This document shows, piece by piece, positions 1 through 64,000 of a DNA stretch of 64,000 nucleotides. The notes under the pieces are model-generated. The model searched no databases. It had not been told where the DNA came from and worked only from the letters and a program-made list of their open reading frames with translations. The position numbers and the translations under genes are program-made. Source of the stretch: an uncultured delta proteobacterium (GTDB taxonomy: Bacteria; Myxococcota_A; Polyangia; Polyangiales; Polyangiaceae); assembly GCA_963696385.1 (NCBI GenBank), contig CAVOKF010000003.1:128001-192000 (forward strand), read 5' to 3'. Positions within the stretch are counted from its first letter, which is position 1; every line of letters starts with the position of its first letter.

Positions 1-689
1 ACAGTTTGGGCATGGTCCCGGTCGTCGTGGCCTATAACGTGCCCAATCGAGATTGCGGTCAGTATTCCAAGGGCGGATCGACCTCCGCCGACGCGTACAA
101 GAAGTGGATTCGTGCCTTCGCCAAAGGAGCAGGCTCGTTCCGGATGATTGTCGTACTCGAGCCCGATGCTCTTGGCCTCATGACCAAGTGCCTGTCACCG
201 ACGGATCAAAAGGCACGGCTCGCCATGATTCACGACGCGGTCGACGTGCTGGAGGCGACGCCCGGGGTGTCCGTATACGTCGATGGGGGCAATGCGAAAT
301 GGGTCCGAGCGCCCGACATGGCCAAGCGGTTGAGGGCCGCCGGAGTCGAAGACGCAGACGGGTTTTCGCTCAACGTTTCGAACTACGTCGCGACCGACGA
401 AACCATCGCGTACGGTCACGCCATCTCCGCGGCTCTCGGCAACAAGATTCATTTCATCATCGACACGGGTCGGAACGGCAACGGCGCGACCCCGGACGCC
501 GAATGGTGCAATCCGAAGGGGCGGGCGCTCGGCCCCGCTCCGACGACCCATACGGGTGATCCACTCGTGGACGCGTACTTCTGGGTGAAGCCCCCGGGTG
601 AGTCCGACGGAACCTGCAACGGGGGTCCCAAGGCGGGCGACTATTGGCCGCAAGCTGCGGTCGACCTCGCCAAAAATTCCAAGCCCTGA
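1..689 (+). CDS. Glycoside hydrolase family 6 endoglucanase/cellulase (5' partial)
   Basis: GH6 motifs YNVPNRDCG, VLEPDAL, FSLNVSNY, IIDTGRNG, WCNPKGR, WVKPPGESDG; reading frame is open to the window edge. Confidence 0.92.
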   Translation, partial: SLGMVPVVVAYNVPNRDCGQYSKGGSTSADAYKKWIRAFAKGAGSFRMIVVLEPDALGLMTKCLSPTDQKARLAMIHDAVDVLEATPGVSVYVDGGNAKWVRAPDMAKRLRAAGVEDADGFSLNVSNYVATDETIAYGHAISAALGNKIHFIIDTGRNGNGATPDAEWCNPKGRALGPAPTTHTGDPLVDAYFWVKPPGESDGTCNGGPKAGDYWPQAAVDLAKNSKP

Positions 690-770
690 GCCGCGGGCGA
701 CGCAGGGTCGTGCTGCACCCAACGCTCTCTTTCGCACTGCCCGATCGCCATCGACCGAGGACTCCACCGT

Positions 771-2027
771 TCAACGCGCCAACATCATCACGGTGCTTGT
801 GGCGTAATCGGTCCAGTAAACGCCATTGTCGTCGACGGTAATCCCCCAAGGATGGCCCTGGTTGGACGCCAGAATGGTGGGGGCGCCTCCGCTCTTCGGC
901 ACCATCGCGATCGAACCGTCGTTCGATTGCGTTCCCGCGTTCGTCCAGTAAAGATTCGACCCGTCCTGCGCGAGCCGAAAGGGGTGATTCTGGCCGGATG
1001 CAAGCGGCTGTTGAAGAATGGCACCGCTTTTCGAGATTTCGGCGACATTGCCCATGTTATCGGCCCAATAGACGTTCGCGTCATCGACCGCGACGTCGGT
1101 AATCGTCGCATTCAACGGGCTCTGCGCGATCGGGCTCGGATCAAAAGCCGTGGTCGCCAACTCTTGCGAGAACAGTTGATTTCTAATGGCGAAGTAGACC
1201 TTGACCGTGTCCCCGGCCATTGCGCTGGCAGGGGCCGAAAGGGGTCCGATCTTGGTCCACCCGACGTTGTTGGTCCCCGGCGCAGCCTCGACGAAAATGT
1301 ACGAAGAGGAGGCTGACCCGCACAGGCCGCCGCTCAAATAAAGATTCGACCCATCCTGAGCAAGTCGATTGACGGTTCCCGAACAGACCGAGGTCGGATA
1401 CGCGCAGCCCAGGGTGCCGCCGTCGCCGGTGAGCGAATAGGGTAGAAACGTGGCGCAGTTCTGACTCGTTACGAATACGCCGACGAGCGCGTAAAGGTAC
1501 AGCGTATCGGCGAGCAGGTCGGTAGGCGGAGGAGCGAGGGCCAAGGCTGTCGATGCAAATGGAGTCGACCCCAAGGCGGAGTCCGCGGCGACGGGGCCGA
1601 ACCACCCGTCCGACGAACGAGCCAATCTGTGGATCGTCGAGTCTCCGTAATCGGCCCAATAAAGGGCTCCGCTCGTCTGCACAATGCCTTCCGGAGCATT
1701 TTCCCCGGAAGCGAGCGTAATCACGGGCCCCGCGAACGCCGTCCGCCCGGCTTCTGCATCGACGCCCGTCTCGTCGCCCGCATTCGCCGCTTCGGCCGCC
1801 GAGTCGCCCGCCGCGTCGCCCGCCGCGTCGAGCGGCCCGGAGGACGAATCGTCGGCATCCCACGCAGAAGCGTCGGTCGAAGCCTCAGGGGCTACGGCCG
1901 CATCGCCGTCGTTCGATTCGAATACCCTGTGGCCGTCGGGAGGGCCAACGAGTAGCGCGCACGCGCCGAGCGAGCACGCGAGGACAGCTGCCGTGGATTG
2001 CGCGAAGCGAAGGCGATCGATGACCAT
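771..2027 (-). CDS. Putative lipoprotein with acidic/Ala linker and beta-propeller-like repeats
   Basis: Lipobox-like SLGAC, DA-rich linker, repeated LAxDxxNLYW/VAVDDANVYW blades; start moved to ATG 2027. Confidence 0.7.
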   Translation of the reverse strand: MVIDRLRFAQSTAAVLACSLGACALLVGPPDGHRVFESNDGDAAVAPEASTDASAWDADDSSSGPLDAAGDAAGDSAAEAANAGDETGVDAEAGRTAFAGPVITLASGENAPEGIVQTSGALYWADYGDSTIHRLARSSDGWFGPVAADSALGSTPFASTALALAPPPTDLLADTLYLYALVGVFVTSQNCATFLPYSLTGDGGTLGCAYPTSVCSGTVNRLAQDGSNLYLSGGLCGSASSSYIFVEAAPGTNNVGWTKIGPLSAPASAMAGDTVKVYFAIRNQLFSQELATTAFDPSPIAQSPLNATITDVAVDDANVYWADNMGNVAEISKSGAILQQPLASGQNHPFRLAQDGSNLYWTNAGTQSNDGSIAMVPKSGGAPTILASNQGHPWGITVDDNGVYWTDYATSTVMMLAR

Positions 2028-2146
2028 TGAGGATAAGCACTCACGTCTCCAAACGTGACCGTGGGCGACGTGCCGCGCCCGGCCATGCGGCGGAGCGCGC
2101 TCTTCTATGATACCCAAAATGTGGCTGCGGACGACGTAACCGTAAC

Positions 2147-3130
2147 TTACCAGCCGACGAACGCTCTCACTCCGTGAGCCCCAATGTCGGGGGCTATTCG
2201 CCAGGTAGACGCCTGGTGGCCGGTATGGGCTTTGCCCGACAACAGCAGATAAGCACCACCACTCAGCGCCGTGATGCCCGCTGCGACCGAAACGGTGGAG
2301 ATCGCCTCTGCCGTTTTCATCGCGCCGATGGCGTTCAGTCCGAGCTGCGTGCAGAAGTCGGCGTTGCATTCGTTGTCGGCCGTGCGCTTGTCAGAAAAGG
2401 CCCGCAGTCCAAAAAACGCCCCCGCTCCGACGAGAGCCAGCCCCGCGCCACCTGCGACAAGGCCCCACGCGCGGCGAGCGTCGAGCCACGGCTGTGGCTC
2501 AGCGGGGACCTCAGGCCCTGGGACAGCGGTCCCAAGAAACGGGACCGGGCCACGACTCGGAGCGAGCGCCGGCAACCGCAGAGTCCGGGTCCCGGAACCG
2601 GTCGGGACGACGAAGGCCTCCGAGAACGGCTTTCTGCCCCATGCCGTCGCACGGATGACATGGTCGCCAGGATCAATCGGAATGGGCGTACGAAACGCGC
2701 CGGGGCCGAGCGGCCGGTCGTCGAGCACGACTTGAGCGCCGTACGACGGGTCCGCGTCGACCACCACGTGTGGGAGCGCGGACTCCAGCAGCCGGGCGTG
2801 CTCGCGGGCTACCGTCTCTCGTTCCACCTGGCCGGCGCGGCGAGCGCTCTCGGCGACCTCCAAGTACTCGGCCCAGGCACTGGCCGTACGACCGGTTTTC
2901 TCGTGGCAAAGGGCGAGGTTGATGAGGGTTCCCGGCTTTGGGTCGACGCGCTGGCTCTCGGCAAACTTCGGGCAGGCTTCCGGGAATCGCCCCTCCGCCA
3001 TCAGATCACGCCCGTTGCGGAATAAGGCCTCTGCGAGCGCACTGGGATCATCGCCTTGCGCCGACGCGTTGGGGCCCGAGACGAGAACCCCGAGCCCGAC
3101 CAGGGCCGCCGGGCGCGCGATGGAACCCAT
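2147..3130 (-). CDS. Secreted TPR + PEGA-like domain protein (myxobacterial type)
   Basis: Signal peptide, AEALFRNGRDL..ACPKFAES..TLINLALCHE TPR, PGDHVI PEGA-like segment, C-terminal hydrophobic helices. Confidence 0.8.
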   Translation of the reverse strand: MGSIARPAALVGLGVLVSGPNASAQGDDPSALAEALFRNGRDLMAEGRFPEACPKFAESQRVDPKPGTLINLALCHEKTGRTASAWAEYLEVAESARRAGQVERETVAREHARLLESALPHVVVDADPSYGAQVVLDDRPLGPGAFRTPIPIDPGDHVIRATAWGRKPFSEAFVVPTGSGTRTLRLPALAPSRGPVPFLGTAVPGPEVPAEPQPWLDARRAWGLVAGGAGLALVGAGAFFGLRAFSDKRTADNECNADFCTQLGLNAIGAMKTAEAISTVSVAAGITALSGGAYLLLSGKAHTGHQASTWRIAPDIGAHGVRAFVGW

Positions 3131-3207
3131 CGGGTCAATTTATCGACCCGGCGGCCGTTCGGCAATTCGGGCTCGCCGCGGCTCCCGTGGGCGGGCTGCG
3201 CTCGCCA

Positions 3208-3777
3208 TCAATTCCCGTCGAGTATGTCCTTGACGATGCGCGCGTAATCCGGGTCCCGACGATGGCTCACCCGCGAGACCGGACGCTCGCGCTGGGGCGT
3301 GGGCGGGTCCAGCTTCTTTAGGTGCCCGCGCAAAATGAGCTGCGACACCGACGGAAGCGACGCGAAACGAAGCCCCACCGCTCGCCCGGAGTCGCCCGTC
3401 CGCCGCCCCTCGACGACGCGCACCACGATCGCTCGGGTATCGAACCAAATCGGAAATTCGGTGGCCATGAAACTTACGACGAGCACGGATTCCCGATCGA
3501 GCCGTTCATCGGAGAGCAGCAACATTCCCTGAGGCGAAAGGTCGACGCCGCGATCCCCGACGAGCCTTTGTCCATTGGGTCGACGGACACGGCATCCGAA
3601 GCGAAGGGCGCGCCGAATCTCTGCGCGGCGGTTGGGACCTACTCCGCATGCTGCGTAGGTGAGCAACGCCGGAGGCCCACGCAGCGAGGCGGCGAGCGCG
3701 TACGAGCCTGCGGAGCTCAACCGCGGGCGCGCGGGCGGAGCTTGGGGCGAAAGAACAGGCAAAGGCATGGGAGGCAT
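3208..3777 (-). CDS. PilZ domain protein (start uncertain; ORF open to 3915)
   Basis: RRAEIRR and DLSPQG c-di-GMP-binding motifs. Confidence 0.75.
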   Translation of the reverse strand: MPPMPLPVLSPQAPPARPRLSSAGSYALAASLRGPPALLTYAACGVGPNRRAEIRRALRFGCRVRRPNGQRLVGDRGVDLSPQGMLLLSDERLDRESVLVVSFMATEFPIWFDTRAIVVRVVEGRRTGDSGRAVGLRFASLPSVSQLILRGHLKKLDPPTPQRERPVSRVSHRRDPDYARIVKDILDGN

Positions 3778-3911
3778 CCCTTCGATGGCAAGACACCGAT
3801 CGCGACTGGCCGGCGGTCCACGGCTCAAACACCGAATCTTAGCCGGCGCGCCTCGCGCGAGGCCAAATTGGCTGCGTGACAACCAGCTGCCCCCCCCCGG
3901 CACGGTCGCCA

Positions 3912-4331
3912 TCACGACAGCGCGGCCAAGTGCACCGTGGCCGCGTAGTCGACGCGCGGCTCACGCATCGGCAAGGGCGGCGGCACCCGACGCAGCGCTC
4001 CACGCAAATAGCGCTCGACATTCGGGGGCAAAGGCTCGAATTCGAGGCCGAAGCACCGACCCGTCCAATCCGCTGGGCGCCGTCCGTGGAGCACGCGCGC
4101 GATCGTTGCCTGTGCGTCGAACCACGGCCCGGCACGGTGCAGCCGGAATTCGACGATGACCGGTTCGCCGGTCAATGCCGGCTCATCGCCGACGACCAAC
4201 ATGCCAAGGTGGGAGAGATCGACTGCTCGCCGTCCAAGGAAGCGGAAATCCCGTTCGCGGATGACGTTGCACTCGACGCGGATGGCGCGCCGAATGGCGC
4301 GCCGCTGGTCGGCCTGGACGAGTGTGCGCAT
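3912..4331 (-). CDS. PilZ domain protein
   Basis: QRRAIRR and DLSHLG motifs, GLEF strand; ATG 4331 preceded by GGAGG. Confidence 0.8.
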   Translation of the reverse strand: MRTLVQADQRRAIRRAIRVECNVIRERDFRFLGRRAVDLSHLGMLVVGDEPALTGEPVIVEFRLHRAGPWFDAQATIARVLHGRRPADWTGRCFGLEFEPLPPNVERYLRGALRRVPPPLPMREPRVDYAATVHLAALS

Positions 4332-4405
4332 GAGCCCCTCCAAGCTCGAATGGTGTGCAGAGGGTGCGGGGCCGGCCAACTTCTCGGTTGCGCGCGCCAC
4401 GGAAG

Positions 4406-4870
4406 TCACCAGCGGTGAAACGCGGGGTGCCCTTCTTTCACGACGACGAATACGCCGCGGCATGTCGCCGTCACATTTCCGTTTGCCTCGATGGCGGAAT
4501 CGACAGTGGCCCGATCGATGGCCGCTGAGACGACCTTCGCATGCAGCACCAGCTCCGCATCGAGCGGGGTCGGGCGCTTCAGCCTAACCGCGAATTGTGC
4601 GGTCACCGTGCAAGGCGGCACGCTCGTCCCCGCATTTCGCATCAAGTGCCAGGCGGCGGTCCAGTTGGAATGGCAGTCGAGCAACGCCCCGCAGATGCCT
4701 CCGTTTACAACCCCCGCGAAAGCAAGGTGATGTGGCTGCGGCCGCCAACGAGCCACGCACGCGTCGTCATCTTGAGCGAAGCTCCGAATGCGCAGTCCCT
4801 TGTCATTGCTGGGACCGCATCCAAAGCAGACGCTGTCGGGTGCGTACTTCTCTTGGAGACTCGAATCCAT
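4406..4870 (-). CDS. PaaI/hotdog-fold thioesterase
   Basis: CFGCGPSN..GL, GVVNGGICGALLDCHSN, RPTP motifs. Confidence 0.88.
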   Translation of the reverse strand: MDSSLQEKYAPDSVCFGCGPSNDKGLRIRSFAQDDDACVARWRPQPHHLAFAGVVNGGICGALLDCHSNWTAAWHLMRNAGTSVPPCTVTAQFAVRLKRPTPLDAELVLHAKVVSAAIDRATVDSAIEANGNVTATCRGVFVVVKEGHPAFHRW

Positions 4871-4993
4871 CGTGCAGCCGCCCCATAGCGCCAGGAAGAC
4901 AGTTCGTTCGCACGTACCGGAAAGAACGAAGCGCCGGATCCCGACCTAATTCCTGCATCGCGTCGGGCGCCCGTCGCGCGGGCTGGCTCGAAC

Positions 4994-5134
4994 TTAGCTC
5001 GGACTGGGTTTCGCCTTGGTCGCGGCGGGATCCGCCGCAGCGGATGCGGCCTGCCCGAGGCGCCACTCGGCCAGGCGCTTCGTCCGGCGAATCTTTTGTT
5101 TGCGTCGCTTGCCCGGGTCTTGGGGAGTCGCCAT
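4994..5134 (-). CDS. Small basic hypothetical protein (46 aa)
   Basis: MATPQDPGKRRKQKIRRTKRLAEWR; fills the gap between co-oriented genes. Confidence 0.55.
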   Translation of the reverse strand: MATPQDPGKRRKQKIRRTKRLAEWRLGQAASAAADPAATKAKPSPS

Positions 5135-5163
5135 TGTAGCCGCGAGGCTAGCATGCCGAGCGC

Positions 5164-8100
5164 TCATGCCTCGCGCGAAGTGGGCGCCGAAATCCGGGCG
5201 ATCGCACGGCCACTGGCCGCCTCGATTTGGCTCAGCCACGTCTCGATTTTCTCGAGCGCCGGACCCGCCCAGGTCATTCTGCCGAGCCGCACGAGCAGAT
5301 GCGGCGTGTGATCGCCCGTACGCGCAAGGGCCTCCGCGGCGCGGGCGCTGCCGCTTTCGAGCGTTGGGACGACGAAGGCGGTCCGCGCGGCGTCGAGCTC
5401 CGCGGCTGCGTGCGCCCAGCGCCCCTGCCTTTGCGCGAGCCATGCGCGGGTCAGGTGCCTGTGCTGTCGTGGCTCAGCCTCGTCGAGCACCGCCTTATCG
5501 CACGCCGATACAATCGCAGCGGCTCTTTCATCGTCACGCGCGAGGGCGACCTGGGCGAGAAGGAGGCGCGCCTCGAGCTGCCCCCAAGGATCGTGCAGTT
5601 TCTCGTAGATTTTGAATGCCACGCGCGCATGGGCCTCCGAGGCTTCGTAGTCGTCCGAATCGAGTGCCACCATGGCGAGCAGACGCTCGCAAGCGGCTTC
5701 GCCGCGGGGGTTTTCCACTTCGCGGAAGCTCGCCCGGGCCGCCAAAGCGCGCGCCCGAGCACGCGCGAACTCGAACGCGCGGTGATCCGCGTGTCCGAGT
5801 GCGACGTCGCTCTGGGCGACCCCAAGTCGATATCCGATCCCATCGAATTCGGTGCGCGCCCGAGCAAGCAGGTCCCGCCCCCGCTGAAAGGCGCCCGCAG
5901 CCTCCTCAATGAGCGCCAGCAAAATGAGGCACTGTGCGCGTCCGAGCACGTCCGCGACATGGGTACATCGCTCGATGGCCTTATTGAGCGTCGCTCGCGA
6001 GCGGGCATGATCCCCGAGCAAATAGTCGATTTCACCGAGCACGACCTCGGCCTGCGCCCGCCCGGCGGCGTCGCCGAGCCGTCCATAGCGCTGCAGCGCC
6101 CCGGCGACGAGCACCCTTCCCTGTGCCGGCTGTCCCAAATCGCTTGCGATATGGCCGAGCAAGCGAAGCGCGCTGGCTTCGTTGGCCAAGTCGCCGCCCT
6201 GTTCAAAGGCCCGCCGCGCCGCCTCGCCTTCGGTGCGCGCCTCATCCAGACGGCCCATGTACCGAAGTGATTCCGCACGCCAGAGTGCCGCTTCCGCGGC
6301 GTTCGACCGGTTTAGGTGTCCCTTCAGCATTTCCAGATCCTGGAGCGTGGCCGACGTATCGCGTCCGCGGCGCCAGGATGCACGGATGAAGTCGAGCATC
6401 AGCTTGGCGGCCGTATCGTCGTCGCCCGCTCGGAGGAGATTCGTGACACGGTGTTTCATGATGCGGCGCGAGCCCACGCCAGGATGTTTTGCGAGCGCAT
6501 TCGCCGCCAATCGGTACACGCCCGGCGCGTCTTTGCGCTCGTTCAGGCGCTCGATCAAATGCTCCTGAAGCAGGGCGTGCGGCCAATGAAATTGGTCCAT
6601 GCCTGACGCAAGGAGAATTTGAGCACCCGTGAGAGCGGCGAACGCGTCGCGGGAGTCCACCCCGAGGGATGCACATAGCGTCTTCAACACCTCGCCGCGC
6701 ACATCATCGCCGAGCGCCGCGGCGGCGTAGGCGCTGAGGCGCAATTCCGTCGGGATCGCGCGGACTCGTTCGTCCCAAAGCTCGGCGGTCGTGATCGGTC
6801 GGCCATGGATCGCGTGCTCGGGGACACGGTACGTATCGCCGTCCAGAGTCAGGTATCCCCCCCCCGCCCATGCGTAGAGAAGCTGGAGCGCGAAGAGCGG
6901 GTTGCCCCGGCTTTGCTCGACGGCACGACGCACGGCTCCGTCTTCGAGGGGAAGCGCCGAGCGCAGCAGTGTTTCCGTGTCGTCGGTCCCGAGCGGCTTC
7001 AACTCGATCACGCGTCCGGTCCAAGCGGCCCTCAGGGCTTCCATCCGCAGCGCTGCGTCGATGTCCGTTGCAAGCGTTTCGCTTCGGGCGGTCGCCAAGA
7101 CGAACAACCTCAGTGCCGGGGCATCGCGCTTGAGGCGCGCGAGCACCTCGAACGTATTCGGTGAGGCGTAATGCAGGTCGTCGAGCCACATGAGCAACGG
7201 CCGGTCCGCGGCGAGGCGCTCGAGAAGTCGCTTGATCACGAGAAAGCGAAGCTCAGGGCGATCGAGAACGAATCGCTTTCCAGTCGGCCCGAGCGGGGCC
7301 ACAGAGCCGGGCGGCGTGGGTCTCAACCACTCGGCCGTCGCAGCGACCCAAGAAAGCGCTTCGTCGTCGTCCTGCGCGACGTCCCAGCGCGAGATCAAGG
7401 TCTGCTCGACCGTCGCCCGATCGGCACGCGTCAATCCGAAGTGGGCGGCAATCGCGCCGGTGATTCCATCGAGCGCCGAGGGCGTGCGGCCGTAGCGGGC
7501 TCGGAGGGGCAGCATGACGCCCCTTTCGTGCACTTCGGCGCAGAGCCACTCGGCGATGCGGCTCTTGCCGACGCCTGCGTCGCCGATGAGAGCCACCAGG
7601 TCCTGGTGCTCATCGCCGCCCGCGATGCCCTCCACGGATCTCCAAAGCTCCCGGCGTTCGTCGTGCCGCGCGACCAGCATCGGCGCGCGAAGACTCAAGA
7701 TGCCGGGCGCAAGGGAGCGGGCGTACGCTGCCGGTACCGCGCGCGAGCTTGGGTTGCCCTGAACAATCTCCTCAAGCGTCGAAGCGTGGGCAGGCTTGAG
7801 CCGCACCCACGCTTTGCGCGCGTCGGCAGCCACCTCGAAGCGGTTCCATGGCTTCTTCTCGAGAAGCCTGAGCACGAATTTGCTGGCGGCCGGAGGTGCA
7901 TCGTCCGGCAAGCGGACTGGCGCCACGGCCAGTCGCTTGTGGGCGCGAAGCACCTCTTGAGCGGTCCCCTCGAAGACCTCTCGACCACTGAGCACCCGGT
8001 ACATCACGCAGCCGAGCGCGTAGAGGTCCGTCGCCGGCCCTACGAGCGCAGCTTGTCGGCGGATCTGCTCGGGCGCCACCCAGCCGACGGTCCCTGCGCC

Positions 8101-8703
8101 GGAATGCACGGCCACTTCGGGAGCGGATGCGCCGTCAAGCCGCGAGTCATGTCGGTACTCTCGCAACCAAGCGAGCCCAAGATCCAAGACGTAGGCGCGC
8201 GGCCCTAGCGCGCTCGAAGCCAAATCGAGCATGATATTGGACGGCTTCAAGTCTCCATGGATGACCCCGCGCGCATGCGCGTGAGCAAGTGCGGAGAGCA
8301 CCTGGTCCGCCATGGCCCAGGTAACGTTCCACGGCAGGTGCATGGTGTGCATCCACTCGTGCACGCTCCGCCCCGGAAGCACGTCCATGACGAAAAAGGG
8401 GCTCCCATCAGCGAGCTGACCGAAGTCTCGAGCGCGCACGATCGCCGGATGGTCGAGCAGCGAAACGGCGCGCGCCTCCTGGTGAAACCACCAGCTCTCT
8501 TCGGCCGCCCGGGCGCCTCCCTTGTCCGGCGAGCGCAAGCGCTTGAGTGCGACCCGATCGCCCGTAACGACGTCCTTGCACAGGTAGACGACCCCCATGC
8601 CGCCGCGACCGAGCTCGCGCACGACTTCGTAGCGCTGAGCCAGTACGGTGCCGATCTCATTGGCCGCGACGCCCGTAGTTTGGTTCTGCCCTACCGTCTT
8701 CAT
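5164..8703 (-). CDS. Ser/Thr protein kinase with P-loop ATPase and TPR region
   Basis: LGRGGMG, VALK, HGDLKPSN, DLG, APE; Walker A GDAGVGKS; Walker B WLDDLH; helical repeats at the C-terminus. Confidence 0.93.
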   Translation of the reverse strand: MKTVGQNQTTGVAANEIGTVLAQRYEVVRELGRGGMGVVYLCKDVVTGDRVALKRLRSPDKGGARAAEESWWFHQEARAVSLLDHPAIVRARDFGQLADGSPFFVMDVLPGRSVHEWMHTMHLPWNVTWAMADQVLSALAHAHARGVIHGDLKPSNIMLDLASSALGPRAYVLDLGLAWLREYRHDSRLDGASAPEVAVHSGAGTVGWVAPEQIRRQAALVGPATDLYALGCVMYRVLSGREVFEGTAQEVLRAHKRLAVAPVRLPDDAPPAASKFVLRLLEKKPWNRFEVAADARKAWVRLKPAHASTLEEIVQGNPSSRAVPAAYARSLAPGILSLRAPMLVARHDERRELWRSVEGIAGGDEHQDLVALIGDAGVGKSRIAEWLCAEVHERGVMLPLRARYGRTPSALDGITGAIAAHFGLTRADRATVEQTLISRWDVAQDDDEALSWVAATAEWLRPTPPGSVAPLGPTGKRFVLDRPELRFLVIKRLLERLAADRPLLMWLDDLHYASPNTFEVLARLKRDAPALRLFVLATARSETLATDIDAALRMEALRAAWTGRVIELKPLGTDDTETLLRSALPLEDGAVRRAVEQSRGNPLFALQLLYAWAGGGYLTLDGDTYRVPEHAIHGRPITTAELWDERVRAIPTELRLSAYAAAALGDDVRGEVLKTLCASLGVDSRDAFAALTGAQILLASGMDQFHWPHALLQEHLIERLNERKDAPGVYRLAANALAKHPGVGSRRIMKHRVTNLLRAGDDDTAAKLMLDFIRASWRRGRDTSATLQDLEMLKGHLNRSNAAEAALWRAESLRYMGRLDEARTEGEAARRAFEQGGDLANEASALRLLGHIASDLGQPAQGRVLVAGALQRYGRLGDAAGRAQAEVVLGEIDYLLGDHARSRATLNKAIERCTHVADVLGRAQCLILLALIEEAAGAFQRGRDLLARARTEFDGIGYRLGVAQSDVALGHADHRAFEFARARARALAARASFREVENPRGEAACERLLAMVALDSDDYEASEAHARVAFKIYEKLHDPWGQLEARLLLAQVALARDDERAAAIVSACDKAVLDEAEPRQHRHLTRAWLAQRQGRWAHAAAELDAARTAFVVPTLESGSARAAEALARTGDHTPHLLVRLGRMTWAGPALEKIETWLSQIEAASGRAIARISAPTSREA

Positions 8704-8812
8704 GAGCCAAATGAGGCCAGCCTAGCGCATCGGGCGGGGACCCTGCCGTCCGGGCCGGCTGCCAACGCTCGCTCTCGGTGTCGGCGTTCGTCCCCCCCCA
8801 GCAATCGACGAT

Positions 8813-9487
8813 TTACTTCTTCTTCGCCGGCATGGTCTGGAACACCAAGTCCCATAGGGGCGAAGACACGCCGAACCCGCCATCGTGATCGGCGAAGTGG
8901 TGTGTCATGTGGTGTCGCCGCAAGAACTTCCCCCAACGAGTCGTCGGAACGAAATGGTGCACGTAGTAGTGCGTCCCGTCGTAAAAAAGGTAGCCGACGA
9001 CGAATCCGGCGAAGAAGGGCTCGCCCATCGGGCGGCCCATCGCGAGCGAAAAGATCGTGTAGAAAATGACGGCAAGTGGAACGCTCGTGAGCAAGGGCAT
9101 CACGAGGCGATCCTTGTCGCCGGGATACTCGTGATGCACGCCGTGCAGCAGAAAATGCACACGCTTGCCCCAAGTCGTGTCATTGGACCAATGAAACACG
9201 AACTTGTGCAAGACGTACTCGGCGAGGGTCCACGCCAGCATGCCGCCTGCGAACAGGGCTGCAACGGAGAACCGTGCCGGGTCGTGCCGCAACGTCGAGC
9301 GGACCAGAAAGAACCCGACCACCGGCACCCAGGCGACAAATGGCGTCGCCGGGTGGATGCGAGAGAACCGCTCCAGCCAGTCGTTTTCGAACATTCGGCA
9401 CGTGGTCCCGTTCCCGCGAGCGCCACCGTTGCTACCGGATGCTCCGGTCATCTTCGCGAGGCGAGGTTCGAGGACGTCGTTGGTCAT
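8813..9487 (-). CDS. Fatty acid hydroxylase/sterol desaturase family (FA2H/Scs7-like)
   Basis: His boxes EYVLHKFVFH, HGVHH, HYYVHH, HHMTHH; FGVSSPLWD. Confidence 0.9.
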   Translation of the reverse strand: MTNDVLEPRLAKMTGASGSNGGARGNGTTCRMFENDWLERFSRIHPATPFVAWVPVVGFFLVRSTLRHDPARFSVAALFAGGMLAWTLAEYVLHKFVFHWSNDTTWGKRVHFLLHGVHHEYPGDKDRLVMPLLTSVPLAVIFYTIFSLAMGRPMGEPFFAGFVVGYLFYDGTHYYVHHFVPTTRWGKFLRRHHMTHHFADHDGGFGVSSPLWDLVFQTMPAKKK

Positions 9488-9700
9488 GGGAACGTTCGGA
9501 ATTCTCTGCGCCAGCCGCCACGGTACGGTAGAACCGACGGCGATGTTCGGCAATAGCGCGACCGCATGGGCGATCCTGTGACATTTGGCTCGCGCTTCGG
9601 CCATGACGGTACCTGCCGCGGGACGAAGTGCTAGCCGAACGCGGTTCTCATCACGACGCTTGACGCCGGCACGACCTTGGCGATGCGCTAGGCAGCCATC

Positions 9701-10123
9701 ATGGCCGACTCAAAAACGAGCAGAGCCCTTCATGTTCTCGCCCAGGGGCTGGGCCGCCTCGGGCGCCAGCGGGCACGCGCCGCAGGTCAGCTGACCCTCC
9801 AACAGGCCGAAGCCCTCCAGATCATCGCGGAGCGAGGAATCGTCGCCACGTCGGTGCTCGCCTTCCGCCTCGGCATCGATCCGTCGACGGCGAGCCGCAA
9901 CCTGGCGGGCCTCGAGCGGGGCGGCCTCATCGCACGCCGCAAGGGAACCGAAGACGGACGGCAGAACGATGCGCGATTGACGGCGCGTGGCAAACGCGTC
10001 GCCGAAGCCGTTGCCGCGGAATGGTCGACGGCTTGTGCGACACTGCTCGAGCGATTGCCGCGCGCGGACCGGCAACGCGTGGTCGAAGCGCTCGACATTC
10101 TGGCCCGAGTACTCGAGCAGTGA
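9701..10123 (+). CDS. MarR family transcriptional regulator
   Basis: LGIDPSTASRNLAGLERGGLI..EDGR..LTARG winged helix. Confidence 0.9.
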   Translation: MADSKTSRALHVLAQGLGRLGRQRARAAGQLTLQQAEALQIIAERGIVATSVLAFRLGIDPSTASRNLAGLERGGLIARRKGTEDGRQNDARLTARGKRVAEAVAAEWSTACATLLERLPRADRQRVVEALDILARVLEQ

Positions 10124-10206
10124 TCGCCAGCTTCGACCCGTACCGTTCAATAGAGCGGTCCGCTCAATAGAGCGACGAGGCTCACCCGTCGAGCTTTGGT
10201 TCGTGC

Positions 10207-10572
10207 TCAGGATTCGTGCTCAGGAAGCTCAGCCTTCGTCCGTCGACGACGCGCATGCGTCGCGCGTCCGCCTTTCTGACCCGCGATGCGCGCTTCTTCG
10301 GTCGTGAATTCATGAGCGGTGCCGGCCGAATGCGCGGCCTTGCCTCCCCTTCGGGCGATGTCGCTCACGAGCTTGCGATCCATGGCTGCGAAGCCTCGGG
10401 GGCGCTTGACCGCAGCGTCGCCAGCCTCGGCGCCGGCGGTTTGCGGAGGCCGGTCCGGCATAAGCCCCTGGGGGGGAGCCGTGCAAGACGGCACCGACGT
10501 GTCATCGGAGTCGGTCCTCGATTGCGTTTCGGGAATTCGGGCGCTCATGACGGTGCCTCCTCTGCTTGTCAT
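10207..10572 (-). CDS. KGG-repeat general stress protein
   Basis: RGFAAMD..IARRGGKAAH..AHEFTTEEARIAGQKGG. Confidence 0.88.
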   Translation of the reverse strand: MTSRGGTVMSARIPETQSRTDSDDTSVPSCTAPPQGLMPDRPPQTAGAEAGDAAVKRPRGFAAMDRKLVSDIARRGGKAAHSAGTAHEFTTEEARIAGQKGGRATHARRRRTKAELPEHES

Positions 10573-10700
10573 GTTCTTGACATTCTTGATCGAGCGTAAC
10601 GTCCACTTCTTCGCGCCGGGCGCAGGCGTCCCGAGATCCGTCCTCCCAAACGGACGTAACTGCGATAGTGGCCATCCCCCAAACGGCGATGGGTCGCGCG

Positions 10701-10964
10701 CTAATTCAGAAATTTGCGAGAAATGAGACGTGCAGCTTCTGCCGATGCGTGCTCGATGGTTTCTTGAACGACGGAATCCGAGGCTTCACTCGAAACGCGG
10801 ATTGCGAAACGCCCCGCGCTCTCTTCGAAAAAACCCGGCTCGAGCGTCGAACCGTCGTCGAGGGTAAGAGAGCAGGATTCCACCGGCAGCACGTACATCC
10901 GCGAAGCGACCTGTACGTGAACATAACCAAGAAAGCGCCCATTCGGGGATCCGGTAACGCGCAT
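10701..10964 (-). CDS. Hypothetical protein (87 aa)
   Basis: Globular-looking C-terminal part of ORF 10701..11465, taken from ATG 10964. Confidence 0.55.
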   Translation of the reverse strand: MRVTGSPNGRFLGYVHVQVASRMYVLPVESCSLTLDDGSTLEPGFFEESAGRFAIRVSSEASDSVVQETIEHASAEAARLISRKFLN

Positions 10965-11175
10965 TGCAGGAGTTTTCAACCTCGTGATCAGCAAACTTAA
11001 ACATCCAAGCAGCCCGCGCAAGGTCCAGGCCTGTCCCCGGGTCTGGGAATAAGCATTGGCGAGCCTCAAGGACGGATCTCGACTCGGACGAATGCCGGCT
11101 GCCGCAGATGGCGTGGGAGCGTCTGCCCGACACGGTATTGCACGCCGCCCCGCTCTCGCGTACGGCTGAGGCGTC

Positions 11176-12720
11176 ATGATTGGACCCAATCCCCTGCGTC
11201 GAGGGCTCGTCGAGGACCGCGCAAGCGACTCTTGCGCCGTAGTCATTTTTGGCGCCTCAGGAGATCTCACCCGTCGCAAGCTGATGCCCGCGTTGTACAA
11301 TTTGGCGTGGGCGCATTCCCTGCCGGGGGGATTCGCGGTCGTCGGCGTTGCCCGGCGCGAGAAAACCGACGAGTCTTTTCGCGCGGAGATGAAGTCGGCC
11401 GTTTCGGCCTTTTCTCGTCGGAAGCCGATCGATCCCGTCGTCTGGTCGGACTTCGAGAAAGGCATCGGCTACGTGCGCGGGGCGGCGAACGATCCGTCGA
11501 CGTACGAGGCGTTGCGCACGCACCTCGAACGCATGGATGCAGAGCGCGGGACGGGGAAAAATCGCCTTTTCTATCTCGCCGTCCCACCGAACGAGTTCGG
11601 GCCCATCGTCGAGGGACTTCGCGGCTCGCGTCTCGTTGCCCCGGCGGCGCGCGAGCGCGCCGAGGGGATATGGACGCGCGTGGTCTTCGAAAAGCCATTC
11701 GGGCACGATTTGGCAAGTGCGCGCGAGCTGAACGATGCCGTCGCTGCCGCCTTCGATGAAACTCAGGTCTTTCGTATCGACCATTATCTCGGGAAAGAGA
11801 CTGTCCAAAATTTGTTGGTTTTTCGGTTCGCCAACTCACTGTTCGAGCCCCTTTGGGGGCGCGAGCACGTCGATCATGTCCAGATTACGGTTGCCGAGGA
11901 CCTCGGCGTCGAGGGTCGCGCGAAGTTCTACGAACAAACCGGTGTCACACGCGACATCGTCGAAAACCACCTGATGCAACTGCTGTGTCTCACCGCGATG
12001 GAACCGCCGATTTCGCTCTCCGCCGACGCCGTGCGAGACGAAAAAGTGAAGGTTCTTCGGAGCCTTCGTCCCATGGAGAACGACGAAGTCGCCGACAACG
12101 TGGTCCGAGGGCAATACGCGAGCGGTGTGGTGCATGGGGAGGAAGTCGTCGGTTATCGCCACGAGCCCGACGTGGCGCCTGAATCGCGCATCGAGACCTA
12201 CGTAGCCATGCGTGTATTCGTCGATAACTGGCGCTGGAGCGGCGTCCCCTTCTACGTGCGTGCGGGAAAACGACTGGCCAGGCGCGTAACGGAGATCGCG
12301 GTCGCGTTTCGCGAGGCCCCCCACACCCTTTTTCGCGCGAGAGACGGAGGGATCACGCCGAACGTGCTTTCGCTTCGCATTCAGCCGGACGAAGGCATAG
12401 CCCTGCGCTTCATTTCCAAAGAGCCTGGACAACAGACGATCCTGCGCGATGTGGCGATGGATTTCCGTTACGGGGCCACCTTTGGGTCGAATACTCCCGA
12501 AGCGTACGAGCGACTCCTGCTCGATGCGATGCGTGGCGAAGCTACGCTATTCACCCGTCGCGACGAGGTCGAAGAGCAGTGGGCGTACATCGACCGTGTC
12601 CTGCGAGCCTGGGGGTCCAGCGATCCCTCGGCTCCGCCGCTGTACGCCGCCGGTTCGTGGGGCCCGGAGCGAGCCGACGAGCTGCTCGCCCGTGACGGCC
12701 GACGCTGGCGGAAGCCATGA
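11176..12720 (+). CDS. zwf: Glucose-6-phosphate 1-dehydrogenase
   Basis: IFGASGDL, EKPFG, RIDHYLGKE, PEAYERL. Confidence 0.97.
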   Translation: MIGPNPLRRGLVEDRASDSCAVVIFGASGDLTRRKLMPALYNLAWAHSLPGGFAVVGVARREKTDESFRAEMKSAVSAFSRRKPIDPVVWSDFEKGIGYVRGAANDPSTYEALRTHLERMDAERGTGKNRLFYLAVPPNEFGPIVEGLRGSRLVAPAARERAEGIWTRVVFEKPFGHDLASARELNDAVAAAFDETQVFRIDHYLGKETVQNLLVFRFANSLFEPLWGREHVDHVQITVAEDLGVEGRAKFYEQTGVTRDIVENHLMQLLCLTAMEPPISLSADAVRDEKVKVLRSLRPMENDEVADNVVRGQYASGVVHGEEVVGYRHEPDVAPESRIETYVAMRVFVDNWRWSGVPFYVRAGKRLARRVTEIAVAFREAPHTLFRARDGGITPNVLSLRIQPDEGIALRFISKEPGQQTILRDVAMDFRYGATFGSNTPEAYERLLLDAMRGEATLFTRRDEVEEQWAYIDRVLRAWGSSDPSAPPLYAAGSWGPERADELLARDGRRWRKP

Positions 12721-13829
12721 CGATCGCCCCCGGAATTGTCCTTGCCCGAATTGACGAAGAGTTGCGCGCGCTCTGGACCACGCCTGCCGTCGCCGGCGAG
12801 CCCCTGAAATCGCGCGCTTGCACGATGAACCTGGTCGTGGTTGCGGCGACACCCGCCCTGGCCGACCCGTGCGTCGCCTTTGTCGATGAGGTCGTCAAGA
12901 ACGTGCCGGCACGCGCTATCGTCGTGGGCCTGGATCCGGATGGCCGCGACGAGCTCGAGGCCTCGGTCTCGGCCGTTTGCGCACCCGACCCGGGGGGGCG
13001 CACGATCGTTTGCTCCGAGCGAGTCACGCTGGTCGCACGCGGTGCGCTTTGCAACCGCCTGTCCAGCTGCGTGCAAGCCATCTGTGCGACGGATGTGCCG
13101 ACTACGCTCGTGTGGCTTGCGCGCGTGCACTCCGACGATCCGGCTTTCGAACCGCTGGCCCGGGAGGCACGGAGGGTCGTCCTCGATGCCGGGCAGAGCT
13201 CGATCGCGAGCTTGTCGCATGCCGTGCGTTGGGCGCGGGGCCGTCCCGAGGATGAGCGGCCCGGAATCGCGGATCTCGTATGGAGCCGCCTCGCATCGTG
13301 GCAAGAACTTTGCGCGCGGATGTTCGATCCGCCGCGCTTGCGTGGGCTTGTTCGCCGCGTCACGCGGGTGAGCCTGCTGCAAGCCTGCCCAACTGGAGCG
13401 GCACTCGCCCCGGAGGGGGCTCTTCTGCTCGGTTGGATGGCGACGCGTCTCGGATGGAAGACAGCATCCTTGGCTGGAAAATTGCGCCTCGTCCGTCCCG
13501 ACGGCGGATACGTCCAGACCCAGATCAAGCAGCAACCCGTCGATTGGGCGCCAAAAGGAAGTCTGCTCGGGCTCGAACTCGAGGCGAGCGCAGACGGCCT
13601 CGCCATTCTCGGAGAAGTTGTGCGCCAAGATGCCGCCCAAGCGGCGTGGCGCGTCCGTGTCTCGTCCGACGGTGAAACGCAGCACCTCGAGCAACACATC
13701 CGCCTTCGGCCCACGGGAGTCGCGCTCGTGCTCGAGCGCACGCTTCATCGTCCTCCACAAGACGATGCGCTCGCGGACGCCGCCATTTGGGCGGATGAAC
13801 TGCGGGGCGAGGAGCTTGCTGGTGCGTAA
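12717..13829 (+). CDS. opcA: G6PDH assembly/allosteric protein OpcA
   Basis: 4-bp overlap with zwf; RACTMNLVV, PARAI, CSERV, DLVWSRLASW, GWMATRLGW. Confidence 0.88.
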   Translation: MTIAPGIVLARIDEELRALWTTPAVAGEPLKSRACTMNLVVVAATPALADPCVAFVDEVVKNVPARAIVVGLDPDGRDELEASVSAVCAPDPGGRTIVCSERVTLVARGALCNRLSSCVQAICATDVPTTLVWLARVHSDDPAFEPLAREARRVVLDAGQSSIASLSHAVRWARGRPEDERPGIADLVWSRLASWQELCARMFDPPRLRGLVRRVTRVSLLQACPTGAALAPEGALLLGWMATRLGWKTASLAGKLRLVRPDGGYVQTQIKQQPVDWAPKGSLLGLELEASADGLAILGEVVRQDAAQAAWRVRVSSDGETQHLEQHIRLRPTGVALVLERTLHRPPQDDALADAAIWADELRGEELAGA

Positions 13830-13885
13830 GGGTCGACTCGTCCGGGTTCGCTTCCGAATTGCGAGCGGCTAAGGTCACGCGCGGC

Positions 13886-14638
13886 ATGAACACGCAGGTG
13901 GTTCCGGGGCGACTGATTGTGTTGCGGGAGGCCGGGCAGGTCGCACAACAAGCCGCAGCCTTGGTCGGGCGGGCTCTGCAAGCTGCAATCTCGTTGCGCG
14001 GATATGCGACCCTCGCCTTGTCGGGCGGAAATACTCCTCGCGCCGCCTACGCGCTGCTCGCCCGCGAGCCGGGAATCGACTGGGCGAGCGTCCGCGTCTT
14101 TTGGGTCGATGAGCGAGCTGTTGCACCCGACGACGACCGGAGCAACTATCGGTGGGCGAAGGCCACGTTGCTCGATGCCGCGCAAGTGCCAGAGCGGCAA
14201 ATTCACCGCATGCCCGCCGAGCGGACCGACGCAGACCAGGCGGCGCGCGAATACGAACTGTTGCTCCGGAGCGAGACGCAAACCGGCGACGACGGCGTTC
14301 CTGCCCTGGACGTCGTGGTGCTGGGGGTCGGAGACGACGGGCACACAGCGTCGCTCTTTCCAGGCGAGCCCACCGTAGACGTCGTCCATCGGCTCGTTAT
14401 CGCGGTCCCCGCCAGTGCGGGTCGCGAGGGGCGATTGACGCTGACCGTCCCCGTCCTTCAAAACTGCGGGAGCGTTTTCGTTCTTGCTTTGGGCGCCGGG
14501 AAGATCCAAGCGCTGCGCCGCGTCTGGGACATCCACGGCGATCTGCGCGAAACCCCGGCGCGTCTCGTGCGCGGCTGTCGCGGCTCGATCACGTGGCTCG
14601 TGGACCGCGCCGCAGCCGGTCTGACACCGAACGAGTGA
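13886..14638 (+). CDS. pgl: 6-phosphogluconolactonase
   Basis: LSGGNTP, FWVDER, SNY, LGVGDDGHTASLFP. Confidence 0.95.
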   Translation: MNTQVVPGRLIVLREAGQVAQQAAALVGRALQAAISLRGYATLALSGGNTPRAAYALLAREPGIDWASVRVFWVDERAVAPDDDRSNYRWAKATLLDAAQVPERQIHRMPAERTDADQAAREYELLLRSETQTGDDGVPALDVVVLGVGDDGHTASLFPGEPTVDVVHRLVIAVPASAGREGRLTLTVPVLQNCGSVFVLALGAGKIQALRRVWDIHGDLRETPARLVRGCRGSITWLVDRAAAGLTPNE

Positions 14639-14695
14639 GCCGGTCCGACAGCGAATGCGTGACTGCGACGAACGCACCGGTCACCCGGCTCGCTT

Positions 14696-14867
14696 CGGTC
14701 CGCCGCATGGCTCCAGCCGACTCGGCCTGATCGACGTCGGGTCCGCCGCGTGGCTCCAGCCGGCCCGGCCCGATCGACGTCGGGTCCGCCGCGTGGCTCC
14801 AACCGGCCCGGCCCGATCGACGTCGGGTCCGCCGCGTGGCTCCAACCGGCCCGGCCTGATCGACGTC
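14696..14867. repeat. Tandem repeat, 4 x 43 bp (GGGTCCGCCGCGTGGCTCCARCCGGCCCGGCCYGATCGACGTC)
   Basis: Head-to-tail units at 14696, 14739, 14782 and 14825 with no spacers. Confidence 0.95.
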
Positions 14868-14958
14868 GAGAAGGCGAATGTTCGCGACCCTCCGCATTTC
14901 GTGCGGACGCGAACCCCCGCCAAACCAGACGCTCGACTGCGAGTTCTCGCGCGGACGG

Positions 14959-15939
14959 CTAACGTCCCAGGGCTACTCGGGCGGCCCCGGCGAGACCGAT
15001 GTTCGGGTCGAGCACGACCGCGAGCGGAATTTTTTCCATCAAGGACATAAAGCGGCCCTTGTCTGCGAACGCGCGCCGGAAACCGCCTTGTTCGAGGATG
15101 GGGAGCATGCGGACGGCGATGTTTCCGGTGACGTAGACCCCTCCCACGGCCAGCGTCTTCAAGGCGAGATTGCCCGCCTCCGCACCATAAATCGTGGAGA
15201 AAAGATGAACGGCCTGGGAGGCGGCCTCACTTCGCCCGCCGATTCCGAGATCAGAGATGGCGGCGTTGCGATCCGGTGCCGCCGCGATCGACCGCGCATT
15301 TTCGGAGCTCTCCGGGGTCCCCTTGGCCTGCCGGAAAAAATCGTAGATATTGCCCAGACCATCGCCCGAGAGGGTTCGCTCCCAACTCACGTGGCCGAAC
15401 CGCGTCCGTAGAAACTGAAACAATTCAACTTCGAGCTCATCGCGTGGAGCAAAGTCGCTGTGTCCGCCTTCGGTGGCGCTCGGGACGTATCGCATGCCGT
15501 CCCAAATCAGCATCGCCTCGCCGAGTCCGGTCCCAGCGCCGAGAACCGCGATGTTGGCACCTTTCCGCCTGGGAGCGCCGGCGCGACCGATGGTCCGGAG
15601 CTTGCGCGGCGGCACGCCGAGTGTGCCCAGTGCCAGCGCCACCAGATCGTTGATGAGCGTCACACGTCGGATCGAGAGCTTCCGTCCGAGCAACTTCGCG
15701 TCGATGACCCAGGGCAGATTCGTCGTGGAAACGCACCCATCGACGACCGGCCCGGCGACGCCAAAGGCCGCGGCACGAACCTTCGGCGACGGCTTCGACG
15801 CCGATAGAAAAGAGCGGACCGCCGCTTCGAGTGACGGAAAGAGCCGACTCTCCAGATCTTGGTGCCGAACCGTGCGTCCGGTCGGGCCCAAAAGAGAAAG
15901 GCGCGTGTGGGTACCTCCGATATCGCCGATGACGAACAC
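14959..15939 (-). CDS. glk: Glucokinase
   Basis: GDIGGTHTR, AGPV, INDL, GAGTGLG, TEGGH, F..KGRF. Confidence 0.95.
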   Translation of the reverse strand: MFVIGDIGGTHTRLSLLGPTGRTVRHQDLESRLFPSLEAAVRSFLSASKPSPKVRAAAFGVAGPVVDGCVSTTNLPWVIDAKLLGRKLSIRRVTLINDLVALALGTLGVPPRKLRTIGRAGAPRRKGANIAVLGAGTGLGEAMLIWDGMRYVPSATEGGHSDFAPRDELEVELFQFLRTRFGHVSWERTLSGDGLGNIYDFFRQAKGTPESSENARSIAAAPDRNAAISDLGIGGRSEAASQAVHLFSTIYGAEAGNLALKTLAVGGVYVTGNIAVRMLPILEQGGFRRAFADKGRFMSLMEKIPLAVVLDPNIGLAGAARVALGR

Positions 15940-15954
15940 GGGCCAGAGCCTCTA

Positions 15955-16383
15955 TCACGATTCGCTGCTCAGCACCCACATGGCCGCGATTCCGAGCACC
16001 ACCCCGAGGGTCCGCCGTGCCGTGAACGCCTCACCGAAGAGCCATGGTGAGGCAAGCGCGCTCAGGACGACGCCACCACCTAGGACAATCGTGCCCGTGG
16101 ACGCCACGGGCCCACCGCGCCGAAGAGCCGTGAAGAGGAGAACGCTCGCACCCGATACGGCAAGGCCGCTCGCCGCTGCGAATCCGACTCCCGCCCGTGT
16201 CGTGACCACAGCGCCTCCGCGACCGCCCAATGCGAGGACCGCGGCGATACCGATGCATGCGCTCGCCTCGAGGACGAGCGCGCCGAGGCGGTCGCCCACG
16301 CGACCCGACGCGGCCCGCAGCAAAAGGTAGTGAACGGCGATGCAACCAGCGGCGCCGAACGCAGCGGGGGACCACGCAGACAT
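15955..16383 (-). CDS. Small EamA/DMT family membrane protein
   Basis: About 5 hydrophobic helices, LFGEAF..LGVVLG. Confidence 0.75.
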   Translation of the reverse strand: MSAWSPAAFGAAGCIAVHYLLLRAASGRVGDRLGALVLEASACIGIAAVLALGGRGGAVVTTRAGVGFAAASGLAVSGASVLLFTALRRGGPVASTGTIVLGGGVVLSALASPWLFGEAFTARRTLGVVLGIAAMWVLSSES

Positions 16384-16419
16384 GAGGTCCAGATACCATC
16401 GGTGGTCCCCCGTCCCCGA

Positions 16420-17625
16420 CTATTTCCACCGCGCGCCAGCGTCGCGCACCGCAGCGACGTGCGACTCGTAAGTCTCGGAGAATGCGTGCCTTCCCTCGCC
16501 GCGCGCGACGAAGAAGAAGTAGCGAGATCGACTCGGTGCCATCACGGCGTCGAGCGACTTGACCCCGGGGTTCGCGATGGGACCAGGCGGGAGGCCCTCG
16601 TGGGTGTACGTCGAATACGGGTTGTCCGGATCGTGCTCCATCGCCGCGGTCGGCTTGCCCACGAACGTGGCGCACGATGCCGCCGCGGTGGGTGCAACGA
16701 GGCACCCGTAACTGGCCGTAGGGTCGCATTCGAGCCGCTTCGGATGGAAGGCCGGGTCGCGGATGCGGTTCAAGAAGACGCTGGCGATGACCGGGCGTTC
16801 GTCGTCGACCACCGCTTCCTTTTCCACCATCGACGCCAGCGTGACCACGTCGCGAAGATTGAGGGCGGCGGAGGTCATCACGTCACCCAGCGTCGCCGCC
16901 CGGGCCCGGGCAAGGATGTCCCACCGGCGATCAAACTCGCGCTTCATCGTCCGAACGACGTCTTGCGCGTCGTCGTCCAAAGGAAAATCGTAGGTGGCTG
17001 GAAAAAGAAAGCCCTCGGCGCTGTCCCCCTCGACACCGAGATCGCGCAGCAGGGTTGCGTCGACGGTTGCATCCAGAAATGCGCGAAGAGGCACGACGTG
17101 CTTTTCATCCAATCGGCGCGCCATCTCGAATCGATTCCAGCCCTCCGGGAACGTGACGCGCGCCGTGCCCGTGGCTCCCCGGCGTTCGAGGCGCGCCATC
17201 AGCTCGCGCGGGCTCGCGTCGTCGGTGAGCAGATGCACCCCTTCGACGACATCGCCCGGCCCCCCTGTGGCGCGCACCCAGAACGCGAACAAATCCCGAT
17301 TCGACACGAGGCCGGCGGCGAACAATTGCGTTGCGAGGCCGACGGCGGTGGAATTCTTTGGAATGGTCATCTCGACCGACTGTCCGGAGCCGGGGCCCCG
17401 TCGTGAGGGGTAGACGACGAAAAGCCCAATCGAGACGGCTGCGGCGAGACATCCGGCCGCTACTGCGAGACAGGCACCGACGCCCAGACGAACGCGCTGC
17501 GGGTGCGCGATCCGTGCTTCGGCGACCCTGGGCCGGCCTCTGCCACGCCGCCGGCGCTTCGGGCCGGCACTCGGCTGGCCCTTCGTCCGGCGCGCGCCGG
17601 TCCCCCGTTTCTGCGCGTCCGTCAT
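16420..17625 (-). CDS. mltG: Endolytic transglycosylase MltG
   Basis: TFPEG, EGFLFPATY, LASMVEKE, NPYSTY..GLPPGPIANPG. Confidence 0.95.
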   Translation of the reverse strand: MTDAQKRGTGARRTKGQPSAGPKRRRRGRGRPRVAEARIAHPQRVRLGVGACLAVAAGCLAAAVSIGLFVVYPSRRGPGSGQSVEMTIPKNSTAVGLATQLFAAGLVSNRDLFAFWVRATGGPGDVVEGVHLLTDDASPRELMARLERRGATGTARVTFPEGWNRFEMARRLDEKHVVPLRAFLDATVDATLLRDLGVEGDSAEGFLFPATYDFPLDDDAQDVVRTMKREFDRRWDILARARAATLGDVMTSAALNLRDVVTLASMVEKEAVVDDERPVIASVFLNRIRDPAFHPKRLECDPTASYGCLVAPTAAASCATFVGKPTAAMEHDPDNPYSTYTHEGLPPGPIANPGVKSLDAVMAPSRSRYFFFVARGEGRHAFSETYESHVAAVRDAGARWK

Positions 17626-18074
17626 CGACGACCCCGCCTTCGACCCCGCGCGTCGATCCAAGACTGCAAGATGGCGCATGCCGCGGCCGCGTCGACGTGG
17701 GCTCTGGCCTTGCGACCGCGTACGTTCGCCGCCGCGAGCCAACGGCGCGCCTGCACGGTCGAGAGTCTCTCGTCCCAGAGCTCAACCAGCCGACCCGTCG
17801 CGTCGGCGATCCGCTGCGCCAACGCCCGCGATCGACGCGCGGCCTGCCCCTCTCCGCCACGCATGTCGAGCGGCAGGCCGACGACGAACCGGCCCACGTT
17901 CTCCTCGTCGGCAAGCTTCCTCAGACCTAAAACGAGCGCTTCCGGATCCGACGCGTCGAGCGTCCCCCGAGGGTGAGCCAGAAGACCCAGCTCATCGTCG
18001 ATAGCCACGCCGACGCGAGCCGCCCCTGGGTCGAGCGCGCACGTTCGGAATGAACGCCGCGCATTGGCATCCAC
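17622..18074 (-). CDS. ruvX: YqgF/RuvX nuclease
   Basis: ALDPG..RVGVA, VVGLP, WDERLST, DAAAA..ILQ; start approximate. Confidence 0.92.
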   Translation of the reverse strand: MDANARRSFRTCALDPGAARVGVAIDDELGLLAHPRGTLDASDPEALVLGLRKLADEENVGRFVVGLPLDMRGGEGQAARRSRALAQRIADATGRLVELWDERLSTVQARRWLAAANVRGRKARAHVDAAAACAILQSWIDARGRRRGRR

Positions 18075-18193
18075 GGTGGAGTGGCATAGCGCGCCCCGGC
18101 GCGTGGCGCCATTGTCCAGAGGCTTGACCCGACCGTGCGCTCGGGGCCATAAGTCCGGGCTCTTTTGACTTCCCCCGGATCCTCCCAACAGAA

Positions 18194-19504
18194 ATGACTT
18201 TGCTCCGAGCCGTCAAGGGCATGAACGACGTGCTGCCCGAGGAGAGCGCGCGCTGGCAGTACTTCGAACAGGCTTACGCGCGGACGATGAGCCTGCACGG
18301 ATTCCGCGAGATCCGTACCCCGTACGTCGAACCGACCTCCTTATTCGTCCGTGCGATGGGCGACACGACCGACGTTGTCGAGAAGGAGATGTACTCGTTC
18401 CAACACCATGGCGATTCGCTGACGCTCCGACCCGAGGGGACGGCGGGGGCAGTGCGAGCGTATCTCGAGCACGCCGTTTCATCGCGGGAGCCGGTAACGC
18501 GCTGGTGGTACGCGGGGCCGATGTTTCGGGCGGAGCGGCCTCAACGCGGGCGGTACCGACAATTTTTTCAACTCGGTGCAGAGATTTTTGGCGACGACGG
18601 GCCCGGGTGTGACGCCGAGATGATCACGATGCTTTTCGAACTCATGCGGGAGCTCGAGGTGCCCGACTTGCATTTGCTGATCAATTCGCTGGGGGGTCCA
18701 CAGGTTCGGAGACGATATCGCGAGGCCCTCGTCGAGCACCTCACACCCCGCAGCGACTCGCTTTCGACCGACTCGCAACGTCGCCTGCGCACCAATCCGT
18801 TGCGAGTCCTCGATTCGAAGGACGAACGCGATCAGGCGGCCGTTCTGGGCGCGCCCACGATTCGCGAGTTCCTAGACCCTGGCGATCGCGAGCACTTCGC
18901 CAAGCTTTGCACGTACCTCGATACGCTCGGCACGCCCTACACGGTCGACGCGCGACTCGTTCGAGGGATCGATTACTATACGAGGACTCTTTTCGAGATT
19001 CAGGGCGCGCGCGACAAGCTCGGCGCCGGCAGCACGCTCGTCGGCGGCGGGCGCTACGATGGGCTGGTTCAGGATCTCGGCGGGCCCGCGGTATCCGCCA
19101 TCGGATTCGCCGCCGGCCTCGAGCGGCTGCTCATCGCGAGCGACATCGCGACCTCGGCCAATTCGCTCGACGCGCTCGTCGCACCCGTCGGCGCCGAGGC
19201 CATGGGTCCAGGCCTGCTGCTGGCGCGCCAGCTGCGAGCCCGCGGCATTCGATGCGACATCGACACGCGCGGAAGCTCGCTCAAGAGCCAACTTCGGCGC
19301 GCCAATCAGCTTCGGACGCGCGTGGTGCTCATCGTCGGTGAAAGCGAGCTCGCCGATGACGCTGTTCAGGTCAAGGACCTCGACCTGCACACGCAGGAGC
19401 GTATGCCCCGCGAGCAGGCGTTGCGCGCCGTCGTCGATCGGCTCATGAGCGCGTCGGGGAGCGTCGCCCCGCTGGTTCACCGAGACGCCACGGAGCGCCG
19501 ATGA
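18194..19504 (+). CDS. hisS: Histidyl-tRNA synthetase
   Basis: KGMND, LRPEGTA, RPQRGRYRQF, LVRGIDYY, GGRYDG. Confidence 0.97.
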   Translation: MTLLRAVKGMNDVLPEESARWQYFEQAYARTMSLHGFREIRTPYVEPTSLFVRAMGDTTDVVEKEMYSFQHHGDSLTLRPEGTAGAVRAYLEHAVSSREPVTRWWYAGPMFRAERPQRGRYRQFFQLGAEIFGDDGPGCDAEMITMLFELMRELEVPDLHLLINSLGGPQVRRRYREALVEHLTPRSDSLSTDSQRRLRTNPLRVLDSKDERDQAAVLGAPTIREFLDPGDREHFAKLCTYLDTLGTPYTVDARLVRGIDYYTRTLFEIQGARDKLGAGSTLVGGGRYDGLVQDLGGPAVSAIGFAAGLERLLIASDIATSANSLDALVAPVGAEAMGPGLLLARQLRARGIRCDIDTRGSSLKSQLRRANQLRTRVVLIVGESELADDAVQVKDLDLHTQERMPREQALRAVVDRLMSASGSVAPLVHRDATERR

Positions 19505-21264
19505 CGCCTGGGCGGTCGCTGTCCCAACACCTCGCGGCGAGCCTGATCGCGCTGTCCGTCCTCAGTGCCGCTTCGAGCGCGCGCGCTCAGTTGGGCGGAC
19601 GTGGTCCTCGCCGACCCGCCGAGCCGACTCAGCACAAGGACACGAAGCCGCCCTCGAGCGACGACGATGCCGAAGACCAAACGCCGCTGCTGCGCACCGA
19701 GCCGGAGATCCTGCCGCCGAGCGACCCGCTCGCCGTCTCACCCGATACGGCCGCGCGCATCGGCAGTGACTGGGACAGCGGGCCGCCCTCTCCCGCCGGG
19801 CCCATCGACCGTAAGCGATGGTTTCCTTATTACGAGTCGCGCGAAGGCGACTCGCGCGTAAGACTCTTGCCTCCGTTGTTCGTCGAACAGTCCCGCGGTT
19901 TGCACGATCCCACGCAAGCCCTTTATGGGGTGCCACAGAGCGAGGACACCCAAGGCCTTTATGGGCTCTTGTATTACAGGCGTCGATCGCTCAAACTCGA
20001 CATGGATGTGGTCTTTCCCGGCTTTTGGCGAGTTCGGGACGGTCACGACCACGTGGTCGTCGCAGGGCCCGTCGTTCATCGCGAGGCGCCTGGCGAAAAC
20101 GACAACTGGCTCGCGCCGCTCTATTTCCAGGGCTCGCGGCCGACAGGCGGCTATTTCCACTCACCCCCCCTGCTCACTACATCGCACTGGGGTCCGGACG
20201 GCGCGTTCACGCTAGTCGGTCCCTATTTTCGCGCACGCACCGGCAACAACGTCGACATGGGCGTCGCGCCGTTGTTTTTCCACGGCGACAACGGCAATCT
20301 GGAGGGGAATCGTCGTAGTTACACGCTGATTCCACTTCTTCTGACGTACCACTCGGATCACGAGCTGGACGACGCCTCGACCACCGTCGTAGGTCCTGTC
20401 ATTCGCCAATCCGATCCGAAGCGCGACGTCTTCGACGTCGCTCCCTTCTATTTTCATATTCACGGGAAACCAGACTCGGGTGGAGTCACCGAGGAACACA
20501 CGACGCTATTGCCGTTCTTTCACTACGGCCGCGACCCGGACCAATCCCTTTTCATCTTGCCAGGCTATTACCGAAGGGTGTCGCGGACGACGGACACGAT
20601 GCTTTCTCTTTTCTACTCCCGCGCCGAAACGCGCAGCGGTGCCACGTCGCTTACGGCGGCAGGCCCCATCGTTCCCTTTTGGTGGGACTACCGGGATCGG
20701 GACATTGGCCTCCACACGTCGGCGCTCGCTCCTTTCTATTACGCGTCCGATAGCCCATCGGAGCACGATTGGCTTACCCCGATAGCCGGGCGCTTCCAGA
20801 CGTACGGTCAGTCGAACACGTGGTGGTTCTTTCCCTCGTTTACATTTTCGTCGAATGCGCGCGGGTGGGAGGACGACTTTCACCCCATCGTTTACGTGGG
20901 CCGAAGCGACGATTCGAGTCACACCGTCGTAGCGCCCGTTTTTTGGGACTTTGCGAACGCCAAGGGCAGAACGACCGTCGGCTTTCCGCTCTACTGGCGC
21001 TTTGCCGACACTCAAGAGCAATCGGTCCTTCAGGTCGCAGCCAACACCGTTTACGTTCAGAAACACGTGGTCGGGGGACTCGATTGGCAATTTCATCTTC
21101 TTCCGTTTTTCTCGTATGGTGAAAATCCAACCGGATATTTTTGGAACGTCTTGTTCGGACTCGCTGGCTATACGCGCGCCGGAGCTTCCAGCCAAGTCCG
21201 CGCCCTGTGGATCCCCTTCGACTTGAGCGGCGCGCCGCCAGCGGGGCAAGCGGCCGTGCGCTAG
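19501..21264 (+). CDS. Secreted hypothetical protein with about 25 aromatic beta-type repeats
   Basis: Signal peptide ending ARA-Q; recurring hh-P-h-(F/Y/W) units. Confidence 0.75.
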   Translation: MTPGRSLSQHLAASLIALSVLSAASSARAQLGGRGPRRPAEPTQHKDTKPPSSDDDAEDQTPLLRTEPEILPPSDPLAVSPDTAARIGSDWDSGPPSPAGPIDRKRWFPYYESREGDSRVRLLPPLFVEQSRGLHDPTQALYGVPQSEDTQGLYGLLYYRRRSLKLDMDVVFPGFWRVRDGHDHVVVAGPVVHREAPGENDNWLAPLYFQGSRPTGGYFHSPPLLTTSHWGPDGAFTLVGPYFRARTGNNVDMGVAPLFFHGDNGNLEGNRRSYTLIPLLLTYHSDHELDDASTTVVGPVIRQSDPKRDVFDVAPFYFHIHGKPDSGGVTEEHTTLLPFFHYGRDPDQSLFILPGYYRRVSRTTDTMLSLFYSRAETRSGATSLTAAGPIVPFWWDYRDRDIGLHTSALAPFYYASDSPSEHDWLTPIAGRFQTYGQSNTWWFFPSFTFSSNARGWEDDFHPIVYVGRSDDSSHTVVAPVFWDFANAKGRTTVGFPLYWRFADTQEQSVLQVAANTVYVQKHVVGGLDWQFHLLPFFSYGENPTGYFWNVLFGLAGYTRAGASSQVRALWIPFDLSGAPPAGQAAVR

Positions 21265-21442
21265 CCAGGATCCCCGAGCCCTCGCGCGCCTCGCTGCACC
21301 GTTGACTCGCGCCTGGACTCGGTCCGCCTCCAATCGCCAAACGCTGTGCTCTAAAGCAGCGTCCCGAATCATGGAACGGCCCCGTTAAGATTGACACGTC
21401 TGCGTCCGGAAAAAAGCCCGTTCCACGCTATGGAACGGCGCT

Positions 21443-22582
21443 TTAGCTCTTGTCGGGCGCGATCCTCGCCCGCGCGAGAACACGAGCGGTGGCAGCAAGA
21501 GCTAGCTCGATGTCCTCGTAGGTCGTGTCTTCGCCCAGCGAGAAGCGCACGCTGGACACGGCGGCGGACGGATCGCCCATCGCCATGAGCGCCGACGAGG
21601 GCTCGTTCGTTCCAGCGCTGCACGCGCTGCCGCTCGAGACGGCAACGCCTTCGAGGTCGAGGGCAGCGACGAGCTCGGACCCCGCCCACCCCGGGAACAC
21701 GACGCTGGCCACATGCGGCGCGCGGGGCGCGCTCGACCCGTTCACTCGAGCGCCATGCGCGAGTCGGACGAGCCGAGCCTCCAGCTCGTCGCGCAACGGA
21801 GCGACGCACCTCCACCGCACAGGCGCATCTTCAGCACGGCGCGCGGCTTCCGCGAGTCCTGCGGCGGCGACAGGGTCGACTGTTCCGGGACGCAATCCAC
21901 GCTCTTGAGTGCCGCCGAACAGTACCGGCGCCAGCGTCAGGCCCGGACGTGTCACGAGGGCTCCGATCGACTTCGGGCCCCTCATCTTGTGACCGGCGAG
22001 GCTCCGGGTATCCGCGCCGGGGACGCAGTCGTCCACGCGACCGAACGCCTGCACGGCGTCGACGTGGACGCGCACGCCCGCTCGACGCGACCGAGCGATG
22101 ACGTCATGGACCGGCTGAACGACTCCGGTCTCCGAGTTGATCGCTTGCAGCGCAACGAGCCGAACGTCGGGGAGCGAAATCGCGCGATCGAAGTCGTCGA
22201 GGGCGAACGTCCCATCGGATCGGACGTTTACCCATCGAACCCGTGCCCGGCCTTCTCGTTCGAGAGCCTCGGCAACGCGCGTAACCGACGGGTGCTCGAG
22301 GCGGCTCGTCACGAGAACTCCGGGCGCATGAGCAAAGGCGCTGCGTATGGCCAGGTTGTTGGCCTCCGTACCGCCCGAAGTCAGGACGACGTCGCGCGGG
22401 TCACAAAGCGCGAGCCGGGCTACTGCCTCCCGCGCATCCTCGACGCATGCGCGCGCAGCACGGCCGAAATGGTGAACACTGGATGGGTTGCCCCACTTCT
22501 CGCGAGCCGCGACCCCCATGACGTCGATGACCGACGTCGCCGGCGGCGCGGTAGCGTTCCAGTCCAGATAGACGCGCTTCAC
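21443..22582 (-). CDS. Cysteine desulfurase (IscS/NifS family)
   Basis: YLDWNAT, GNPSS, SGGTEANN, HVDAVQ, GHKMRGPK, SSGSACS. Confidence 0.93.
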   Translation of the reverse strand: MKRVYLDWNATAPPATSVIDVMGVAAREKWGNPSSVHHFGRAARACVEDAREAVARLALCDPRDVVLTSGGTEANNLAIRSAFAHAPGVLVTSRLEHPSVTRVAEALEREGRARVRWVNVRSDGTFALDDFDRAISLPDVRLVALQAINSETGVVQPVHDVIARSRRAGVRVHVDAVQAFGRVDDCVPGADTRSLAGHKMRGPKSIGALVTRPGLTLAPVLFGGTQERGLRPGTVDPVAAAGLAEAARRAEDAPVRWRCVAPLRDELEARLVRLAHGARVNGSSAPRAPHVASVVFPGWAGSELVAALDLEGVAVSSGSACSAGTNEPSSALMAMGDPSAAVSSVRFSLGEDTTYEDIELALAATARVLARARIAPDKS

Positions 22583-23793
22583 GCGTTGACGACGACGGTG
22601 GGCGCTTGCTTCGCGACGGTCAGCAAGAACGCCGCGCCGGCAAGGTAGCGCCCTTCGACCGTGGCACCACCGGTCAACTTCACGTCCCCGCCAAGCCCGC
22701 GCGCGACGCGCCTGGCGATGGCCAGTCCAACGCCTACGCCTCCGTGTGCACGCGTCGGCAATCCATCGACTTGATAAAATGGTTCGAAGATTCGCTCCGC
22801 CCTCTCCGGCGGAATTCCGGGCCCGCTGTCTGCGACGAGCACTTCGTAGTGTGCGTCGAGGACGCGTACACGCAGGCCAACCGTGCCGCCCGGAGGCGCA
22901 AACTTGCTTGCATTATCGAGAATTTGGCTCGTCGCTCGGCCAAGTCGGTCGGGATCTCCGTACGCAGGCAGCGGTCCGAGCGGAGTCTCTTCGAGAAGAG
23001 AAATGTGCCGATCCGCGAACGTGTCCGCGTACGCTGCGACAGCGCGTCGGATCGTGTCGAGAAAATCGTAGTCGCGGTGAAAAAAACGCATTTTCCCGGT
23101 CTCGAGACCCGTGACATCGATCAAGTTGTCGAGTGTTGCCCGCAAGCGGCGCACGCAGTCATCCATCGCATGCATAGCCTTGGCCTGCGGCTTGTTGACG
23201 GGTCCGAGCTCGCCGTCGAGCATCATGCGCAGGTACCCGACGATAGGGGTCATCGGGGTTGCCAACTCATGGCTGATGTTGCGGTAGAACTCGGTGCGGA
23301 GCCGCTCGACCTCGCGCAAGCGGTCGTTTGCTTCGGAGAGCTCAGCCACCTTTTGCTCGAGGTGGCCGACGATGCGATGACTTTGAAGTCGCAGCCGCTC
23401 ACCCGTCGCGTCGGGACTCGACGTGTAGGGTTCGCGGTGTCCGGCGATGTACGATCGGACCAGAGACGCAAAGCTTCGCGCCTCGATGGGCTTCTGAATG
23501 AAGCCGTCGCACCCGACGGCAAAGCTCGTATCACGGTCGCCCTCTGCCGTGATGGCCACGATGCGCGTTCCGGCGAGCGACGGCTCGCTGCGCAACCGGA
23601 GCGTCACTTCGTAGCCGTCCAGCCCCGGAATGTTGAGATCCACGAGAACCAGATCCGGCCGGACCGCGAGAGCGCAGCGCACACCCTCGAGCCCGTCGGC
23701 GGCGTCGATTACCTCATGGCCCTCCGCCGCCAGCAGCTTGCGTACGAGCAGCCGATTGGCGGGGTCATCCTCGATGTGAAGAACGCGCGGCAT
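22579..23793 (-). CDS. Hybrid response regulator-histidine kinase (REC-HisKA-HATPase)
   Basis: IEDD..DLNIPGLDG..QKP; SHELATP; DNASKF, DSGPG, FYQ, GVGLA. Confidence 0.92.
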   Translation of the reverse strand: MPRVLHIEDDPANRLLVRKLLAAEGHEVIDAADGLEGVRCALAVRPDLVLVDLNIPGLDGYEVTLRLRSEPSLAGTRIVAITAEGDRDTSFAVGCDGFIQKPIEARSFASLVRSYIAGHREPYTSSPDATGERLRLQSHRIVGHLEQKVAELSEANDRLREVERLRTEFYRNISHELATPMTPIVGYLRMMLDGELGPVNKPQAKAMHAMDDCVRRLRATLDNLIDVTGLETGKMRFFHRDYDFLDTIRRAVAAYADTFADRHISLLEETPLGPLPAYGDPDRLGRATSQILDNASKFAPPGGTVGLRVRVLDAHYEVLVADSGPGIPPERAERIFEPFYQVDGLPTRAHGGVGVGLAIARRVARGLGGDVKLTGGATVEGRYLAGAAFLLTVAKQAPTVVVNA

Positions 23794-23841
23794 TCCAACC
23801 TTTGACTTCCACAGCGTCCCCGAAGTAACTCTGCGCGGGAC

Positions 23842-24390
23842 ATGTTCACGCGGTTCTATCACGCCCTCTGCGCCGTCGCTTCGATGGGTTCGGCCACCCT
23901 GTACGGCTGCACGTCGCTGACCGAACCGCCACCGCCCGAGCCCGTCGCGGCAGAGACGGTCACCCTGCCTGCCAGCGGCCCGTCGGCCAAGGCCGCAGCG
24001 CCGCCCGTCGTGTCGGCTTCTGCGATGGCTCAGCCGCAGCCTCCGGCGGGGTCGGGAGCTCTCGAGAAACTCACGACGGTGACCCTCGCCAAGGGCAAGG
24101 GACCCGAGGCGAAAACCGGCGATCGGGTCCGCGTGCACTACGTGGGCACGCTGCCGGACGGTACAAAATTCGATAGCTCACGGGATCGGAACAAGCCGTT
24201 TGACTTCGCCCTCGGTGCAGGACAAGTCATCAAGGGCTGGGACCAAGGAGTCTCCGGCATGCGGGTAGGTGAGAAGCGCAAGCTTCTCATACCCCCGTCG
24301 CTCGCCTATGGGGCACGCGGACGCCCAGGAATTCCGCCCAATTCTGCTTTGATTTTCGAAGTGGAGCTTCTCGCCATCAATCCGAAGTGA
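23842..24390 (+). CDS. FKBP-type peptidyl-prolyl isomerase (lipoprotein-like)
   Basis: [35 protein letters not shown]. Confidence 0.95.
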
Positions 24391-24564
24391 CGAGCCCCTC
24401 CGATCGCCTCGAGCGCTCGCTTGGCTCCCGTGCTCGCCGAATCGGTGCCCACCCCATCCGGAGCCGAGATGCGGTAAACGTCGGTGTCCAAGTCGATTTC
24501 GAAGGATTCGCCTCTCCGCCCGAGCCGAGATGCCTCGGACGCCCGCGTGCTAGGAAGGGGTGCG

Positions 24565-26202
24565 ATGCCGACCAGCCCGGAAGCGACCGCGGTCGCCGGC
24601 ACTTCGCTGGAAGCCGACGAGCGGAAACCCGAGCCCCTGGCGCCGGCCACGGGGTTGGCTCCGCTTTCGGGGCCGGTGGCATACGCCGCTGCCGTCGTTT
24701 CCGGGGCTCTCTACTGGCTCGCCTTTCCCGGCGTCGACCTCTGGCCGTTGGCTTTGGTGTCCTGGGTTCCGCTGATCGTCGCGATGCGCCGGCAGTCGAC
24801 GCGCCGAACTACCCTGCTCGGCTGGACGACCGGCCTGACGATGAACGTGGCGGGGTTCTTTTGGCTGCAGAAAATGCTCGAGACGTTCAGCGGATTCCCG
24901 GCGCCCGTCTGCTTCGTCTTCGTGCTGGTCCTGTGCAGCTATCAGGCTGGACGCATCGGATTGCTCGGTTGGATCTACGGGCGAGCCACGTCGCGCGGCT
25001 GGCCGGCGGCGGGCGTTTTCGTCGCCGCGTTCGTGGCCAGTGAGCTTTTGTATCCGCTCCTGTTCCCTTGGTATTACGGCGCGACGGCCCATACGGTCCC
25101 GGTCCTCATGCAGACGGCGGAACTCGGCGGCCCTATCGCGGTCGGTCTGGTCCTGGTCGCCGCGAATCTTGCGGTTTCCGAGCCCGTTGTCGCCTGGGTC
25201 GAGCGGCGCAGGGTGCATTGGGCCACTACGCTGAGCGCGACGGCCCTCCTGACGTTGGCGCTCGGTTACGGTGCCTTTCGCATCCGCTCGGTGGACGCCG
25301 AGGCCCAGCGCGCGCCGGAAGCGAGCGTCGGCATCGTGCAGGCGAATATGGGCCTGATGGAGAAACGGAAAGATTTCGATGAGGGACTGCAGCGCCACCT
25401 GCGTCTGAGCCGCGATCTTCGTGCGCGCGGTGCGGACTTTCTGGTTTGGAGCGAGACGTCCGCCATGCGCGCCGTGCGCGATTCATCGTACCGAGCGGAG
25501 CTCCGCTCCGTGGCCCAGCAGGTTGGACTGCCTACGGTGTTCGGCGCCGTCATCGTCCGACCCGTCAGCGACGAGCGCGAGTACGTTCTCTACAATAGCG
25601 CTGTAGCCAGCGCGGCCGATGGGTCGATCGGGAGCCGATACGACAAGCAGTATCTTCTGACGTTCGGAGAGTACTTACCGTTCGGAGACACGTTTCCCGT
25701 CCTGCATCGATGGTCGCCCAACAGCGGGCACTTCACGCCGGGCACGTCGCTCGACCCGCTGCTCGTCGACATCCGGGGCGAGAAGCATCCCGTTACCGTC
25801 TTGATCTGTTACGAGGATGTCCTGCCCGGGTTCACGAATGACGCGGTGCGCCATGCCGATCCGGAGCTCCTGATCAACTTGACCAACGACGCGTGGTTTC
25901 TCGACACGGCGGAGCCCTGGGAGCATTTCGCCCTAACGCAGATGCGGTCCGTGGAACATCGGCGATATCTCGTCCGGGGAACGAACAGTGGGGTCAGCGG
26001 CGTCGTGGATGCGGTCGGTCGCGTCGTCGCACAATCCGGAACCTTCCGACAGGAAGCGCTGCTGGCCCCGATTCGCTGGATGCGCGCACACACACCGTAC
26101 GAAACCCTGGGTGACTGGCCATGGGCTATCGTGTCGGCCGTGGGCGTGTTCCTGGCGTTTCGTCGCCGTGGCCCGGACATCAGAGTTTCAGCGCCTTCTT
26201 GA
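24565..26202 (+). CDS. lnt: Apolipoprotein N-acyltransferase
   Basis: TM helices, QAN, WSET, YDKQYL..FGEY, ICYE, TNDAWF; RBS-like AGGAAGGGG before ATG 24565. Confidence 0.93.
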   Translation: MPTSPEATAVAGTSLEADERKPEPLAPATGLAPLSGPVAYAAAVVSGALYWLAFPGVDLWPLALVSWVPLIVAMRRQSTRRTTLLGWTTGLTMNVAGFFWLQKMLETFSGFPAPVCFVFVLVLCSYQAGRIGLLGWIYGRATSRGWPAAGVFVAAFVASELLYPLLFPWYYGATAHTVPVLMQTAELGGPIAVGLVLVAANLAVSEPVVAWVERRRVHWATTLSATALLTLALGYGAFRIRSVDAEAQRAPEASVGIVQANMGLMEKRKDFDEGLQRHLRLSRDLRARGADFLVWSETSAMRAVRDSSYRAELRSVAQQVGLPTVFGAVIVRPVSDEREYVLYNSAVASAADGSIGSRYDKQYLLTFGEYLPFGDTFPVLHRWSPNSGHFTPGTSLDPLLVDIRGEKHPVTVLICYEDVLPGFTNDAVRHADPELLINLTNDAWFLDTAEPWEHFALTQMRSVEHRRYLVRGTNSGVSGVVDAVGRVVAQSGTFRQEALLAPIRWMRAHTPYETLGDWPWAIVSAVGVFLAFRRRGPDIRVSAPS

Positions 26203-26829
26203 ACCGCTTGGCGTCGGCGAACATGTCGACATTGGTGAACACGTACGTCGCATGCTCGTTGTCGGCGACCCGGGCAATTTCCGCGAGCTTCTCGATGGCC
26301 GGGTCCTCGTAGCGGCTCTTGTGCCCCGCCGGACCCGGTAGGCGGTAGTAGGCAACGCTGCCACGGCTCGTGCCGCTCGCAAGCGGGTCACGCGCCGCAA
26401 TCGCCCCGCTGTCGGAAGCCAGCCCTTCCGCTTCGTCGGGGTCCCACGTGGACGGCGGCTCCCACACAATACGCTTGAACTTCCTCTTGACGCCGGACAG
26501 AAACTCTTTAACGCGCTTTTGTTCCCACGCGATGAGGCAAAATCGGCGGACGCGACGAAGATGGCGGTCTGTGCATCCAGCTCCTTCGCAACATCGGTTA
26601 GGCTGCGAATCGCAGTCTCGGTAACCTTGCCCGCGCGAAAGCCCTCCTGCCCAATCTCACGGGGAGCAAGCAACGCAAACCCGAACCCTTCAGGGGCTTC
26701 CCTGCGCCAACGTCGCATGGTCCCGGTTCCAGGTTGGGCGATGTGGGTCTCCTGCACCTCAACGAACAGGAACTCCTTGAAGTAACGCGTCGCGGGGACA
26801 GGAAAGCCAGCGCACCCAATCGTGACCAT
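26180..26829 (-). pseudogene. DUF72 family protein with a frameshift near 26512 (pseudogene or assembly indel)
   Basis: N-terminal half (VTIGCAGF..VEVQ..RWRREAP) and C-terminal half (VWEP..RDP..YYRL..YVFTN..DAKRF) lie in different frames. Confidence 0.8.
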
Positions 26830-26888
26830 TGCCCGCTGCGACTGTAGCACGACGGGCCCTCGAAGGGCGCCGCCCTTGGGACCGGAGT

Positions 26889-27494
26889 TCAAGGCATTCT
26901 CACCGGCTCTTCACTGGCCGCGGCATCGCCGAGCAACTTGGACGCCAGTTTGAGTCCGAGGCGACGGGCGGCGGCACGCAGGGCATCGGCCTCATGAAAG
27001 GCCGAACCCCGCGGATCCAGAACCCCTTGAATTCGGTCGACGGCAATCACCTCATCGGCGCGAATGTCGCCGGTGTCGCGCTCCCGCTGCCCTCCGGCGT
27101 TGCTGACGACCCAGGCCCTCGCGAGAATGCCTACATCGGTCGCGCGGGCCATCGGCCCCGTGGTCCCCACGGTCATGGCTTCGCTCGACTCGTCGGTTTT
27201 GAGCACTTCGATCTCGGCTCTCGGGAACCCGTCTCCCGGTGCAAGCGATCCGGCCTGTGCCAGTCCCTCTCTCATCCCGCTGGCGACTTCCTCGCTTGCG
27301 ACCGGATCCGGCACTCGCGCTCGAACGAGCATCACATGAAGACGTTCGGTCGGCCCTGCACCGTATACCGGATGATAGCCACACGCGCCGGCCGTCGAGG
27401 CCGCGACCAACAGGCCGAACTCGGCTGCCGATCCGCGTCTCGCCCATTTTGCCCCCAGCGTCGACAGGGCGACCGAGAGACGACGGAATCTCAA
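26889..27494 (-). CDS. LptE-like LPS assembly lipoprotein
   Basis: Lipobox-like GACGY; overlaps the leuS stop, the canonical leuS-lptE arrangement. Confidence 0.6.
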   Translation of the reverse strand: MRFRRLSVALSTLGAKWARRGSAAEFGLLVAASTAGACGYHPVYGAGPTERLHVMLVRARVPDPVASEEVASGMREGLAQAGSLAPGDGFPRAEIEVLKTDESSEAMTVGTTGPMARATDVGILARAWVVSNAGGQRERDTGDIRADEVIAVDRIQGVLDPRGSAFHEADALRAAARRLGLKLASKLLGDAAASEEPVRMP

Positions 27495-29983
27495 GCGACG
27501 ATGAAGTTCATGATTTTCCCTTTAACATAGATGATTTTCTTCACGACATTTCCGTGAACGTAAGCATGGACCCGCTCCTCGTGGAGCGCAGCTTCGCGCG
27601 CCGTCGCCTCGTCGGCGTCAACGGCAATCGTGATGGTACCTCGCAGCTTGCCATTGACCTGAACTCCGATCTCGACGACGTCGTCTCGTACCAGCGCCGG
27701 ATCGAACTCGGGCCATGGCGCATACGCGAGCGACCGTGCCTTGGCCTCGCCGACCCGCTCCCATAACTCCTCGCTCACGTGCGGCGCCATGGGCGAGAGC
27801 AACAACACGAGCGTCCTCACGGCATCGCGCGGCGGCCGATCGAGGGCGGTCAGATGCTTGACGAGGATCATCAGCGCGCTTATAGCCGTGTTGAAGTGGA
27901 GCGACTCGATGTCGCGAGTCACCTTCTCGATCGTCTTGTGCACGAGTCGACGCGTCGCATGATCGGTTGCGGCTGGATCGGTCGAAAGCGGTCGAGTCGC
28001 GACGTTCCACGCGCGATCGAGAAACCGACGTATGCCTTCGATCCCGCTGGTTTGCCAGGGCTTCACCTGCTCAAGAGGCCCCATGAACATTTCGTACAGC
28101 CGTAGTGCGTCGGCGCCATAGACACGTACGACGTCGTCCGGATTCACGACGTTGCCGCGGGCCTTGCTCATCTTCTCGTTGTTTTCGCCGAGGACCATCC
28201 CCTGATGCACTAGCTTGAGAAATGGCTCGGCGTCTTTCACCATGCCGATGTCGTAGAGCACTTTGTGCCAAAACCGCGCGTAGAGCAGGTGGAGAACCGC
28301 GTGCTCGCTACCGCCTACGTAAAGATCGACGGGCATCCAATCCGAATAGGTGCCCGGCGTCCAGGGTTGCCGATCATCGACAGGGTCGAGATAACGCAGG
28401 TAGTACCAACACGACCCGGCCCACTGCGGCATGGTGTTCGTTTCGCGAGCGTACCAGCGTCCGCCGTCCTCAAAAAAACGCCAGTCCACTGCCCGGGCGA
28501 GAGCGCCTGCGGGATCGTCGCCGGGGCGGAAGTCTTCGAGATCCGGAAGGCGCAGCGGCAGCTGGTCTTCGCGCACCGGCAACGGCTGTTCGTAATGAAT
28601 CGTGAACTTCGCGCCGGGCTTGCGTGGATCTCCGTCGCTGGTGACCGGGAAAAAAATGGGAATTGGTTCACCCCAGTAGCGCTGTCGCGAGAAAACCCAA
28701 TCGCGCATTCGATACGTAACCTTCGCGCCCCCCTTGCCTCTCGCCGCCAGCCAGGCCGTCATGAGCGTGCGGGCCTCGGCGCTCGTCGCTCCCACGGGCA
28801 CTTCGACCTTCACGTGTCGGTACCGAACGACGCCGTCGTCCGTAAACGCGCGCGTTTTGACATCGACCACGCCGTTGTCCATCGGGAAGACGACCTGAAT
28901 CACGGGAAGATCGTGAGCGATCGCGAAGGCGTGGTCTCGCTCGTCGTGGGCCGGCACCGCCATGACCGCACCGGTGCCGTAGGTGGCGACCACGTAGTCG
29001 GCGATCCATACCGGAACCTCCTGCCCCGTAATCGGGTTGCGCGCGCGAGCGCCGAGCGGCACTCCGGTCTTCGCCTTCGTCTCGGTCCGATCGAAATCGC
29101 TTTTTCGGCGCGCCGCGTCGACGTAAGCCGAGACGGCACTCTCGTACTTTGGAGTCACGAGCGCGCCCACGAGCGGGTGCTCGGGCGCGACGACGAGATA
29201 CGTGACCCCCGGAAGCGTATCGGCACGCGTCGTGAATACGCGAATGCTCGCCCCCGGGGAGTCCACGACCTCGAAGTCGATTTCGGTTCCCTCGCTCCGG
29301 CCAATCCAGTGACGCTGCTTGGCCTTCGTGTCCGGCCAATCGAGCGATTCCAAGTCGGCGTCGAGTCGGTCCGCATAGGCCGTGATCTTGAGCATCCATT
29401 GCCGGATGGGCATTCGCTCAACGGGGTATCCGCCACGCTCGCTCTTGCCGTCGACGACCTCTTCGTTCGCGAGCACCGTGCCGAGCGCCGGACACCAGTT
29501 GACGGGAATCTCCGCCTGATAGGCGAGACCGCGCTCGAACAACTTCAGGAAGATCCACTGCGTCCACTTGACGTAGTGCGGGTCCGTCGTGTCGATCTCG
29601 CGCGACCAATCGTAGCTGAAGCCCAGCATCTTCAGCTGTCGTCTGAATGTCGCGATATTCCTCCGCGTCGTGTCCCGCGGGTGGGTATGGGTCGCAATCG
29701 CATGCTGTTCGGCCGGCAATCCGAATGCGTCCCAGCCCATCGGATGAAGCACGTCGAAGCCGCGCATTCGCGCGTACCGCGCGACGATGTCGGTTGCGGT
29801 GTACCCCTCCGGGTGGCCGACGTGGAGGCCGGCGCCCGACGGATACGGAAACATGTCGAGGACGTAAAGCTTCTTTCGGCCCGGATGGCGCTCCGACCGA
29901 AACGTTGCATGCTCGTCCCAATATTTCTGCCACTTCGGCTCGATGACGGCCGGATCGTAACGGTCTAGCGAGGCTTCGATCAT
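27491..29983 (-). CDS. leuS: Leucyl-tRNA synthetase
   Basis: MFPYPSGAGLHVGH, GTGAVMAVPAHD, KMSKA, VQVNGKLR. Confidence 0.98.
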   Translation of the reverse strand: MIEASLDRYDPAVIEPKWQKYWDEHATFRSERHPGRKKLYVLDMFPYPSGAGLHVGHPEGYTATDIVARYARMRGFDVLHPMGWDAFGLPAEQHAIATHTHPRDTTRRNIATFRRQLKMLGFSYDWSREIDTTDPHYVKWTQWIFLKLFERGLAYQAEIPVNWCPALGTVLANEEVVDGKSERGGYPVERMPIRQWMLKITAYADRLDADLESLDWPDTKAKQRHWIGRSEGTEIDFEVVDSPGASIRVFTTRADTLPGVTYLVVAPEHPLVGALVTPKYESAVSAYVDAARRKSDFDRTETKAKTGVPLGARARNPITGQEVPVWIADYVVATYGTGAVMAVPAHDERDHAFAIAHDLPVIQVVFPMDNGVVDVKTRAFTDDGVVRYRHVKVEVPVGATSAEARTLMTAWLAARGKGGAKVTYRMRDWVFSRQRYWGEPIPIFFPVTSDGDPRKPGAKFTIHYEQPLPVREDQLPLRLPDLEDFRPGDDPAGALARAVDWRFFEDGGRWYARETNTMPQWAGSCWYYLRYLDPVDDRQPWTPGTYSDWMPVDLYVGGSEHAVLHLLYARFWHKVLYDIGMVKDAEPFLKLVHQGMVLGENNEKMSKARGNVVNPDDVVRVYGADALRLYEMFMGPLEQVKPWQTSGIEGIRRFLDRAWNVATRPLSTDPAATDHATRRLVHKTIEKVTRDIESLHFNTAISALMILVKHLTALDRPPRDAVRTLVLLLSPMAPHVSEELWERVGEAKARSLAYAPWPEFDPALVRDDVVEIGVQVNGKLRGTITIAVDADEATAREAALHEERVHAYVHGNVVKKIIYVKGKIMNFIVA

Positions 29984-30083
29984 CGGATCGTGGTCGATTT
30001 AGCACGATCGTGAGTGCATGGGCCGGGCCAGCAGGGCGACCCGCACCCCGCGGTCCGCGATCCGCCGAGCGGCCATCGCACGA

Positions 30084-31019
30084 TCAGTGAGGGAGGCGGA
30101 CCGCGGGGGTGCGCGTTGCGATTTCCCCCACCTCCGCGACCCGCGGCGCTCGGTCTATGGCTCCCTCGCCCGCATCGTTCGGCCTAAACGCATGTTCGTC
30201 CGCGGGAAACGCGCCCGATCGCACATCGTCCACGTAGCGCCTCACCGCATCGACGATGACATGGCCGACCTCCGCGTAGCGCCTCGCGAACCTCGGGGTG
30301 TGGCCGCGCGTCATACCGAGCAGATCGGTACACACGAGCACTTGCCCGTCGCAATGGCCGCCCGCGCCGATCCCGATGGTCGGTACCGTCGACCCGCTCG
30401 TAATCTTCCTGGCCACGTCGGGAGGGACCGCTTCGACCACGATGGCAAACGCTCCAGCGTCTTCGATCGCACGCGCGTCAGCCATGATCTTTGCCGCAGC
30501 GTCGGCGCCGCGCCCTTGCACCTTGAAGCCGCCCATCGCGTGCACACTTTGCGGCAGCAGGCCCACATGTCCCATCACCGGGATGCCCGCGCGGACAATG
30601 CGCGCGACATGCTCGGCCATGGCTTCGCCCCCCTCGAGCTTGACGCTCTCGAAGGCTCCGTCCTTCAAGAGCTTTCCGGCGCTTTCGACGGCTTGAGCCG
30701 GCGACACTTGGTAGCTCATGAACGGCATGTCGCCGACGACATGCGCATGGGTCGATCCGCGCGCGACCGAACGGCCGTGGTAGCAGATCTCGTCGAGGGT
30801 CACCGGAAGCGTATTGGCTCGACCCTGCGCGACCATACCCAGCGAATCGCCGACGAGGATGACATCGGCGCCCGCGGCGTCCACGAGCCGCGCCATCGTG
30901 TAGTCGTACGCCGTCACCATGGCGAGCGCGGGGCCGGTTCGCTTGCGTGCGCGGATGTCGGGAACGGTAACCTTACGGTTGGACTCTGCGGGATCAGCGT
31001 CGTTGGCGTTGCCGTACAT
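30084..31019 (-). CDS. panB: 3-methyl-2-oxobutanoate hydroxymethyltransferase
   Basis: TAYD, LVGDSLG, DMPFMSY, VKLEGG, GHVGLLPQ, IGIGAG..DGQVLV. Confidence 0.97.
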   Translation of the reverse strand: MYGNANDADPAESNRKVTVPDIRARKRTGPALAMVTAYDYTMARLVDAAGADVILVGDSLGMVAQGRANTLPVTLDEICYHGRSVARGSTHAHVVGDMPFMSYQVSPAQAVESAGKLLKDGAFESVKLEGGEAMAEHVARIVRAGIPVMGHVGLLPQSVHAMGGFKVQGRGADAAAKIMADARAIEDAGAFAIVVEAVPPDVARKITSGSTVPTIGIGAGGHCDGQVLVCTDLLGMTRGHTPRFARRYAEVGHVIVDAVRRYVDDVRSGAFPADEHAFRPNDAGEGAIDRAPRVAEVGEIATRTPAVRLPH

Positions 31020-31179
31020 GGCAAACCGGGGTCGCGGCCGGGAAATGCGGAACGGGTGTCTCCGCCCGCGATCGGTCCACGCCTCAAGTCAGGGTAATGC
31101 CCTGCAAAGCCCACCGCAAGATGGCCATCTTCCTGCATTGGCGTTACGTTTCGCGGCCGTGCACGGCTGTTCCGGATCG

Positions 31180-31638
31180 GTGCGAAGCGTGGCGGTCGCC
31201 CTCGGGCGAGCTGTCACGGCATTGGCCTGGCTCGCGGCGTGCGCATGCGATCGCCCCCCGTCGGCCGATTCCCTCAGCGAGTGGACGCCTCGCGACCATC
31301 ACTCGAACGACGACGACAAGCTCGCCCAACAGCGAGCGGGCGGGGCCGGACGCTCGGCCAAGGGCGACCCTACACAGAGCGACATCGCTCAGCTCGTCGA
31401 TCTCGCTTGGCGTCAACAGTGCACGACATGCCACGGTCCGGCGGGCCGTGGCGATGGGCAGATGGGACCCATGCTCCAGGCCCCCGACCTCACCAACGAC
31501 CAGTGGCAGGCTCGCGTGACGGACACGGATATGGCTCGGGCCATCCAGAACGGCAAGAACCGAATGCCTTCTTTCAATCTCCCGCAGCCCGTCCTTCGGG
31601 GGCTCGTTGCGCGGGTCCGGTCGCTCCGGGGAAAATGA
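31180..31638 (+). CDS. Monoheme c-type cytochrome lipoprotein (start approximate)
   Basis: Lipobox-like LAACAC; CTTCH heme motif; distal MPSF. Confidence 0.85.
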   Translation: MRSVAVALGRAVTALAWLAACACDRPPSADSLSEWTPRDHHSNDDDKLAQQRAGGAGRSAKGDPTQSDIAQLVDLAWRQQCTTCHGPAGRGDGQMGPMLQAPDLTNDQWQARVTDTDMARAIQNGKNRMPSFNLPQPVLRGLVARVRSLRGK

Positions 31639-31696
31639 TGGGGGGTGCATCGAGTCTCCGCGGTTCGCCCGCCCCCATTCGCGATCCGGTGCGACG

Positions 31697-33073
<1,377 letters not shown>

Positions 33074-33115
33074 AGCGCGCGACCGCCGGCCAGGCCAACG
33101 CCATCGGAGAGGGCC

Positions 33116-33796
33116 ATGATCGACCTTTACACCGCACCTACGCCGAACGGCTTCAAGGTCTCCATCGCGCTCGAGGAGCTCGGGCTGCCGTACCGGGTCC
33201 AGCCCGTCGATCTGCGACGGGGCGAGCAGTTCGCTCCGGATTTTCTACGGATCAGTCCGAACAACAAAATCCCCGCCATCGTCGACCGAGAGGCGCAGGA
33301 CCTTGCTGTGTTCGAGTCCGGCGCCATTCTCGTGTACCTGGCCGAGAAGACCCGACGGCTCCTGCCCGCGGCGGGGCCGGAACGATATGCGGCGCTTCAA
33401 TGGCTGTTTTTCCAGGTCGGCGGCACCGGTCCCATGCTGGGACAAGCTCACCATTTTCGGACCTATGCACCGGAGAAGATTCCTTACGCCGTCGAACGGT
33501 ATACGAACGAGGCGAAGCGCCTGTTCGCGGTGCTCGATCGGCGACTCGGGTCGGCGCGCTACCTGGCTGGCGACAACTACACGATCGCGGACATCGCGAA
33601 CGTGCCGTGGCTGACCGGCTACGCACGGCTCGAAATCGACCTCGCCCAGTTCCCGAATCTCGCCCGCTGGCTCGATGAGCTCAACGGGCGCTCGGCGGTG
33701 AAACGCGGCTTCGCGGTCCCGCCGAGCAGCGACGCCCCCCTCGACGCCAGGGCGCGCGAGGCGCTTTTCGGAAAGCAGCAGTACGAGCGCAGATAA
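33116..33796 (+). CDS. Glutathione S-transferase, YfcG-like
   Basis: TPNG, SPNNKIPAI, FESGAIL, GPMLGQAHHF. Confidence 0.93.
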   Translation: MIDLYTAPTPNGFKVSIALEELGLPYRVQPVDLRRGEQFAPDFLRISPNNKIPAIVDREAQDLAVFESGAILVYLAEKTRRLLPAAGPERYAALQWLFFQVGGTGPMLGQAHHFRTYAPEKIPYAVERYTNEAKRLFAVLDRRLGSARYLAGDNYTIADIANVPWLTGYARLEIDLAQFPNLARWLDELNGRSAVKRGFAVPPSSDAPLDARAREALFGKQQYERR

Positions 33797-33842
33797 CAGT
33801 CGGGCGATCGCCGGCGTCGTGACTCGGACAGCCGAGGCAGGC

Positions 33843-34020
33843 TGGTCCCCTGGAAAAAGGGGACTTCTTTGAGAAGAGCGAGTCCAGGGGACTCGCGAAG
33901 TCGCGGGAGCGCCTTCGGGGGTTTGGGCGGCGCCCAAGGAAAAAGTCAGTCCCCCGGAGGACGCCGAAGGCGTCGGCGAAGCACAGAAGTTCCGCCAGGA
34001 ACTTCTCTTCCGGGGGACTA
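33843..34020 (+). repeat. Structured intergenic element, copy A (MITE/REP-like)
   Basis: Imperfect terminal IR TGGTCCCCTGGAA / TTCCGGGGGACTA; GGGA-loop hairpin 33896-33917; GGGGGTTTGGGCGGCGCCCAAGGA core; internal hairpins GACGCC-GAA-GGCGTC and AGAAGTTCC-GCCA-GGAACTTCT. Confidence 0.8.
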
Positions 34021-35226
34021 AAACGTAGCTTCCAGGCCGGCGGTCACGATGTAGGCGCGCGCATCCGAAATGGGCGTTCCGCCGAGTGTGTATTGCTCGT
34101 ACGTGAAACCCGTCACGCTACCGGATGCTTCGAGCTTCAGCGTCTCGATCAGACCGAGGAGCCGTCTGCCTTCGGGTGCAATCGTCGAGACGATCCGTGC
34201 TCCTCCGAGCCAACTCCAAAACGGCGAGAGCTCGCGATCTCCCGTCCAGTATTGTCCACGCGGACCCAGAGGCGGAGCGCCTCCCGTATAGTCGTCGCTC
34301 CAGAACACCGCCCCGGTCTGATCGTACAGTCGTCCGCGCGCCATGAGTCGAAGCGACTCGCCCAGCGACCTTTCGAACTCGACCTCGAGAGTTCCGCTCC
34401 TGATCGCCCACGTGTCGGAGTATCCGCGAACCGAAACGCGCAGGGCGCTCCGCAGGGCACGAAGATACCAGGCGATGCGAGCCGTGGCCGCTTGACGAGC
34501 TCTCTCGGCCGGAACGTGCTCTTGGGCCTTGACTTCACCGAGAACGACGCTCCGATACGGATCGCTTTGAAAGCCGTTGACGAGCTGCGCCGTGTACGTG
34601 AGCTGCGTCTCCAACTGCGGAGTCCAGGACTGCGCCCAGCTCGCTTCGAACGTGTCTATTCCGATAGGCTCGGTGGTCCTCGTCGGATTGTTCGTAAAGC
34701 AACCCGTCGACGTGTCGAGCGCCACCCACAGTGTGGGATCCGACTCCCCCTGAACCCGGTCGCAAACGCTGTCGAAGTTGCGTGCATACGACAGCGAAAA
34801 CTGAGTGTTGTGCTGGAACGCATCATCGCGGGCGTTCACGTGAAAAGAGTGCGACCGATAATCGTGCTCCTCCGAGTAGCCGTAACCTGCGGTCATGGCC
34901 GTGGCCGCCCCCTTTAGAGTGAACTCTCCGCGCGCGAGGTTCCGGAAATCGTGCACGCTCGCGGTGCTCACGACGTCTGCGGGATGATTCGCGTGATAGG
35001 CGGGTCCGAACTTCGTCGCCACGCTCGCCCCCGAGACGACGTCGGCTTCCCATCCGCCGCGAACGTCAATCCACGACGAGGGAGAGGCTTGTGCGTCAAC
35101 CGTAGGTGAATACACGAACATGTGCGTTCGCGTCGGCGCTTCATAATAGATGGAGTGCGAAGTGTCGATCTCGGCCACTTGAGCTTTCGCTTGCCCCGCC
35201 AGAGCGAAAGCTGCGGATACCGCCAT
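34018..35226 (-). CDS. DUF3570 family outer-membrane beta-barrel protein
   Basis: Signal peptide, DVVSGAS/DVVSTAS, SEEHDYRS, GFQSDPYR, YSDTWAI, DRELS; terminal Phe. Confidence 0.85.
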   Translation of the reverse strand: MAVSAAFALAGQAKAQVAEIDTSHSIYYEAPTRTHMFVYSPTVDAQASPSSWIDVRGGWEADVVSGASVATKFGPAYHANHPADVVSTASVHDFRNLARGEFTLKGAATAMTAGYGYSEEHDYRSHSFHVNARDDAFQHNTQFSLSYARNFDSVCDRVQGESDPTLWVALDTSTGCFTNNPTRTTEPIGIDTFEASWAQSWTPQLETQLTYTAQLVNGFQSDPYRSVVLGEVKAQEHVPAERARQAATARIAWYLRALRSALRVSVRGYSDTWAIRSGTLEVEFERSLGESLRLMARGRLYDQTGAVFWSDDYTGGAPPLGPRGQYWTGDRELSPFWSWLGGARIVSTIAPEGRRLLGLIETLKLEASGSVTGFTYEQYTLGGTPISDARAYIVTAGLEATF

Positions 35227-35285
35227 GGTCGCAACGAAAGGTGCCGGATTCACGCCCGCTCCACCGCACGCAGGCGCGCTCGGGT

Positions 35286-35476
35286 TAGTAGTCCACCCCG
35301 CCACTCGCGCGAACCAAGAAGTGCGACGGTTCTTGGGGGGTGGGACACTCGCAAAGCGCGGGAGCGGTTTGGGAGGTACGGGACGGAGCCCTGGAAAGAC
35401 AAGGCTCGTGGTCTATTTTCGCTGCGCAGCAGCGTGCCCGCGGATGGATCCGGGGGGCTTACGAAACGGACCCCTA
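35286..35476 (+). repeat. Structured intergenic element, copy B
   Basis: Ends TAGTAGTCC... / ...CTTACGAAACGGACCCCTA; hairpin CAAAGCGC-GGGA-GCGGTTTG; GGAGGTACGGGACGGAGCCCTGGAAA core. Confidence 0.8.
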
Positions 35477-35692
35477 GTTGCACCCGCATCCTCCGCCCGA
35501 AACGCCCGTTCCCCCCATCGATCCTTCTCGGTTGTCCAGGGCATGCCGGAGCGCTGCGTCGTGCTTCGCCTCGGCGTCGAACTGCATCGTCGGATCGGCC
35601 AACATCGCTCGCTGTTCCGGCGCAACCGTCGCGCAGCCGACGACCACGATCGCGACGCAGAACGTGAGGATCAGAAGGAAAAACCGGGGCAT
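35474..35692 (-). CDS. DUF4266 family lipoprotein
   Basis: Lipobox VVGC, LADPTMQF, REG, C-terminal GGGCGCN. Confidence 0.9.
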   Translation of the reverse strand: MPRFFLLILTFCVAIVVVGCATVAPEQRAMLADPTMQFDAEAKHDAALRHALDNREGSMGGTGVSGGGCGCN

Positions 35693-35701
35693 CGCGACTC
35701 T

Positions 35702-36508
35702 TCAGAAGTAGACGCCCAAACCGCCGGAATAGGTCTGTCCGTTTTTGTAGGAGTCGGCCGAGAATACGGACAGATCGGTCGCTTCGAGCCGCACCAGGAT
35801 ACGATTGCGCAGCGCGAAAAGAAGCCCGCCTCCCGCACGCGCGACATACAGGTCCTCGCGGCGCAAAACGAATGAGTCCGCATTCGGCAGCACGCTCATC
35901 CCTCCCGCGAAGATGCCCAGGAACGGACACACGGGCCACGAAGGGGCCAGATAGATGGCCAGACCGCCGCCGTAGAGGAGCTCGGATCCGTCATTCGTCA
36001 AGCCGTCGCCGACAAATCCTTCCAAGCTGACCGTCTCGTGCAGTACGAGTGAAACTCTCGCCTCGACGTACCCGAAGCGCTGCACGGCCCCACCGACGAC
36101 GGGGATGCTCAGCAAGCCACCGAGCATCGCCACGCCTCCATGCGACCCTCGGAGCGGGGGCGGGGCGAACACCCCCGGTCGCGAGGGGCCCCCCTCATCG
36201 GCCGGGCTGACCCCAAAGGGCTGCACCTCATCGCCAAGCACAAACGCTACCCGCCCGTCCGACAGAATGACGCGAAGCCAAAAGCCCGCCCCCGTGCGCC
36301 CGTCGAGCGCGAACGTCTCTCCGCGATGCGCCTGGTAAATCACGCGGTAGCTGATTCCAGGCCCCGTCCGGAGCTCGGCGGCGTCGACAATCACGCGCGC
36401 GAACGCGTTGACTTCTGGATCGTCGGAGTGAGGGCCCGACGCCGCGACCGGAGCGGCCATGCAGACCCACCCGACGACAGGCCCGAGCACGTGAGCGGCC
36501 CCCTTCAT
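35702..36508 (-). CDS. SH3b domain plus OM beta-barrel-like protein
   Basis: LRTGPGISYRVI..GETF..WLRV; amphipathic strands ending GLGVYF. Confidence 0.75.
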   Translation of the reverse strand: MKGAAHVLGPVVGWVCMAAPVAASGPHSDDPEVNAFARVIVDAAELRTGPGISYRVIYQAHRGETFALDGRTGAGFWLRVILSDGRVAFVLGDEVQPFGVSPADEGGPSRPGVFAPPPLRGSHGGVAMLGGLLSIPVVGGAVQRFGYVEARVSLVLHETVSLEGFVGDGLTNDGSELLYGGGLAIYLAPSWPVCPFLGIFAGGMSVLPNADSFVLRREDLYVARAGGGLLFALRNRILVRLEATDLSVFSADSYKNGQTYSGGLGVYF

Positions 36509-36975
36509 TGGGCCCAAGTGCTCAGAAGCGTGACGACCGTCGGGTCTTGAGGGTTGATTACGGTCACGTGACCGTTTCCGCTCGGCCGAACGAGGAGGGG
36601 CGCGACCGTGTAGTCGCGGCTCATCTCGGAGGACACAGCCACATAATTGCTTTGGGGTGGGCTGCCGGTCCCGATCTGCGTCAGGTCGACAGGATGATCC
36701 CCGCCGTCGCAATCAACGGCTGCATGGTCGATGAGGCCCATGCCGCTGACGGCAGCGGGATTGAAGTGACAGCTGTTCGGCGGATACTTCGAATCGCCGG
36801 GCCCACAATTGTTCGCGAAAATGTACTGCGGCTCGACGTGACAGTAAAAGTAGTCGGCATCGAATGTCACGTCGGCGACGACGAAGTTGGTCCCCGGATC
36901 GACCGTCGTGCACCCGACCAGAAGCGCGGACCACGCGCACGGGCCGGCGCGCCAAATCGTCGCCCCAAAGGCCAT
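36505..36975 (-). CDS. Cys-rich hypothetical lipoprotein
   Basis: Lipobox LVGC; FYCHVEP..C-x11-CH; 4-bp overlap with the next gene. Confidence 0.7.
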   Translation of the reverse strand: MAFGATIWRAGPCAWSALLVGCTTVDPGTNFVVADVTFDADYFYCHVEPQYIFANNCGPGDSKYPPNSCHFNPAAVSGMGLIDHAAVDCDGGDHPVDLTQIGTGSPPQSNYVAVSSEMSRDYTVAPLLVRPSGNGHVTVINPQDPTVVTLLSTWAQ

Positions 36976-37287
36976 TTTCAGACGATAGACCGGTGAGCTC
37001 AACGGCTGCAACGATTCCGCGCGATCTCACCAAGCATCCACACGAACCGTTCGCGGCTTGGAACGGGTCGCCGAAAGAGTGACCTTGTCCTCTGCTCGCC
37101 TGAATGGACGGGGTGCGCCTAGGTACCCCTCGCGACAAAGCCCTTTCGCCACCGGTCGGTTTCGCTTGCCCCACCGGCGGCTCATCAGTAGAAGTTTGGA
37201 TTCCCGCAGTTGGATGTCGTAACGTAACCCACATGTAAGGCGCTAACGCCCGCAACCCCGTCGACGTCCTCGCGGAGATCCTCACGC

Positions 37288-37479
37288 ATGAAGCTGACGC
37301 CCTGGTATCTCATTGCCATTACCCCTATCGCCGTCGCTGGGTGCTCCGGCGCCTTCCTCGGGCATTGCGCGGTGTTGGCCGTTACCGTTTGCATCTTCGT
37401 CGGTACGCTGTCTCTCGGCCGCCATTCGGCATCGACCCCTCTGGCTGGCGAGCCGGGAGACTTGCGCGAGACGCGCTGA
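37288..37479 (+). CDS. Small membrane/lipoprotein (63 aa)
   Basis: GGAG upstream; lipobox VAGC followed by a hydrophobic helix. Confidence 0.55.
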   Translation: MKLTPWYLIAITPIAVAGCSGAFLGHCAVLAVTVCIFVGTLSLGRHSASTPLAGEPGDLRETR

Positions 37480-37598
37480 ACCAAGGGTCCGTCAGGGGGG
37501 CGCAGCGCCCCTGACGCGCCTGCCCCATGCCTCGTCCTTGCGATAGGGGCACCCGGCGAGTTTGAGCTAAGGTCCAACGCCCCCCATTCGGGGCCTCC

Positions 37599-38708
37599 AT
37601 GAACGACGCTGATCGCGAGCCGGGAGAGCGGCTGAAACCGCTCGATGAGTTCACGCTCGCCGATCTGGAGGCGATCCGACTCATCCTGCGCGGCGACTCG
37701 GTCATCGATTGGCGCCGTCTGGACCTCACGACCGAAGAACACGTGCGGGAATTTCTGCATGCTCAGGAGCTGCATCCGGACGAGCCCGCTGACCGGGCGC
37801 GCATGGATCACGTCAAGAGCGAAGCGATCGGATACTTGCGCCGCCAGTTCGATTACCCGATCCCCAGGCCGGTCGAGCAAGCGACGGTGTCCGAGCTCCT
37901 ACTTCTCGCGGCCGGCCGTGGCCACCGTGCGATGTGCGCATGCACGATTCTGAAATGCATGCACATCATTCACCATCTCGACGGCCGCGAGCTGCTGTTC
38001 GTTCTGCCGATGTCGGATCACGACGTGTTCCACATCGTCGAGGAGAAGGTCTACCGAGTCATCGGTGCGATGCTCGCCGGAGGCTTTCCGATCATCGAAT
38101 TCGTCGGAGGACGCAAGAACAAAGACTCGCTGATGACGAAGCTCCTTTCGAAGCAGGACACCATCGCCGCACAAGTCTTCGACAAGCTGCGGTTTCGTGT
38201 CGTTACGCGAACGCGTGACGATATTTTTCCAGTCCTTCAATACCTGACCAAGAAGCTGTTCCCGTTCAATTACGTCGTCCCCGGCCAGAGCATCAACTCG
38301 ATCTTCGGCTTCAAGTCCTACGTGGACAAGACGACTCTGAAACCGCTTCTCGATCAGATGCAAGTGTGCGGATGGAACGACAACGAATTCACGCCCAGCG
38401 ACAACCAGTTCTCCGCGGAATCCTACAGGATTATTCATTTCGTCGTGGATATGCCGGTGCGATTGCCGAGGCGAATCCTCGACCGCGCACCCTCCAGTGC
38501 GGGAACTCTCGGCAACGTGATTTTCGTTATCTGCGAGTTCCAGATCGTCGACCGCGACAGCGAAGCCCACAACGAGATTGGTGATGCGTCGCACGCCAAG
38601 TACAAAGAACGGCAAAAGAAGGCCGTCATGCGTCGACTTCAGCTCGGCGGGGCCGGCGACGCACCTGCAGGCGCGGAGCCGTCGCAAGACGTGCGCAGAA
38701 AGAGGTAA
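37599..38708 (+). CDS. TIGR04552-like protein with RelA/SpoT-type nucleotidyltransferase motifs
   Basis: LRGDSVIDW; RKNKDSLMTKL, DKLRFRVV, YRIIHF, CEFQIV, SHAKYK. Confidence 0.8.
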   Translation: MNDADREPGERLKPLDEFTLADLEAIRLILRGDSVIDWRRLDLTTEEHVREFLHAQELHPDEPADRARMDHVKSEAIGYLRRQFDYPIPRPVEQATVSELLLLAAGRGHRAMCACTILKCMHIIHHLDGRELLFVLPMSDHDVFHIVEEKVYRVIGAMLAGGFPIIEFVGGRKNKDSLMTKLLSKQDTIAAQVFDKLRFRVVTRTRDDIFPVLQYLTKKLFPFNYVVPGQSINSIFGFKSYVDKTTLKPLLDQMQVCGWNDNEFTPSDNQFSAESYRIIHFVVDMPVRLPRRILDRAPSSAGTLGNVIFVICEFQIVDRDSEAHNEIGDASHAKYKERQKKAVMRRLQLGGAGDAPAGAEPSQDVRRKR

Positions 38709-38729
38709 CGGAGTAGAAAGGCCGCTGCC

Positions 38730-39239
38730 ATGCGTCTGTACAGCGGAAAAATTCCTGCGGTCTCGGCCGAAATCGTTCGCGCGCTGCTCACTTCGAACGA
38801 CATCGAAGCGGAGAGCCCCAAACAGGTGGAAGCGGACGTGGCGGCCGTCCTCACGCAATACCTTTCCGACGAACGCGAGGTGAACGACCGCGCCAAGGAC
38901 GTCCTCGAACGAACGGGCAAGCCAAATACCGAATTCTCGAGGGTGCGGCAGCTCGTTGCGGAAGAGAAGGGCATCAAGGTGGGCGACGATGCGTTGGATT
39001 ATTTGCTCGACCAGGTCGTCGAGATGTTGATGCACTCAAACCATGTCGACGAGGTGTATGTCGAAGACGTCGAGCTTCGGCGAAAGATGGCGCCCATCTT
39101 CAAGAAGCACATGGCCGTCGATGCAACGGTCGACGCCGAAGTACGAGCGCAGATCCGGAACGTTCGCGAGGGAACGCGCGAATGGGAGATTGAGTTCGCG
39201 AAGGTCCTCGAGCAGGTGAAGCGCAAGAAGGGTCTCTGA
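38730..39239 (+). CDS. DUF507 family protein
   Basis: MRLYSGKIP..; D.EVRAQIRN..EG..EW.I.F..VKRKKGL. Confidence 0.8.
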   Translation: MRLYSGKIPAVSAEIVRALLTSNDIEAESPKQVEADVAAVLTQYLSDEREVNDRAKDVLERTGKPNTEFSRVRQLVAEEKGIKVGDDALDYLLDQVVEMLMHSNHVDEVYVEDVELRRKMAPIFKKHMAVDATVDAEVRAQIRNVREGTREWEIEFAKVLEQVKRKKGL

Positions 39240-39352
39240 GGCGCGCCGTCGTGGCGGCCGGCGTTGGACGGCCCTCACGGCGGGTTTCGGGCCTGGCGGT
39301 GTTCGCGCTCTGTCTGGAGGCCGATGCGAAATCGTCGTAGCGTGGGAAATCC

Positions 39353-40225
39353 ATGCGCAGCATGACCGGATTCGGGCTGGGGCAGACGCCGCTGGGCGCA
39401 GGCACGCTCGGGGTCGAGATCCGCGGAGTCAACCACCGATTTCTCGACGTCCGGGTGCGAGTGCCGCGGGAGTCGACGGACATGACGGGATTTGTAGAGC
39501 AACTGGCCCGCGAGCGACTGACTCGAGGTCGTTACGAGGTCGTGCTTCGGATCGACGGCGTCGCGCTCGGCGCTCCGGCACTCGACCGCGACCGGGCACG
39601 AGCCGCCTTCCGTGCCCTCTCCGAGCTGCGCGACGAGTTGGCGCCGGGCAGTGAGGTCCCGCTCTCGCTGCTCGCCGTCATTCCAGACTTATTTGCGCCG
39701 CCGGTCGACCCCGAGACGGATCGAATTCGGGACGCTACCCGCTTTGCCTTCGACGCGGCTGTCCGCGCACTCGACGCCATGCGCGAGTGCGAGGGGACGG
39801 CCTTGCGAGACGATCTCACGCGACGGCTCGAACGTGTGAAGCGCATCGCGCGCGAGATCCATCGGCGCTCGCCCGACGTCCTCGAGGCGCACCGAAGGCG
39901 CCTGTCCGATCGTGCGGAGCGGCTTCGAGCCGGTGGAGAGATCGACGTGGACGCCGGACGCCTCGAGCAGGAAATCGCCGTATTCGCCGAGCGTTGCGAC
40001 ATCACCGAGGAGCTCACGCGTCTCGAGAGTCACTGCGGTCAATTCGCCGCGCTTCTCGGCGCCGAAGAAGCCGTAGGACGCCGCCTCGACTTTCTCCTGC
40101 AAGAGATGGCACGCGAGGCCAACACGGTTGGCGCAAAGAGCCCGGACGCGCCCGTCGCACACGCCGTGGTCGAGTTGAAGGCGGAAATCGAACGGATGCG
40201 CGAGCAAGTGCAAAACGTCGAATGA
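39353..40225 (+). CDS. yicC: YicC/YloC family endoribonuclease
   Basis: MRSMTGFG, VNHRFLD, DITEELTRL..H, GRRLDFL.QEM.REANT, REQVQNVE. Confidence 0.95.
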   Translation: MRSMTGFGLGQTPLGAGTLGVEIRGVNHRFLDVRVRVPRESTDMTGFVEQLARERLTRGRYEVVLRIDGVALGAPALDRDRARAAFRALSELRDELAPGSEVPLSLLAVIPDLFAPPVDPETDRIRDATRFAFDAAVRALDAMRECEGTALRDDLTRRLERVKRIAREIHRRSPDVLEAHRRRLSDRAERLRAGGEIDVDAGRLEQEIAVFAERCDITEELTRLESHCGQFAALLGAEEAVGRRLDFLLQEMAREANTVGAKSPDAPVAHAVVELKAEIERMREQVQNVE

Positions 40226-40854
40226 ATTCCAAGGACGACTTTCTCCTCCTGATCCTTTCGTCGCCCAGCGGTGCGGGCAAGACGACGCTCACACGACGGC
40301 TTCTCGGGTACTGCCCGGAATTGCTCTTCAGCGTAAGTCACACGACGCGACCCGCTCGTGCCAACGAGGTGAATGGACGCGACTACCATTTCGTCGATCG
40401 GGCAACGTTTCTGGACTTGGCCGCGAAGGGGGCGTTTCTCGAGTGGGCCGAGGTGCATGGCAATCTTTACGGTACCTCGACCGCGGAAATCGACCGCGCG
40501 CGAGCCGTCCACGGCTGCAACGGAATGCTCTTCGATATCGACTACCAAGGGGCCCGGCAGATCAAATCGAAAGTGACTGACGTCGTGGCAGCCTTCATCT
40601 TGCCGCCGTCGATGATGGAGCTCGAACGACGCCTCCGCGGGCGGGCCAGCGAAACGGAAGAGACTCTCAAACGTCGATTCGAAGTTGCCAAGCGCGAGAT
40701 TGAGCACTACGGTCTGTTCGATTATCTGGTGGTCAACGACGATCTGGACCGGGCCGTCGACGAGCTGCGCTCGATCGTCGTCGCCGAGCGAGCGCTTCGA
40801 CCGCGGCGCGCGCATCTAGCCGAATCCCTTCTGCGAACGGGCAGGCTGGTGTAA
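40222..40854 (+). CDS. gmk: Guanylate kinase
   Basis: SPSGAGKTT, SHTTR, EWAEVHGNLYGT, DIDYQGA; ATG overlaps the yicC stop. Confidence 0.96.
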   Translation: MNSKDDFLLLILSSPSGAGKTTLTRRLLGYCPELLFSVSHTTRPARANEVNGRDYHFVDRATFLDLAAKGAFLEWAEVHGNLYGTSTAEIDRARAVHGCNGMLFDIDYQGARQIKSKVTDVVAAFILPPSMMELERRLRGRASETEETLKRRFEVAKREIEHYGLFDYLVVNDDLDRAVDELRSIVVAERALRPRRAHLAESLLRTGRLV

Positions 40855-40857
40855 GCG

Positions 40858-41748
40858 ATGGACGTCGGGAACCGGAGCCGAATCATGTCCAGACGAAACA
40901 CGTTGGCCGTCATCGGCGGGAGCGGATTGTATCGAATCGAGGGCCTCGAAGAGGTCGAGGAGGTCGACGTCGACACGCCGTTCGGTCCCCCGAGCGATGT
41001 CGTTGTTCGGGGTCGGCTCGGCGACACCACGTTTCTGTTTTTGCCCCGGCATGGGCGGGGCCACAGCATCGCGCCACACGTCATCGACTATCGCGCCAAC
41101 GTGTGCGCCTTAAAGAAGCTCGGGGCCACTCATCTATTGAGCGTGAGCGCCGTCGGCTCGATGCGCGAGGACATTGCTCCCGGTGACTTCGTGGTCGTCG
41201 ACCAGTTCATCGACCTCACGAAAAGGCGCGTCGCGACATTCTTCGAAGACGGCGTCGTCGCGCACGTCGGGTTCGCCGATCCGGTCTGCGCGGACTTGGC
41301 CGGCGCGCTCGCGCGCGCCGCGGAAGGGGTGGGTGTCCGAGTCCATCGCGGCGGAACGTATATCTGCATCGATGGACCTCAGTTCTCGACGAGAGCCGAA
41401 AGCCGCCTCTACCGGTCGTGGGGAGTGTCGGTGATCGGAATGACGGCCATGCCGGAGGCCAAACTCGCGCGCGAAGCGGAACTCCCCTACGCGCTTTTGG
41501 CGCTCGCTACGGACTACGACTGTTGGCACGAGAGCGAGGCTGACGTGACCGTCGATTCGGTCCTTGCCGTGATGGATCGCAACGTGTCTTCCGCGCGGCG
41601 CGCCGTCGCCGAACTTTCGCTCCGGCTTCCGGACCCGGAAAAGAGCTCGGCGTCGGGGGCGCTGCGCCTGGGGTTGATGACCGATCGCCAGAGCATTTCC
41701 GCCGCCGCGCACGCACGGCTCGACTGGCTCGTAGCCAAGTACTTGTAA
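40858..41748 (+). CDS. mtnP: S-methyl-5'-thioadenosine phosphorylase
   Basis: IGGSGLY, PRHGRGH, GPQFSTRAES, GMT, TDYDCW; alternative start at 40885. Confidence 0.93.
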   Translation: MDVGNRSRIMSRRNTLAVIGGSGLYRIEGLEEVEEVDVDTPFGPPSDVVVRGRLGDTTFLFLPRHGRGHSIAPHVIDYRANVCALKKLGATHLLSVSAVGSMREDIAPGDFVVVDQFIDLTKRRVATFFEDGVVAHVGFADPVCADLAGALARAAEGVGVRVHRGGTYICIDGPQFSTRAESRLYRSWGVSVIGMTAMPEAKLAREAELPYALLALATDYDCWHESEADVTVDSVLAVMDRNVSSARRAVAELSLRLPDPEKSSASGALRLGLMTDRQSISAAAHARLDWLVAKYL

Positions 41749-41765
41749 ACCTCAGGGAGATTGTC

Positions 41766-42707
41766 GTGACCGGCAGCAACAACGATTCACTTCTCGTCGT
41801 AGGGTCCATCGCGTTCGACGACCTCGATATGCCATCCGGTGAGTTCCGCAGCGTTCTTGGCGGATCCGCGACGTACGCGTCGCTCGCCGCCTCGCTCTTG
41901 TCACCGGTTCGCGTCGTGGGGGTTGTGGGGGCGGACTTTCCGGAGTCGCTCCTCGAGCAAGTCCGCGCCCGGGGTGTGGACACGTCCGGTATCGAGCGGG
42001 CCGATGGGCGAACGTTTCGCTGGCACGGCCGCTACTCCAGCAATCTCGCGAGCCGCACGACGATCGACACGCAGCTCAATGTCTTCGCAAACTTTGCGCC
42101 CCGAGTTCTCTCGGTTCATCGCACATGTTCGTTCGTCCTTCTCGGAAACATCCGTCCCCAGTTGCAAACCGACGTCCTCGAGCAGATGCCGCGCTGCAAA
42201 TACGTAGCCGCCGATACCATGAACTTCTGGATCACAGGCGAGCCGCTCGCACTCGCCCTGCTTCTGCGCCGCGTCGATCTGTTGATTGTCAACGACGAGG
42301 AGGCGCGTGCTCTTTCCGGAATCGACAACTTGGTGCGCGCCGCGGCGGACATTCGCAAGCGTGGCCCCAGGGCGCTCGTCATCAAACGTGGTGAGTTCGG
42401 GGCTCTTCTTTTCGACGATACCGGAACGTTCTTTGCGCCGGGCTATCCGCTGGAAGAGGTCTTGGATCCGACCGGCGCCGGTGACGCATTCGCAGGAGGG
42501 TTGATGGGCTACCTCGTATCGCGCGGCGAGGTGTCGCCTGCGGCCGTGCGCCAGGCGATGTTCTTCGCGTCGGCGCTCGGAAGCTTTTGCGTCGAGTCGA
42601 TCGGGCCCGCTCGGTTGTTGGCGATCGGTCGATCGGATCTCGCAGCGCGCATCGGTGCGTTCGCACGACTCGTCGATCACGGAGGCAACTTGGGTCTGTC
42701 CGTGTAA
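41766..42707 (+). CDS. PfkB family (nucleoside/sugar) kinase
   Basis: GSIAFD, LGGSA, DTMNFWI, DPTGAGDAFAGG. Confidence 0.92.
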   Translation: MTGSNNDSLLVVGSIAFDDLDMPSGEFRSVLGGSATYASLAASLLSPVRVVGVVGADFPESLLEQVRARGVDTSGIERADGRTFRWHGRYSSNLASRTTIDTQLNVFANFAPRVLSVHRTCSFVLLGNIRPQLQTDVLEQMPRCKYVAADTMNFWITGEPLALALLLRRVDLLIVNDEEARALSGIDNLVRAAADIRKRGPRALVIKRGEFGALLFDDTGTFFAPGYPLEEVLDPTGAGDAFAGGLMGYLVSRGEVSPAAVRQAMFFASALGSFCVESIGPARLLAIGRSDLAARIGAFARLVDHGGNLGLSV

Positions 42708-43876
42708 TGGAATCCGACGGCGACGCGCGCGCCTACGAGGCGCTCTCGGAGCTCCCACGGCTCGCCGACCTCGCCGCGATCGCGCAGGAGGTGATGAGCC
42801 GCGCGGCCGAGGCCCGACGGTCCGAGGAGCAGCCGGAGCCGACCGAGAAGCTCGCCGCGCAACGGTGTCTCACGCGCGAGGAGGCGGCGACGCCATTCGG
42901 CAACGCGCTGGACGTTCTCGCCCGAGGGCCCACCAACAGCACCGAGCGCACTCTCGCACGCGCCCTTGCAGGACAGGCCCTCGGACTCTGGCCCACGGAA
43001 GCGTCCGACGAGGAGGACCGGCGAGCGAGCCAACTCCTCTGGCTGGCGACACACACTTGGTTCGATGCGACGGGATTCGTCGACCGGGCGCTCGGGGACC
43101 GCGCGGACAGGGTTTGGGACGCGTTCGCCGAGCGCGTGCGTCGCCATGACGACGGCACGCTTGCGTCGCTCGGTCGCCCCGAGACGCTGGTGGCTGCGAT
43201 CGCCCTGGCGTCTTCCCCGTCGGCCAACGCATCCCGCCTTTGCTCACGGCTCGCTACCGAAGCCCACGATCCGATGATCGCGACCATTTTGCGGCGAGCC
43301 GGTGATCGAGGCGGAGGCCATTCTCTGGTCGGCGAGTGGGCCCACTCACCTCGGGGCTGGTTCGCGACCGCATCGCTCGGCTTGACGGGCCTGTCGCTCG
43401 TCATGAACGTCGCCCGCGCCATCTTGCGCGTGGCATTCGCGTACCGCAAGCCGGCGGAGGTCACGCTTTCCGAGGATGGTGGCGTGCGCGTGCGGTGGCG
43501 AATCGAGCTTTTGGGTCGCACGCTGCGGGATCGAGACGTCGTTGTTCCGCGCTCCGCACTGGCCCGCGCAACACGAGATGTGCGCTACCCCCGGTTGGCC
43601 CTCTATGGAGCACTCTTCGCGCTTGCGCTGGGCAGCTACGTCGGCGTCACGGCCTTCATCGACGGCTTCCGCGCGGAGTCTCCGTCGGTCGTTGCCGCAG
43701 GGCTCGCGATCGTCGCGGCCGGTTTCGGGCTGGATTTGGCGTTGACGAGCATCGCATCGGGCGCACGTGGCCGATGCACGGTTGTCTTCGTTCCCCGCCG
43801 GGGCACCCCCCTGTGTGTTGGGTCCGTGGACATCGCGGCGGCCGACGCCGTATTGACACGGCTGTCTCAGGGCTAG
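42707..43876 (+). CDS. Hypothetical membrane protein
   Basis: TAATG coupling to the kinase gene; helical N-terminal domain, C-terminal TM helices. Confidence 0.7.
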   Translation: MESDGDARAYEALSELPRLADLAAIAQEVMSRAAEARRSEEQPEPTEKLAAQRCLTREEAATPFGNALDVLARGPTNSTERTLARALAGQALGLWPTEASDEEDRRASQLLWLATHTWFDATGFVDRALGDRADRVWDAFAERVRRHDDGTLASLGRPETLVAAIALASSPSANASRLCSRLATEAHDPMIATILRRAGDRGGGHSLVGEWAHSPRGWFATASLGLTGLSLVMNVARAILRVAFAYRKPAEVTLSEDGGVRVRWRIELLGRTLRDRDVVVPRSALARATRDVRYPRLALYGALFALALGSYVGVTAFIDGFRAESPSVVAAGLAIVAAGFGLDLALTSIASGARGRCTVVFVPRRGTPLCVGSVDIAAADAVLTRLSQG

Positions 43877-44050
43877 TGGTCCATTCCACACGTCGCGCGA
43901 ATCCATCCGTGCCGTGGTTCTTGCGGGACGGCCACGATCAAAACCTCAGGAGCGGCGTTGGGGTACGGGTCGGGGCCTCGGAAAAAACAAGGCTAGCGGT
44001 CCTTTTGCACTGCAGCTCGCTCGCGGATGCGTCCGCGGGACCTTGCCGTT
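43873..44050 (+). repeat. Structured intergenic element, copy C (degenerate, closest to copy B)
   Basis: Starts CTAGTGGTCC; shares TCGCGCGAA, GGTTCTTG, GGTACGGG, ACAAGGCT and CGCGGATG..TCCG with copy B. Confidence 0.75.
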
Positions 44051-45760
44051 TCAATGTCCGTCGGGCGAGTCGATGCGTTCGCCAATGACGGAGTCCAGAT
44101 GTCCAGCCGACGCTCGCATTTCGAAGCGAATGATGCGTGAGGCGTCCTGCGGGGCGCAAGCGCGCACCGCGGCCGCGTGGGCCGCTTCAGCGCGGTCGAT
44201 CTCGACGTCACGCGGCTCGAAGGCGCGAATCTCGATCCCCAATCCATCGCCCTGGGCGCCCACGGTCACGCGTAGACATCGGCCCGCAGGAACGGTCTCG
44301 GTCCAGGTGACGAGTCGCGACTCGTCAAGAGCGAGCTCGCGAGCGGCGCCGTCTTTGCCTGGAAGAAGCATGGCTTCGCCGACGGCGGCACGAGCCAACA
44401 TGCGCGATGATGCGAGAGGATGCGAGGTAAACGAGGGGTCCTTCCATGGTTCGGGCCGCACGAACACAGCGTAGGGCCCGGGCCGTCCCCGCGCCTCGAG
44501 CTCAAGGCGTGCAGGTCCGCGGGTGCATGCGAAGAGCGCAAGAGACGAGGACGCCTCGCCGGACGCCAAAAGCGCATCACCCGCCCCCCAGACGCGGGCC
44601 TCCAGCAACGACAGAGGCGCCCCCGCGACCACGTCGATGCGTCCGCACGAGCTGCCAAGCCATCCGAGCTCGAGAGGCAAGCTCGCCCGTCGCCCGAGCG
44701 CGAGCACGCCGGATGCGGTCGACGCGGGAGGTGGGTAGCCGCTCTTGGCCAGCAACGCGTTGGTGGCCCGCTTCGCAACCTCGAGCGAGCGCGTGGGCGA
44801 CATCCATACAATGGCCGGCCGCTCGGTGAGGTCCCGTGCCACGTCGCCGCCGGCCCGCGCCAGGACGATGGCCACCAATCCACGACCGGCGTGCGGGCGA
44901 ACCGACAGCGTCCCGGCCATGGGCACCGGGGAGCACAGGGTCATGGACCGCGGCCCCATCTCTTCTCGGGCACGCGCCACAACCCGCCCCTGGTCGTCGG
45001 TCGCTTCTACATCCAGCAAGGCGACGTCGTCATCGGGGACGATGATCGCGTCGACGCACTGATCGGCGTCGACCGGCATCGAAGCGTACGTCGGGGCGCT
45101 GACGTCGACTGGGAGGGCAACGCGCTTGAACTCTTCCCATTTGCCGCCCAACTCCAATCGATGACGTCGCACCGCTTCATCCAGGCCCGGCCACGCATCG
45201 GCAGCCCGCGTCCCCTGCCCGAGCGCTCCACGGATCGCGAGCCCGTGAGCTACGGCGGCTGCTTGCTCCCTAGCCACGAGCTGGGCACCCACCGCAACGA
45301 GACCCTCGCCTTCGACCACGTGGGCAGCCACGTAGACGCGGATCGGGTGGGGGGGACACACGAGCACCGTTGGATGCACGTCACGCGCTTCGTCGACGGC
45401 CACCGAGGTCCCTTCATCGGAGTAGACCGCGACGTCCACGTCCTCCACAGAGGACGACGCTCTCGCATAAGCGAGCATGCAGAGCTCCGGCGGCACCTGG
45501 ACGAACGCCCCGAGCCAATCGTTGTCGAGTGCTTCCCCGGAAGCGACCAGCGACGGCGGCCCCGCGCCAAAGCGTGAGGCGCGAGCCGGTACATCCCCGA
45601 GGAGCGCCCGAGCTCCGAGCTGCCCCGCCGCCACCTCGGGGGCCCCCAGCGGCAAGCGCGTCGTCGCCTCGTGCAGAGAAGGTCGGAACGGGGCGCAGCC
45701 GGCCAGCACGATGACACCGCCGAGCCACGCGGTCGGCGCGTTGAGCGACAGGGCCCTCAC
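44051..45760 (-). CDS. Hypothetical lipoprotein with repeated beta-sandwich (PPC-like) modules
   Basis: Lipobox LAGC; about 4 modules with paired Cys and D(V/L)D-type strands. Confidence 0.7.
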   Translation of the reverse strand: MRALSLNAPTAWLGGVIVLAGCAPFRPSLHEATTRLPLGAPEVAAGQLGARALLGDVPARASRFGAGPPSLVASGEALDNDWLGAFVQVPPELCMLAYARASSSVEDVDVAVYSDEGTSVAVDEARDVHPTVLVCPPHPIRVYVAAHVVEGEGLVAVGAQLVAREQAAAVAHGLAIRGALGQGTRAADAWPGLDEAVRRHRLELGGKWEEFKRVALPVDVSAPTYASMPVDADQCVDAIIVPDDDVALLDVEATDDQGRVVARAREEMGPRSMTLCSPVPMAGTLSVRPHAGRGLVAIVLARAGGDVARDLTERPAIVWMSPTRSLEVAKRATNALLAKSGYPPPASTASGVLALGRRASLPLELGWLGSSCGRIDVVAGAPLSLLEARVWGAGDALLASGEASSSLALFACTRGPARLELEARGRPGPYAVFVRPEPWKDPSFTSHPLASSRMLARAAVGEAMLLPGKDGAARELALDESRLVTWTETVPAGRCLRVTVGAQGDGLGIEIRAFEPRDVEIDRAEAAHAAAVRACAPQDASRIIRFEMRASAGHLDSVIGERIDSPDGH

Positions 45761-47043
45761 GGCGGCGGGTCCCAGACGGTTACCGGCACGTGATAAACGG
45801 CGAGGCCCCAGCCGAGCAGGGCAGTGCCGTGCGCTTGCACTTGGGCCGAAGCTCGCGTGTGCTCGCCCGCGCAGAACGCGACCATGGCCACATTGTCGTC
45901 CGGCTCTCGATCATCGAAGACCTCCCTCGCAGCGACGCGAACATGAAGGCTGAGGGCACGCGCCATCCCCTGAATCAGCGAGACAAGCGCCAAGTAACAG
46001 CCTCCCGGCTCGATGGAGAGAGGAGCCACAGTGGTGCCCGATCCGCCTAGCGCGAGAACGACCGGCTCCGCCGGCAAGGAGACGACGTGTCGTGCGAGCA
46101 GAGCCTGAGCCATACGCCCACGAGCCTCGCTGCCCCAGATCGACGGTAGGTATTCAGGCAACGGCCACGCGACGTGCGAAATCAACACCGGAGCTTCCGG
46201 CGGGGAGCCGACGAACGCGATCCCCACGCGGGTGGGCTCGCCGACGCATACCGAGAGTCGGGCGTCCGGAGCGTCGGTTCGGTCGCGCGCGAGCAGGCGA
46301 TCGTCGAATCGGTCTCGCATTTCGGCATCCAAATCGAGCCTGGTGCGACGTGCAGGACGTACATTGTTAGGATCGAGTGCGAACAGCTGAAACCCGTGGC
46401 ATCCCGGCGAAAGGTCCACCTCGCCCAACCCTGCGCCGTCCACACCCGAGTGCCAGATGGCCCGCTTTGCCACCGAGGCTCCGTCTCGCTTGGCCCGCGC
46501 TTCGGCCAAGTCAGCGCGCTTTTCGGGCGCCGGAAGCGCCGGCAATGCTCCCGCCTCTGCAAACGGTCCAAGGCCGCCTGTGCGCTCGGGAAGAATGCTC
46601 TGCAATGCGGGCAACGGCTTCGCGGAACGGGCCACGACGGTTTCGAGAGCGCCTCGACCGGAGTCGCTCGTCACGAAAATTCGGCGCGCCTGGGCCTCGC
46701 CGCATCGCTCGATCGACAGGGCACCTGCCTCGCTCTGCGAGTGCTGGTTTGCGGCGGCTTCGCCGTCGCCGAGGAGCCGGACGTGAAATCCGAGAACGCG
46801 CGCCCCGATGAGGGCGATGGTCGTGCACTCGCCCTCGGGTAGATTGGGCAGTCTGACGACGGTGGTCTCATCGTCTCGGAGAAAGCGTGTCTTGTCGACC
46901 TCGACCCACCCGCCGGCGCTGCGCCACGCGTTCGCGATGCGATCCACCGCATCCTGCAACTGCGCGTGTGCATCGGGTGCGCCGACGAGGATGGCGGTGG
47001 TGCAACCAGCCAGGACCGTGCGGCACGCCCGCGTGAGCACCAT
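45757..47043 (-). CDS. Hypothetical secreted protein with repeated PPC-like modules
   Basis: Signal peptide (AHA-Q); GEC/PGCH/GGCY modules; starts 1 nt after the JAB gene stop. Confidence 0.7.
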   Translation of the reverse strand: MVLTRACRTVLAGCTTAILVGAPDAHAQLQDAVDRIANAWRSAGGWVEVDKTRFLRDDETTVVRLPNLPEGECTTIALIGARVLGFHVRLLGDGEAAANQHSQSEAGALSIERCGEAQARRIFVTSDSGRGALETVVARSAKPLPALQSILPERTGGLGPFAEAGALPALPAPEKRADLAEARAKRDGASVAKRAIWHSGVDGAGLGEVDLSPGCHGFQLFALDPNNVRPARRTRLDLDAEMRDRFDDRLLARDRTDAPDARLSVCVGEPTRVGIAFVGSPPEAPVLISHVAWPLPEYLPSIWGSEARGRMAQALLARHVVSLPAEPVVLALGGSGTTVAPLSIEPGGCYLALVSLIQGMARALSLHVRVAAREVFDDREPDDNVAMVAFCAGEHTRASAQVQAHGTALLGWGLAVYHVPVTVWDPPP

Positions 47044-47044
47044 G

Positions 47045-47566
47045 TCAGCGACCTTCATCCACCTCGAGCCGACTCGGAACGAACTCGCTCGACCGCGCGT
47101 CCCACACGAAGAGCCTGCGATCGTCGACGTTGCCGTCGCGCACGCTGGTAACCAGGTAGGCGAGATCCCACGGCGGCTCGCCCTGTCCCATCTTCGCAAC
47201 CTCCGCGTCGGTGGCAGAGAAGTACGCCCCGACGTCCAGATGAGAATGATACAGCACCTTCACGGGGCGTCCGTCGGATTCACCGCGACCGATGGCCTCC
47301 TCAAACTTCCTCGAGTCGATGTCGAAGTAGGTCCGCCCCGTACGGGGGTATTGCTCCGGATCGAATCGATGCAGGCGGTTGGCGCGGTTAACCATCGGGA
47401 CCAAGCCGTCGATCCGCAGACCGTCCTGGGCGGGACCGACGAGAAAACCGCAGCTCTCCTCGTCCGCAGCGTACGATCGCCGGGCTTCCTCGTCGACCCG
47501 ATCGAGCACGGAGCGGGGTATGACGAGATCACCATCGATCCAAGGATGTTTTTTGGGGTCGCGCAT
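47045..47566 (-). CDS. JAB/MPN+ metallopeptidase (Mec-like)
   Basis: EESCGFL; YHSHLDVGAYFSATD (HxH-x7-S-x2-D). Confidence 0.93.
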   Translation of the reverse strand: MRDPKKHPWIDGDLVIPRSVLDRVDEEARRSYAADEESCGFLVGPAQDGLRIDGLVPMVNRANRLHRFDPEQYPRTGRTYFDIDSRKFEEAIGRGESDGRPVKVLYHSHLDVGAYFSATDAEVAKMGQGEPPWDLAYLVTSVRDGNVDDRRLFVWDARSSEFVPSRLEVDEGR

Positions 47567-47594
47567 TGCCCTAGATAGCTCTCGGAGGGATACC

Positions 47595-48539
47595 TTACCA
47601 AACGTATCTGCGCTCCCACCGGATGGGAGCGAAGTAGCGATCGCCACGATCGCAGACGATCGCTACGACGCACCCGGAGCGACCCGATTGCACGAGCTCT
47701 CGCGCGACCTGGAGGGCGGCGAATACGTTCGCCCCCGACGAATGCCCGACATGAAGGCCCTCCTCTCGCGCAAGTCGATCGGCGGTGTCCCACCCATCCT
47801 CGGTCGATACGTGGAAGGTCCGGTCCGGTACGCGAGCGTCGTAAATGGGCGGAACGAGGCTCGTCGCCAAGTGCTTCAAGCCCTCAAGACCGTGCAACGC
47901 CTCGGCGGGCTCGACGGCGATGCATTCGATCCGGCGGGGCCATTCTTTGAGGCGCCGCGCGCAACCCATCATCGTGCCCGTCGTGCCGAGACCCGCGACG
48001 AAGTGGGTCACTCGGTCACCCAACGCCTCCAGGATCTCGCGCCCGGTTCCGTCGTAGTGGGCGAGCCAATTCGACGGATTGGAATACTGATCGGGGTAAA
48101 AATAGGCGTTCGAATCTTTGGCGACGATCTCGCGCACGACGCGGATGGCTCCGTCCGATCCCTCCATCGGGTCGGTGTAGACGATATCGGTCCCGAAACT
48201 CCGCACGATGTCTTTGCGTGCTTTGGTTACATTCGCAGGCATAACCAGGCGAACTCGAATGCCAAAAATCGCCCCAAATATCGAGTAAGCGACACCCGTG
48301 TTGCCACTCGTCGAGTCGATCAAGATCTTGTCGCGCGTGAGCCTTCCATCCGCCAACGCGTCCTGCATCATCCGAAGAGCGGGCCGGTCCTTCACACTCC
48401 CGCCCGGATTTGCAAACTCCAACTTCGCCCAAATCTGCACCCCTGCGAGCTCGCGGGCGATGCCCCTCAGCCGGACCAGCGGAGTGTTGCCGACGGCGTC
48501 GACAATCGATTCGATACGTCGGCTTCTGCCGGCTCTCAC
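47595..48539 (-). CDS. cysM: PLP-dependent cysteine synthase (CysM-like)
   Basis: GNTPL, NPGGSVKDR, STSGNTG, GLGTTGT, GLEGLKH, DRGDRY. Confidence 0.85.
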   Translation of the reverse strand: MRAGRSRRIESIVDAVGNTPLVRLRGIARELAGVQIWAKLEFANPGGSVKDRPALRMMQDALADGRLTRDKILIDSTSGNTGVAYSIFGAIFGIRVRLVMPANVTKARKDIVRSFGTDIVYTDPMEGSDGAIRVVREIVAKDSNAYFYPDQYSNPSNWLAHYDGTGREILEALGDRVTHFVAGLGTTGTMMGCARRLKEWPRRIECIAVEPAEALHGLEGLKHLATSLVPPIYDARVPDRTFHVSTEDGWDTADRLAREEGLHVGHSSGANVFAALQVARELVQSGRSGCVVAIVCDRGDRYFAPIRWERRYVW

Positions 48540-48892
48540 GGTACACCCTCCAGCACGGCGCGCACCGTACGCAGAGCAAAGTGAGCCCCATCGGCCAGAG
48601 CCTGTGCGGCCGGGTCGCGAAATCCGAACGGACCCGGAGCACGTTCGACGGCAATGGCCGGGGCGAATTCGACGCGCACCGACGGATCCATCGCGCGCAG
48701 CGTCGCCGCGAGCGCGGGGTCGCGCACACGCACCCTTCGTGCACCGGCGCCCACTAGGTAGCCACCCGCGACCTCAGCGGCGAACCCGTCGAGCGGTACG
48801 TCGACGCTTGCGCGCGCGATCTTGGTCTGACCCATAGACCCAACCTCGGCGAGCCGGGACTGGCGCCCGTGCCGGTCCATCGTTGCGCTCAT
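48536..48892 (-). CDS. Truncated ThiF/MoeB-like pseudo-E1 (118 aa)
   Basis: RHGRQSRLAEVGSMGQTKI matches the MoeB N-terminus; Gly-rich ATP loop degenerate; 4-bp overlaps on both sides. Confidence 0.7.
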   Translation of the reverse strand: MSATMDRHGRQSRLAEVGSMGQTKIARASVDVPLDGFAAEVAGGYLVGAGARRVRVRDPALAATLRAMDPSVRVEFAPAIAVERAPGPFGFRDPAAQALADGAHFALRTVRAVLEGVP

Positions 48893-49161
48893 CCGCCTGC
48901 AATCGCGGGCACGATACTGATCTGATCGCCCGTATTGAGCTTCGTTTTCAGTCCGTCGAGAAACCGAACGTCCTCTTCGCCCACGTAAATGTTGATGAAG
49001 CGTCGAACTCCACGTTCGTCGAGCAACCGTTCACGTATCCCGGGATGCCGACGCTCCAGATCGTCGATCAGTTCGCCGACGGTACCGCCCGAAGCCGTTA
49101 CCTCGTCGGCTCCGCCGGTCAGCGTTCGCAGCGGCGTTGGAATGCGTACGATGGTCTCCAT
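48889..49161 (-). CDS. MoaD/ThiS/CysO ubiquitin-like sulfur carrier
   Basis: VRIPTPLR..FINIYV..EDVRFL..IVPAIAGG. Confidence 0.95.
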   Translation of the reverse strand: METIVRIPTPLRTLTGGADEVTASGGTVGELIDDLERRHPGIRERLLDERGVRRFINIYVGEEDVRFLDGLKTKLNTGDQISIVPAIAGG

Positions 49162-49180
49162 TGGCAATCTCTCCTCTCGG

Positions 49181-49903
49181 TCAGCCTGCACACGGGCGCG
49201 GATCATAAGCGGCCGGCTCGATCCGTCGAATGCGCGGAGCCGCGCCGCAGAGGGCGCAGTCGATGCGGGGCTCGATCGTGCGACGCCGCAACATGTCGGT
49301 ACGCCCGTCGAAGGTCACCAACTGCCCGGAGATCGCATCGCCGTCGAGCCATGAAAGAGTCCAGTCGACCTGCGCAGCGGCAACGACGCCCAGCACGGGC
49401 CCCATGACGCCCGCCTCGGCGCAGTTGGGCGCATCGTCGGTGGGCAGGTCCTCGAAAAGGCACCGATAGCAGGGTCTGCCGCGCGATCCGACGCCAAGAA
49501 CCGTGCCGATCCATCGGACCGCCGAAGCATGCACGATGCCCACGCCAGCGAACATGCACGCGTCCGCCGCAAGAAATTTCGTCGCGAAGTTGTCGCTGCC
49601 CTCGACGACCACGTCGTACTGTCGCACGATCTCCATGGCGTTGGCGGGCAGCATGCGGGTCGAGTGCGCCCGGATCTTCATGTCTGGAGCCCGCCGACGG
49701 AGCTCCCGAACGGCCGCGTCCACCTTGGGCGCGCCGACGTCACCGTCTCGGAAGAGGATTTGGCGGTGCAGATTGGTCGCCTCGACGACATCGTCGTCGC
49801 AGATGCCCAAAACTTCGATGCCAGTCTGCGCCAGCGCAAGGGCGGCCGGACAACCGAGGCCCCCGACTCCGAGGATGAGAACGCGCGCGCGCGCGCGACT
49901 CAC
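49181..49903 (-). CDS. moeB: MoeB/ThiF family E1-like adenylyltransferase
   Basis: GVGGLG, DDVVEATNLHRQ, GSDN, CYRC, CAEAGV, CALC. Confidence 0.92.
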   Translation of the reverse strand: MSRARARVLILGVGGLGCPAALALAQTGIEVLGICDDDVVEATNLHRQILFRDGDVGAPKVDAAVRELRRRAPDMKIRAHSTRMLPANAMEIVRQYDVVVEGSDNFATKFLAADACMFAGVGIVHASAVRWIGTVLGVGSRGRPCYRCLFEDLPTDDAPNCAEAGVMGPVLGVVAAAQVDWTLSWLDGDAISGQLVTFDGRTDMLRRRTIEPRIDCALCGAAPRIRRIEPAAYDPRPCAG

Positions 49904-50874
49904 CGACCGGCCTCCGGAAAGTACTCCTCCAGGCTAAAGTATCGCTCGCCCGTGTCAGGCAGGACGGTCACGACGTTCTTGCCCATTCCGAGCTCTCGCG
50001 CGACGTCGAGTGCAGCGTGAACCGCCGCGCCGGCGCTGATGCCCACGAGCAGCCCTTCACGGCGTGCGAGTTCGACCTTCATACGCCACGCGTCCGAGTC
50101 GCTGACCGTGCGCACCTCATCGACGACTTCGGGGTGATAATTTTTCGGAACGAAGCCTGCGCCGAGTCCCTGAATCTTGGTCGGGCCGCGCTCGTCGCGC
50201 GAAATGGTTGCGCAGGACTCAGGCTCGACGGCGACGATCCGGGGTCGGGGCGAAAGCTGGTGACGCAACGCTTTGCCCACACCGCTGATCGTTCCGCCCG
50301 TGCCCACCCCCGCCACGAACGCGTCGATATGCAAGCCGTCCATCGCTCGGATGATCTCCTGCGCCGTGGCGTGCTCATGAATGTTCGGGTTGGCCGCGTT
50401 CCCGAACTGATCCGGCAGGAACGCCCCAGGGGTCGTGTCTGCGAGGGCTCGCGCCGCAGAGACTGCCCCGGCCAGCTGTTCGGTCTCCGGCGTGAGCACG
50501 ACCTCGGCTCCGAACGCCTCGAGCAATTGGCGGCGCTCGAGGCTCATGCTCTCGGGCATCGCCAGAATGCACCGGTACCCACGAACCGCGCAGACCAAAG
50601 CAAGGCCGACTCCGGTGTTTCCGCTCGTGGGCTCCACCACGACACCGCCCGGCTTCAGACGTCCCGTGCGTTCCGCGTCGTCGATCATGGAAAGAGCAAT
50701 GCGGTCCTTGACCGACCCGGCCGGATTGGCCTGCTCCATCTTGGCCCAGACGGCCGCCCTGCGACCCGGGCGCCCGGGCGTGCGGATGGCGATGAGCGGC
50801 GTCTCGCCGACCAGATCGAGCACGCTTTCGGCCAGTAGGAGCGGAGGCGCCGAGGAGCGCTCAGGCATCGTCAT
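49900..50874 (-). CDS. cysK: Cysteine synthase A
   Basis: NPAGSVKDR, EPTSGNTG, GVGTGGT, KIQGLGAGF, PDTGERY. Confidence 0.93.
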   Translation of the reverse strand: MTMPERSSAPPLLLAESVLDLVGETPLIAIRTPGRPGRRAAVWAKMEQANPAGSVKDRIALSMIDDAERTGRLKPGGVVVEPTSGNTGVGLALVCAVRGYRCILAMPESMSLERRQLLEAFGAEVVLTPETEQLAGAVSAARALADTTPGAFLPDQFGNAANPNIHEHATAQEIIRAMDGLHIDAFVAGVGTGGTISGVGKALRHQLSPRPRIVAVEPESCATISRDERGPTKIQGLGAGFVPKNYHPEVVDEVRTVSDSDAWRMKVELARREGLLVGISAGAAVHAALDVARELGMGKNVVTVLPDTGERYFSLEEYFPEAGR

Positions 50875-50940
50875 GCAAACTTATTTCTAGCACGGTGACC
50901 CCCGCGGGCGGATCGGAGGCTGATTGCGTTATAGAAGCTC

Positions 50941-51936
50941 ATGCGCGGCTCCGACCACGCTCAATCGCTCCACGCCCTGCACCCTCCAATCGACCTGCAC
51001 GCCGACACACTCATGTGGTCGAGGTGGCTCGGCTACGACGTTCATAAGAGGCACCACGCTCCCCTTTGGCGTTCGGCACTCGGCGGACACGTGGACGTCC
51101 CGCGGATGCGAGACGGAGGCATCGGAGCGCAGTTTTTCAGCCTCGTCTCGCTGCCCATCGTACCCCACGCGGGCGGGCTGACGCGCGCTGTGAACGAGCA
51201 AATCGACATTCTTAACGAGTTCGTCCTGCGCGGTCCGCAGGACATCCGTCTTGCCCGCACTGCCGCTGAGGTCGAGCGGTGCCGCCGCGACGGCGTGATC
51301 GCGGCGCTTTTGGGCATCGAAGGCGCGCACGCCCTAGAGGGAGATCTCGACAAGATCCATGCCTTCGCGTGTCGAGGCGTACGTTACTTGGGCCTTCTGC
51401 ACTTCAGCGCGAACGACGCTGGCTACCCTGCCTACGGATCGGGCCGGCGGGATGAACAAGGGCTGACCCCCTGGGGGTTCGAGCTCATTCGACGCTGCGA
51501 GGCCGAGAATGTTCTCGTCGACCTTTCGCACATCAACCGTCGAGGCTTTCTCGATGCGTGCCGGGTCGCCTCCAGGCCGCCCATCGTCAGTCATACCGGC
51601 GTCCTCGGGGCCCACAAGCATTGGCGCAACATCGACGACGATCAGCTGCGCGCCGTGGCCGACAAAGGCGGCGTTGTCGGCGTCATTTTCTATCCACGTT
51701 ACCTCGGCGGCGAGGGATTGGAGCCCGTCGTCAAGCACTTCATGCACATTCTGAACGTTGTCGGAGAGGACGCCCCGGCGCTCGGGAGCGACTGGGACGG
51801 ATTCATCGTGCCGACGCGGCAGCTCTCCGACCCAGGCGGCTTGCCGCTCCTCACGGACGCTTTACTTCGCGCAGGCGTCACGGAGCGGGCCCTAAGCAAG
51901 ATCTTGCGCGGCAACGTCCTGAGAATCTTGTCGTAG
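50941..51936 (+). CDS. Membrane dipeptidase (peptidase M19)
   Basis: DLHAD, IEGAH, DLSH, SHTG, RNIDD, GSDWDG. Confidence 0.92.
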   Translation: MRGSDHAQSLHALHPPIDLHADTLMWSRWLGYDVHKRHHAPLWRSALGGHVDVPRMRDGGIGAQFFSLVSLPIVPHAGGLTRAVNEQIDILNEFVLRGPQDIRLARTAAEVERCRRDGVIAALLGIEGAHALEGDLDKIHAFACRGVRYLGLLHFSANDAGYPAYGSGRRDEQGLTPWGFELIRRCEAENVLVDLSHINRRGFLDACRVASRPPIVSHTGVLGAHKHWRNIDDDQLRAVADKGGVVGVIFYPRYLGGEGLEPVVKHFMHILNVVGEDAPALGSDWDGFIVPTRQLSDPGGLPLLTDALLRAGVTERALSKILRGNVLRILS

Positions 51937-52013
51937 ACCCCCCCGAGCGGCACGGTCGAGCTGGGGGTTACCTAGACCCGTTGAAGGCGATACGCTAGCG
52001 TCGTGCTTCGTAG

Positions 52014-53291
52014 GTGACTGCCGCCATCGAACTCGTCGCGACCGCTGCGGCGACCGCCATTGGGTCGCTGTTCGCCGCGAGCGACGCCGCGCTGAGCGAG
52101 ATTCCCGAGGGACGAATGCAGGCGTTGAGCGCCGATCCCGGCGCCGCGGGAGCGGCTTTTCGGCGATTCACCGATGACCCCCAGCGCTTGCTTTCGCGTT
52201 GGTTGGTGGGGCGCGTCGTGGCCTTGAGCGTGGCCAGCGTACTGCTGAGCGACGCGGCCAGGCTGATGGGGCTCGATCGCTTTGCCCTTCCCGTGGCTGT
52301 CCTCGGCGCGGTCCTGACGTACGGCACATTCACGGAGATATTCGGTACCCTGGCGCGGCGACGTCCCGAACGCGTCGGAGCACTCGGACTCGCCTTCCTG
52401 CGCCCGCTCGAATGGGTGGTCGCTCCTCTCGCGGATCCCCTGGCCGTCCTCGGCCGGGCGGTGCGACGGCGCGTTCCCAAGTCGCGTCCGACCGACGCGC
52501 GCATTGCCGAGAGCGAAGTCGAGTGGGTCGTCAGCGAGGGGGAGAAGGCTGGAGCCATCGCAAACGAGCCGGCGGAGATGATCCGCAAGGTCCTCGACTT
52601 CAAGGACCTCACCGCCGAGGAAGTGATGGTCCCCAGGCGTCTGATTCGTGGCGTGGAAGTGGGTACGGCACTCGTGGACGTCGTGGCGCTCGTCGCCTCG
52701 GAGAAACATTCGCGTTACCCGGTCTTTCGAGAAAACCTCGATAACGTCGTGGCGCTTCTCTACGCCAAGGATTTGTTCGCCGTCATGCGCGACGGGCGCC
52801 TCGGCACCGCGAAGCTTTCAGAGATTGCGCGCACCCCCGTGCCTTTCGTGAGCCAGAACGAGCCGGCCGCGAAGGTCCTTCAGGATATGCGATCGCGTCG
52901 GCTGCACGTCGCCATCGTGAGCGACGAATTCGGAGGTACATCGGGCCTGGTCACGCTCGAGGACATTCTCCAGGAAATCGTCGGTGACATCCGCGCCGAG
53001 CATGACGTCGACGCTCTGATCCATGCGATCGGAGACGGGCGCGTCGTCGCGGACGCATCCGTCCATCTCGATGAGCTTTCTCGCGCGCTCGGCAAGCCGC
53101 TCCCCAACGACGGAGAGTTCGAGTCGCTCGGAGGCCTCATCGTGAGCCGCGCGGGCCACGTACCGCAGGTCGGTGCAACGCTCCAAGTGGACGGGCTCAA
53201 ACTCATCGTCCGCGAAGCCGACGCGACCCGTGTCGTGAAGGTGGAGATTGTACCTGACCGGGCGCTGCAGCCTGCGCCCACGATATCGTGA
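52014..53291 (+). CDS. CNNM/HlyC-CorC family transporter (CBS pair plus CorC)
   Basis: TM region, EVMVPR, HSRYPV, DEFGGTSGLVTLEDI, ESLGGL. Confidence 0.92.
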   Translation: MTAAIELVATAAATAIGSLFAASDAALSEIPEGRMQALSADPGAAGAAFRRFTDDPQRLLSRWLVGRVVALSVASVLLSDAARLMGLDRFALPVAVLGAVLTYGTFTEIFGTLARRRPERVGALGLAFLRPLEWVVAPLADPLAVLGRAVRRRVPKSRPTDARIAESEVEWVVSEGEKAGAIANEPAEMIRKVLDFKDLTAEEVMVPRRLIRGVEVGTALVDVVALVASEKHSRYPVFRENLDNVVALLYAKDLFAVMRDGRLGTAKLSEIARTPVPFVSQNEPAAKVLQDMRSRRLHVAIVSDEFGGTSGLVTLEDILQEIVGDIRAEHDVDALIHAIGDGRVVADASVHLDELSRALGKPLPNDGEFESLGGLIVSRAGHVPQVGATLQVDGLKLIVREADATRVVKVEIVPDRALQPAPTIS

Positions 53292-53689
53292 AGGCGCCGC
53301 GCCCCGACGCGATTCGGCTCTACACGTGCGTTCGGGACGTCAAGGCGCCGAGCCCACCTTTTGGGCTCGCCCACTGGAGTGACGACGCGACCGCGCTAGC
53401 GGTATGGCTCGAAACCGGCAGAGCCGAGGACCTCGCGGCGATTGCTGCCCAGATCCCGCAGGCGGACACGCTGGCCGCGAACGTGTCCGTCGCGATCCTG
53501 GGGACCGCCGTCCGTCGACGCGGAGTCTGGGGTCGGGTCTTCGGCCTTGGCACGGTCATCGTTTCCACGGACGTCCGTTGCACGGCCCTGCTGGTGCGCG
53601 GCTACGTCGACATCGGTGCGGAGCCGACGATGCACCGCGGTGCATGCGTCGTCTGGGGACGGTCGCCCGAAGCCGATCGCGCTGGATAG
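53288..53689 (+). CDS. Hypothetical protein
   Basis: 4-bp overlap with the upstream gene; CTALLVRGY..VWG. Confidence 0.6.
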   Translation: MKAPRPDAIRLYTCVRDVKAPSPPFGLAHWSDDATALAVWLETGRAEDLAAIAAQIPQADTLAANVSVAILGTAVRRRGVWGRVFGLGTVIVSTDVRCTALLVRGYVDIGAEPTMHRGACVVWGRSPEADRAG

Positions 53690-53741
53690 CCATGCGCGAG
53701 AGCGCATCCAAAAGCGGGATCCGCCTCGCCGCGACCGGCGG

Positions 53742-54908
53742 TCAGTTCACCTTGTTCAATTGATCGGCCAGCTTGGCCGCCGTGTCGGCCAGGCCCGGCT
53801 TCGGCTCCGAGATGGCTTCGCCTTCGGCTCGTTGGCCCTGAATATCGTCGACGACCGAGTTCATCGAGCTGATGAGCTGTGCGATTTGACCCCGCGTTGC
53901 GCTCGGACAGACCTTCTCGAAGGTGTTGGGCACGATGGTGATCGCCGCGCCTTCCTTGGGGACTTTGTCCGTCGAGAGACGCGGAAGCTTGACATTGCCT
54001 CCGCCACGCGGATTCGCAAACGTCAGTTCGCTGGGGACGCCGTTCTTGTCGTCCGGTGCGATGGGAGTTGCGAGCGGAGCGAGGAATGCCCCAGAGGAGG
54101 GCGTGTCCTTGTCGACGACCACGACGTACGAGACGGGCAGCTGGCCGGGCGGGCGGCTCAACTCCTCGGTGATCGGCTTCTGCAACTTGCTCAGCAGCGA
54201 GACGATGAGATCCTTTTTGTCGTTGAGGGTCTGCACGCGCGTAATGAACTCAAACAGAAGCCGCGTCGTATCCGCAGGCACGCCGCTGAAGCGCCGGCCA
54301 AAGAGCTTGTCGCCGCCGAAATCGACGTTCAATCCCGAAAGCTGCTGACCGAGATCCGCCGGGAACTTGCGATCGGCGATCAACGTCTTACCGCCGTCTT
54401 GAAGTTTTTGCCTGAGCTCTTCAAGCGAGGTCTTGGCCTTGACGACGTCCGCCGCCAGGTCGTGCGCATCATGCACGCCCTGCATCCGTGCGGCCCCCTG
54501 GGAAGTTGCGCTGCCGCCGACGTACCCGAGAACGCCGAACACCCCCGCGACGACTATCCCCGCCATGAGTCCGCGCTTGAAGCCTCCGCTGCGAGCCTGC
54601 CGAACGACTCCTTCATCGAGCTCGATGAGCTGCGGCTGCATCGGCGAGGCGGCCACGGCTTGGGCGAACGGTTGGGCCACGGCCGCCAACTGGCCGGCGA
54701 CGTCAAGGCCCGGAGGACGACCCGAGACCGATCGCTGCGGCGCTCCCGAAGGCATCGATCCGGGCGGAAGCGAGGGACCTCTCAGCCCCGAGGGGCCCAC
54801 GGCGGGAGGCATACTCCCACTTGGAGGCGGCGGCGTCGGCCCCGGGGGACCACCCATCTTTTGCAGACGGGACTTCAAATCAATCTTCGGCTTTCTGTCT
54901 TCCGCCAT
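53742..54908 (-). CDS. Hypothetical bitopic membrane protein (Pro-rich N-terminus, TM, coiled coil)
   Basis: Coherent 388-aa ORF with one TM helix. Confidence 0.8.
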   Translation of the reverse strand: MAEDRKPKIDLKSRLQKMGGPPGPTPPPPSGSMPPAVGPSGLRGPSLPPGSMPSGAPQRSVSGRPPGLDVAGQLAAVAQPFAQAVAASPMQPQLIELDEGVVRQARSGGFKRGLMAGIVVAGVFGVLGYVGGSATSQGAARMQGVHDAHDLAADVVKAKTSLEELRQKLQDGGKTLIADRKFPADLGQQLSGLNVDFGGDKLFGRRFSGVPADTTRLLFEFITRVQTLNDKKDLIVSLLSKLQKPITEELSRPPGQLPVSYVVVVDKDTPSSGAFLAPLATPIAPDDKNGVPSELTFANPRGGGNVKLPRLSTDKVPKEGAAITIVPNTFEKVCPSATRGQIAQLISSMNSVVDDIQGQRAEGEAISEPKPGLADTAAKLADQLNKVN

Positions 54909-55304
54909 CGTGAGTTCGCGACCTTACGTGCCCCCATACTCGAATGTCAACGTGACCGGCGTCCGGCGCCGGGGGCTTTTTTTCGTCCGCCGCTCGTCTG
55001 CCGCCCGCGCCAGAAACGTCCGTTGCGCACCGCTCCGCAACGCCCTCTGCCGTACGTCGGTCGTGTCGCACAATCGCGCCCATTTGACCATGTTTTCGAG
55101 AACCGCCAGCAAGCTTCCGAACAGCCAGGCCCCACGGCGGCGACAGGGTCGCGTCGTTTGCTCCCACGATTGTTGCGGCTGCTCCATCCACTCCACCTCG
55201 GCGGAGCGAGCTCCGAGCGCAGCGAAGCGCTCAGGGGTGGGGCGAGTTTCTGACAGGCGGCGTAAGGTCGAGTTTATGACTAGGCTCGGACCTGACCGAA
55301 AGCG

Positions 55305-55907
55305 ATGAGCCTGCGCGTCTTGGTGATCGACAACTACGACTCGTTCACGTTCAACCTGGTGCAATACCTCGGAGAGCTCGGTGCGAGCGTCGAGGTACAC
55401 AAGAATGATGCCATCGGCGTCACGGGAGTTCGTGCAGCAGACCCGGATGCCATTGTCATCTCCCCGGGGCCATGCACTCCGAATGAGGCCGGTGTTTCGC
55501 TTGATTTAATCCGACAACTGGCCGGTTCCTCGCCGATTTTGGGCGTCTGCCTTGGCCATCAGGCCATCGGACAGGCTTACGGAGGGCGGGTCGTCCGCGC
55601 GGAGCGACTCATGCACGGAAAGACGTCTCCCATTTTGCACGATGGCCGTGACCTCTTCGAGGGCATCGCATCGCCGTTTGACGCTACGCGCTATCATTCG
55701 CTCCTGGTCGAGCGCGAATCCCTACCCGCATGCTTGGAGGTGAGCGCGTGGACCGAAGATGGCGAGATCATGGGCCTCAGGCACCGCGAGCACCCCGTGC
55801 AGGGGGTGCAATTCCATCCTGAAAGCATCCTGACCCTTCCAGGCAAGCAACTGGTGGCCAACTGGCTTCAGCGCATCGCCGGCTTCCGTGGTTCGATTTG
55901 CGATTGA
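55305..55907 (+). CDS. trpG: Anthranilate/aminodeoxychorismate synthase component II
   Basis: [30 protein letters not shown]. Confidence 0.93.
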
Positions 55908-55918
55908 GCTGGGGCCCG

Positions 55919-56953
55919 ATGAGGGGGAGTTTCCCGGAGGCGCTCGCTCGACTCCTGTCGTCGGCACCGATTGCGAAGGGAGAGGTTCGGAGCGCGTTCG
56001 ACGAGATCTTCGCCGGCCGGTGGACGGCGGTGCAAGTCGGAGCGTTTGCGGTGGCGCTGCGCATGAAGGGCGAGCCCGCCGAAGCCATCGTGGCCGGAGC
56101 TGAGGCTCTGCGGGCGACGATGACGGTTGTGGATCACGACTTTCCAATCGTCGTCGACACTTGCGGCACCGGAGGGGATGGGGCGCAAACGCTCAACCTT
56201 TCGAGCGGCGCCGCGCTGGTCGTCGCGGCATGCGAACTGCCGGTCGCCAAGCACGGCAATCGGTCCGCCTCGAGCCGTTGCGGGAGCGCCGATGTGTTCG
56301 AGGCGATGGGCATCCCCATCGACTTATCCCCGGCCCTCCAGGCCGATGTCTTTCGCGAAGCGGGCATTGCGTTCCTCTTTGCCCAAGCGCACCACCCGGC
56401 CCTTCGACACGCCGCGCAAGCGCGCAGGGAGCTCGGTACCCGAACGATTTTCAACGCACTGGGGCCGCTCGCGAACCCTGCTCGTCCCACCCATCAACTC
56501 GTCGGCGTTTACGAAGATTCGCTCAGGCCGATCGCCGCGCGCGCCCTCGGTATGTTGGGTGTACGGCATGCTTGGGTCGTACGGGGTGAGGACGGCCTCG
56601 ACGAGGTAAGCCCGTGCGCGCCCACGCGCGTGAGCGAATGGAAGGTTGCCGAAGGCGATGTTCGCGAACGCATCGTGACTCCGGAAGACTTCGGGTTGTC
56701 GCGACTCGCCCGAGCCGCCGTCCTGGGAGGCGAGGTCGAGGAGAACGCGCGCGCGCTCGACGCCATCATCAACGGCCAGCCCCATCCCGCCCGGGACGCG
56801 GTCCTGCTCAACGCCGCCGCGGCGCTTGCCATCGCGACGGGCGACGAGTTGCGAGGGTGCACCGAGCGCGCCCGACGCGCCGTCGACAGCGGCGCTGCGC
56901 GAGAGACCCTCGAACGATGGAGGCGCGTGGCACATCGCGCGCGCATGGCTTGA
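55919..56953 (+). CDS. trpD: Anthranilate phosphoribosyltransferase
   Basis: DTCGTGGDG, KHGNRS, RTIFN..GPL.NP, GLDE. Confidence 0.96.
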   Translation: MRGSFPEALARLLSSAPIAKGEVRSAFDEIFAGRWTAVQVGAFAVALRMKGEPAEAIVAGAEALRATMTVVDHDFPIVVDTCGTGGDGAQTLNLSSGAALVVAACELPVAKHGNRSASSRCGSADVFEAMGIPIDLSPALQADVFREAGIAFLFAQAHHPALRHAAQARRELGTRTIFNALGPLANPARPTHQLVGVYEDSLRPIAARALGMLGVRHAWVVRGEDGLDEVSPCAPTRVSEWKVAEGDVRERIVTPEDFGLSRLARAAVLGGEVEENARALDAIINGQPHPARDAVLLNAAAALAIATGDELRGCTERARRAVDSGAARETLERWRRVAHRARMA

Positions 56954-57759
56954 GTCGGCTGGCCGCCATCGTCGAATCCAAGGTCCGCGAAGTTCAGGCG
57001 CTTCGTGGAACCCCCCGCACTCGGTCGCGCCGGGATCCGCTCGGGATTGGGCCCGCGCTGCACCGCGGTCCGGGCGGAGAACTGCGCCTCATCGCCGAAG
57101 TCAAGCTGCGAAGTCCGAGCGCGGGGCTGCTTTCGCGTGCGCTCGATCCCGCTGCGCGCGCGGCGGCGTACGCTGAAGCGGGCGCGTCGATGGTGAGCGT
57201 GCTCTGCGACGGGCCGTTCTTCGACGGCTCATGGCAGCACCTCTCGGCGGTGCGCGAGCGTCTCGACGCGGCGGGCTACAGGACGCCCTTGCTCGCCAAG
57301 GAGTTCGTCATCGACCCGCGACAGATTCAGGAGGCACGAGACCGGGGTGCCGACGCCGTACTCCTCATCGCCCGCATCGTGGACGCGGCGGCGCTGATGG
57401 CACTTGCTCGCGTCGCGCGAGACGAGGGCATCGAGCCTTTCATCGAAGTCGTCGACGCCCGGGAGATCGAAGCGGCCCTTTGCGCGGACGCGTGCATCGT
57501 GGGGGTCAACGCGCGCGACCTCGACACCCTTGCCATGGACGCCGCTCGCGCGGAGAGTGTCCTCGCCTCGATCCCCCAAGGCGTCGTTGCGGTGCACCTG
57601 TCCGGCTTGCGTGAGGCGAGTGACGTCGCCGCCATCGCTCGTGGTCGCGCAGACGCGGCTCTCGTCGGCGAAGCGTTGATGCGTGACGACGACCCCAGGC
57701 CCCGCCTGCGGGCGCTCGTCGCCGCGGGGCGACCGCCAAATGTTTCGCCGCGCGAGTGA
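56950..57759 (+). CDS. trpC: Indole-3-glycerol phosphate synthase
   Basis: IAEVK..SPS.G, SVL, LAKEF, GADAVLLI, GVNARDL, LVGEALM. Confidence 0.93.
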   Translation: MSRLAAIVESKVREVQALRGTPRTRSRRDPLGIGPALHRGPGGELRLIAEVKLRSPSAGLLSRALDPAARAAAYAEAGASMVSVLCDGPFFDGSWQHLSAVRERLDAAGYRTPLLAKEFVIDPRQIQEARDRGADAVLLIARIVDAAALMALARVARDEGIEPFIEVVDAREIEAALCADACIVGVNARDLDTLAMDAARAESVLASIPQGVVAVHLSGLREASDVAAIARGRADAALVGEALMRDDDPRPRLRALVAAGRPPNVSPRE

Positions 57760-58695
57760 TTGTCGCCTACGATCGACCGTAGCTTGGAACTGCACGGTTG
57801 GATTGACGCGTACCTCAACCACCTGCGCGTCGAGCGACTTCTGGCGCGCAACACGCTCGATGCTTACGCAAACGATTTGAATGCGCTGGCTCGTCACGTC
57901 GGGGCCGAAGTGGACCCGGCTCGGGTCGGGGCCGAAGTGATCGGATCGCTGCTGCTCGAAAATGTGGAGCGGCACGGATTGAGTGCACGATCGAGCGCGC
58001 GCCAGCTATCGGCCATTCGCGGACTGTTCCGATTTCTCGTCCGCGAGCGCGCCATCCCCGAGGACCCCACTCGGCTCCTCGATCGGCCGCGCGTAACTCG
58101 GAACCTTCCGCGGATTCTCTCGTTCGATCAGGTCGATCGCTTGCTCGCGGCGCCCGACTGCACCACCGACAGAGGCTGCCTGCACGCCGCCATGCTGCAT
58201 CTGATGTACGCATCCGGCCTACGGGTCAGTGAGCTATGCGCCTTGTCCGTCGCCGATCTGGATCGACAGCGCGGCGTCGTCCGGGCTCGCGGAAAGGGTG
58301 GCAAACGGCGCCTCGTTCCGGTGGGCGAGGTCGCGTTGGCGCACGTCGGCCACTACCTCGACGTCGTTCGTCCCAAGGCACGTGTCGAGATGCCATCGGT
58401 TCTGTTTCTGTCGCCCCGTGGGGGCCCATTCACTCGCGAAGGCTTCTGGAAGCTCGTGCGCCGGTACGCCGTAGGGGCTGGCATATTGCCCCTGCCCTCT
58501 CCGCACAAGCTGCGGCACTCGTTTGCAACGCATTTGCTGCGCGGCGGTGCCGATCTACGCGCCGTGCAAGCCATGTTGGGACATGCCGACTTGGGTACGA
58601 CCGAAATCTATACACATATTAGCCCCGAGCACGTGCGCGAAGCGCATGCCAAAGCCCATCCGCGCGGCCTGGGGCGCCAGGGGTCCGTTTCGTAA
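57760..58695 (+). CDS. xerD: Tyrosine recombinase XerD
   Basis: YASGLRVSEL, GKGGKRRLVP, SPHKLRHSFATHLL, LGH, TTEIYTH. Confidence 0.92.
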   Translation: MSPTIDRSLELHGWIDAYLNHLRVERLLARNTLDAYANDLNALARHVGAEVDPARVGAEVIGSLLLENVERHGLSARSSARQLSAIRGLFRFLVRERAIPEDPTRLLDRPRVTRNLPRILSFDQVDRLLAAPDCTTDRGCLHAAMLHLMYASGLRVSELCALSVADLDRQRGVVRARGKGGKRRLVPVGEVALAHVGHYLDVVRPKARVEMPSVLFLSPRGGPFTREGFWKLVRRYAVGAGILPLPSPHKLRHSFATHLLRGGADLRAVQAMLGHADLGTTEIYTHISPEHVREAHAKAHPRGLGRQGSVS

Positions 58696-58835
58696 GGGCA
58701 AGGGCGAATGGGCGGGAGCGAATTCGGGGGTCGGGCGGAGCCCAAAGGACAGATCTCGTCTCGCGCACCGCCGAGTCGCGAAGCGAAGCCATCGCGCCGC
58801 GATGGCTGGAGGGTGCATCGACGGCGGTGCACGGG
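58679..58835 (+). repeat. Structured intergenic element, copy D (5' domain shortened)
   Basis: AGGGGTCCGTTTCGTAAG end; CGAATGGGC-GGGA-GCGAATTCG hairpin; GGGGGTCGGGCGGAGCCCAAAGGA core; 3' stem 58760-58835. Confidence 0.8.
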
Positions 58836-58864
58836 TGCGCGCCATGCTAGTTTCGCCCTCGGCC

Positions 58865-59704
58865 ATGCGCGCTCCGTTTGAGCGAATCGATCCCGTGGCG
58901 CCCGAGACACCCGTCGTCGTCGAGGTACCGCACGCCGGGCTCGAAATGCCCGCCCCGTTTCTGGAGCCGCTAGCCGCTCCCGCGCGCTCGATCGCGCGAG
59001 ACGCTGATTTGTATGTGGACGGGCTTTACGAAGACGCTCCGGCGGAAGGCGCAACCCTACTCGTGGCCCGAGCGTCACGTTATGTCATCGACTTGAATCG
59101 TGCCGAGGGCGATGTGGACGCCGAGGTCGTCGAGGGCGGACGGGCCGACAGCCGGATGCAGCACGGGCTCGTGTGGCGCACGACGAGCGACGGCGAACGG
59201 GCGCTGGTTCGACGCCTGACGTCTACCGAGCTCACGGAGCGGCTCGATCTGGTGTGGCGCCCTTATCATCGCGAGCTGAGCGCCATCGTCGAGCGCAAAC
59301 GAATCCGCTTCGGGTTCGCCATATTGCTCGCCGCTCACTCGATGCCAAGCGTCGAGCGGGGATCGCGAGGCGCACCGGGCCGCGAACCCGGCTCGAGCGG
59401 CCGCAGAGCCGACGTCGTACCCGGGTCACGCGGCCGCAAGAGTGCGGGGGCACCGTTCATCGCGGCGATCGAGGACCACGCCATTGCCCACGGATGGAGC
59501 GTGCGGCATGACGACCCCTACGCGGGTGGCTTCACGACGCAGTACTACGGCCGGCCGGCTCAACATGTCCATGCCGTTCAGCTCGAGCTCTCTCGCCGCC
59601 TGTATCTGGACGAGGTGTCCCTTCGGCCGCTCGCGAGCTTCGGCGCCGTCCGGGACTGGTGCCGCAGCCTCGTTGCACGGCTCGGTCGAATGGATGCGGC
59701 CTAA
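58865..59704 (+). CDS. N-formylglutamate amidohydrolase
   Basis: VPHAG, DADLYVD, SRYVIDLNR, PYH, HSMPS, PYAGG, QLE. Confidence 0.92.
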   Translation: MRAPFERIDPVAPETPVVVEVPHAGLEMPAPFLEPLAAPARSIARDADLYVDGLYEDAPAEGATLLVARASRYVIDLNRAEGDVDAEVVEGGRADSRMQHGLVWRTTSDGERALVRRLTSTELTERLDLVWRPYHRELSAIVERKRIRFGFAILLAAHSMPSVERGSRGAPGREPGSSGRRADVVPGSRGRKSAGAPFIAAIEDHAIAHGWSVRHDDPYAGGFTTQYYGRPAQHVHAVQLELSRRLYLDEVSLRPLASFGAVRDWCRSLVARLGRMDAA

Positions 59705-59876
59705 GTACAACCGCCCCGGAACAAAGGGATCGGCCGTGCGGCGTACTTCAATCGCCGGGAGGCGATTGGGGGGTTGGGGGGCGAAGCCCAAGGAAATCAT
59801 CTTGATAGAGCGCCAGCCTGCAAAGCTCGCATATCCGAGCGAAGCTCGGGTATCGTTCAAGGGGGCGTTCTGCTTA
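59702..59876 (+). repeat. Structured intergenic element, copy E
   Basis: Imperfect terminal IR TAAGTACAACCGCCCC / GGGGCGTTCTGCTTA; perfect CAATCGCC-GGGA-GGCGATTG hairpin; GGGGGTTGGGGGGCGAAGCCCAAGGA core. Confidence 0.8.
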
Positions 59877-59923
59877 AAAGTACACCGCGTGGGTGTGCGA
59901 ATCGCGGTAAACGGATGGTTCCC

Positions 59924-59951
59924 TTGACAGTGGAGCAATCGCCCGTAATGT
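59924..59951 (+). promoter_or_regulatory. Putative sigma-70-type promoter of rpmB
   Basis: TTGACA, 16-nt spacer, TAATGT, ending 14 nt before the rpmB ATG. Confidence 0.5.
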
Positions 59952-59964
59952 GGGCGGCGTTATC

Positions 59965-60198
59965 ATGGCCAAGAGCGACATCACCGGCAAGCGCAGGCTC
60001 AAGGCGCACAACGTTTCGCATTCGAACATCAAGACCAACCGCTGGCAGCACGTGAACGTGCAGCGGCGCCGAGTTTGGGTGCCGGAACTGAAGCGTTTTG
60101 TGTCTCTGAACTTGACCACGCGTGACATTCGTACGATCGACAAGCTGGGCATTACGGAATACGCGCGTCGTTACGGCGTTGATCTCAGGCGGGTGTGA
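59965..60198 (+). CDS. rpmB: 50S ribosomal protein L28
   Basis: MAKSDITGK..HNVSHSNIKTNRWQHVNVQ..RTIDKLG. Confidence 0.95.
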   Translation: MAKSDITGKRRLKAHNVSHSNIKTNRWQHVNVQRRRVWVPELKRFVSLNLTTRDIRTIDKLGITEYARRYGVDLRRV

Positions 60199-60268
60199 TC
60201 GGATCGGTTCGACGCCCCCTCGCCGATGCGAATGCGGTCGGCTTGTCGCGTCTGGCGTTGCGGGTCCG

Positions 60269-61270
60269 TCACGCGGACGCGACGACGTGCACGTGGCCGG
60301 TTGCTCGCGACAGCGCGACGGGCTGTCCCCCGGCGACCGCAGCCAAGGCTTCGGTGATCGTCGCCGTTCGAGCGAGCTTCGCGACAACGATGCCCAGCAG
60401 ACGCTGCGCTTCGGGCAACGCGGCGAGTCCGATGGCGAGATCGACCGACCCGCCACGAGCCCGTAAGGCCATCGGCGCCGAGACGATCAGCGGAACGCCC
60501 GGCGCGACCCTCGCTTGGCCGCGCATGACCGGCTGAGCGGCCTTGGGCGCGACGATGCCGAGCGCCGGGATCGCAAGCCCGTCGTCCGGCGCTTCGTAAC
60601 AGGCGACGGCGACCAATCCGCGCGCATCGGCGGCGGCGACCACTTGGGTGGCCGAGGCATCGATGTGCTCTTTGTCGAGCCAAGGCACCATCAGGATTGC
60701 GTTCGAGTCGAGGCCCGGCTCGTCGCAGCGAACGAGTTCCGGCCGGACCGCTGCGAGATCGTGCGCCGTGAGGAGTCCACGCGAGGCGCGGCCCCCCGCA
60801 GCGAGCAGCTCGGTGGCGATGTACCCTGACGACAGCGCCGGGGCACCGCGACGAGCGAATGTTTCGAGCGTGCTCGCTCGTTCGCCCGATCTCCCCTTCG
60901 CTCGGGCCAGAGCGTAACTGCATGCGCGCAGCAGCGACCACGTTCCCGCCGTCGCGATCACTGCGGCAAGCGTTGCAGGAAGCGTTGGAACGGCGATCCG
61001 CGCCGCGTCGGGGACGGGCTCCTGCGCAACGAACCCGCGAGGCCGCGGCGCACCTCGACCGGGCTGACGGAGCCTGCCGTCGAACGCGAGCAACCCCGAT
61101 CCCGCGCCACCCACGATCAGCTGAGCGGGTCCCAGCAACACGGAGGGGACCTCCGCGGCGGCCGCGAGAACCCCAGCGACTACGGCGTCGACCGCGTTGC
61201 CGCGCGCGAGCGCTTCGCGAGCGGCGTCTGCCGCATGCGCGTCGGAGGCGGCGGCGGCGGACTTAGCCAC
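60269..61270 (-). CDS. Shortened gamma-glutamyltransferase-like (Ntn hydrolase) protein
   Basis: LARGNAVDAVVA, FDGRLRQP, IAVP, GLLTAHDLA, TQVVAAADARG. Confidence 0.7.
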   Translation of the reverse strand: MAKSAAAASDAHAADAAREALARGNAVDAVVAGVLAAAAEVPSVLLGPAQLIVGGAGSGLLAFDGRLRQPGRGAPRPRGFVAQEPVPDAARIAVPTLPATLAAVIATAGTWSLLRACSYALARAKGRSGERASTLETFARRGAPALSSGYIATELLAAGGRASRGLLTAHDLAAVRPELVRCDEPGLDSNAILMVPWLDKEHIDASATQVVAAADARGLVAVACYEAPDDGLAIPALGIVAPKAAQPVMRGQARVAPGVPLIVSAPMALRARGGSVDLAIGLAALPEAQRLLGIVVAKLARTATITEALAAVAGGQPVALSRATGHVHVVASA

Positions 61271-61344
61271 GGCGCGAAGCGCTCGGACCGCGCACGTTCA
61301 TTCGAGCCGCAAGGGCCCGACCCCTCTGCCCAGACGACTCGCCC

Positions 61345-62100
61345 TCATTCCTGCTCGTCGTCGCGCACGACGATACCGCCGCCCCGAGGGCGAATGAGCC
61401 TTGATTGCCCGCCGGGCGCCCCAGCCGGAGCGCTCTGCGCGAGCTCACGCAAACGCTTCGCCTCGAGAAGTGCCGAGTCCGTCTCGATGATGGCGAAGAC
61501 CTCGCGAGCTGCCCCAACCGCTCGGAAAATGCGCTCCAAGGCGACCGGGCCGAACGAACGGGTCTCGCCGAGAGCGCGGAGCCGAAGGTACGCGACGGCT
61601 CCACCCGGGACGGCCTCGCGCGCGGGATCGACGGCCAGCACGACGTCCCAGGCGCGAGCTTGCGCGGCCGCATCGTCGGTCTCCCAGACTCCGCTCGGCT
61701 CCCAAACGAAATGGGTAACGTCCCGTGGAAACCGAGCGACAAGCTTTGCGATCCGTTCACGCCATAGGGGACTGGGCGTCACTTCCGGAGGGGTTCGCAG
61801 CACAAAGCACCGCGCCTGCAGCGCATCGATGGCAGCACGGGCTGCCTCGAGCTCACGCTCCGCGCTCTCACTGGGTCGAACCCGCGACAGATGCGGACCG
61901 GCGACGACCGCGAAATGGAACGGAGGGGGAACGGACTTTCGCCAGCGGCGCAGCGTCGCCGCGGTGGGCGTTGCTGCCGGATCCGCGCCCCGCTCTTCGG
62001 TCGCTATGGCAACGCGCACTTCGAGCAGGTCAAATCGCTTGGAATACGAAGCGATGGCGCCACGAAGCTGCTTTGCGCCGATGTGCCAGCGAGTGCTCAT
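61345..62100 (-). CDS. DUF72 family protein
   Basis: YSKRFDLLEV, LRRWRKSVP, LRTPP, VWEPSG.W, VDP, YLRL. Confidence 0.8.
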   Translation of the reverse strand: MSTRWHIGAKQLRGAIASYSKRFDLLEVRVAIATEERGADPAATPTAATLRRWRKSVPPPFHFAVVAGPHLSRVRPSESAERELEAARAAIDALQARCFVLRTPPEVTPSPLWRERIAKLVARFPRDVTHFVWEPSGVWETDDAAAQARAWDVVLAVDPAREAVPGGAVAYLRLRALGETRSFGPVALERIFRAVGAAREVFAIIETDSALLEAKRLRELAQSAPAGAPGGQSRLIRPRGGGIVVRDDEQE

Positions 62101-62185
62101 GTCGGGGGTGATGAGATGTAGTTTAATTTCGTCGGCTGCGTCACGGAAACCGTCTGGCCGGGGAGGCGTGCCACGTGAGGGTCGA

Positions 62186-63067
62186 CTACGCGACGAAGTG
62201 AAACCATTGCGTCGGGTGGTCTCGGACGAAATCCTGCACGGCATTGGCCATTTGCTGAGCCGCGGCGTCGAGATCGACATCGCTGGCGGACCGTGCGATC
62301 ACGATCGGCGGATCCGCAACCACCTTATATCTGCGGTGACCGGTTCGTGCGGCGAAGATCGGAACGATTGGCGCTCCTGTCAGGGCTGCGAGTCGCAGCG
62401 GTCCCTCCGGGACCTTCGCGGTCTCACCGAACATCGTCACACGCCGCCCGCGCTGCCCGGGAGGAGAACGGTCCACCTGGAGAGCGACGATCCCTCCCCC
62501 GCGCAGGTGCCTCGCCAGCGGTAGCGCCGACAGTGGATCGTCGCCGACGTGAGCAACGGCTACCCCGTGACCGCGGCGAACCTCGTCCTGAATCGCACGG
62601 ACGGACGCGTCTCTCTCCGGCGCCTCGGCCACCATGACCCGCAGACCCTTGTCCCGTGCCACTACCCTACCCACCATGTCCCAGCCGGCCGTGTGCGCCG
62701 TGGCGAAGATGGCTCCGCGACCGCGCGACAGCGCCTGTTCGACATGACGTTCGCCCAAACAGCTTGCGCGGACGCATCGTCCTGGGGTCGGGTCGTCCCC
62801 GAGCACCTCCGAAAGGCAGGATGCGTACGTCGCGAACGTGCGCGCGACGTCGGTAGAATCGCGCAGCCAGCCCCGGGATCCGCGCACGCGATGCAGGTTA
62901 CGCGTCACGATTCGGCGGTGCTCGGATGTCAGAGCACAAATGACGACACCGATCACCGGCGGCGAGTACCGCGCGAACCACTCCGGCCCGCGCGCCCCGA
63001 AGCGCGCTGCACGTCTCCAAAACGCACCGTCGAGCGATAGCGGCCCCATCGCCTCAGGCGCTCCCAC
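62186..63067 (-). CDS. Lysophospholipid/lipid A (LpxL-type) acyltransferase family
   Basis: TAHTAGWD, LQVDR, FG, P.GP..LA..TGAP, HPTQWF. Confidence 0.88.
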   Translation of the reverse strand: MGAPEAMGPLSLDGAFWRRAARFGARGPEWFARYSPPVIGVVICALTSEHRRIVTRNLHRVRGSRGWLRDSTDVARTFATYASCLSEVLGDDPTPGRCVRASCLGERHVEQALSRGRGAIFATAHTAGWDMVGRVVARDKGLRVMVAEAPERDASVRAIQDEVRRGHGVAVAHVGDDPLSALPLARHLRGGGIVALQVDRSPPGQRGRRVTMFGETAKVPEGPLRLAALTGAPIVPIFAARTGHRRYKVVADPPIVIARSASDVDLDAAAQQMANAVQDFVRDHPTQWFHFVA

Positions 63068-63074
63068 CGCTCAT

Positions 63075-64000
63075 TTAGACCCGGATGATCGCGGGCGATC
63101 CACTGAGGAGCTCATCCAACCAGGCGGCGCCCAGCTTCTCCTGCATCGAGTTGGCTCGAAGTCGATCGTGCAGATTGCGGAAATCGACGTCGTCGAGATT
63201 CTGGTCTTGGTTGAAGCACGTGAAGACCACTCGTTCCTTTCCGGTGACCGGGTCGCGCAACTTCTGAAGGCATTGCGCACAGACCTCCTTCATCATGCAT
63301 TGCATGGGTGAATTGATGCTTCCGATCGCCCGGTGCCGGGGATTGAGAAACGGTGCCAGAACTCCGTGCCGAGCCTCGCGCACGGCGTTCATCATGGCGT
63401 CGCTGCCGATGGCGATGATTCGAACGACCTCATGGAGCGCGATGGCGGGGGGCCCGTCCATCGACCCGCTCGCGTACGCGTGCATCGCCTGAACGATGTT
63501 TCCGCGGAAATACTTGTCTTGAGGGCGGTGCGGCTCGATGGCCGCGCCCCCATCGGTGCACCAGATCACCTGGTCGGTCCAGCGTTCGATGTCTTCGCGT
63601 TTGAACAGGTCTTCGCCGCGCCGGTAGCCAGCGAAGTAGAGCACCCTGCCGCCGAGAGCCCTGAACGCACGGGCGATGGAGAACAGAACCGCGTTGCCGA
63701 GACCGCCGCCACAGAGCAGCACGGTCTCTCGTCTCGCCAGCTCGGTCGGTTGGCCCGTGGGTCCCATGAGAACAATGGGCTCTCCCGGGACGAGCGCCGC
63801 GCAGAGACGCGAGCTTCCGCCCATTTCAAGCACGATCGTGCCCAGTAAGCCCCTTTCGACGTCCACCCATGCACCCGTGAGTGCGAGCCCCTCCATCGCC
63901 AGTCGGACGTGAGCCGCCTCTTCGGGGTCGCCGGGCTGGTCGCCCGGCCGGTCGACATCCACGACGGGGGCGAACGTCTCGAAATTCTGAAGTCGGTAAA
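63075..64000 (-). CDS. C-terminal FAD/NAD-binding, [2Fe-2S] (PyrK/NfnA-like) region of an oxidoreductase (5' partial)
   Basis: MGPTG, GGGLGNA, AIGSD.MM, SINSPMQCMMKEVCAQC..FTC; frame open to the window edge. Confidence 0.8.
   Translation of the reverse strand, partial: YRLQNFETFAPVVDVDRPGDQPGDPEEAAHVRLAMEGLALTGAWVDVERGLLGTIVLEMGGSSRLCAALVPGEPIVLMGPTGQPTELARRETVLLCGGGLGNAVLFSIARAFRALGGRVLYFAGYRRGEDLFKREDIERWTDQVIWCTDGGAAIEPHRPQDKYFRGNIVQAMHAYASGSMDGPPAIALHEVVRIIAIGSDAMMNAVREARHGVLAPFLNPRHRAIGSINSPMQCMMKEVCAQCLQKLRDPVTGKERVVFTCFNQDQNLDDVDFRNLHDRLRANSMQEKLGAAWLDELLSGSPAIIRV

Follow-up and report, generated by a model that had tools for sequence, protein, structure and literature searches.

A folded core common to mobile elements with unrelated ends: probable IS630-mobilized MITEs in a genome of the Polyangiaceae

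Five intergenic repeats in a 64,000-nucleotide stretch of DNA from an uncultured member of the Polyangiaceae (the window) are very probably MITEs. They belong to a set of short, non-coding, dispersed, multi-copy elements with terminal inverted repeats, and are best explained, with a probability of about 0.6 and on sequence comparisons, as elements moved in trans by IS630-family DDE transposases and carrying a fold kept for mobility. IS630-derived MITEs are already known as a kind. What sets these apart is that one folded core is common to MITE families with unrelated ends.

The five copies sharing a core described by a sequence-only reading of the window are real. Each core was found where that reading had placed it, and the 50-nt cores are 54-76% identical in pairwise comparisons. 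The elements themselves are larger than had been described (159-193 nt in the window), as they include a left arm and defined ends. B and C make up one subfamily, C lacks its right end and D is a mosaic. Copy A (33842..34021, + strand, core starting at 33896) is a full A-type element, in which both target tetranucleotides are present, each mutated from CTAG; its right end overlaps the stop codon of a convergent DUF3570 gene. Copy B (35285..35477, + strand, core starting at 35352) is a full B-type element whose right CTAG shares bases with a called stop codon, that of a gene ending at 35474. Copy C (43873..44044, + strand, core starting at 43939) is a B-type element with a deleted right terminus; its left CTAG is itself a called stop codon (43876). 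In copy D (58677..58835, + strand, core from 58705) the first 20 nt or so (58677-58696), inside the 3' end of xerD, derive from an inverted B-type right end and are joined to a D-type body, whose right arm is of the IS630-a end type. Copy E (59701..59877, + strand, core starting at 59749) is a full E-type element of the CTNAG target and TNA duplication type, and is followed by a piece of another E left end, about 12 nt long.

A genome scan by profile searches identified 107 merged copies or fragments, only one of which lies inside a called gene; the same searches of the reversed genome, used as control, gave no matches. Four subfamilies with unrelated ends (A, B/C, D and E) were distinguished. 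Arms of different subfamilies are 25-56% identical, which is the random level (47% for random DNA), while B and C arms, being of one subfamily, are 64% and 56% identical. E copies diverge by 8-15% from their own consensus, and have a mean pairwise identity of 76%.

Mobility is documented by the insertion sites. At the positions of copies A and C the sister species G003 has an empty site with a single CTAG, which reveals TA duplication at CTAG for the A and B/C types. At the site of copy B, G003 carries an A-type element at the same CTAG, and four other genomes have no element there; an unrelated CTAG MITE is found in G003 at the site of copy D, and another element takes the place of copy E in the sister species. 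Empty single-target sites were found for three of four other E copies examined. E elements are inserted at CTNAG, where three nucleotides (TNA) rather than TA are apparently duplicated; in 8 of the 10 intact copies the middle base is the same on the two sides. A limited search, confined to papers, did not find an IS630 subgroup with a 3-nt duplication at CTNAG. Since copies are absent from orthologous sites in the sister species and E copies decay, selection has most likely acted on the element lineage rather than, locus by locus, on a host RNA.

The empty sites largely refute the notion that the repeats are not moved by a DDE enzyme, but are host structured RNAs, or REP-like substrates on which a HUH enzyme or the tyrosine recombinase encoded next to copy D would act. 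Strong covariation and DNA mini-hairpin loops would fit this notion, as would the XerD-like tyrosine recombinase gene (57760..58695, + strand) adjoining copy D and a degenerate core found after xerD in G227. Target duplications and IS630 ends speak against it, and make it very improbable. Further, Rfam gave no covariance-model match at the gathering score (best weak hit, E 0.21), and no PF01797 (Y1_Tnp) match was detected in the 96% complete genome, by which a RAYT/REP system was discarded. XerD was rejected as cognate enzyme, and its vicinity to copy D judged incidental, because the gene is a chromosomal one, following trpC, and its orthologues in G024 and G008 occupy the same position and have no element beside them. 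A search for a cognate gene in cis among 196 neighbour genes gave only a few paralogue clusters, and no family tied to the copies. A retron/msDNA origin is made unnecessary by the transposon ends and the duplications.

By sequence comparison, the outer 26 bp or so on each side are a transposon end. D-type ends match those of a resident IS630 with CTAG ends (G000:C7:1384607-1385737). In 21 D-type lineages, whose arms measure 42-48 and 64-68 nt, the outer ends match positions 11-27 of an IS630 end profile, built from 30 autonomous elements, in 18/21 and 20/21 cases, the inner copies in 0/21 and 0/21. Arms are therefore not complete mini-IS630s, as inner ends fail the profile in all 21 lineages, and a simple insert-and-delete origin of the arms does not fit, because the part of the end that would be bound is missing from the inner copies. 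As judged by eye, a one-base shift would improve the profile match of the inner end of lineage L099. The E-type end agrees at 16-20 of 26 positions with one end of a DDE_3 transposase element, a 5'-truncated IS630 hosted by a genome of another family (G420). Queries with this element found no E-type partner in the genome under study; in the order, 301 genomes yielded nothing closer than distant IS630s (38-42% identity), with CTAG ends where these could be seen. A and B/C ends, compared with seven known ends, are identical at 12/26 positions at best, and no autonomous partner was found for them; the B-end pattern, searched in 300 genomes, identified only a coreless MITE with B-like ends, and no transposase. 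The core is not part of autonomous IS630s, nor a guide RNA of these, as 92 of 94 IS630 loci lack it and the remaining two are insertions into a MITE. L125 and L126 carry an inserted IS630 at the inner left CTAG, L270 one at an outer CTAG.

The elements are organized as a left arm, CTAG, a two-hairpin core, a purine-rich linker, CTAG and a right arm, and sequence comparison finds this layout in lineages of seven or more unrelated end types. In each arm the inner 10 nt or so complement the outer terminus of the same arm, and the inner copy includes CTAG, but not the rest of the end. The elements have two independently folding arms, plus a linker, and TA termini. The core, about 55 nt long, covaries strongly across lineages. 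In 68 distinct cores the positions left free in the search pattern form Watson-Crick pairs in 62-68 of 68 cases, and one free pair features all four pair types; the lineages are not independent of one another. The view that structure is conserved beyond sequence is thus borne out, although covariation is only modest in the 20-copy alignment that holds the five copies (39 double-change cells against 22.7+/-2.9 in shuffled alignments; 8 pairs against 7.5). Single copies are decayed: folding z-scores of the five are -4.7, -2.4, -0.4, -1.5 and -2.9. For B, C and D, the minimum-energy structure does not reproduce the shared fold in full.

The single-strand fold is favoured on one strand. Predicted loops of right arms are c(GNA)g in 43/92 cases, against 1/90 on the opposite strand, and in arm stems G.T pairs outnumber A.C pairs (18 to 5 distinct events; 97 to 60 in E copies). 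The types of loop suggest DNA, not RNA; GCGNAGC mini-hairpins are described as stable in DNA and the measured RNA counterpart as much less stable (PMC13037366). The initial proposal of selection on a folded RNA or ssDNA is partly supported: a one-stranded fold with DNA-type loops is favoured, and selection of a host RNA locus by locus is unlikely.

A role for the fold at the RNA level may still be envisaged: copies at gene 3' ends would be co-transcribed, and would be tolerated because arms and core resemble terminators, stabilise the transcript or offer sites to RNases, as has been proposed for Correia and ERIC elements. A called stop codon lies within 15 nt of an end in 29 of 49 full-length copies, E copies are enriched between convergent genes (33/74, against 460/2986 background gaps defined by a simple gene caller), GGGA fits the GNRA tetraloop pattern as well, and two sites resembling terminators overlap copy A on its minus strand. 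The bias for 3' ends, however, follows from the target, itself often a stop codon, so that copies gather where genes end and decay thereafter. Among E copies lying between co-oriented genes, 18 have the folding strand as sense and 14 as antisense; for B copies the numbers are 5 and 5. Right-arm loops are triloops, with GNRA at 1/92 and UUCG at 0/92. Selection of the fold as RNA is thus deemed unlikely. Copies are neither kept at orthologous loci nor fixed in orientation to transcription, and the folding strand has no leading-strand bias (34/78), a count which speaks equally against a lagging-strand bias. Along with the evidence for MITEs, this lack of strand bias makes a host RNA gene unlikely. 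Orientation clustering of neighbouring copies is borderline (34/55, p 0.052). Four RNA data sets, made of low-depth assembled contigs from mixed organisms, are uninformative on strand, ends and level.

Alternatively, these could be ordinary MITEs with a functionless inherited middle, in which all lineages would have their core from a single ancestor, and pairing would be kept by template-switch or gene-conversion repair of inverted repeats and not by selection. Template-switch repair of quasi-palindromes can mimic compensatory change, which counts against selection. Decay of E copies agrees with a functionless middle, as in these double changes restore pairing 38 times and break it 36 times, and so do the existence of coreless MITEs with IS630 ends and the narrow range of the family. 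A core-only model was run over 57 chosen genomes outside Myxococcota, and with 96 candidates scored per genome 23 had matches at E<=0.01; when the best 18 loci were read, clear family members were recognized only in G819, G844 and G840. Viral contigs had no core-pattern matches, phage records no match, and plasmids matches at chance level only. Against a functionless middle, core, junction CTAGs, spacing and loop type have all outlasted a complete turnover of ends and arm loops, and repair leaves the strand asymmetry of loops and wobble pairs, and the fixed arm lengths, unexplained. We regard it as improbable, slightly more so than selection as RNA.

We favour mobility in trans by IS630-family enzymes, with the fold plausibly selected for mobility as extruded or single-stranded DNA. 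An IS630-family DDE transposase would act on the element ends, with insertion at CTAG, where TA is duplicated, or at CTNAG. The arm-core-arm chassis may have been retained as an aid to the transposition of an element of only about 170 bp. Short hairpins capped by c(GNA)g and GGGA might extrude from supercoiled or transiently unpaired DNA, and serve as a flexible hinge or enhancer joining two close ends, like the internal enhancer of Stowaway, a sequence reported to enhance transposition and to work with swapped ends (PMC3660474). Ends may have been swapped between transposase lineages, the raw material being IS630 insertions at the CTAGs of the element. A DNA-level role of the core in mobility is assigned odds slightly short of even. 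CTAG MITEs lacking the core are also present in the same genome, and the double-stranded cut-and-paste mechanism described for IS630, with TA duplication, needs no hairpins (PMC2170065). A bolder and unlikely version sees core and self-paired arms as a transferable chassis that acts as a folded single strand. It could allow a MITE to be copied or mobilized otherwise than by plain double-stranded cut-and-paste, for instance through an intermediate that is hairpin-extruded or single-stranded, or through a signal of primase type, and to acquire ends from whichever IS630 lineage arrives, the CTNAG type included; it would then be a structured parasite of the whole transposase family.

If the favoured explanation is correct, some bacterial MITEs have evolved as structured parasites, whose middle can be reused and whose ends can be exchanged, and are not mere deletion stumps. 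The data also indicate an IS630 subgroup in which 3 nt are apparently duplicated at CTNAG, and a 170-bp element, its known cognate IS630 transposase and its covarying core would make up a testable system.

The sequence-only reading had named a strong match to a described MITE family as one of the outcomes that would speak against it; the repeats proved to be mobile MITEs in kind, but no described family was matched. Known IS630-derived bacterial MITEs include RUP of Streptococcus pneumoniae (IS630-Spn1), MITEEc1, the TA-flanked Correia/NEMIS and ERIC (PMC2229807; bioRxiv 10.1101/2024.01.18.576219). As described in these sources, they resemble the elements reported here in being shorter than 200 bp, non-coding, intergenic and dispersed, with IS630-matching terminal repeats and TA duplication. 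They fold as a single end-to-end rod (PMC2229807), whereas here two self-paired arms and inner CTAG junctions are found, the core is common to lineages with unrelated ends, and one subfamily duplicates TNA, not TA. One-strand clusters of c(GNA)g/c(GNNA)g hairpins, as predicted here, are also described at the phage G4 origin, in ssiA of RSF1010 and in N4 early promoters, where they are replication or transcription signals (PMC13037366). The Stowaway MITE Ost35 of rice, served by Osmar mariner transposases, shares the transposase superfamily and the TA target; it is eukaryotic and has no sequence relation, and the enhancement shown there (PMC3660474) is suggested here by analogy. Closest in design are the CIR elements of Caulobacter and Brucella, which have TA termini, two independently folding arms with a linker and a structure kept across species (PMC2229807). 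As the review describes them, and the comparison follows that description, CIRs are about 110 bp long, carry a GANTC motif, have no terminal inverted repeats listed and an unknown mode of mobility, whereas the elements reported here have arms linked to IS630 ends, one on either side of a two-hairpin core. The elements would thus link the two-arm design of CIRs, whose mobility that review leaves open, to IS630 ends.

The positions of the five cores proposed from sequence alone were all confirmed in the window, in copies A (33842..34021), B (35285..35477), C (43873..44044), D (58677..58835) and E (59701..59877), all on the + strand. Core identity among the five is 54-76%, and the arms of different subfamilies are no more similar than random sequences. 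The sequence-only reading had set a described Rfam family against its own claim; no Rfam match was obtained at the gathering score. Iterated profile searches of the host genome (G000; 6.94 Mb, 96% complete) retrieved 107 merged copies or fragments, 49 of which are at least 140 nt long; the same searches gave no match in the reversed genome used as control. Subfamilies are named after the window copies: 74 sequences are of the E-type, 25 of the B-type, to which window copies B and C both belong, 6 of the D-type and 2 of the A-type. E copies feature a mean identity of 76%, and diverge from the consensus by 8-13% in stems and 14-15% in loops or linkers. A stop codon, called by our own gene caller, is found within 15 nt of an end in 29/49 full copies. 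At C7:49900-50144 of G000, part of an E element has been amplified as four tandem ~59-nt repeats.

Full elements measure 160-195 nt: a core flanked by CTAG on both sides lies between a left and a right arm, and a target word, CTNAG in the E-type, bounds the element at each end. In the core, a stem of 8-9 bp capped by a GGGA loop is followed by a G run, a GC-rich stem capped by a GNA triloop and a purine-rich linker. Two further hairpins are found in the right arm, and in each arm the inner ~10 nt are complementary to the outer terminus of that same arm. Core variants, in which an extra hairpin separates the two core stems, were noticed at loci L230, L232, L234, L236 and L238 of genome G076, where copies are bounded by TTAG/CTAA, and at L222 (G083) and L110 (G017).

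Comparison of orthologous sites indicates that the family is formed by mobile elements. In the sister species G003 the flanks of the window sites are 89-95% identical to those of G000. Sites A and C feature there a single CTAG and no element, and an A-type element occupies the CTAG of site B; an unrelated CTAG-bounded MITE is found at site D, and a remnant of that MITE family at site E. Four further E copies were analyzed, and a clean empty site, with one TCAG-containing target, was found for three, the fourth having the unrelated MITE nearby. TNA is retained on both sides in 10/23 near-full E copies, and its middle base is identical on both sides in 8 of these 10 (5 A, 2 G, 1 C). The second, unrelated MITE family (~150 nt, CTAG-bounded) was met in or beside three sites which host the present elements in G000, the G003 orthologues of D and E and locus L407. 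At L382 (genome G227), after xerD, a degenerate core precedes the second hairpin, which is tandemly repeated three times; the gene end is the same hosting window copy D, and may reflect either independent insertion or shared ancestry.

G000 hosts 12 matches to DDE_3. The IS630 at C7:1384607-1385737 has CTAG ends, and its inverted repeats are those of the D-type. The core model was run on 94 IS630 loci overall, 80 from the genome collection and 14 retrieved by searching the phylum; the ends of the 44 closest were examined, and nearly all are CTAG-bounded on both sides. IS630 reportedly prefers CTAG as target. An end profile was built from 30 CTAG-bounded autonomous elements: in 21 D-type lineages, nearly constant in arm length, the outer ends fit it past the first 10 bases in 18/21 and 20/21, the inner copies in 0/21 and 0/21. 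The ends of a second resident IS630 are identical at 17-21 of 26 positions in other lineages, and copies of genome G020 coincide with a third over its initial seven bases. In genome G420, a truncated DDE_3 transposase, itself bounded by a CTNAG word, has a right end which E ends match at 16-20/26 positions; plasmid relatives of the transposase are annotated as IS630. L412 (G420:C112), a 5'-truncated IS630 with its right end at a CTNAG word, may represent an IS630 subgroup which duplicates 3 nt. No IS630 partner of A- and B-type ends was found by comparison to seven known ends (at most 12/26 positions) and by searching the B pattern in 300 genomes. Coreless MITEs were also observed. Those at L423-L439 of genome G482 are ~180 nt long and have B-like ends (11 pattern matches); others, 100-123 nt long with IS630-type ends, are located in G000 at C6:137665-137787, C6:149999-150110 and C5:564225-564324, and at C6:148.5-150.1 kb several MITEs and one IS630 form a chain sharing CTAGs. 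Sequence comparison shows that the elements are non-autonomous, are inserted at CTAG or CTNAG by transposition of the IS630 type, and decay after insertion. IS630 is described as moving by cut-and-paste transposition, with duplication of TA (PMC2170065).

The core does not belong to the IS630 transposon. It is present in 2/94 IS630 loci, L125 and L126, where the IS is inserted, in opposite orientations, at the CTAG dividing left arm from core; at L270 the insertion is at an outer CTAG. Foreign DNA splits two G000 E copies exactly at the inner right junction. The copy at C6:155914-156415 hosts a ~95-nt insert, which has inverted ends of its own, and a tandem duplication; in the copy at C6:329432-331129 the insert is ~1.5 kb long, and includes two small genes which, by eye, look like a toxin-antitoxin pair. 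Because of L125, L126, L270 and the two split copies, the junctions of the element are themselves insertion targets.

In 68 distinct metagenome cores, pattern-free positions are Watson-Crick paired in 62-68 of the 68; one position features all four pair types (22, 20, 14, 8), and the two pairs beneath the triloop stem three types each. In an alignment of 22 lineages, selected with the tested structure in mind, 97.9% of the cells are paired, and double changes occur in 8/15 pairs. Pairing could alternatively be kept by palindrome repair in a neutrally inherited middle. Right-arm loops, which played no part in any search, are c(GNA)g in 43/92 instances (GNRA in 1, UUCG in none), vs 1/90 on the opposite strand. 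The top strand provides the more stable fold in 29/33 elements as DNA and 27/33 as RNA, and G.T exceed A.C pairs both as distinct events (18 vs 5) and in E copies (97 vs 60). The structure is most likely selected, on one strand; since lineages are related, covariation, loop and strand counts all overstate independence. GCGNAGC and GCGNNAGC mini-hairpins, found in phage origins and N4 promoters, are reported to be very stable in DNA, and the measured RNA counterpart much less (PMC13037366). The fold could also be explained by tolerance at the RNA level, but no orientation bias to transcription is seen (18 vs 14 for E, 5 vs 5 for B). A lagging-strand role was discarded (34/78 copies). The arm-core-arm chassis, which covaries and is common to the lineages, may be selected for mobility, in the form of DNA hairpins that are extruded or single-stranded; the analogy is with the internal enhancer described in a Stowaway MITE (PMC3660474).

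The first model matched 15/30 other genomes of the genus, among which G010, at 1-63 copies each, numbers to be taken as lower bounds. With strict filters, 2/149 further genomes of the phylum matched, both of the same family, and the core-only model identified clear members in at least 3/57 chosen genomes, among the best 18 loci examined. The exact core pattern was found in at least 121 metagenome stretches, 80 of which were retrieved. Together with the genus loci, these feature at least seven end types, in a set of 136 loci resolved into 87 elements, some mis-parsed, and 52 clusters at 90%. Titles of related IS630 records refer mostly to Polyangiaceae, Myxococcales or deltaproteobacteria. In another family, genomes G182 (loci L071 and L075) and G150 (L076 and L078) host two-arm CTNAG-bounded MITEs, which combine E-like left ends with a structured middle different from the present core; L071 and L075 additionally feature a stem with a GGGA loop and a linker rich in A. 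The copies listed on C3 of genome G008 seem mostly on one strand at 0.8-2.3 Mb and on the opposite strand at 2.5-3.5 Mb, possibly a replichore effect, absent in G000.

No account of the family or the core motif was found in the literature, most subscription journals and ISfinder being outside the scope of the search. RUP is an element of the same kind, an IS630 MITE, and CIR has a similar shape (PMC2229807). The present family is set apart by its two arms, which feature partial ends on the inner side, by a CTNAG subfamily sharing the core of the others, and by a loop signature of the DNA type.

Follow-up and report, generated by a model that had tools for sequence, protein, structure and literature searches.

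A candidate asymmetric E1 in Polyangiales that pairs an arm-less ThiF/MoeB-type subunit with a small, catalytically degenerate paralog

An operon in the window (the whole 64,000-nucleotide stretch of DNA that was analysed) encodes a ThiF/MoeB-type E1 that lacks its N-terminal arm, together with a small protein that carries such an arm, and we think it fairly probable that the two form an asymmetric two-subunit E1 feeding a CysO-type pathway. According to this explanation, the small protein would be a "mini inactive adenylation domain", i.e. a paralog of the E1 adenylation domain that is smaller in size and catalytically dead, and that docks on the face of the arm-less E1 that MoeB and ThiF use for homodimerisation to yield an asymmetric enzyme with a single active site. 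The N-terminal helix of the small subunit would cross the ATP site of the E1 and give its conserved Arg10 in trans, and the active subunit would adenylate the adjacently encoded Ubl at its Gly-Gly C-terminus. The Ubl would then serve as a thiocarboxylate sulfur carrier for a CysM-like enzyme, and a JAMM peptidase would free the product.

The six genes of the operon lie on the minus strand, as do all features described below, and are translationally coupled in the order cysK-like, ThiF/MoeB E1, MoaD/ThiS-type Ubl, small ORF, CysM-like and JAMM; the host is a soil myxobacterium. The first gene (49900..50874) encodes a cysK-like PLP cysteine synthase (PALP, 253 bits; NCBIfam cysK, 374.5 bits with a cut-off of 350.95), and its TGA (49902-49900) is overlapped by the GTG of the E1 gene (49903-49901). 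The 90-residue Ubl (48889..49161) is of the MoaD/ThiS type, resembles CysO and SAMP, and ends in Gly-Gly; it scores 60.9 bits against Pfam ThiS and 52.7 bits against NCBIfam SAMP1, the latter below the cut-off of 60, and its C-terminus is conserved in relatives. The most likely start codon of the Ubl is the one at 49161, after a GGAG-rich stretch, and not that at 49206, as relatives keep a 49161-type start. The stop codon of the Ubl is overlapped by the ATG of the small ORF, whose own TGA is overlapped by the GTG of the CysM-like gene (47595..48539), an NTGA overlap that is kept in 25/25 loci. This second PLP enzyme scores 219.5 bits against PALP, above threshold, and 329 bits against NCBIfam cysM, below the cut-off of 394.2. 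The final gene (47045..47647) encodes a JAMM/Prok-JAB peptidase that is Mec/desampylase-like (Prok-JAB, 42 bits with a cut-off of 25); its real start is probably near 47566, with relatives aligning only from residue ~27 onward. No E2 family was detected in any of the six operon proteins using Pfam and NCBIfam profiles. Elsewhere this genome encodes a second ThiF, which is full-length and fused to a rhodanese, and in some genomes the E1-Ubl-small-JAMM core module is present without the cysteine synthases. Six metatranscriptome runs contain 5-11% of the sampled words, and in four runs the operon is covered by contigs that are 93-95% alike and come from a relative, not this strain. Such contigs bridge the junction between the Ubl and the small ORF (X15 record 2, 48683-49562; X18 record 18, 48794-49124) and the junction between the small ORF and the CysM-like gene (X15 record 1, 47045-48595), but they are no proof of transcription because RNA libraries can hold DNA, and gaps in their cover have no meaning.

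The E1 (49181..49903) is a 240-residue adenylation subunit that matches Pfam ThiF (PF00899) with 196.4 bits, compared to a gathering threshold of 28.1. Residues 5-213 align with profile positions 20-233 of 238, and the NCBIfam models on the E1 also begin 20-40 positions into the profile. Because the ThiF match begins only at profile position 20 and the gene starts on the cysK stop, the E1 is without an N-terminal arm, in agreement with an earlier sequence-only reading that placed its GTG on the cysK stop and described it as arm-less. That reading also listed the catalytic motifs that the subunit keeps, and all of them are invariant in 23 sequences: the ATP loop (G12, G14, G15 and G17), NLHRQ (N44-Q48), the two CxxC pairs (C145/C148 and C216/C219) and the C161-A-E-A-G segment, to which K60 and D104-N105 can be added. 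At the 23 genus loci where a pattern search found the start, the E1 begins 3-11 residues ahead of its first strand, and an arm motif was found in frame upstream of the E1 in none of 75 relatives. A mis-called start or a frameshift that conceals the arm is ruled out, as a full-length cysK fills the upstream frame and stop codons lie 10-14 residues upstream in several relatives. Only the ThiF domain was found in the operon E1 with Pfam; rhodanese, Cys domain and UFD are all absent.

The small ORF (48536..48892) encodes 118 residues from its first ATG, or 114 residues from a second ATG at 48880 that is the start used by most relatives. The sequence-only reading had described it as a coupled 118-residue ORF beyond the Ubl, consisting of the arm motif and a degenerate loop with no Cys, and this description is borne out: the protein comprises an arm, a degenerate half Rossmann core and a C-terminal helix, its Gly-loop columns are degenerate, and NLxRQ, CxxC and Cys are all absent. 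Its arm contains an invariant Arg-Gln and a G..GQ motif, and arm, Arg and G..GQ are invariant across the whole order. The Arg10-Gln11 codons (48860..48865, 118-residue numbering) specify the candidate trans Arg finger, with Arg10 present in 25/25 genus-level and 24/24 order-level sequences. The arm, first strand and first helix are homologous to ThiF/MoeB E1s (hhalign E 7.9e-12), a PDB hmmsearch with the small protein returned E1-like matches at 8.3e-9 to 9.5e-6, and the N-termini of MoeB and ThiF align with its first ~60 residues. Against NCBIfam TIGR02356 it reaches 16.9 bits, far below the cut-off of 275. The AF2 model (pLDDT 87) has an E1-type Rossmann-like fold with three strands and five helices, including a long C-terminal helix; Foldseek alone gave no match for the small protein at E <= 0.001, and structural alignment superimposes residues 2-118 of the model onto residues 5-217 of MoeB and 2-214 of ThiF. 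These ranges are compatible with, though no proof of, the C-terminal helix corresponding to a late E1 helix. For that helix, hhalign picks the expected segment of canonical MoeB at a level that is not significant (E 0.016, probability 2.8%), and it finds no match in the helix's own partner E1. A direct profile comparison between the whole small protein and its partner E1 falls in the expected register but is too weak to count as evidence (19 columns, E 0.0025, probability 12%). Judged from its sequence, it is an E1 paralog in reduced form whose catalytic motifs have been lost. Since it contains a strand-helix-strand core and a helix of its own, E1 elements have been duplicated, and not merely the missing 20 residues. 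Simple gene fission is thereby ruled out, and the "split" E1 of the sequence-only reading has to be given up in favour of a reduced paralog with its own core.

The small protein is widely conserved along with its partner. The ORF is intact in 24/24 other genomes of the genus with 42-91% identity, and dN/dS for close pairs is 0.20-0.36, so that it is neither unconserved nor pseudogene-like. It is located downstream of an arm-less E1 in 76/80 related loci, the remaining four of which stop at a contig edge, and in 12/14 loci of further families within the order. The locus is also present in a cultured strain, Labilithrix luteola DSM 27648. The library contains 874 matching proteins at E <= 1e-10, the best 150 of which are all 92-157 residues long, and at least 150 cluster representatives (50% identity clusters, 92-157 residues) match the profile end to end. 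A search among 8000 candidates for longer, fused forms yielded none at E <= 1e-8, which is weak evidence; at one locus the small protein is fused to the JAMM and not to the E1. Chance ORFs are abundant in high-GC DNA and the small protein has no Pfam family at E <= 1, as might be expected of a spurious ORF or of what is left of an E1 gene that was duplicated or rearranged and is now decaying, but this explanation is extremely improbable and is already refuted by the intact reading frames, the dN/dS values, the many library matches of similar size and the confident model. The pair is no local accident, and a chance ORF is excluded.

To model how the subunits may associate, structure prediction was applied to the E1 together with the small protein. 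The predicted complex has an ipSAE of 0.92, compared to 0.01 for the best control, although solved structures are rich in E1 dimers and the score may therefore reflect likeness to them and not real binding of this pair. In the model, the arm is placed on the NLHRQ/ATP region of the E1, and Arg10 is located in the interface, facing E1 residues 43-54 and positioned beside E1 Arg47. The small protein keeps the arm and two helices, and the model brings these into contact with their counterparts in the E1. Alternatively, the small protein might not bind the E1 at all and serve the operon in a different way, such as by docking a sulfur donor, CysM or JAMM, or by partnering a canonical rhodanese-MoeB. 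The JAMM fusion and the second, full-length rhodanese-ThiF in this genome would fit such a role, and binding to the E1 is a model prediction. We nevertheless judge it improbable, as the complex model is strong relative to its controls, the parts retained by the small protein are those predicted to meet the E1, and across loci the small protein accompanies the arm-less E1 and not canonical MoeB.

Whether catalysis needs the small protein bears on a further alternative, in which it acts as an accessory or regulatory cap. It would then bind the dimer face of an E1 that is active alone, either as a homodimer or as a monomer without an Arg finger, and would tune activity, stability or stoichiometry or block homodimerisation. 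In members of genus g79 (G069 and G138) the operon is otherwise the same, again with an arm-less E1, but the small ORF is missing and the Ubl directly abuts CysM, and the order-wide small-protein profile finds only a canonical MoeB of ~390 residues in 4/4 g79 genomes; an arm-less E1 can thus persist without the small protein. In MoeB and ThiF the Arg finger is donated in trans, and these residues (MoeB R14 and ThiF R11) are reported to be dispensable, with TcdA being without one (PMC13139853). The small protein also evolves faster than the E1, as judged by dN/dS and by identity within the genus (42-59% compared to 59-69%). These observations favour a cap, whereas the order-wide invariance of the arm, Arg and G..GQ seems more than a cap needs, and near-universal co-occurrence and the NTGA coupling point to stoichiometric co-production; on balance we regard the cap as rather unlikely. 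The sequence-only reading had proposed an obligate active/inactive heterodimer. Active and inactive units are indeed encoded together and their pairing is predicted, but "obligate" does not sit well with g79 or with the reported non-essential Arg fingers. We hold as a tentative possibility, and a doubtful one, that Polyangiales evolved an obligate two-subunit E1 independently of eukaryotes, in which an indispensable partner of ~100 residues is pared down to the Arg arm and the helices of the dimer face. No smaller inactive adenylation unit would then be known, and the module of E1, Ubl, small protein and JAMM may in addition link the Ubl to proteins by SAMP-like conjugation.

The proposed asymmetric enzyme resembles several known systems and differs from each. 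Its 240-residue subunit has the fold and catalytic motifs of E. coli MoeB and ThiF (PDB 1JW9/1JWA and 1ZUD/1ZFN), but these are symmetric homodimers with an arm on each chain, whereas here arm and active site reside on separate gene products, of which the arm-bearing one is inactive and cut to about 114 residues. The gene set is that of the actinobacterial CysO-CysM-Mec/MoeZ pathway and of the type 4c operon described by Iyer et al. (2006), which combine a ThiS/MoaD-like Ubl, an E1, a JAB peptidase and a cysteine synthase; however, their E1 is rhodanese-fused, whereas the operon E1 has neither rhodanese nor arm, and the portions of these accounts used here mention no additional small-subunit gene such as the one located between the Ubl and CysM (PMC1779556; PMC3227635). 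In the yeast ct6A dehydratase Tcd1-Tcd2, a ThiF-family heterodimer, an inactive paralog is described as completing the other's active site with an Arg finger (PMC13139853), but that enzyme is eukaryotic, both of its chains are full-length and its substrate is tRNA, unlike the operon E1 with its Ubl and reduced partner. BilD, the E1 of Bil antiviral ubiquitination, is a bacterial enzyme whose inactive and active adenylation domains form a pseudo-dimer, with Arg9 contributed by the inactive domain; that report describes the other known bacterial E1-like proteins as homodimers (bioRxiv 10.1101/2023.09.26.559546). BilD is one fused chain that includes a Cys domain, acts together with an E2 and serves phage defence, in contrast to the two genes, minimal inactive unit and sulfur-metabolism context seen here. 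Active and inactive adenylation-type units encoded together are a feature that the operon shares with NAE1-UBA3, SAE1-SAE2, Uba1 and BilD. However, the inactive subunits of NAE1(APPBP1)-UBA3 and SAE1-SAE2 are full-size (>300 residues, compared to 114-118 here), and the eukaryotic active subunits contain a UFD as well as a catalytic-Cys domain and pass on to an E2, whereas the operon E1 is without these domains and the operon has no E2 gene. The likeness in design to eukaryotic E1s looks independent and does not appear to stem from a shared origin.

To our knowledge, asymmetric E1s have been treated as a eukaryotic hallmark, with the fused BilD as the one example described from bacteria. In this operon, an ordinary sulfur-carrier E1 seems to have acquired its asymmetry along another route, through loss of the arm from the catalytic chain and reduction of a paralog to an arm-and-interface module of ~100 residues. 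If confirmed, the pair would provide a minimal, tractable system for learning what the second E1 protomer supplies, be it the arm, the Arg finger or the interface only, with g79 as a natural control as it is without the small subunit. Confirmation would also assign a function to many unnamed "hypothetical proteins" from myxobacteria of soil and peat, which form a large family (50% identity clusters, at least 150). Should the obligate reading prove true, the Polyangiales operon would be a living example of symmetric MoeB/ThiF dimers turning into asymmetric E1s.

The operon comprises six genes on the minus strand of the window, with families assigned by Pfam and NCBIfam. From first to last, these encode a cysK-like PLP enzyme (49900-50874), the 240-aa ThiF/MoeB-type E1 (49181-49903), a MoaD/ThiS-type ubiquitin-like protein (Ubl) with a Gly-Gly C-terminal end (48889-49161 from its conserved start), the small ORF (48536-48892; 118 aa, or 114 aa from a second ATG at 48880), a CysM-like PLP enzyme (47595-48539) and a JAMM/Prok-JAB peptidase (47045-47647). 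The junctions are tight: the cysK TGA is overlapped by the E1's GTG, the Ubl TGA by the first ATG of the small ORF, and the small ORF's TGA by the CysM GTG; the NTGA overlap between the small ORF's stop and the next gene's start is kept in 25/25 loci. Genes for an M19 dipeptidase and a CNNM/CBS/CorC protein flank the operon on the opposite strand and lie outside it. Fourteen metagenome runs from soil, peat and wetland (8 studies) contain DNA nearly identical to the operon (47045-50874), at 42-95% of sampled words, and the window itself may stem from one of these runs. RNA-library contigs over the operon derive from a relative with 93-95% similarity.

The E1 lacks the N-terminal arm, the segment that bears the trans-acting Arg finger. 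Pfam ThiF aligns E1 residues 5-213 with profile positions 20-233 of 238, and NCBIfam's models for MoeB, ThiF and UbaA each start 20-40 positions in. A mis-called start that hides the arm is ruled out, as the DNA 5' of the E1 belongs to cysK, which is full-length (NCBIfam match over profile positions 3-296 of 298, 374.5 bits). At the 23 genus loci where a pattern search located the E1's first strand, the start codon lies 3-11 residues ahead of that strand, mostly on the cysK stop, and at the two genus loci missed by the pattern the E1, read by eye, is short too. No arm-like motif was found in frame upstream of the E1 at the 75 loci examined among the 80 best GTDB relatives, several of which carry a stop 10-14 residues upstream. 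The Gly loop, NLHRQ, K60, D104-N105, two CxxC pairs and the C-A-E-A-G segment are invariant in 23 sequences. In two draft genomes (L004 in G005, L006 in G012) the E1 gene runs over two frames, with two tblastn pieces each, through a true frameshift or a fault in assembly; both were left out of the E1 alignment (A2). The window's genome also encodes a second ThiF protein, a complete 396-aa rhodanese-ThiF with its own arm (contig C5:1271837-1272571, locus L013:1441-2628; Rhodanese 21-113, ThiF 132-376), which is likely the MoeB/MoeZ housekeeping enzyme and is a possible sulfur donor or alternative partner. The operon E1 has no rhodanese domain. Many E1s of the clade end in a short tail of the Pro-x-Cys-Ala-Gly type with a cysteine 2-3 residues from the end (49181-49210 in the window), whose cysteine could serve the rhodanese-less enzyme as a mobile sulfur-accepting or attacking residue.

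The small protein has no Pfam family, and its match to positions 1-52 of NCBIfam ThiF has an E of 0.003. Its order-wide profile, compared by hhalign with the N-terminus of canonical rhodanese-MoeB, gave a probability of 97.5% and an E of 7.9e-12 (columns 2-55 against 126-179), and also matched the N-termini of the solved structures of Uba4 (8.3e-9), ThiF (3.6e-8) and MoeB (9.5e-6). Invariant positions in 25 genus-level and 24 order-level sequences are the arginine of Arg-Gln, the G..GQ motif and a Gly in the first long helix; the Gly-loop columns are degenerate, and NLxRQ, CxxC and cysteine are all absent. These data, with the junction overlaps and the Pfam match from position 20, bear out what the sequence-only reading had observed: an arm-less E1 coupled to a small ORF that retains the arm, has a degenerate loop and lacks cysteine. 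The small protein holds more than the missing 20 residues, as it also duplicates the E1's first strand, helix and second strand. It therefore is not half of a split gene, a reading that this duplication rules out, and to judge from its sequence it is a reduced, dead E1 paralog that has kept the arm.

We modeled the complex of the E1 (alignment A2), the small protein (alignment A1) and ATP. The best of three controls scored 0.01 and the complex 0.92, a mark reached by 116/157 solved complexes and 2/215 mismatched pairs in a calibration that is rough here because of our own alignments and the added ligand; the score may reflect likeness to E1 dimers, as these are well-known structures. At least 96% of contacts agree between runs, and the partner pLDDT is at least 88. 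In the model, the arm (D6-V17, which includes R10 and Q11) contacts two parts of the E1, namely T43-G54, where R47 and the rest of the NLHRQ segment are found, and R130-W131; the first long helix of the small protein (F37-G50) sits against the equivalent E1 helix (P19-T27), and the small protein's C-terminal helix (A95-R111) is packed against the E1 helix formed by E163-S184. This predicted interface has the geometry expected if the small protein replaces the second protomer. The interpretation given in the sequence-only reading is borne out in part: in silico evidence speaks well for a heteromeric E1 of one active and one inactive unit, and the term 'split' was wrong for what is a shrunken paralog.

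The small ORF is conserved, as the sequence-only reading required. It is intact in 24/24 other genus genomes (42-91% identity), which share the window's gene order, and in a single genome from a different family. Across the three closest pairs, Nei-Gojobori dN/dS values are 0.20, 0.30 and 0.36 (small protein) and 0.21, 0.13 and 0.09 (E1); the small protein is under purifying selection, looser than that on the E1, and is not pseudogene-like. The E1 alignment found 582 relatives in GTDB genomes, and among the best 80, which belong without exception to Polyangiaceae or Myxococcales records (Labilithrix luteola DSM 27648 is one), the small ORF lies directly downstream of the E1 at 76 loci, while the other 4 reach a contig edge right after the E1. 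In other families of the order it lies between the Ubl and CysM or JAMM at 12/14 loci, and in a phylum draw it was present at the f9 loci (four) and the f1 loci (two) as well. Outside the order, the seven best loci lack such an operon and encode ordinary arm-bearing proteins of ~380-435 aa. Searched against 1.84 billion representatives, the small-protein profile matched 874 proteins (E <= 1e-10), the best 150 of which are all 92-157 aa and aligned nearly end to end; close E1 relatives in a 5.8-billion-protein collection are likewise ~240 aa and carry generic names only. Two unpublished genomes were included, G010 (locus L003; a single row in alignments A1-A3, and counted among the 24 genus genomes) and G147 (one tally), and no claim depends on either.

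The exception to this co-occurrence is genus g79 (L130 in G069, L143 in G138), whose operon has the same arm-less E1 and lacks the small ORF; CysM begins where the Ubl gene stops, leaving no room for a gene between. In 4/4 g79 genomes the order-wide small-protein profile found only canonical ~390-aa MoeB and no stand-alone small protein. On taxonomic grounds, loss in g79 is the simpler reading, since other genera of its family (g65, g73, g82 and g97) have the small ORF. The g79 E1 also carries the Pro-x-Cys-Ala-Gly-type tail, and an Rrf2-family regulator gene (134.8 bits) lies directly upstream of cysK at L130. The g79 operon shows that an arm-less E1 can persist without its partner, which favors the main rival explanation, that the small protein binds the E1 as a dispensable tuner or cap. 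Also on its side, a passage of PMC13139853 states that the Arg fingers of MoeB (R14) and ThiF (R11) are non-essential and that TcdA has none. We regard this explanation as rather unlikely.

We lean toward an asymmetric E1 with a single active site, to which the small subunit would contribute the Arg and an N-terminal helix that crosses over. Adenylation of the Gly-Gly end of the Ubl would be the work of the catalytic subunit, and the Ubl, if the pathway chemistry is of the CysO type, would carry sulfur to the CysM-like enzyme as a thiocarboxylate, with the JAMM peptidase freeing the product. Operons with Ubl, E1, JAB and cysteine synthase genes appear in the account of Iyer et al. 2006 (PMC1779556), and the mycobacterial CysO-type cysteine pathway in that of PMC3227635. 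The pair resembles NAE1-UBA3 and SAE1-SAE2 in design but is not a member of that group, as its inactive unit is one third the size and it lacks a Cys domain, a UFD and an E2. Among bacteria, the nearest precedent is BilD, in which, as its authors describe, inactive and active domains are fused and Arg9 comes from the inactive one, other known bacterial E1-like proteins forming homodimers by the same account (bioRxiv 10.1101/2023.09.26.559546). Inside the ThiF family the closest precedent is yeast Tcd1-Tcd2. Full-text searching of open-access papers and bioRxiv turned up no sulfur-carrier E1 described as having a small partner that bears the arm. Burroughs et al. reportedly treated the E1 superfamily in 2009, in work that could bear on an earlier description.

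Variant loci show the module in other arrangements. In two sister genomes (L009:538-1485 in G001, L012:541-1485 in G023) E1 and Ubl are read through in a single open frame (316 and 315 aa) that no stop interrupts, an apparent fusion (Pfam ThiF 4-216, ThiS 231-316) whose Ubl end is still Gly-Gly. At L072:3513-4337 the small protein and JAMM peptidase form a single 275-aa frame, with the arm-bearing part N-terminal and Prok-JAB at residues 131-237, which ties the small protein to the same system as JAMM. In the window, the near-best NCBIfam names are SAMP1 for the Ubl, SAMP-activating E1 for the E1 and desampylase for JAMM, all below cut-offs. E1-Ubl-small(-JAMM) variants occur at L026 (G004), L035 (G111), L141 (G077), L149 (G154), L142, L146 and L147, where the fetched loci gave no match to cysK or CysM; therefore, the core E1-Ubl-small(-JAMM) module may not be tied to cysteine synthesis.
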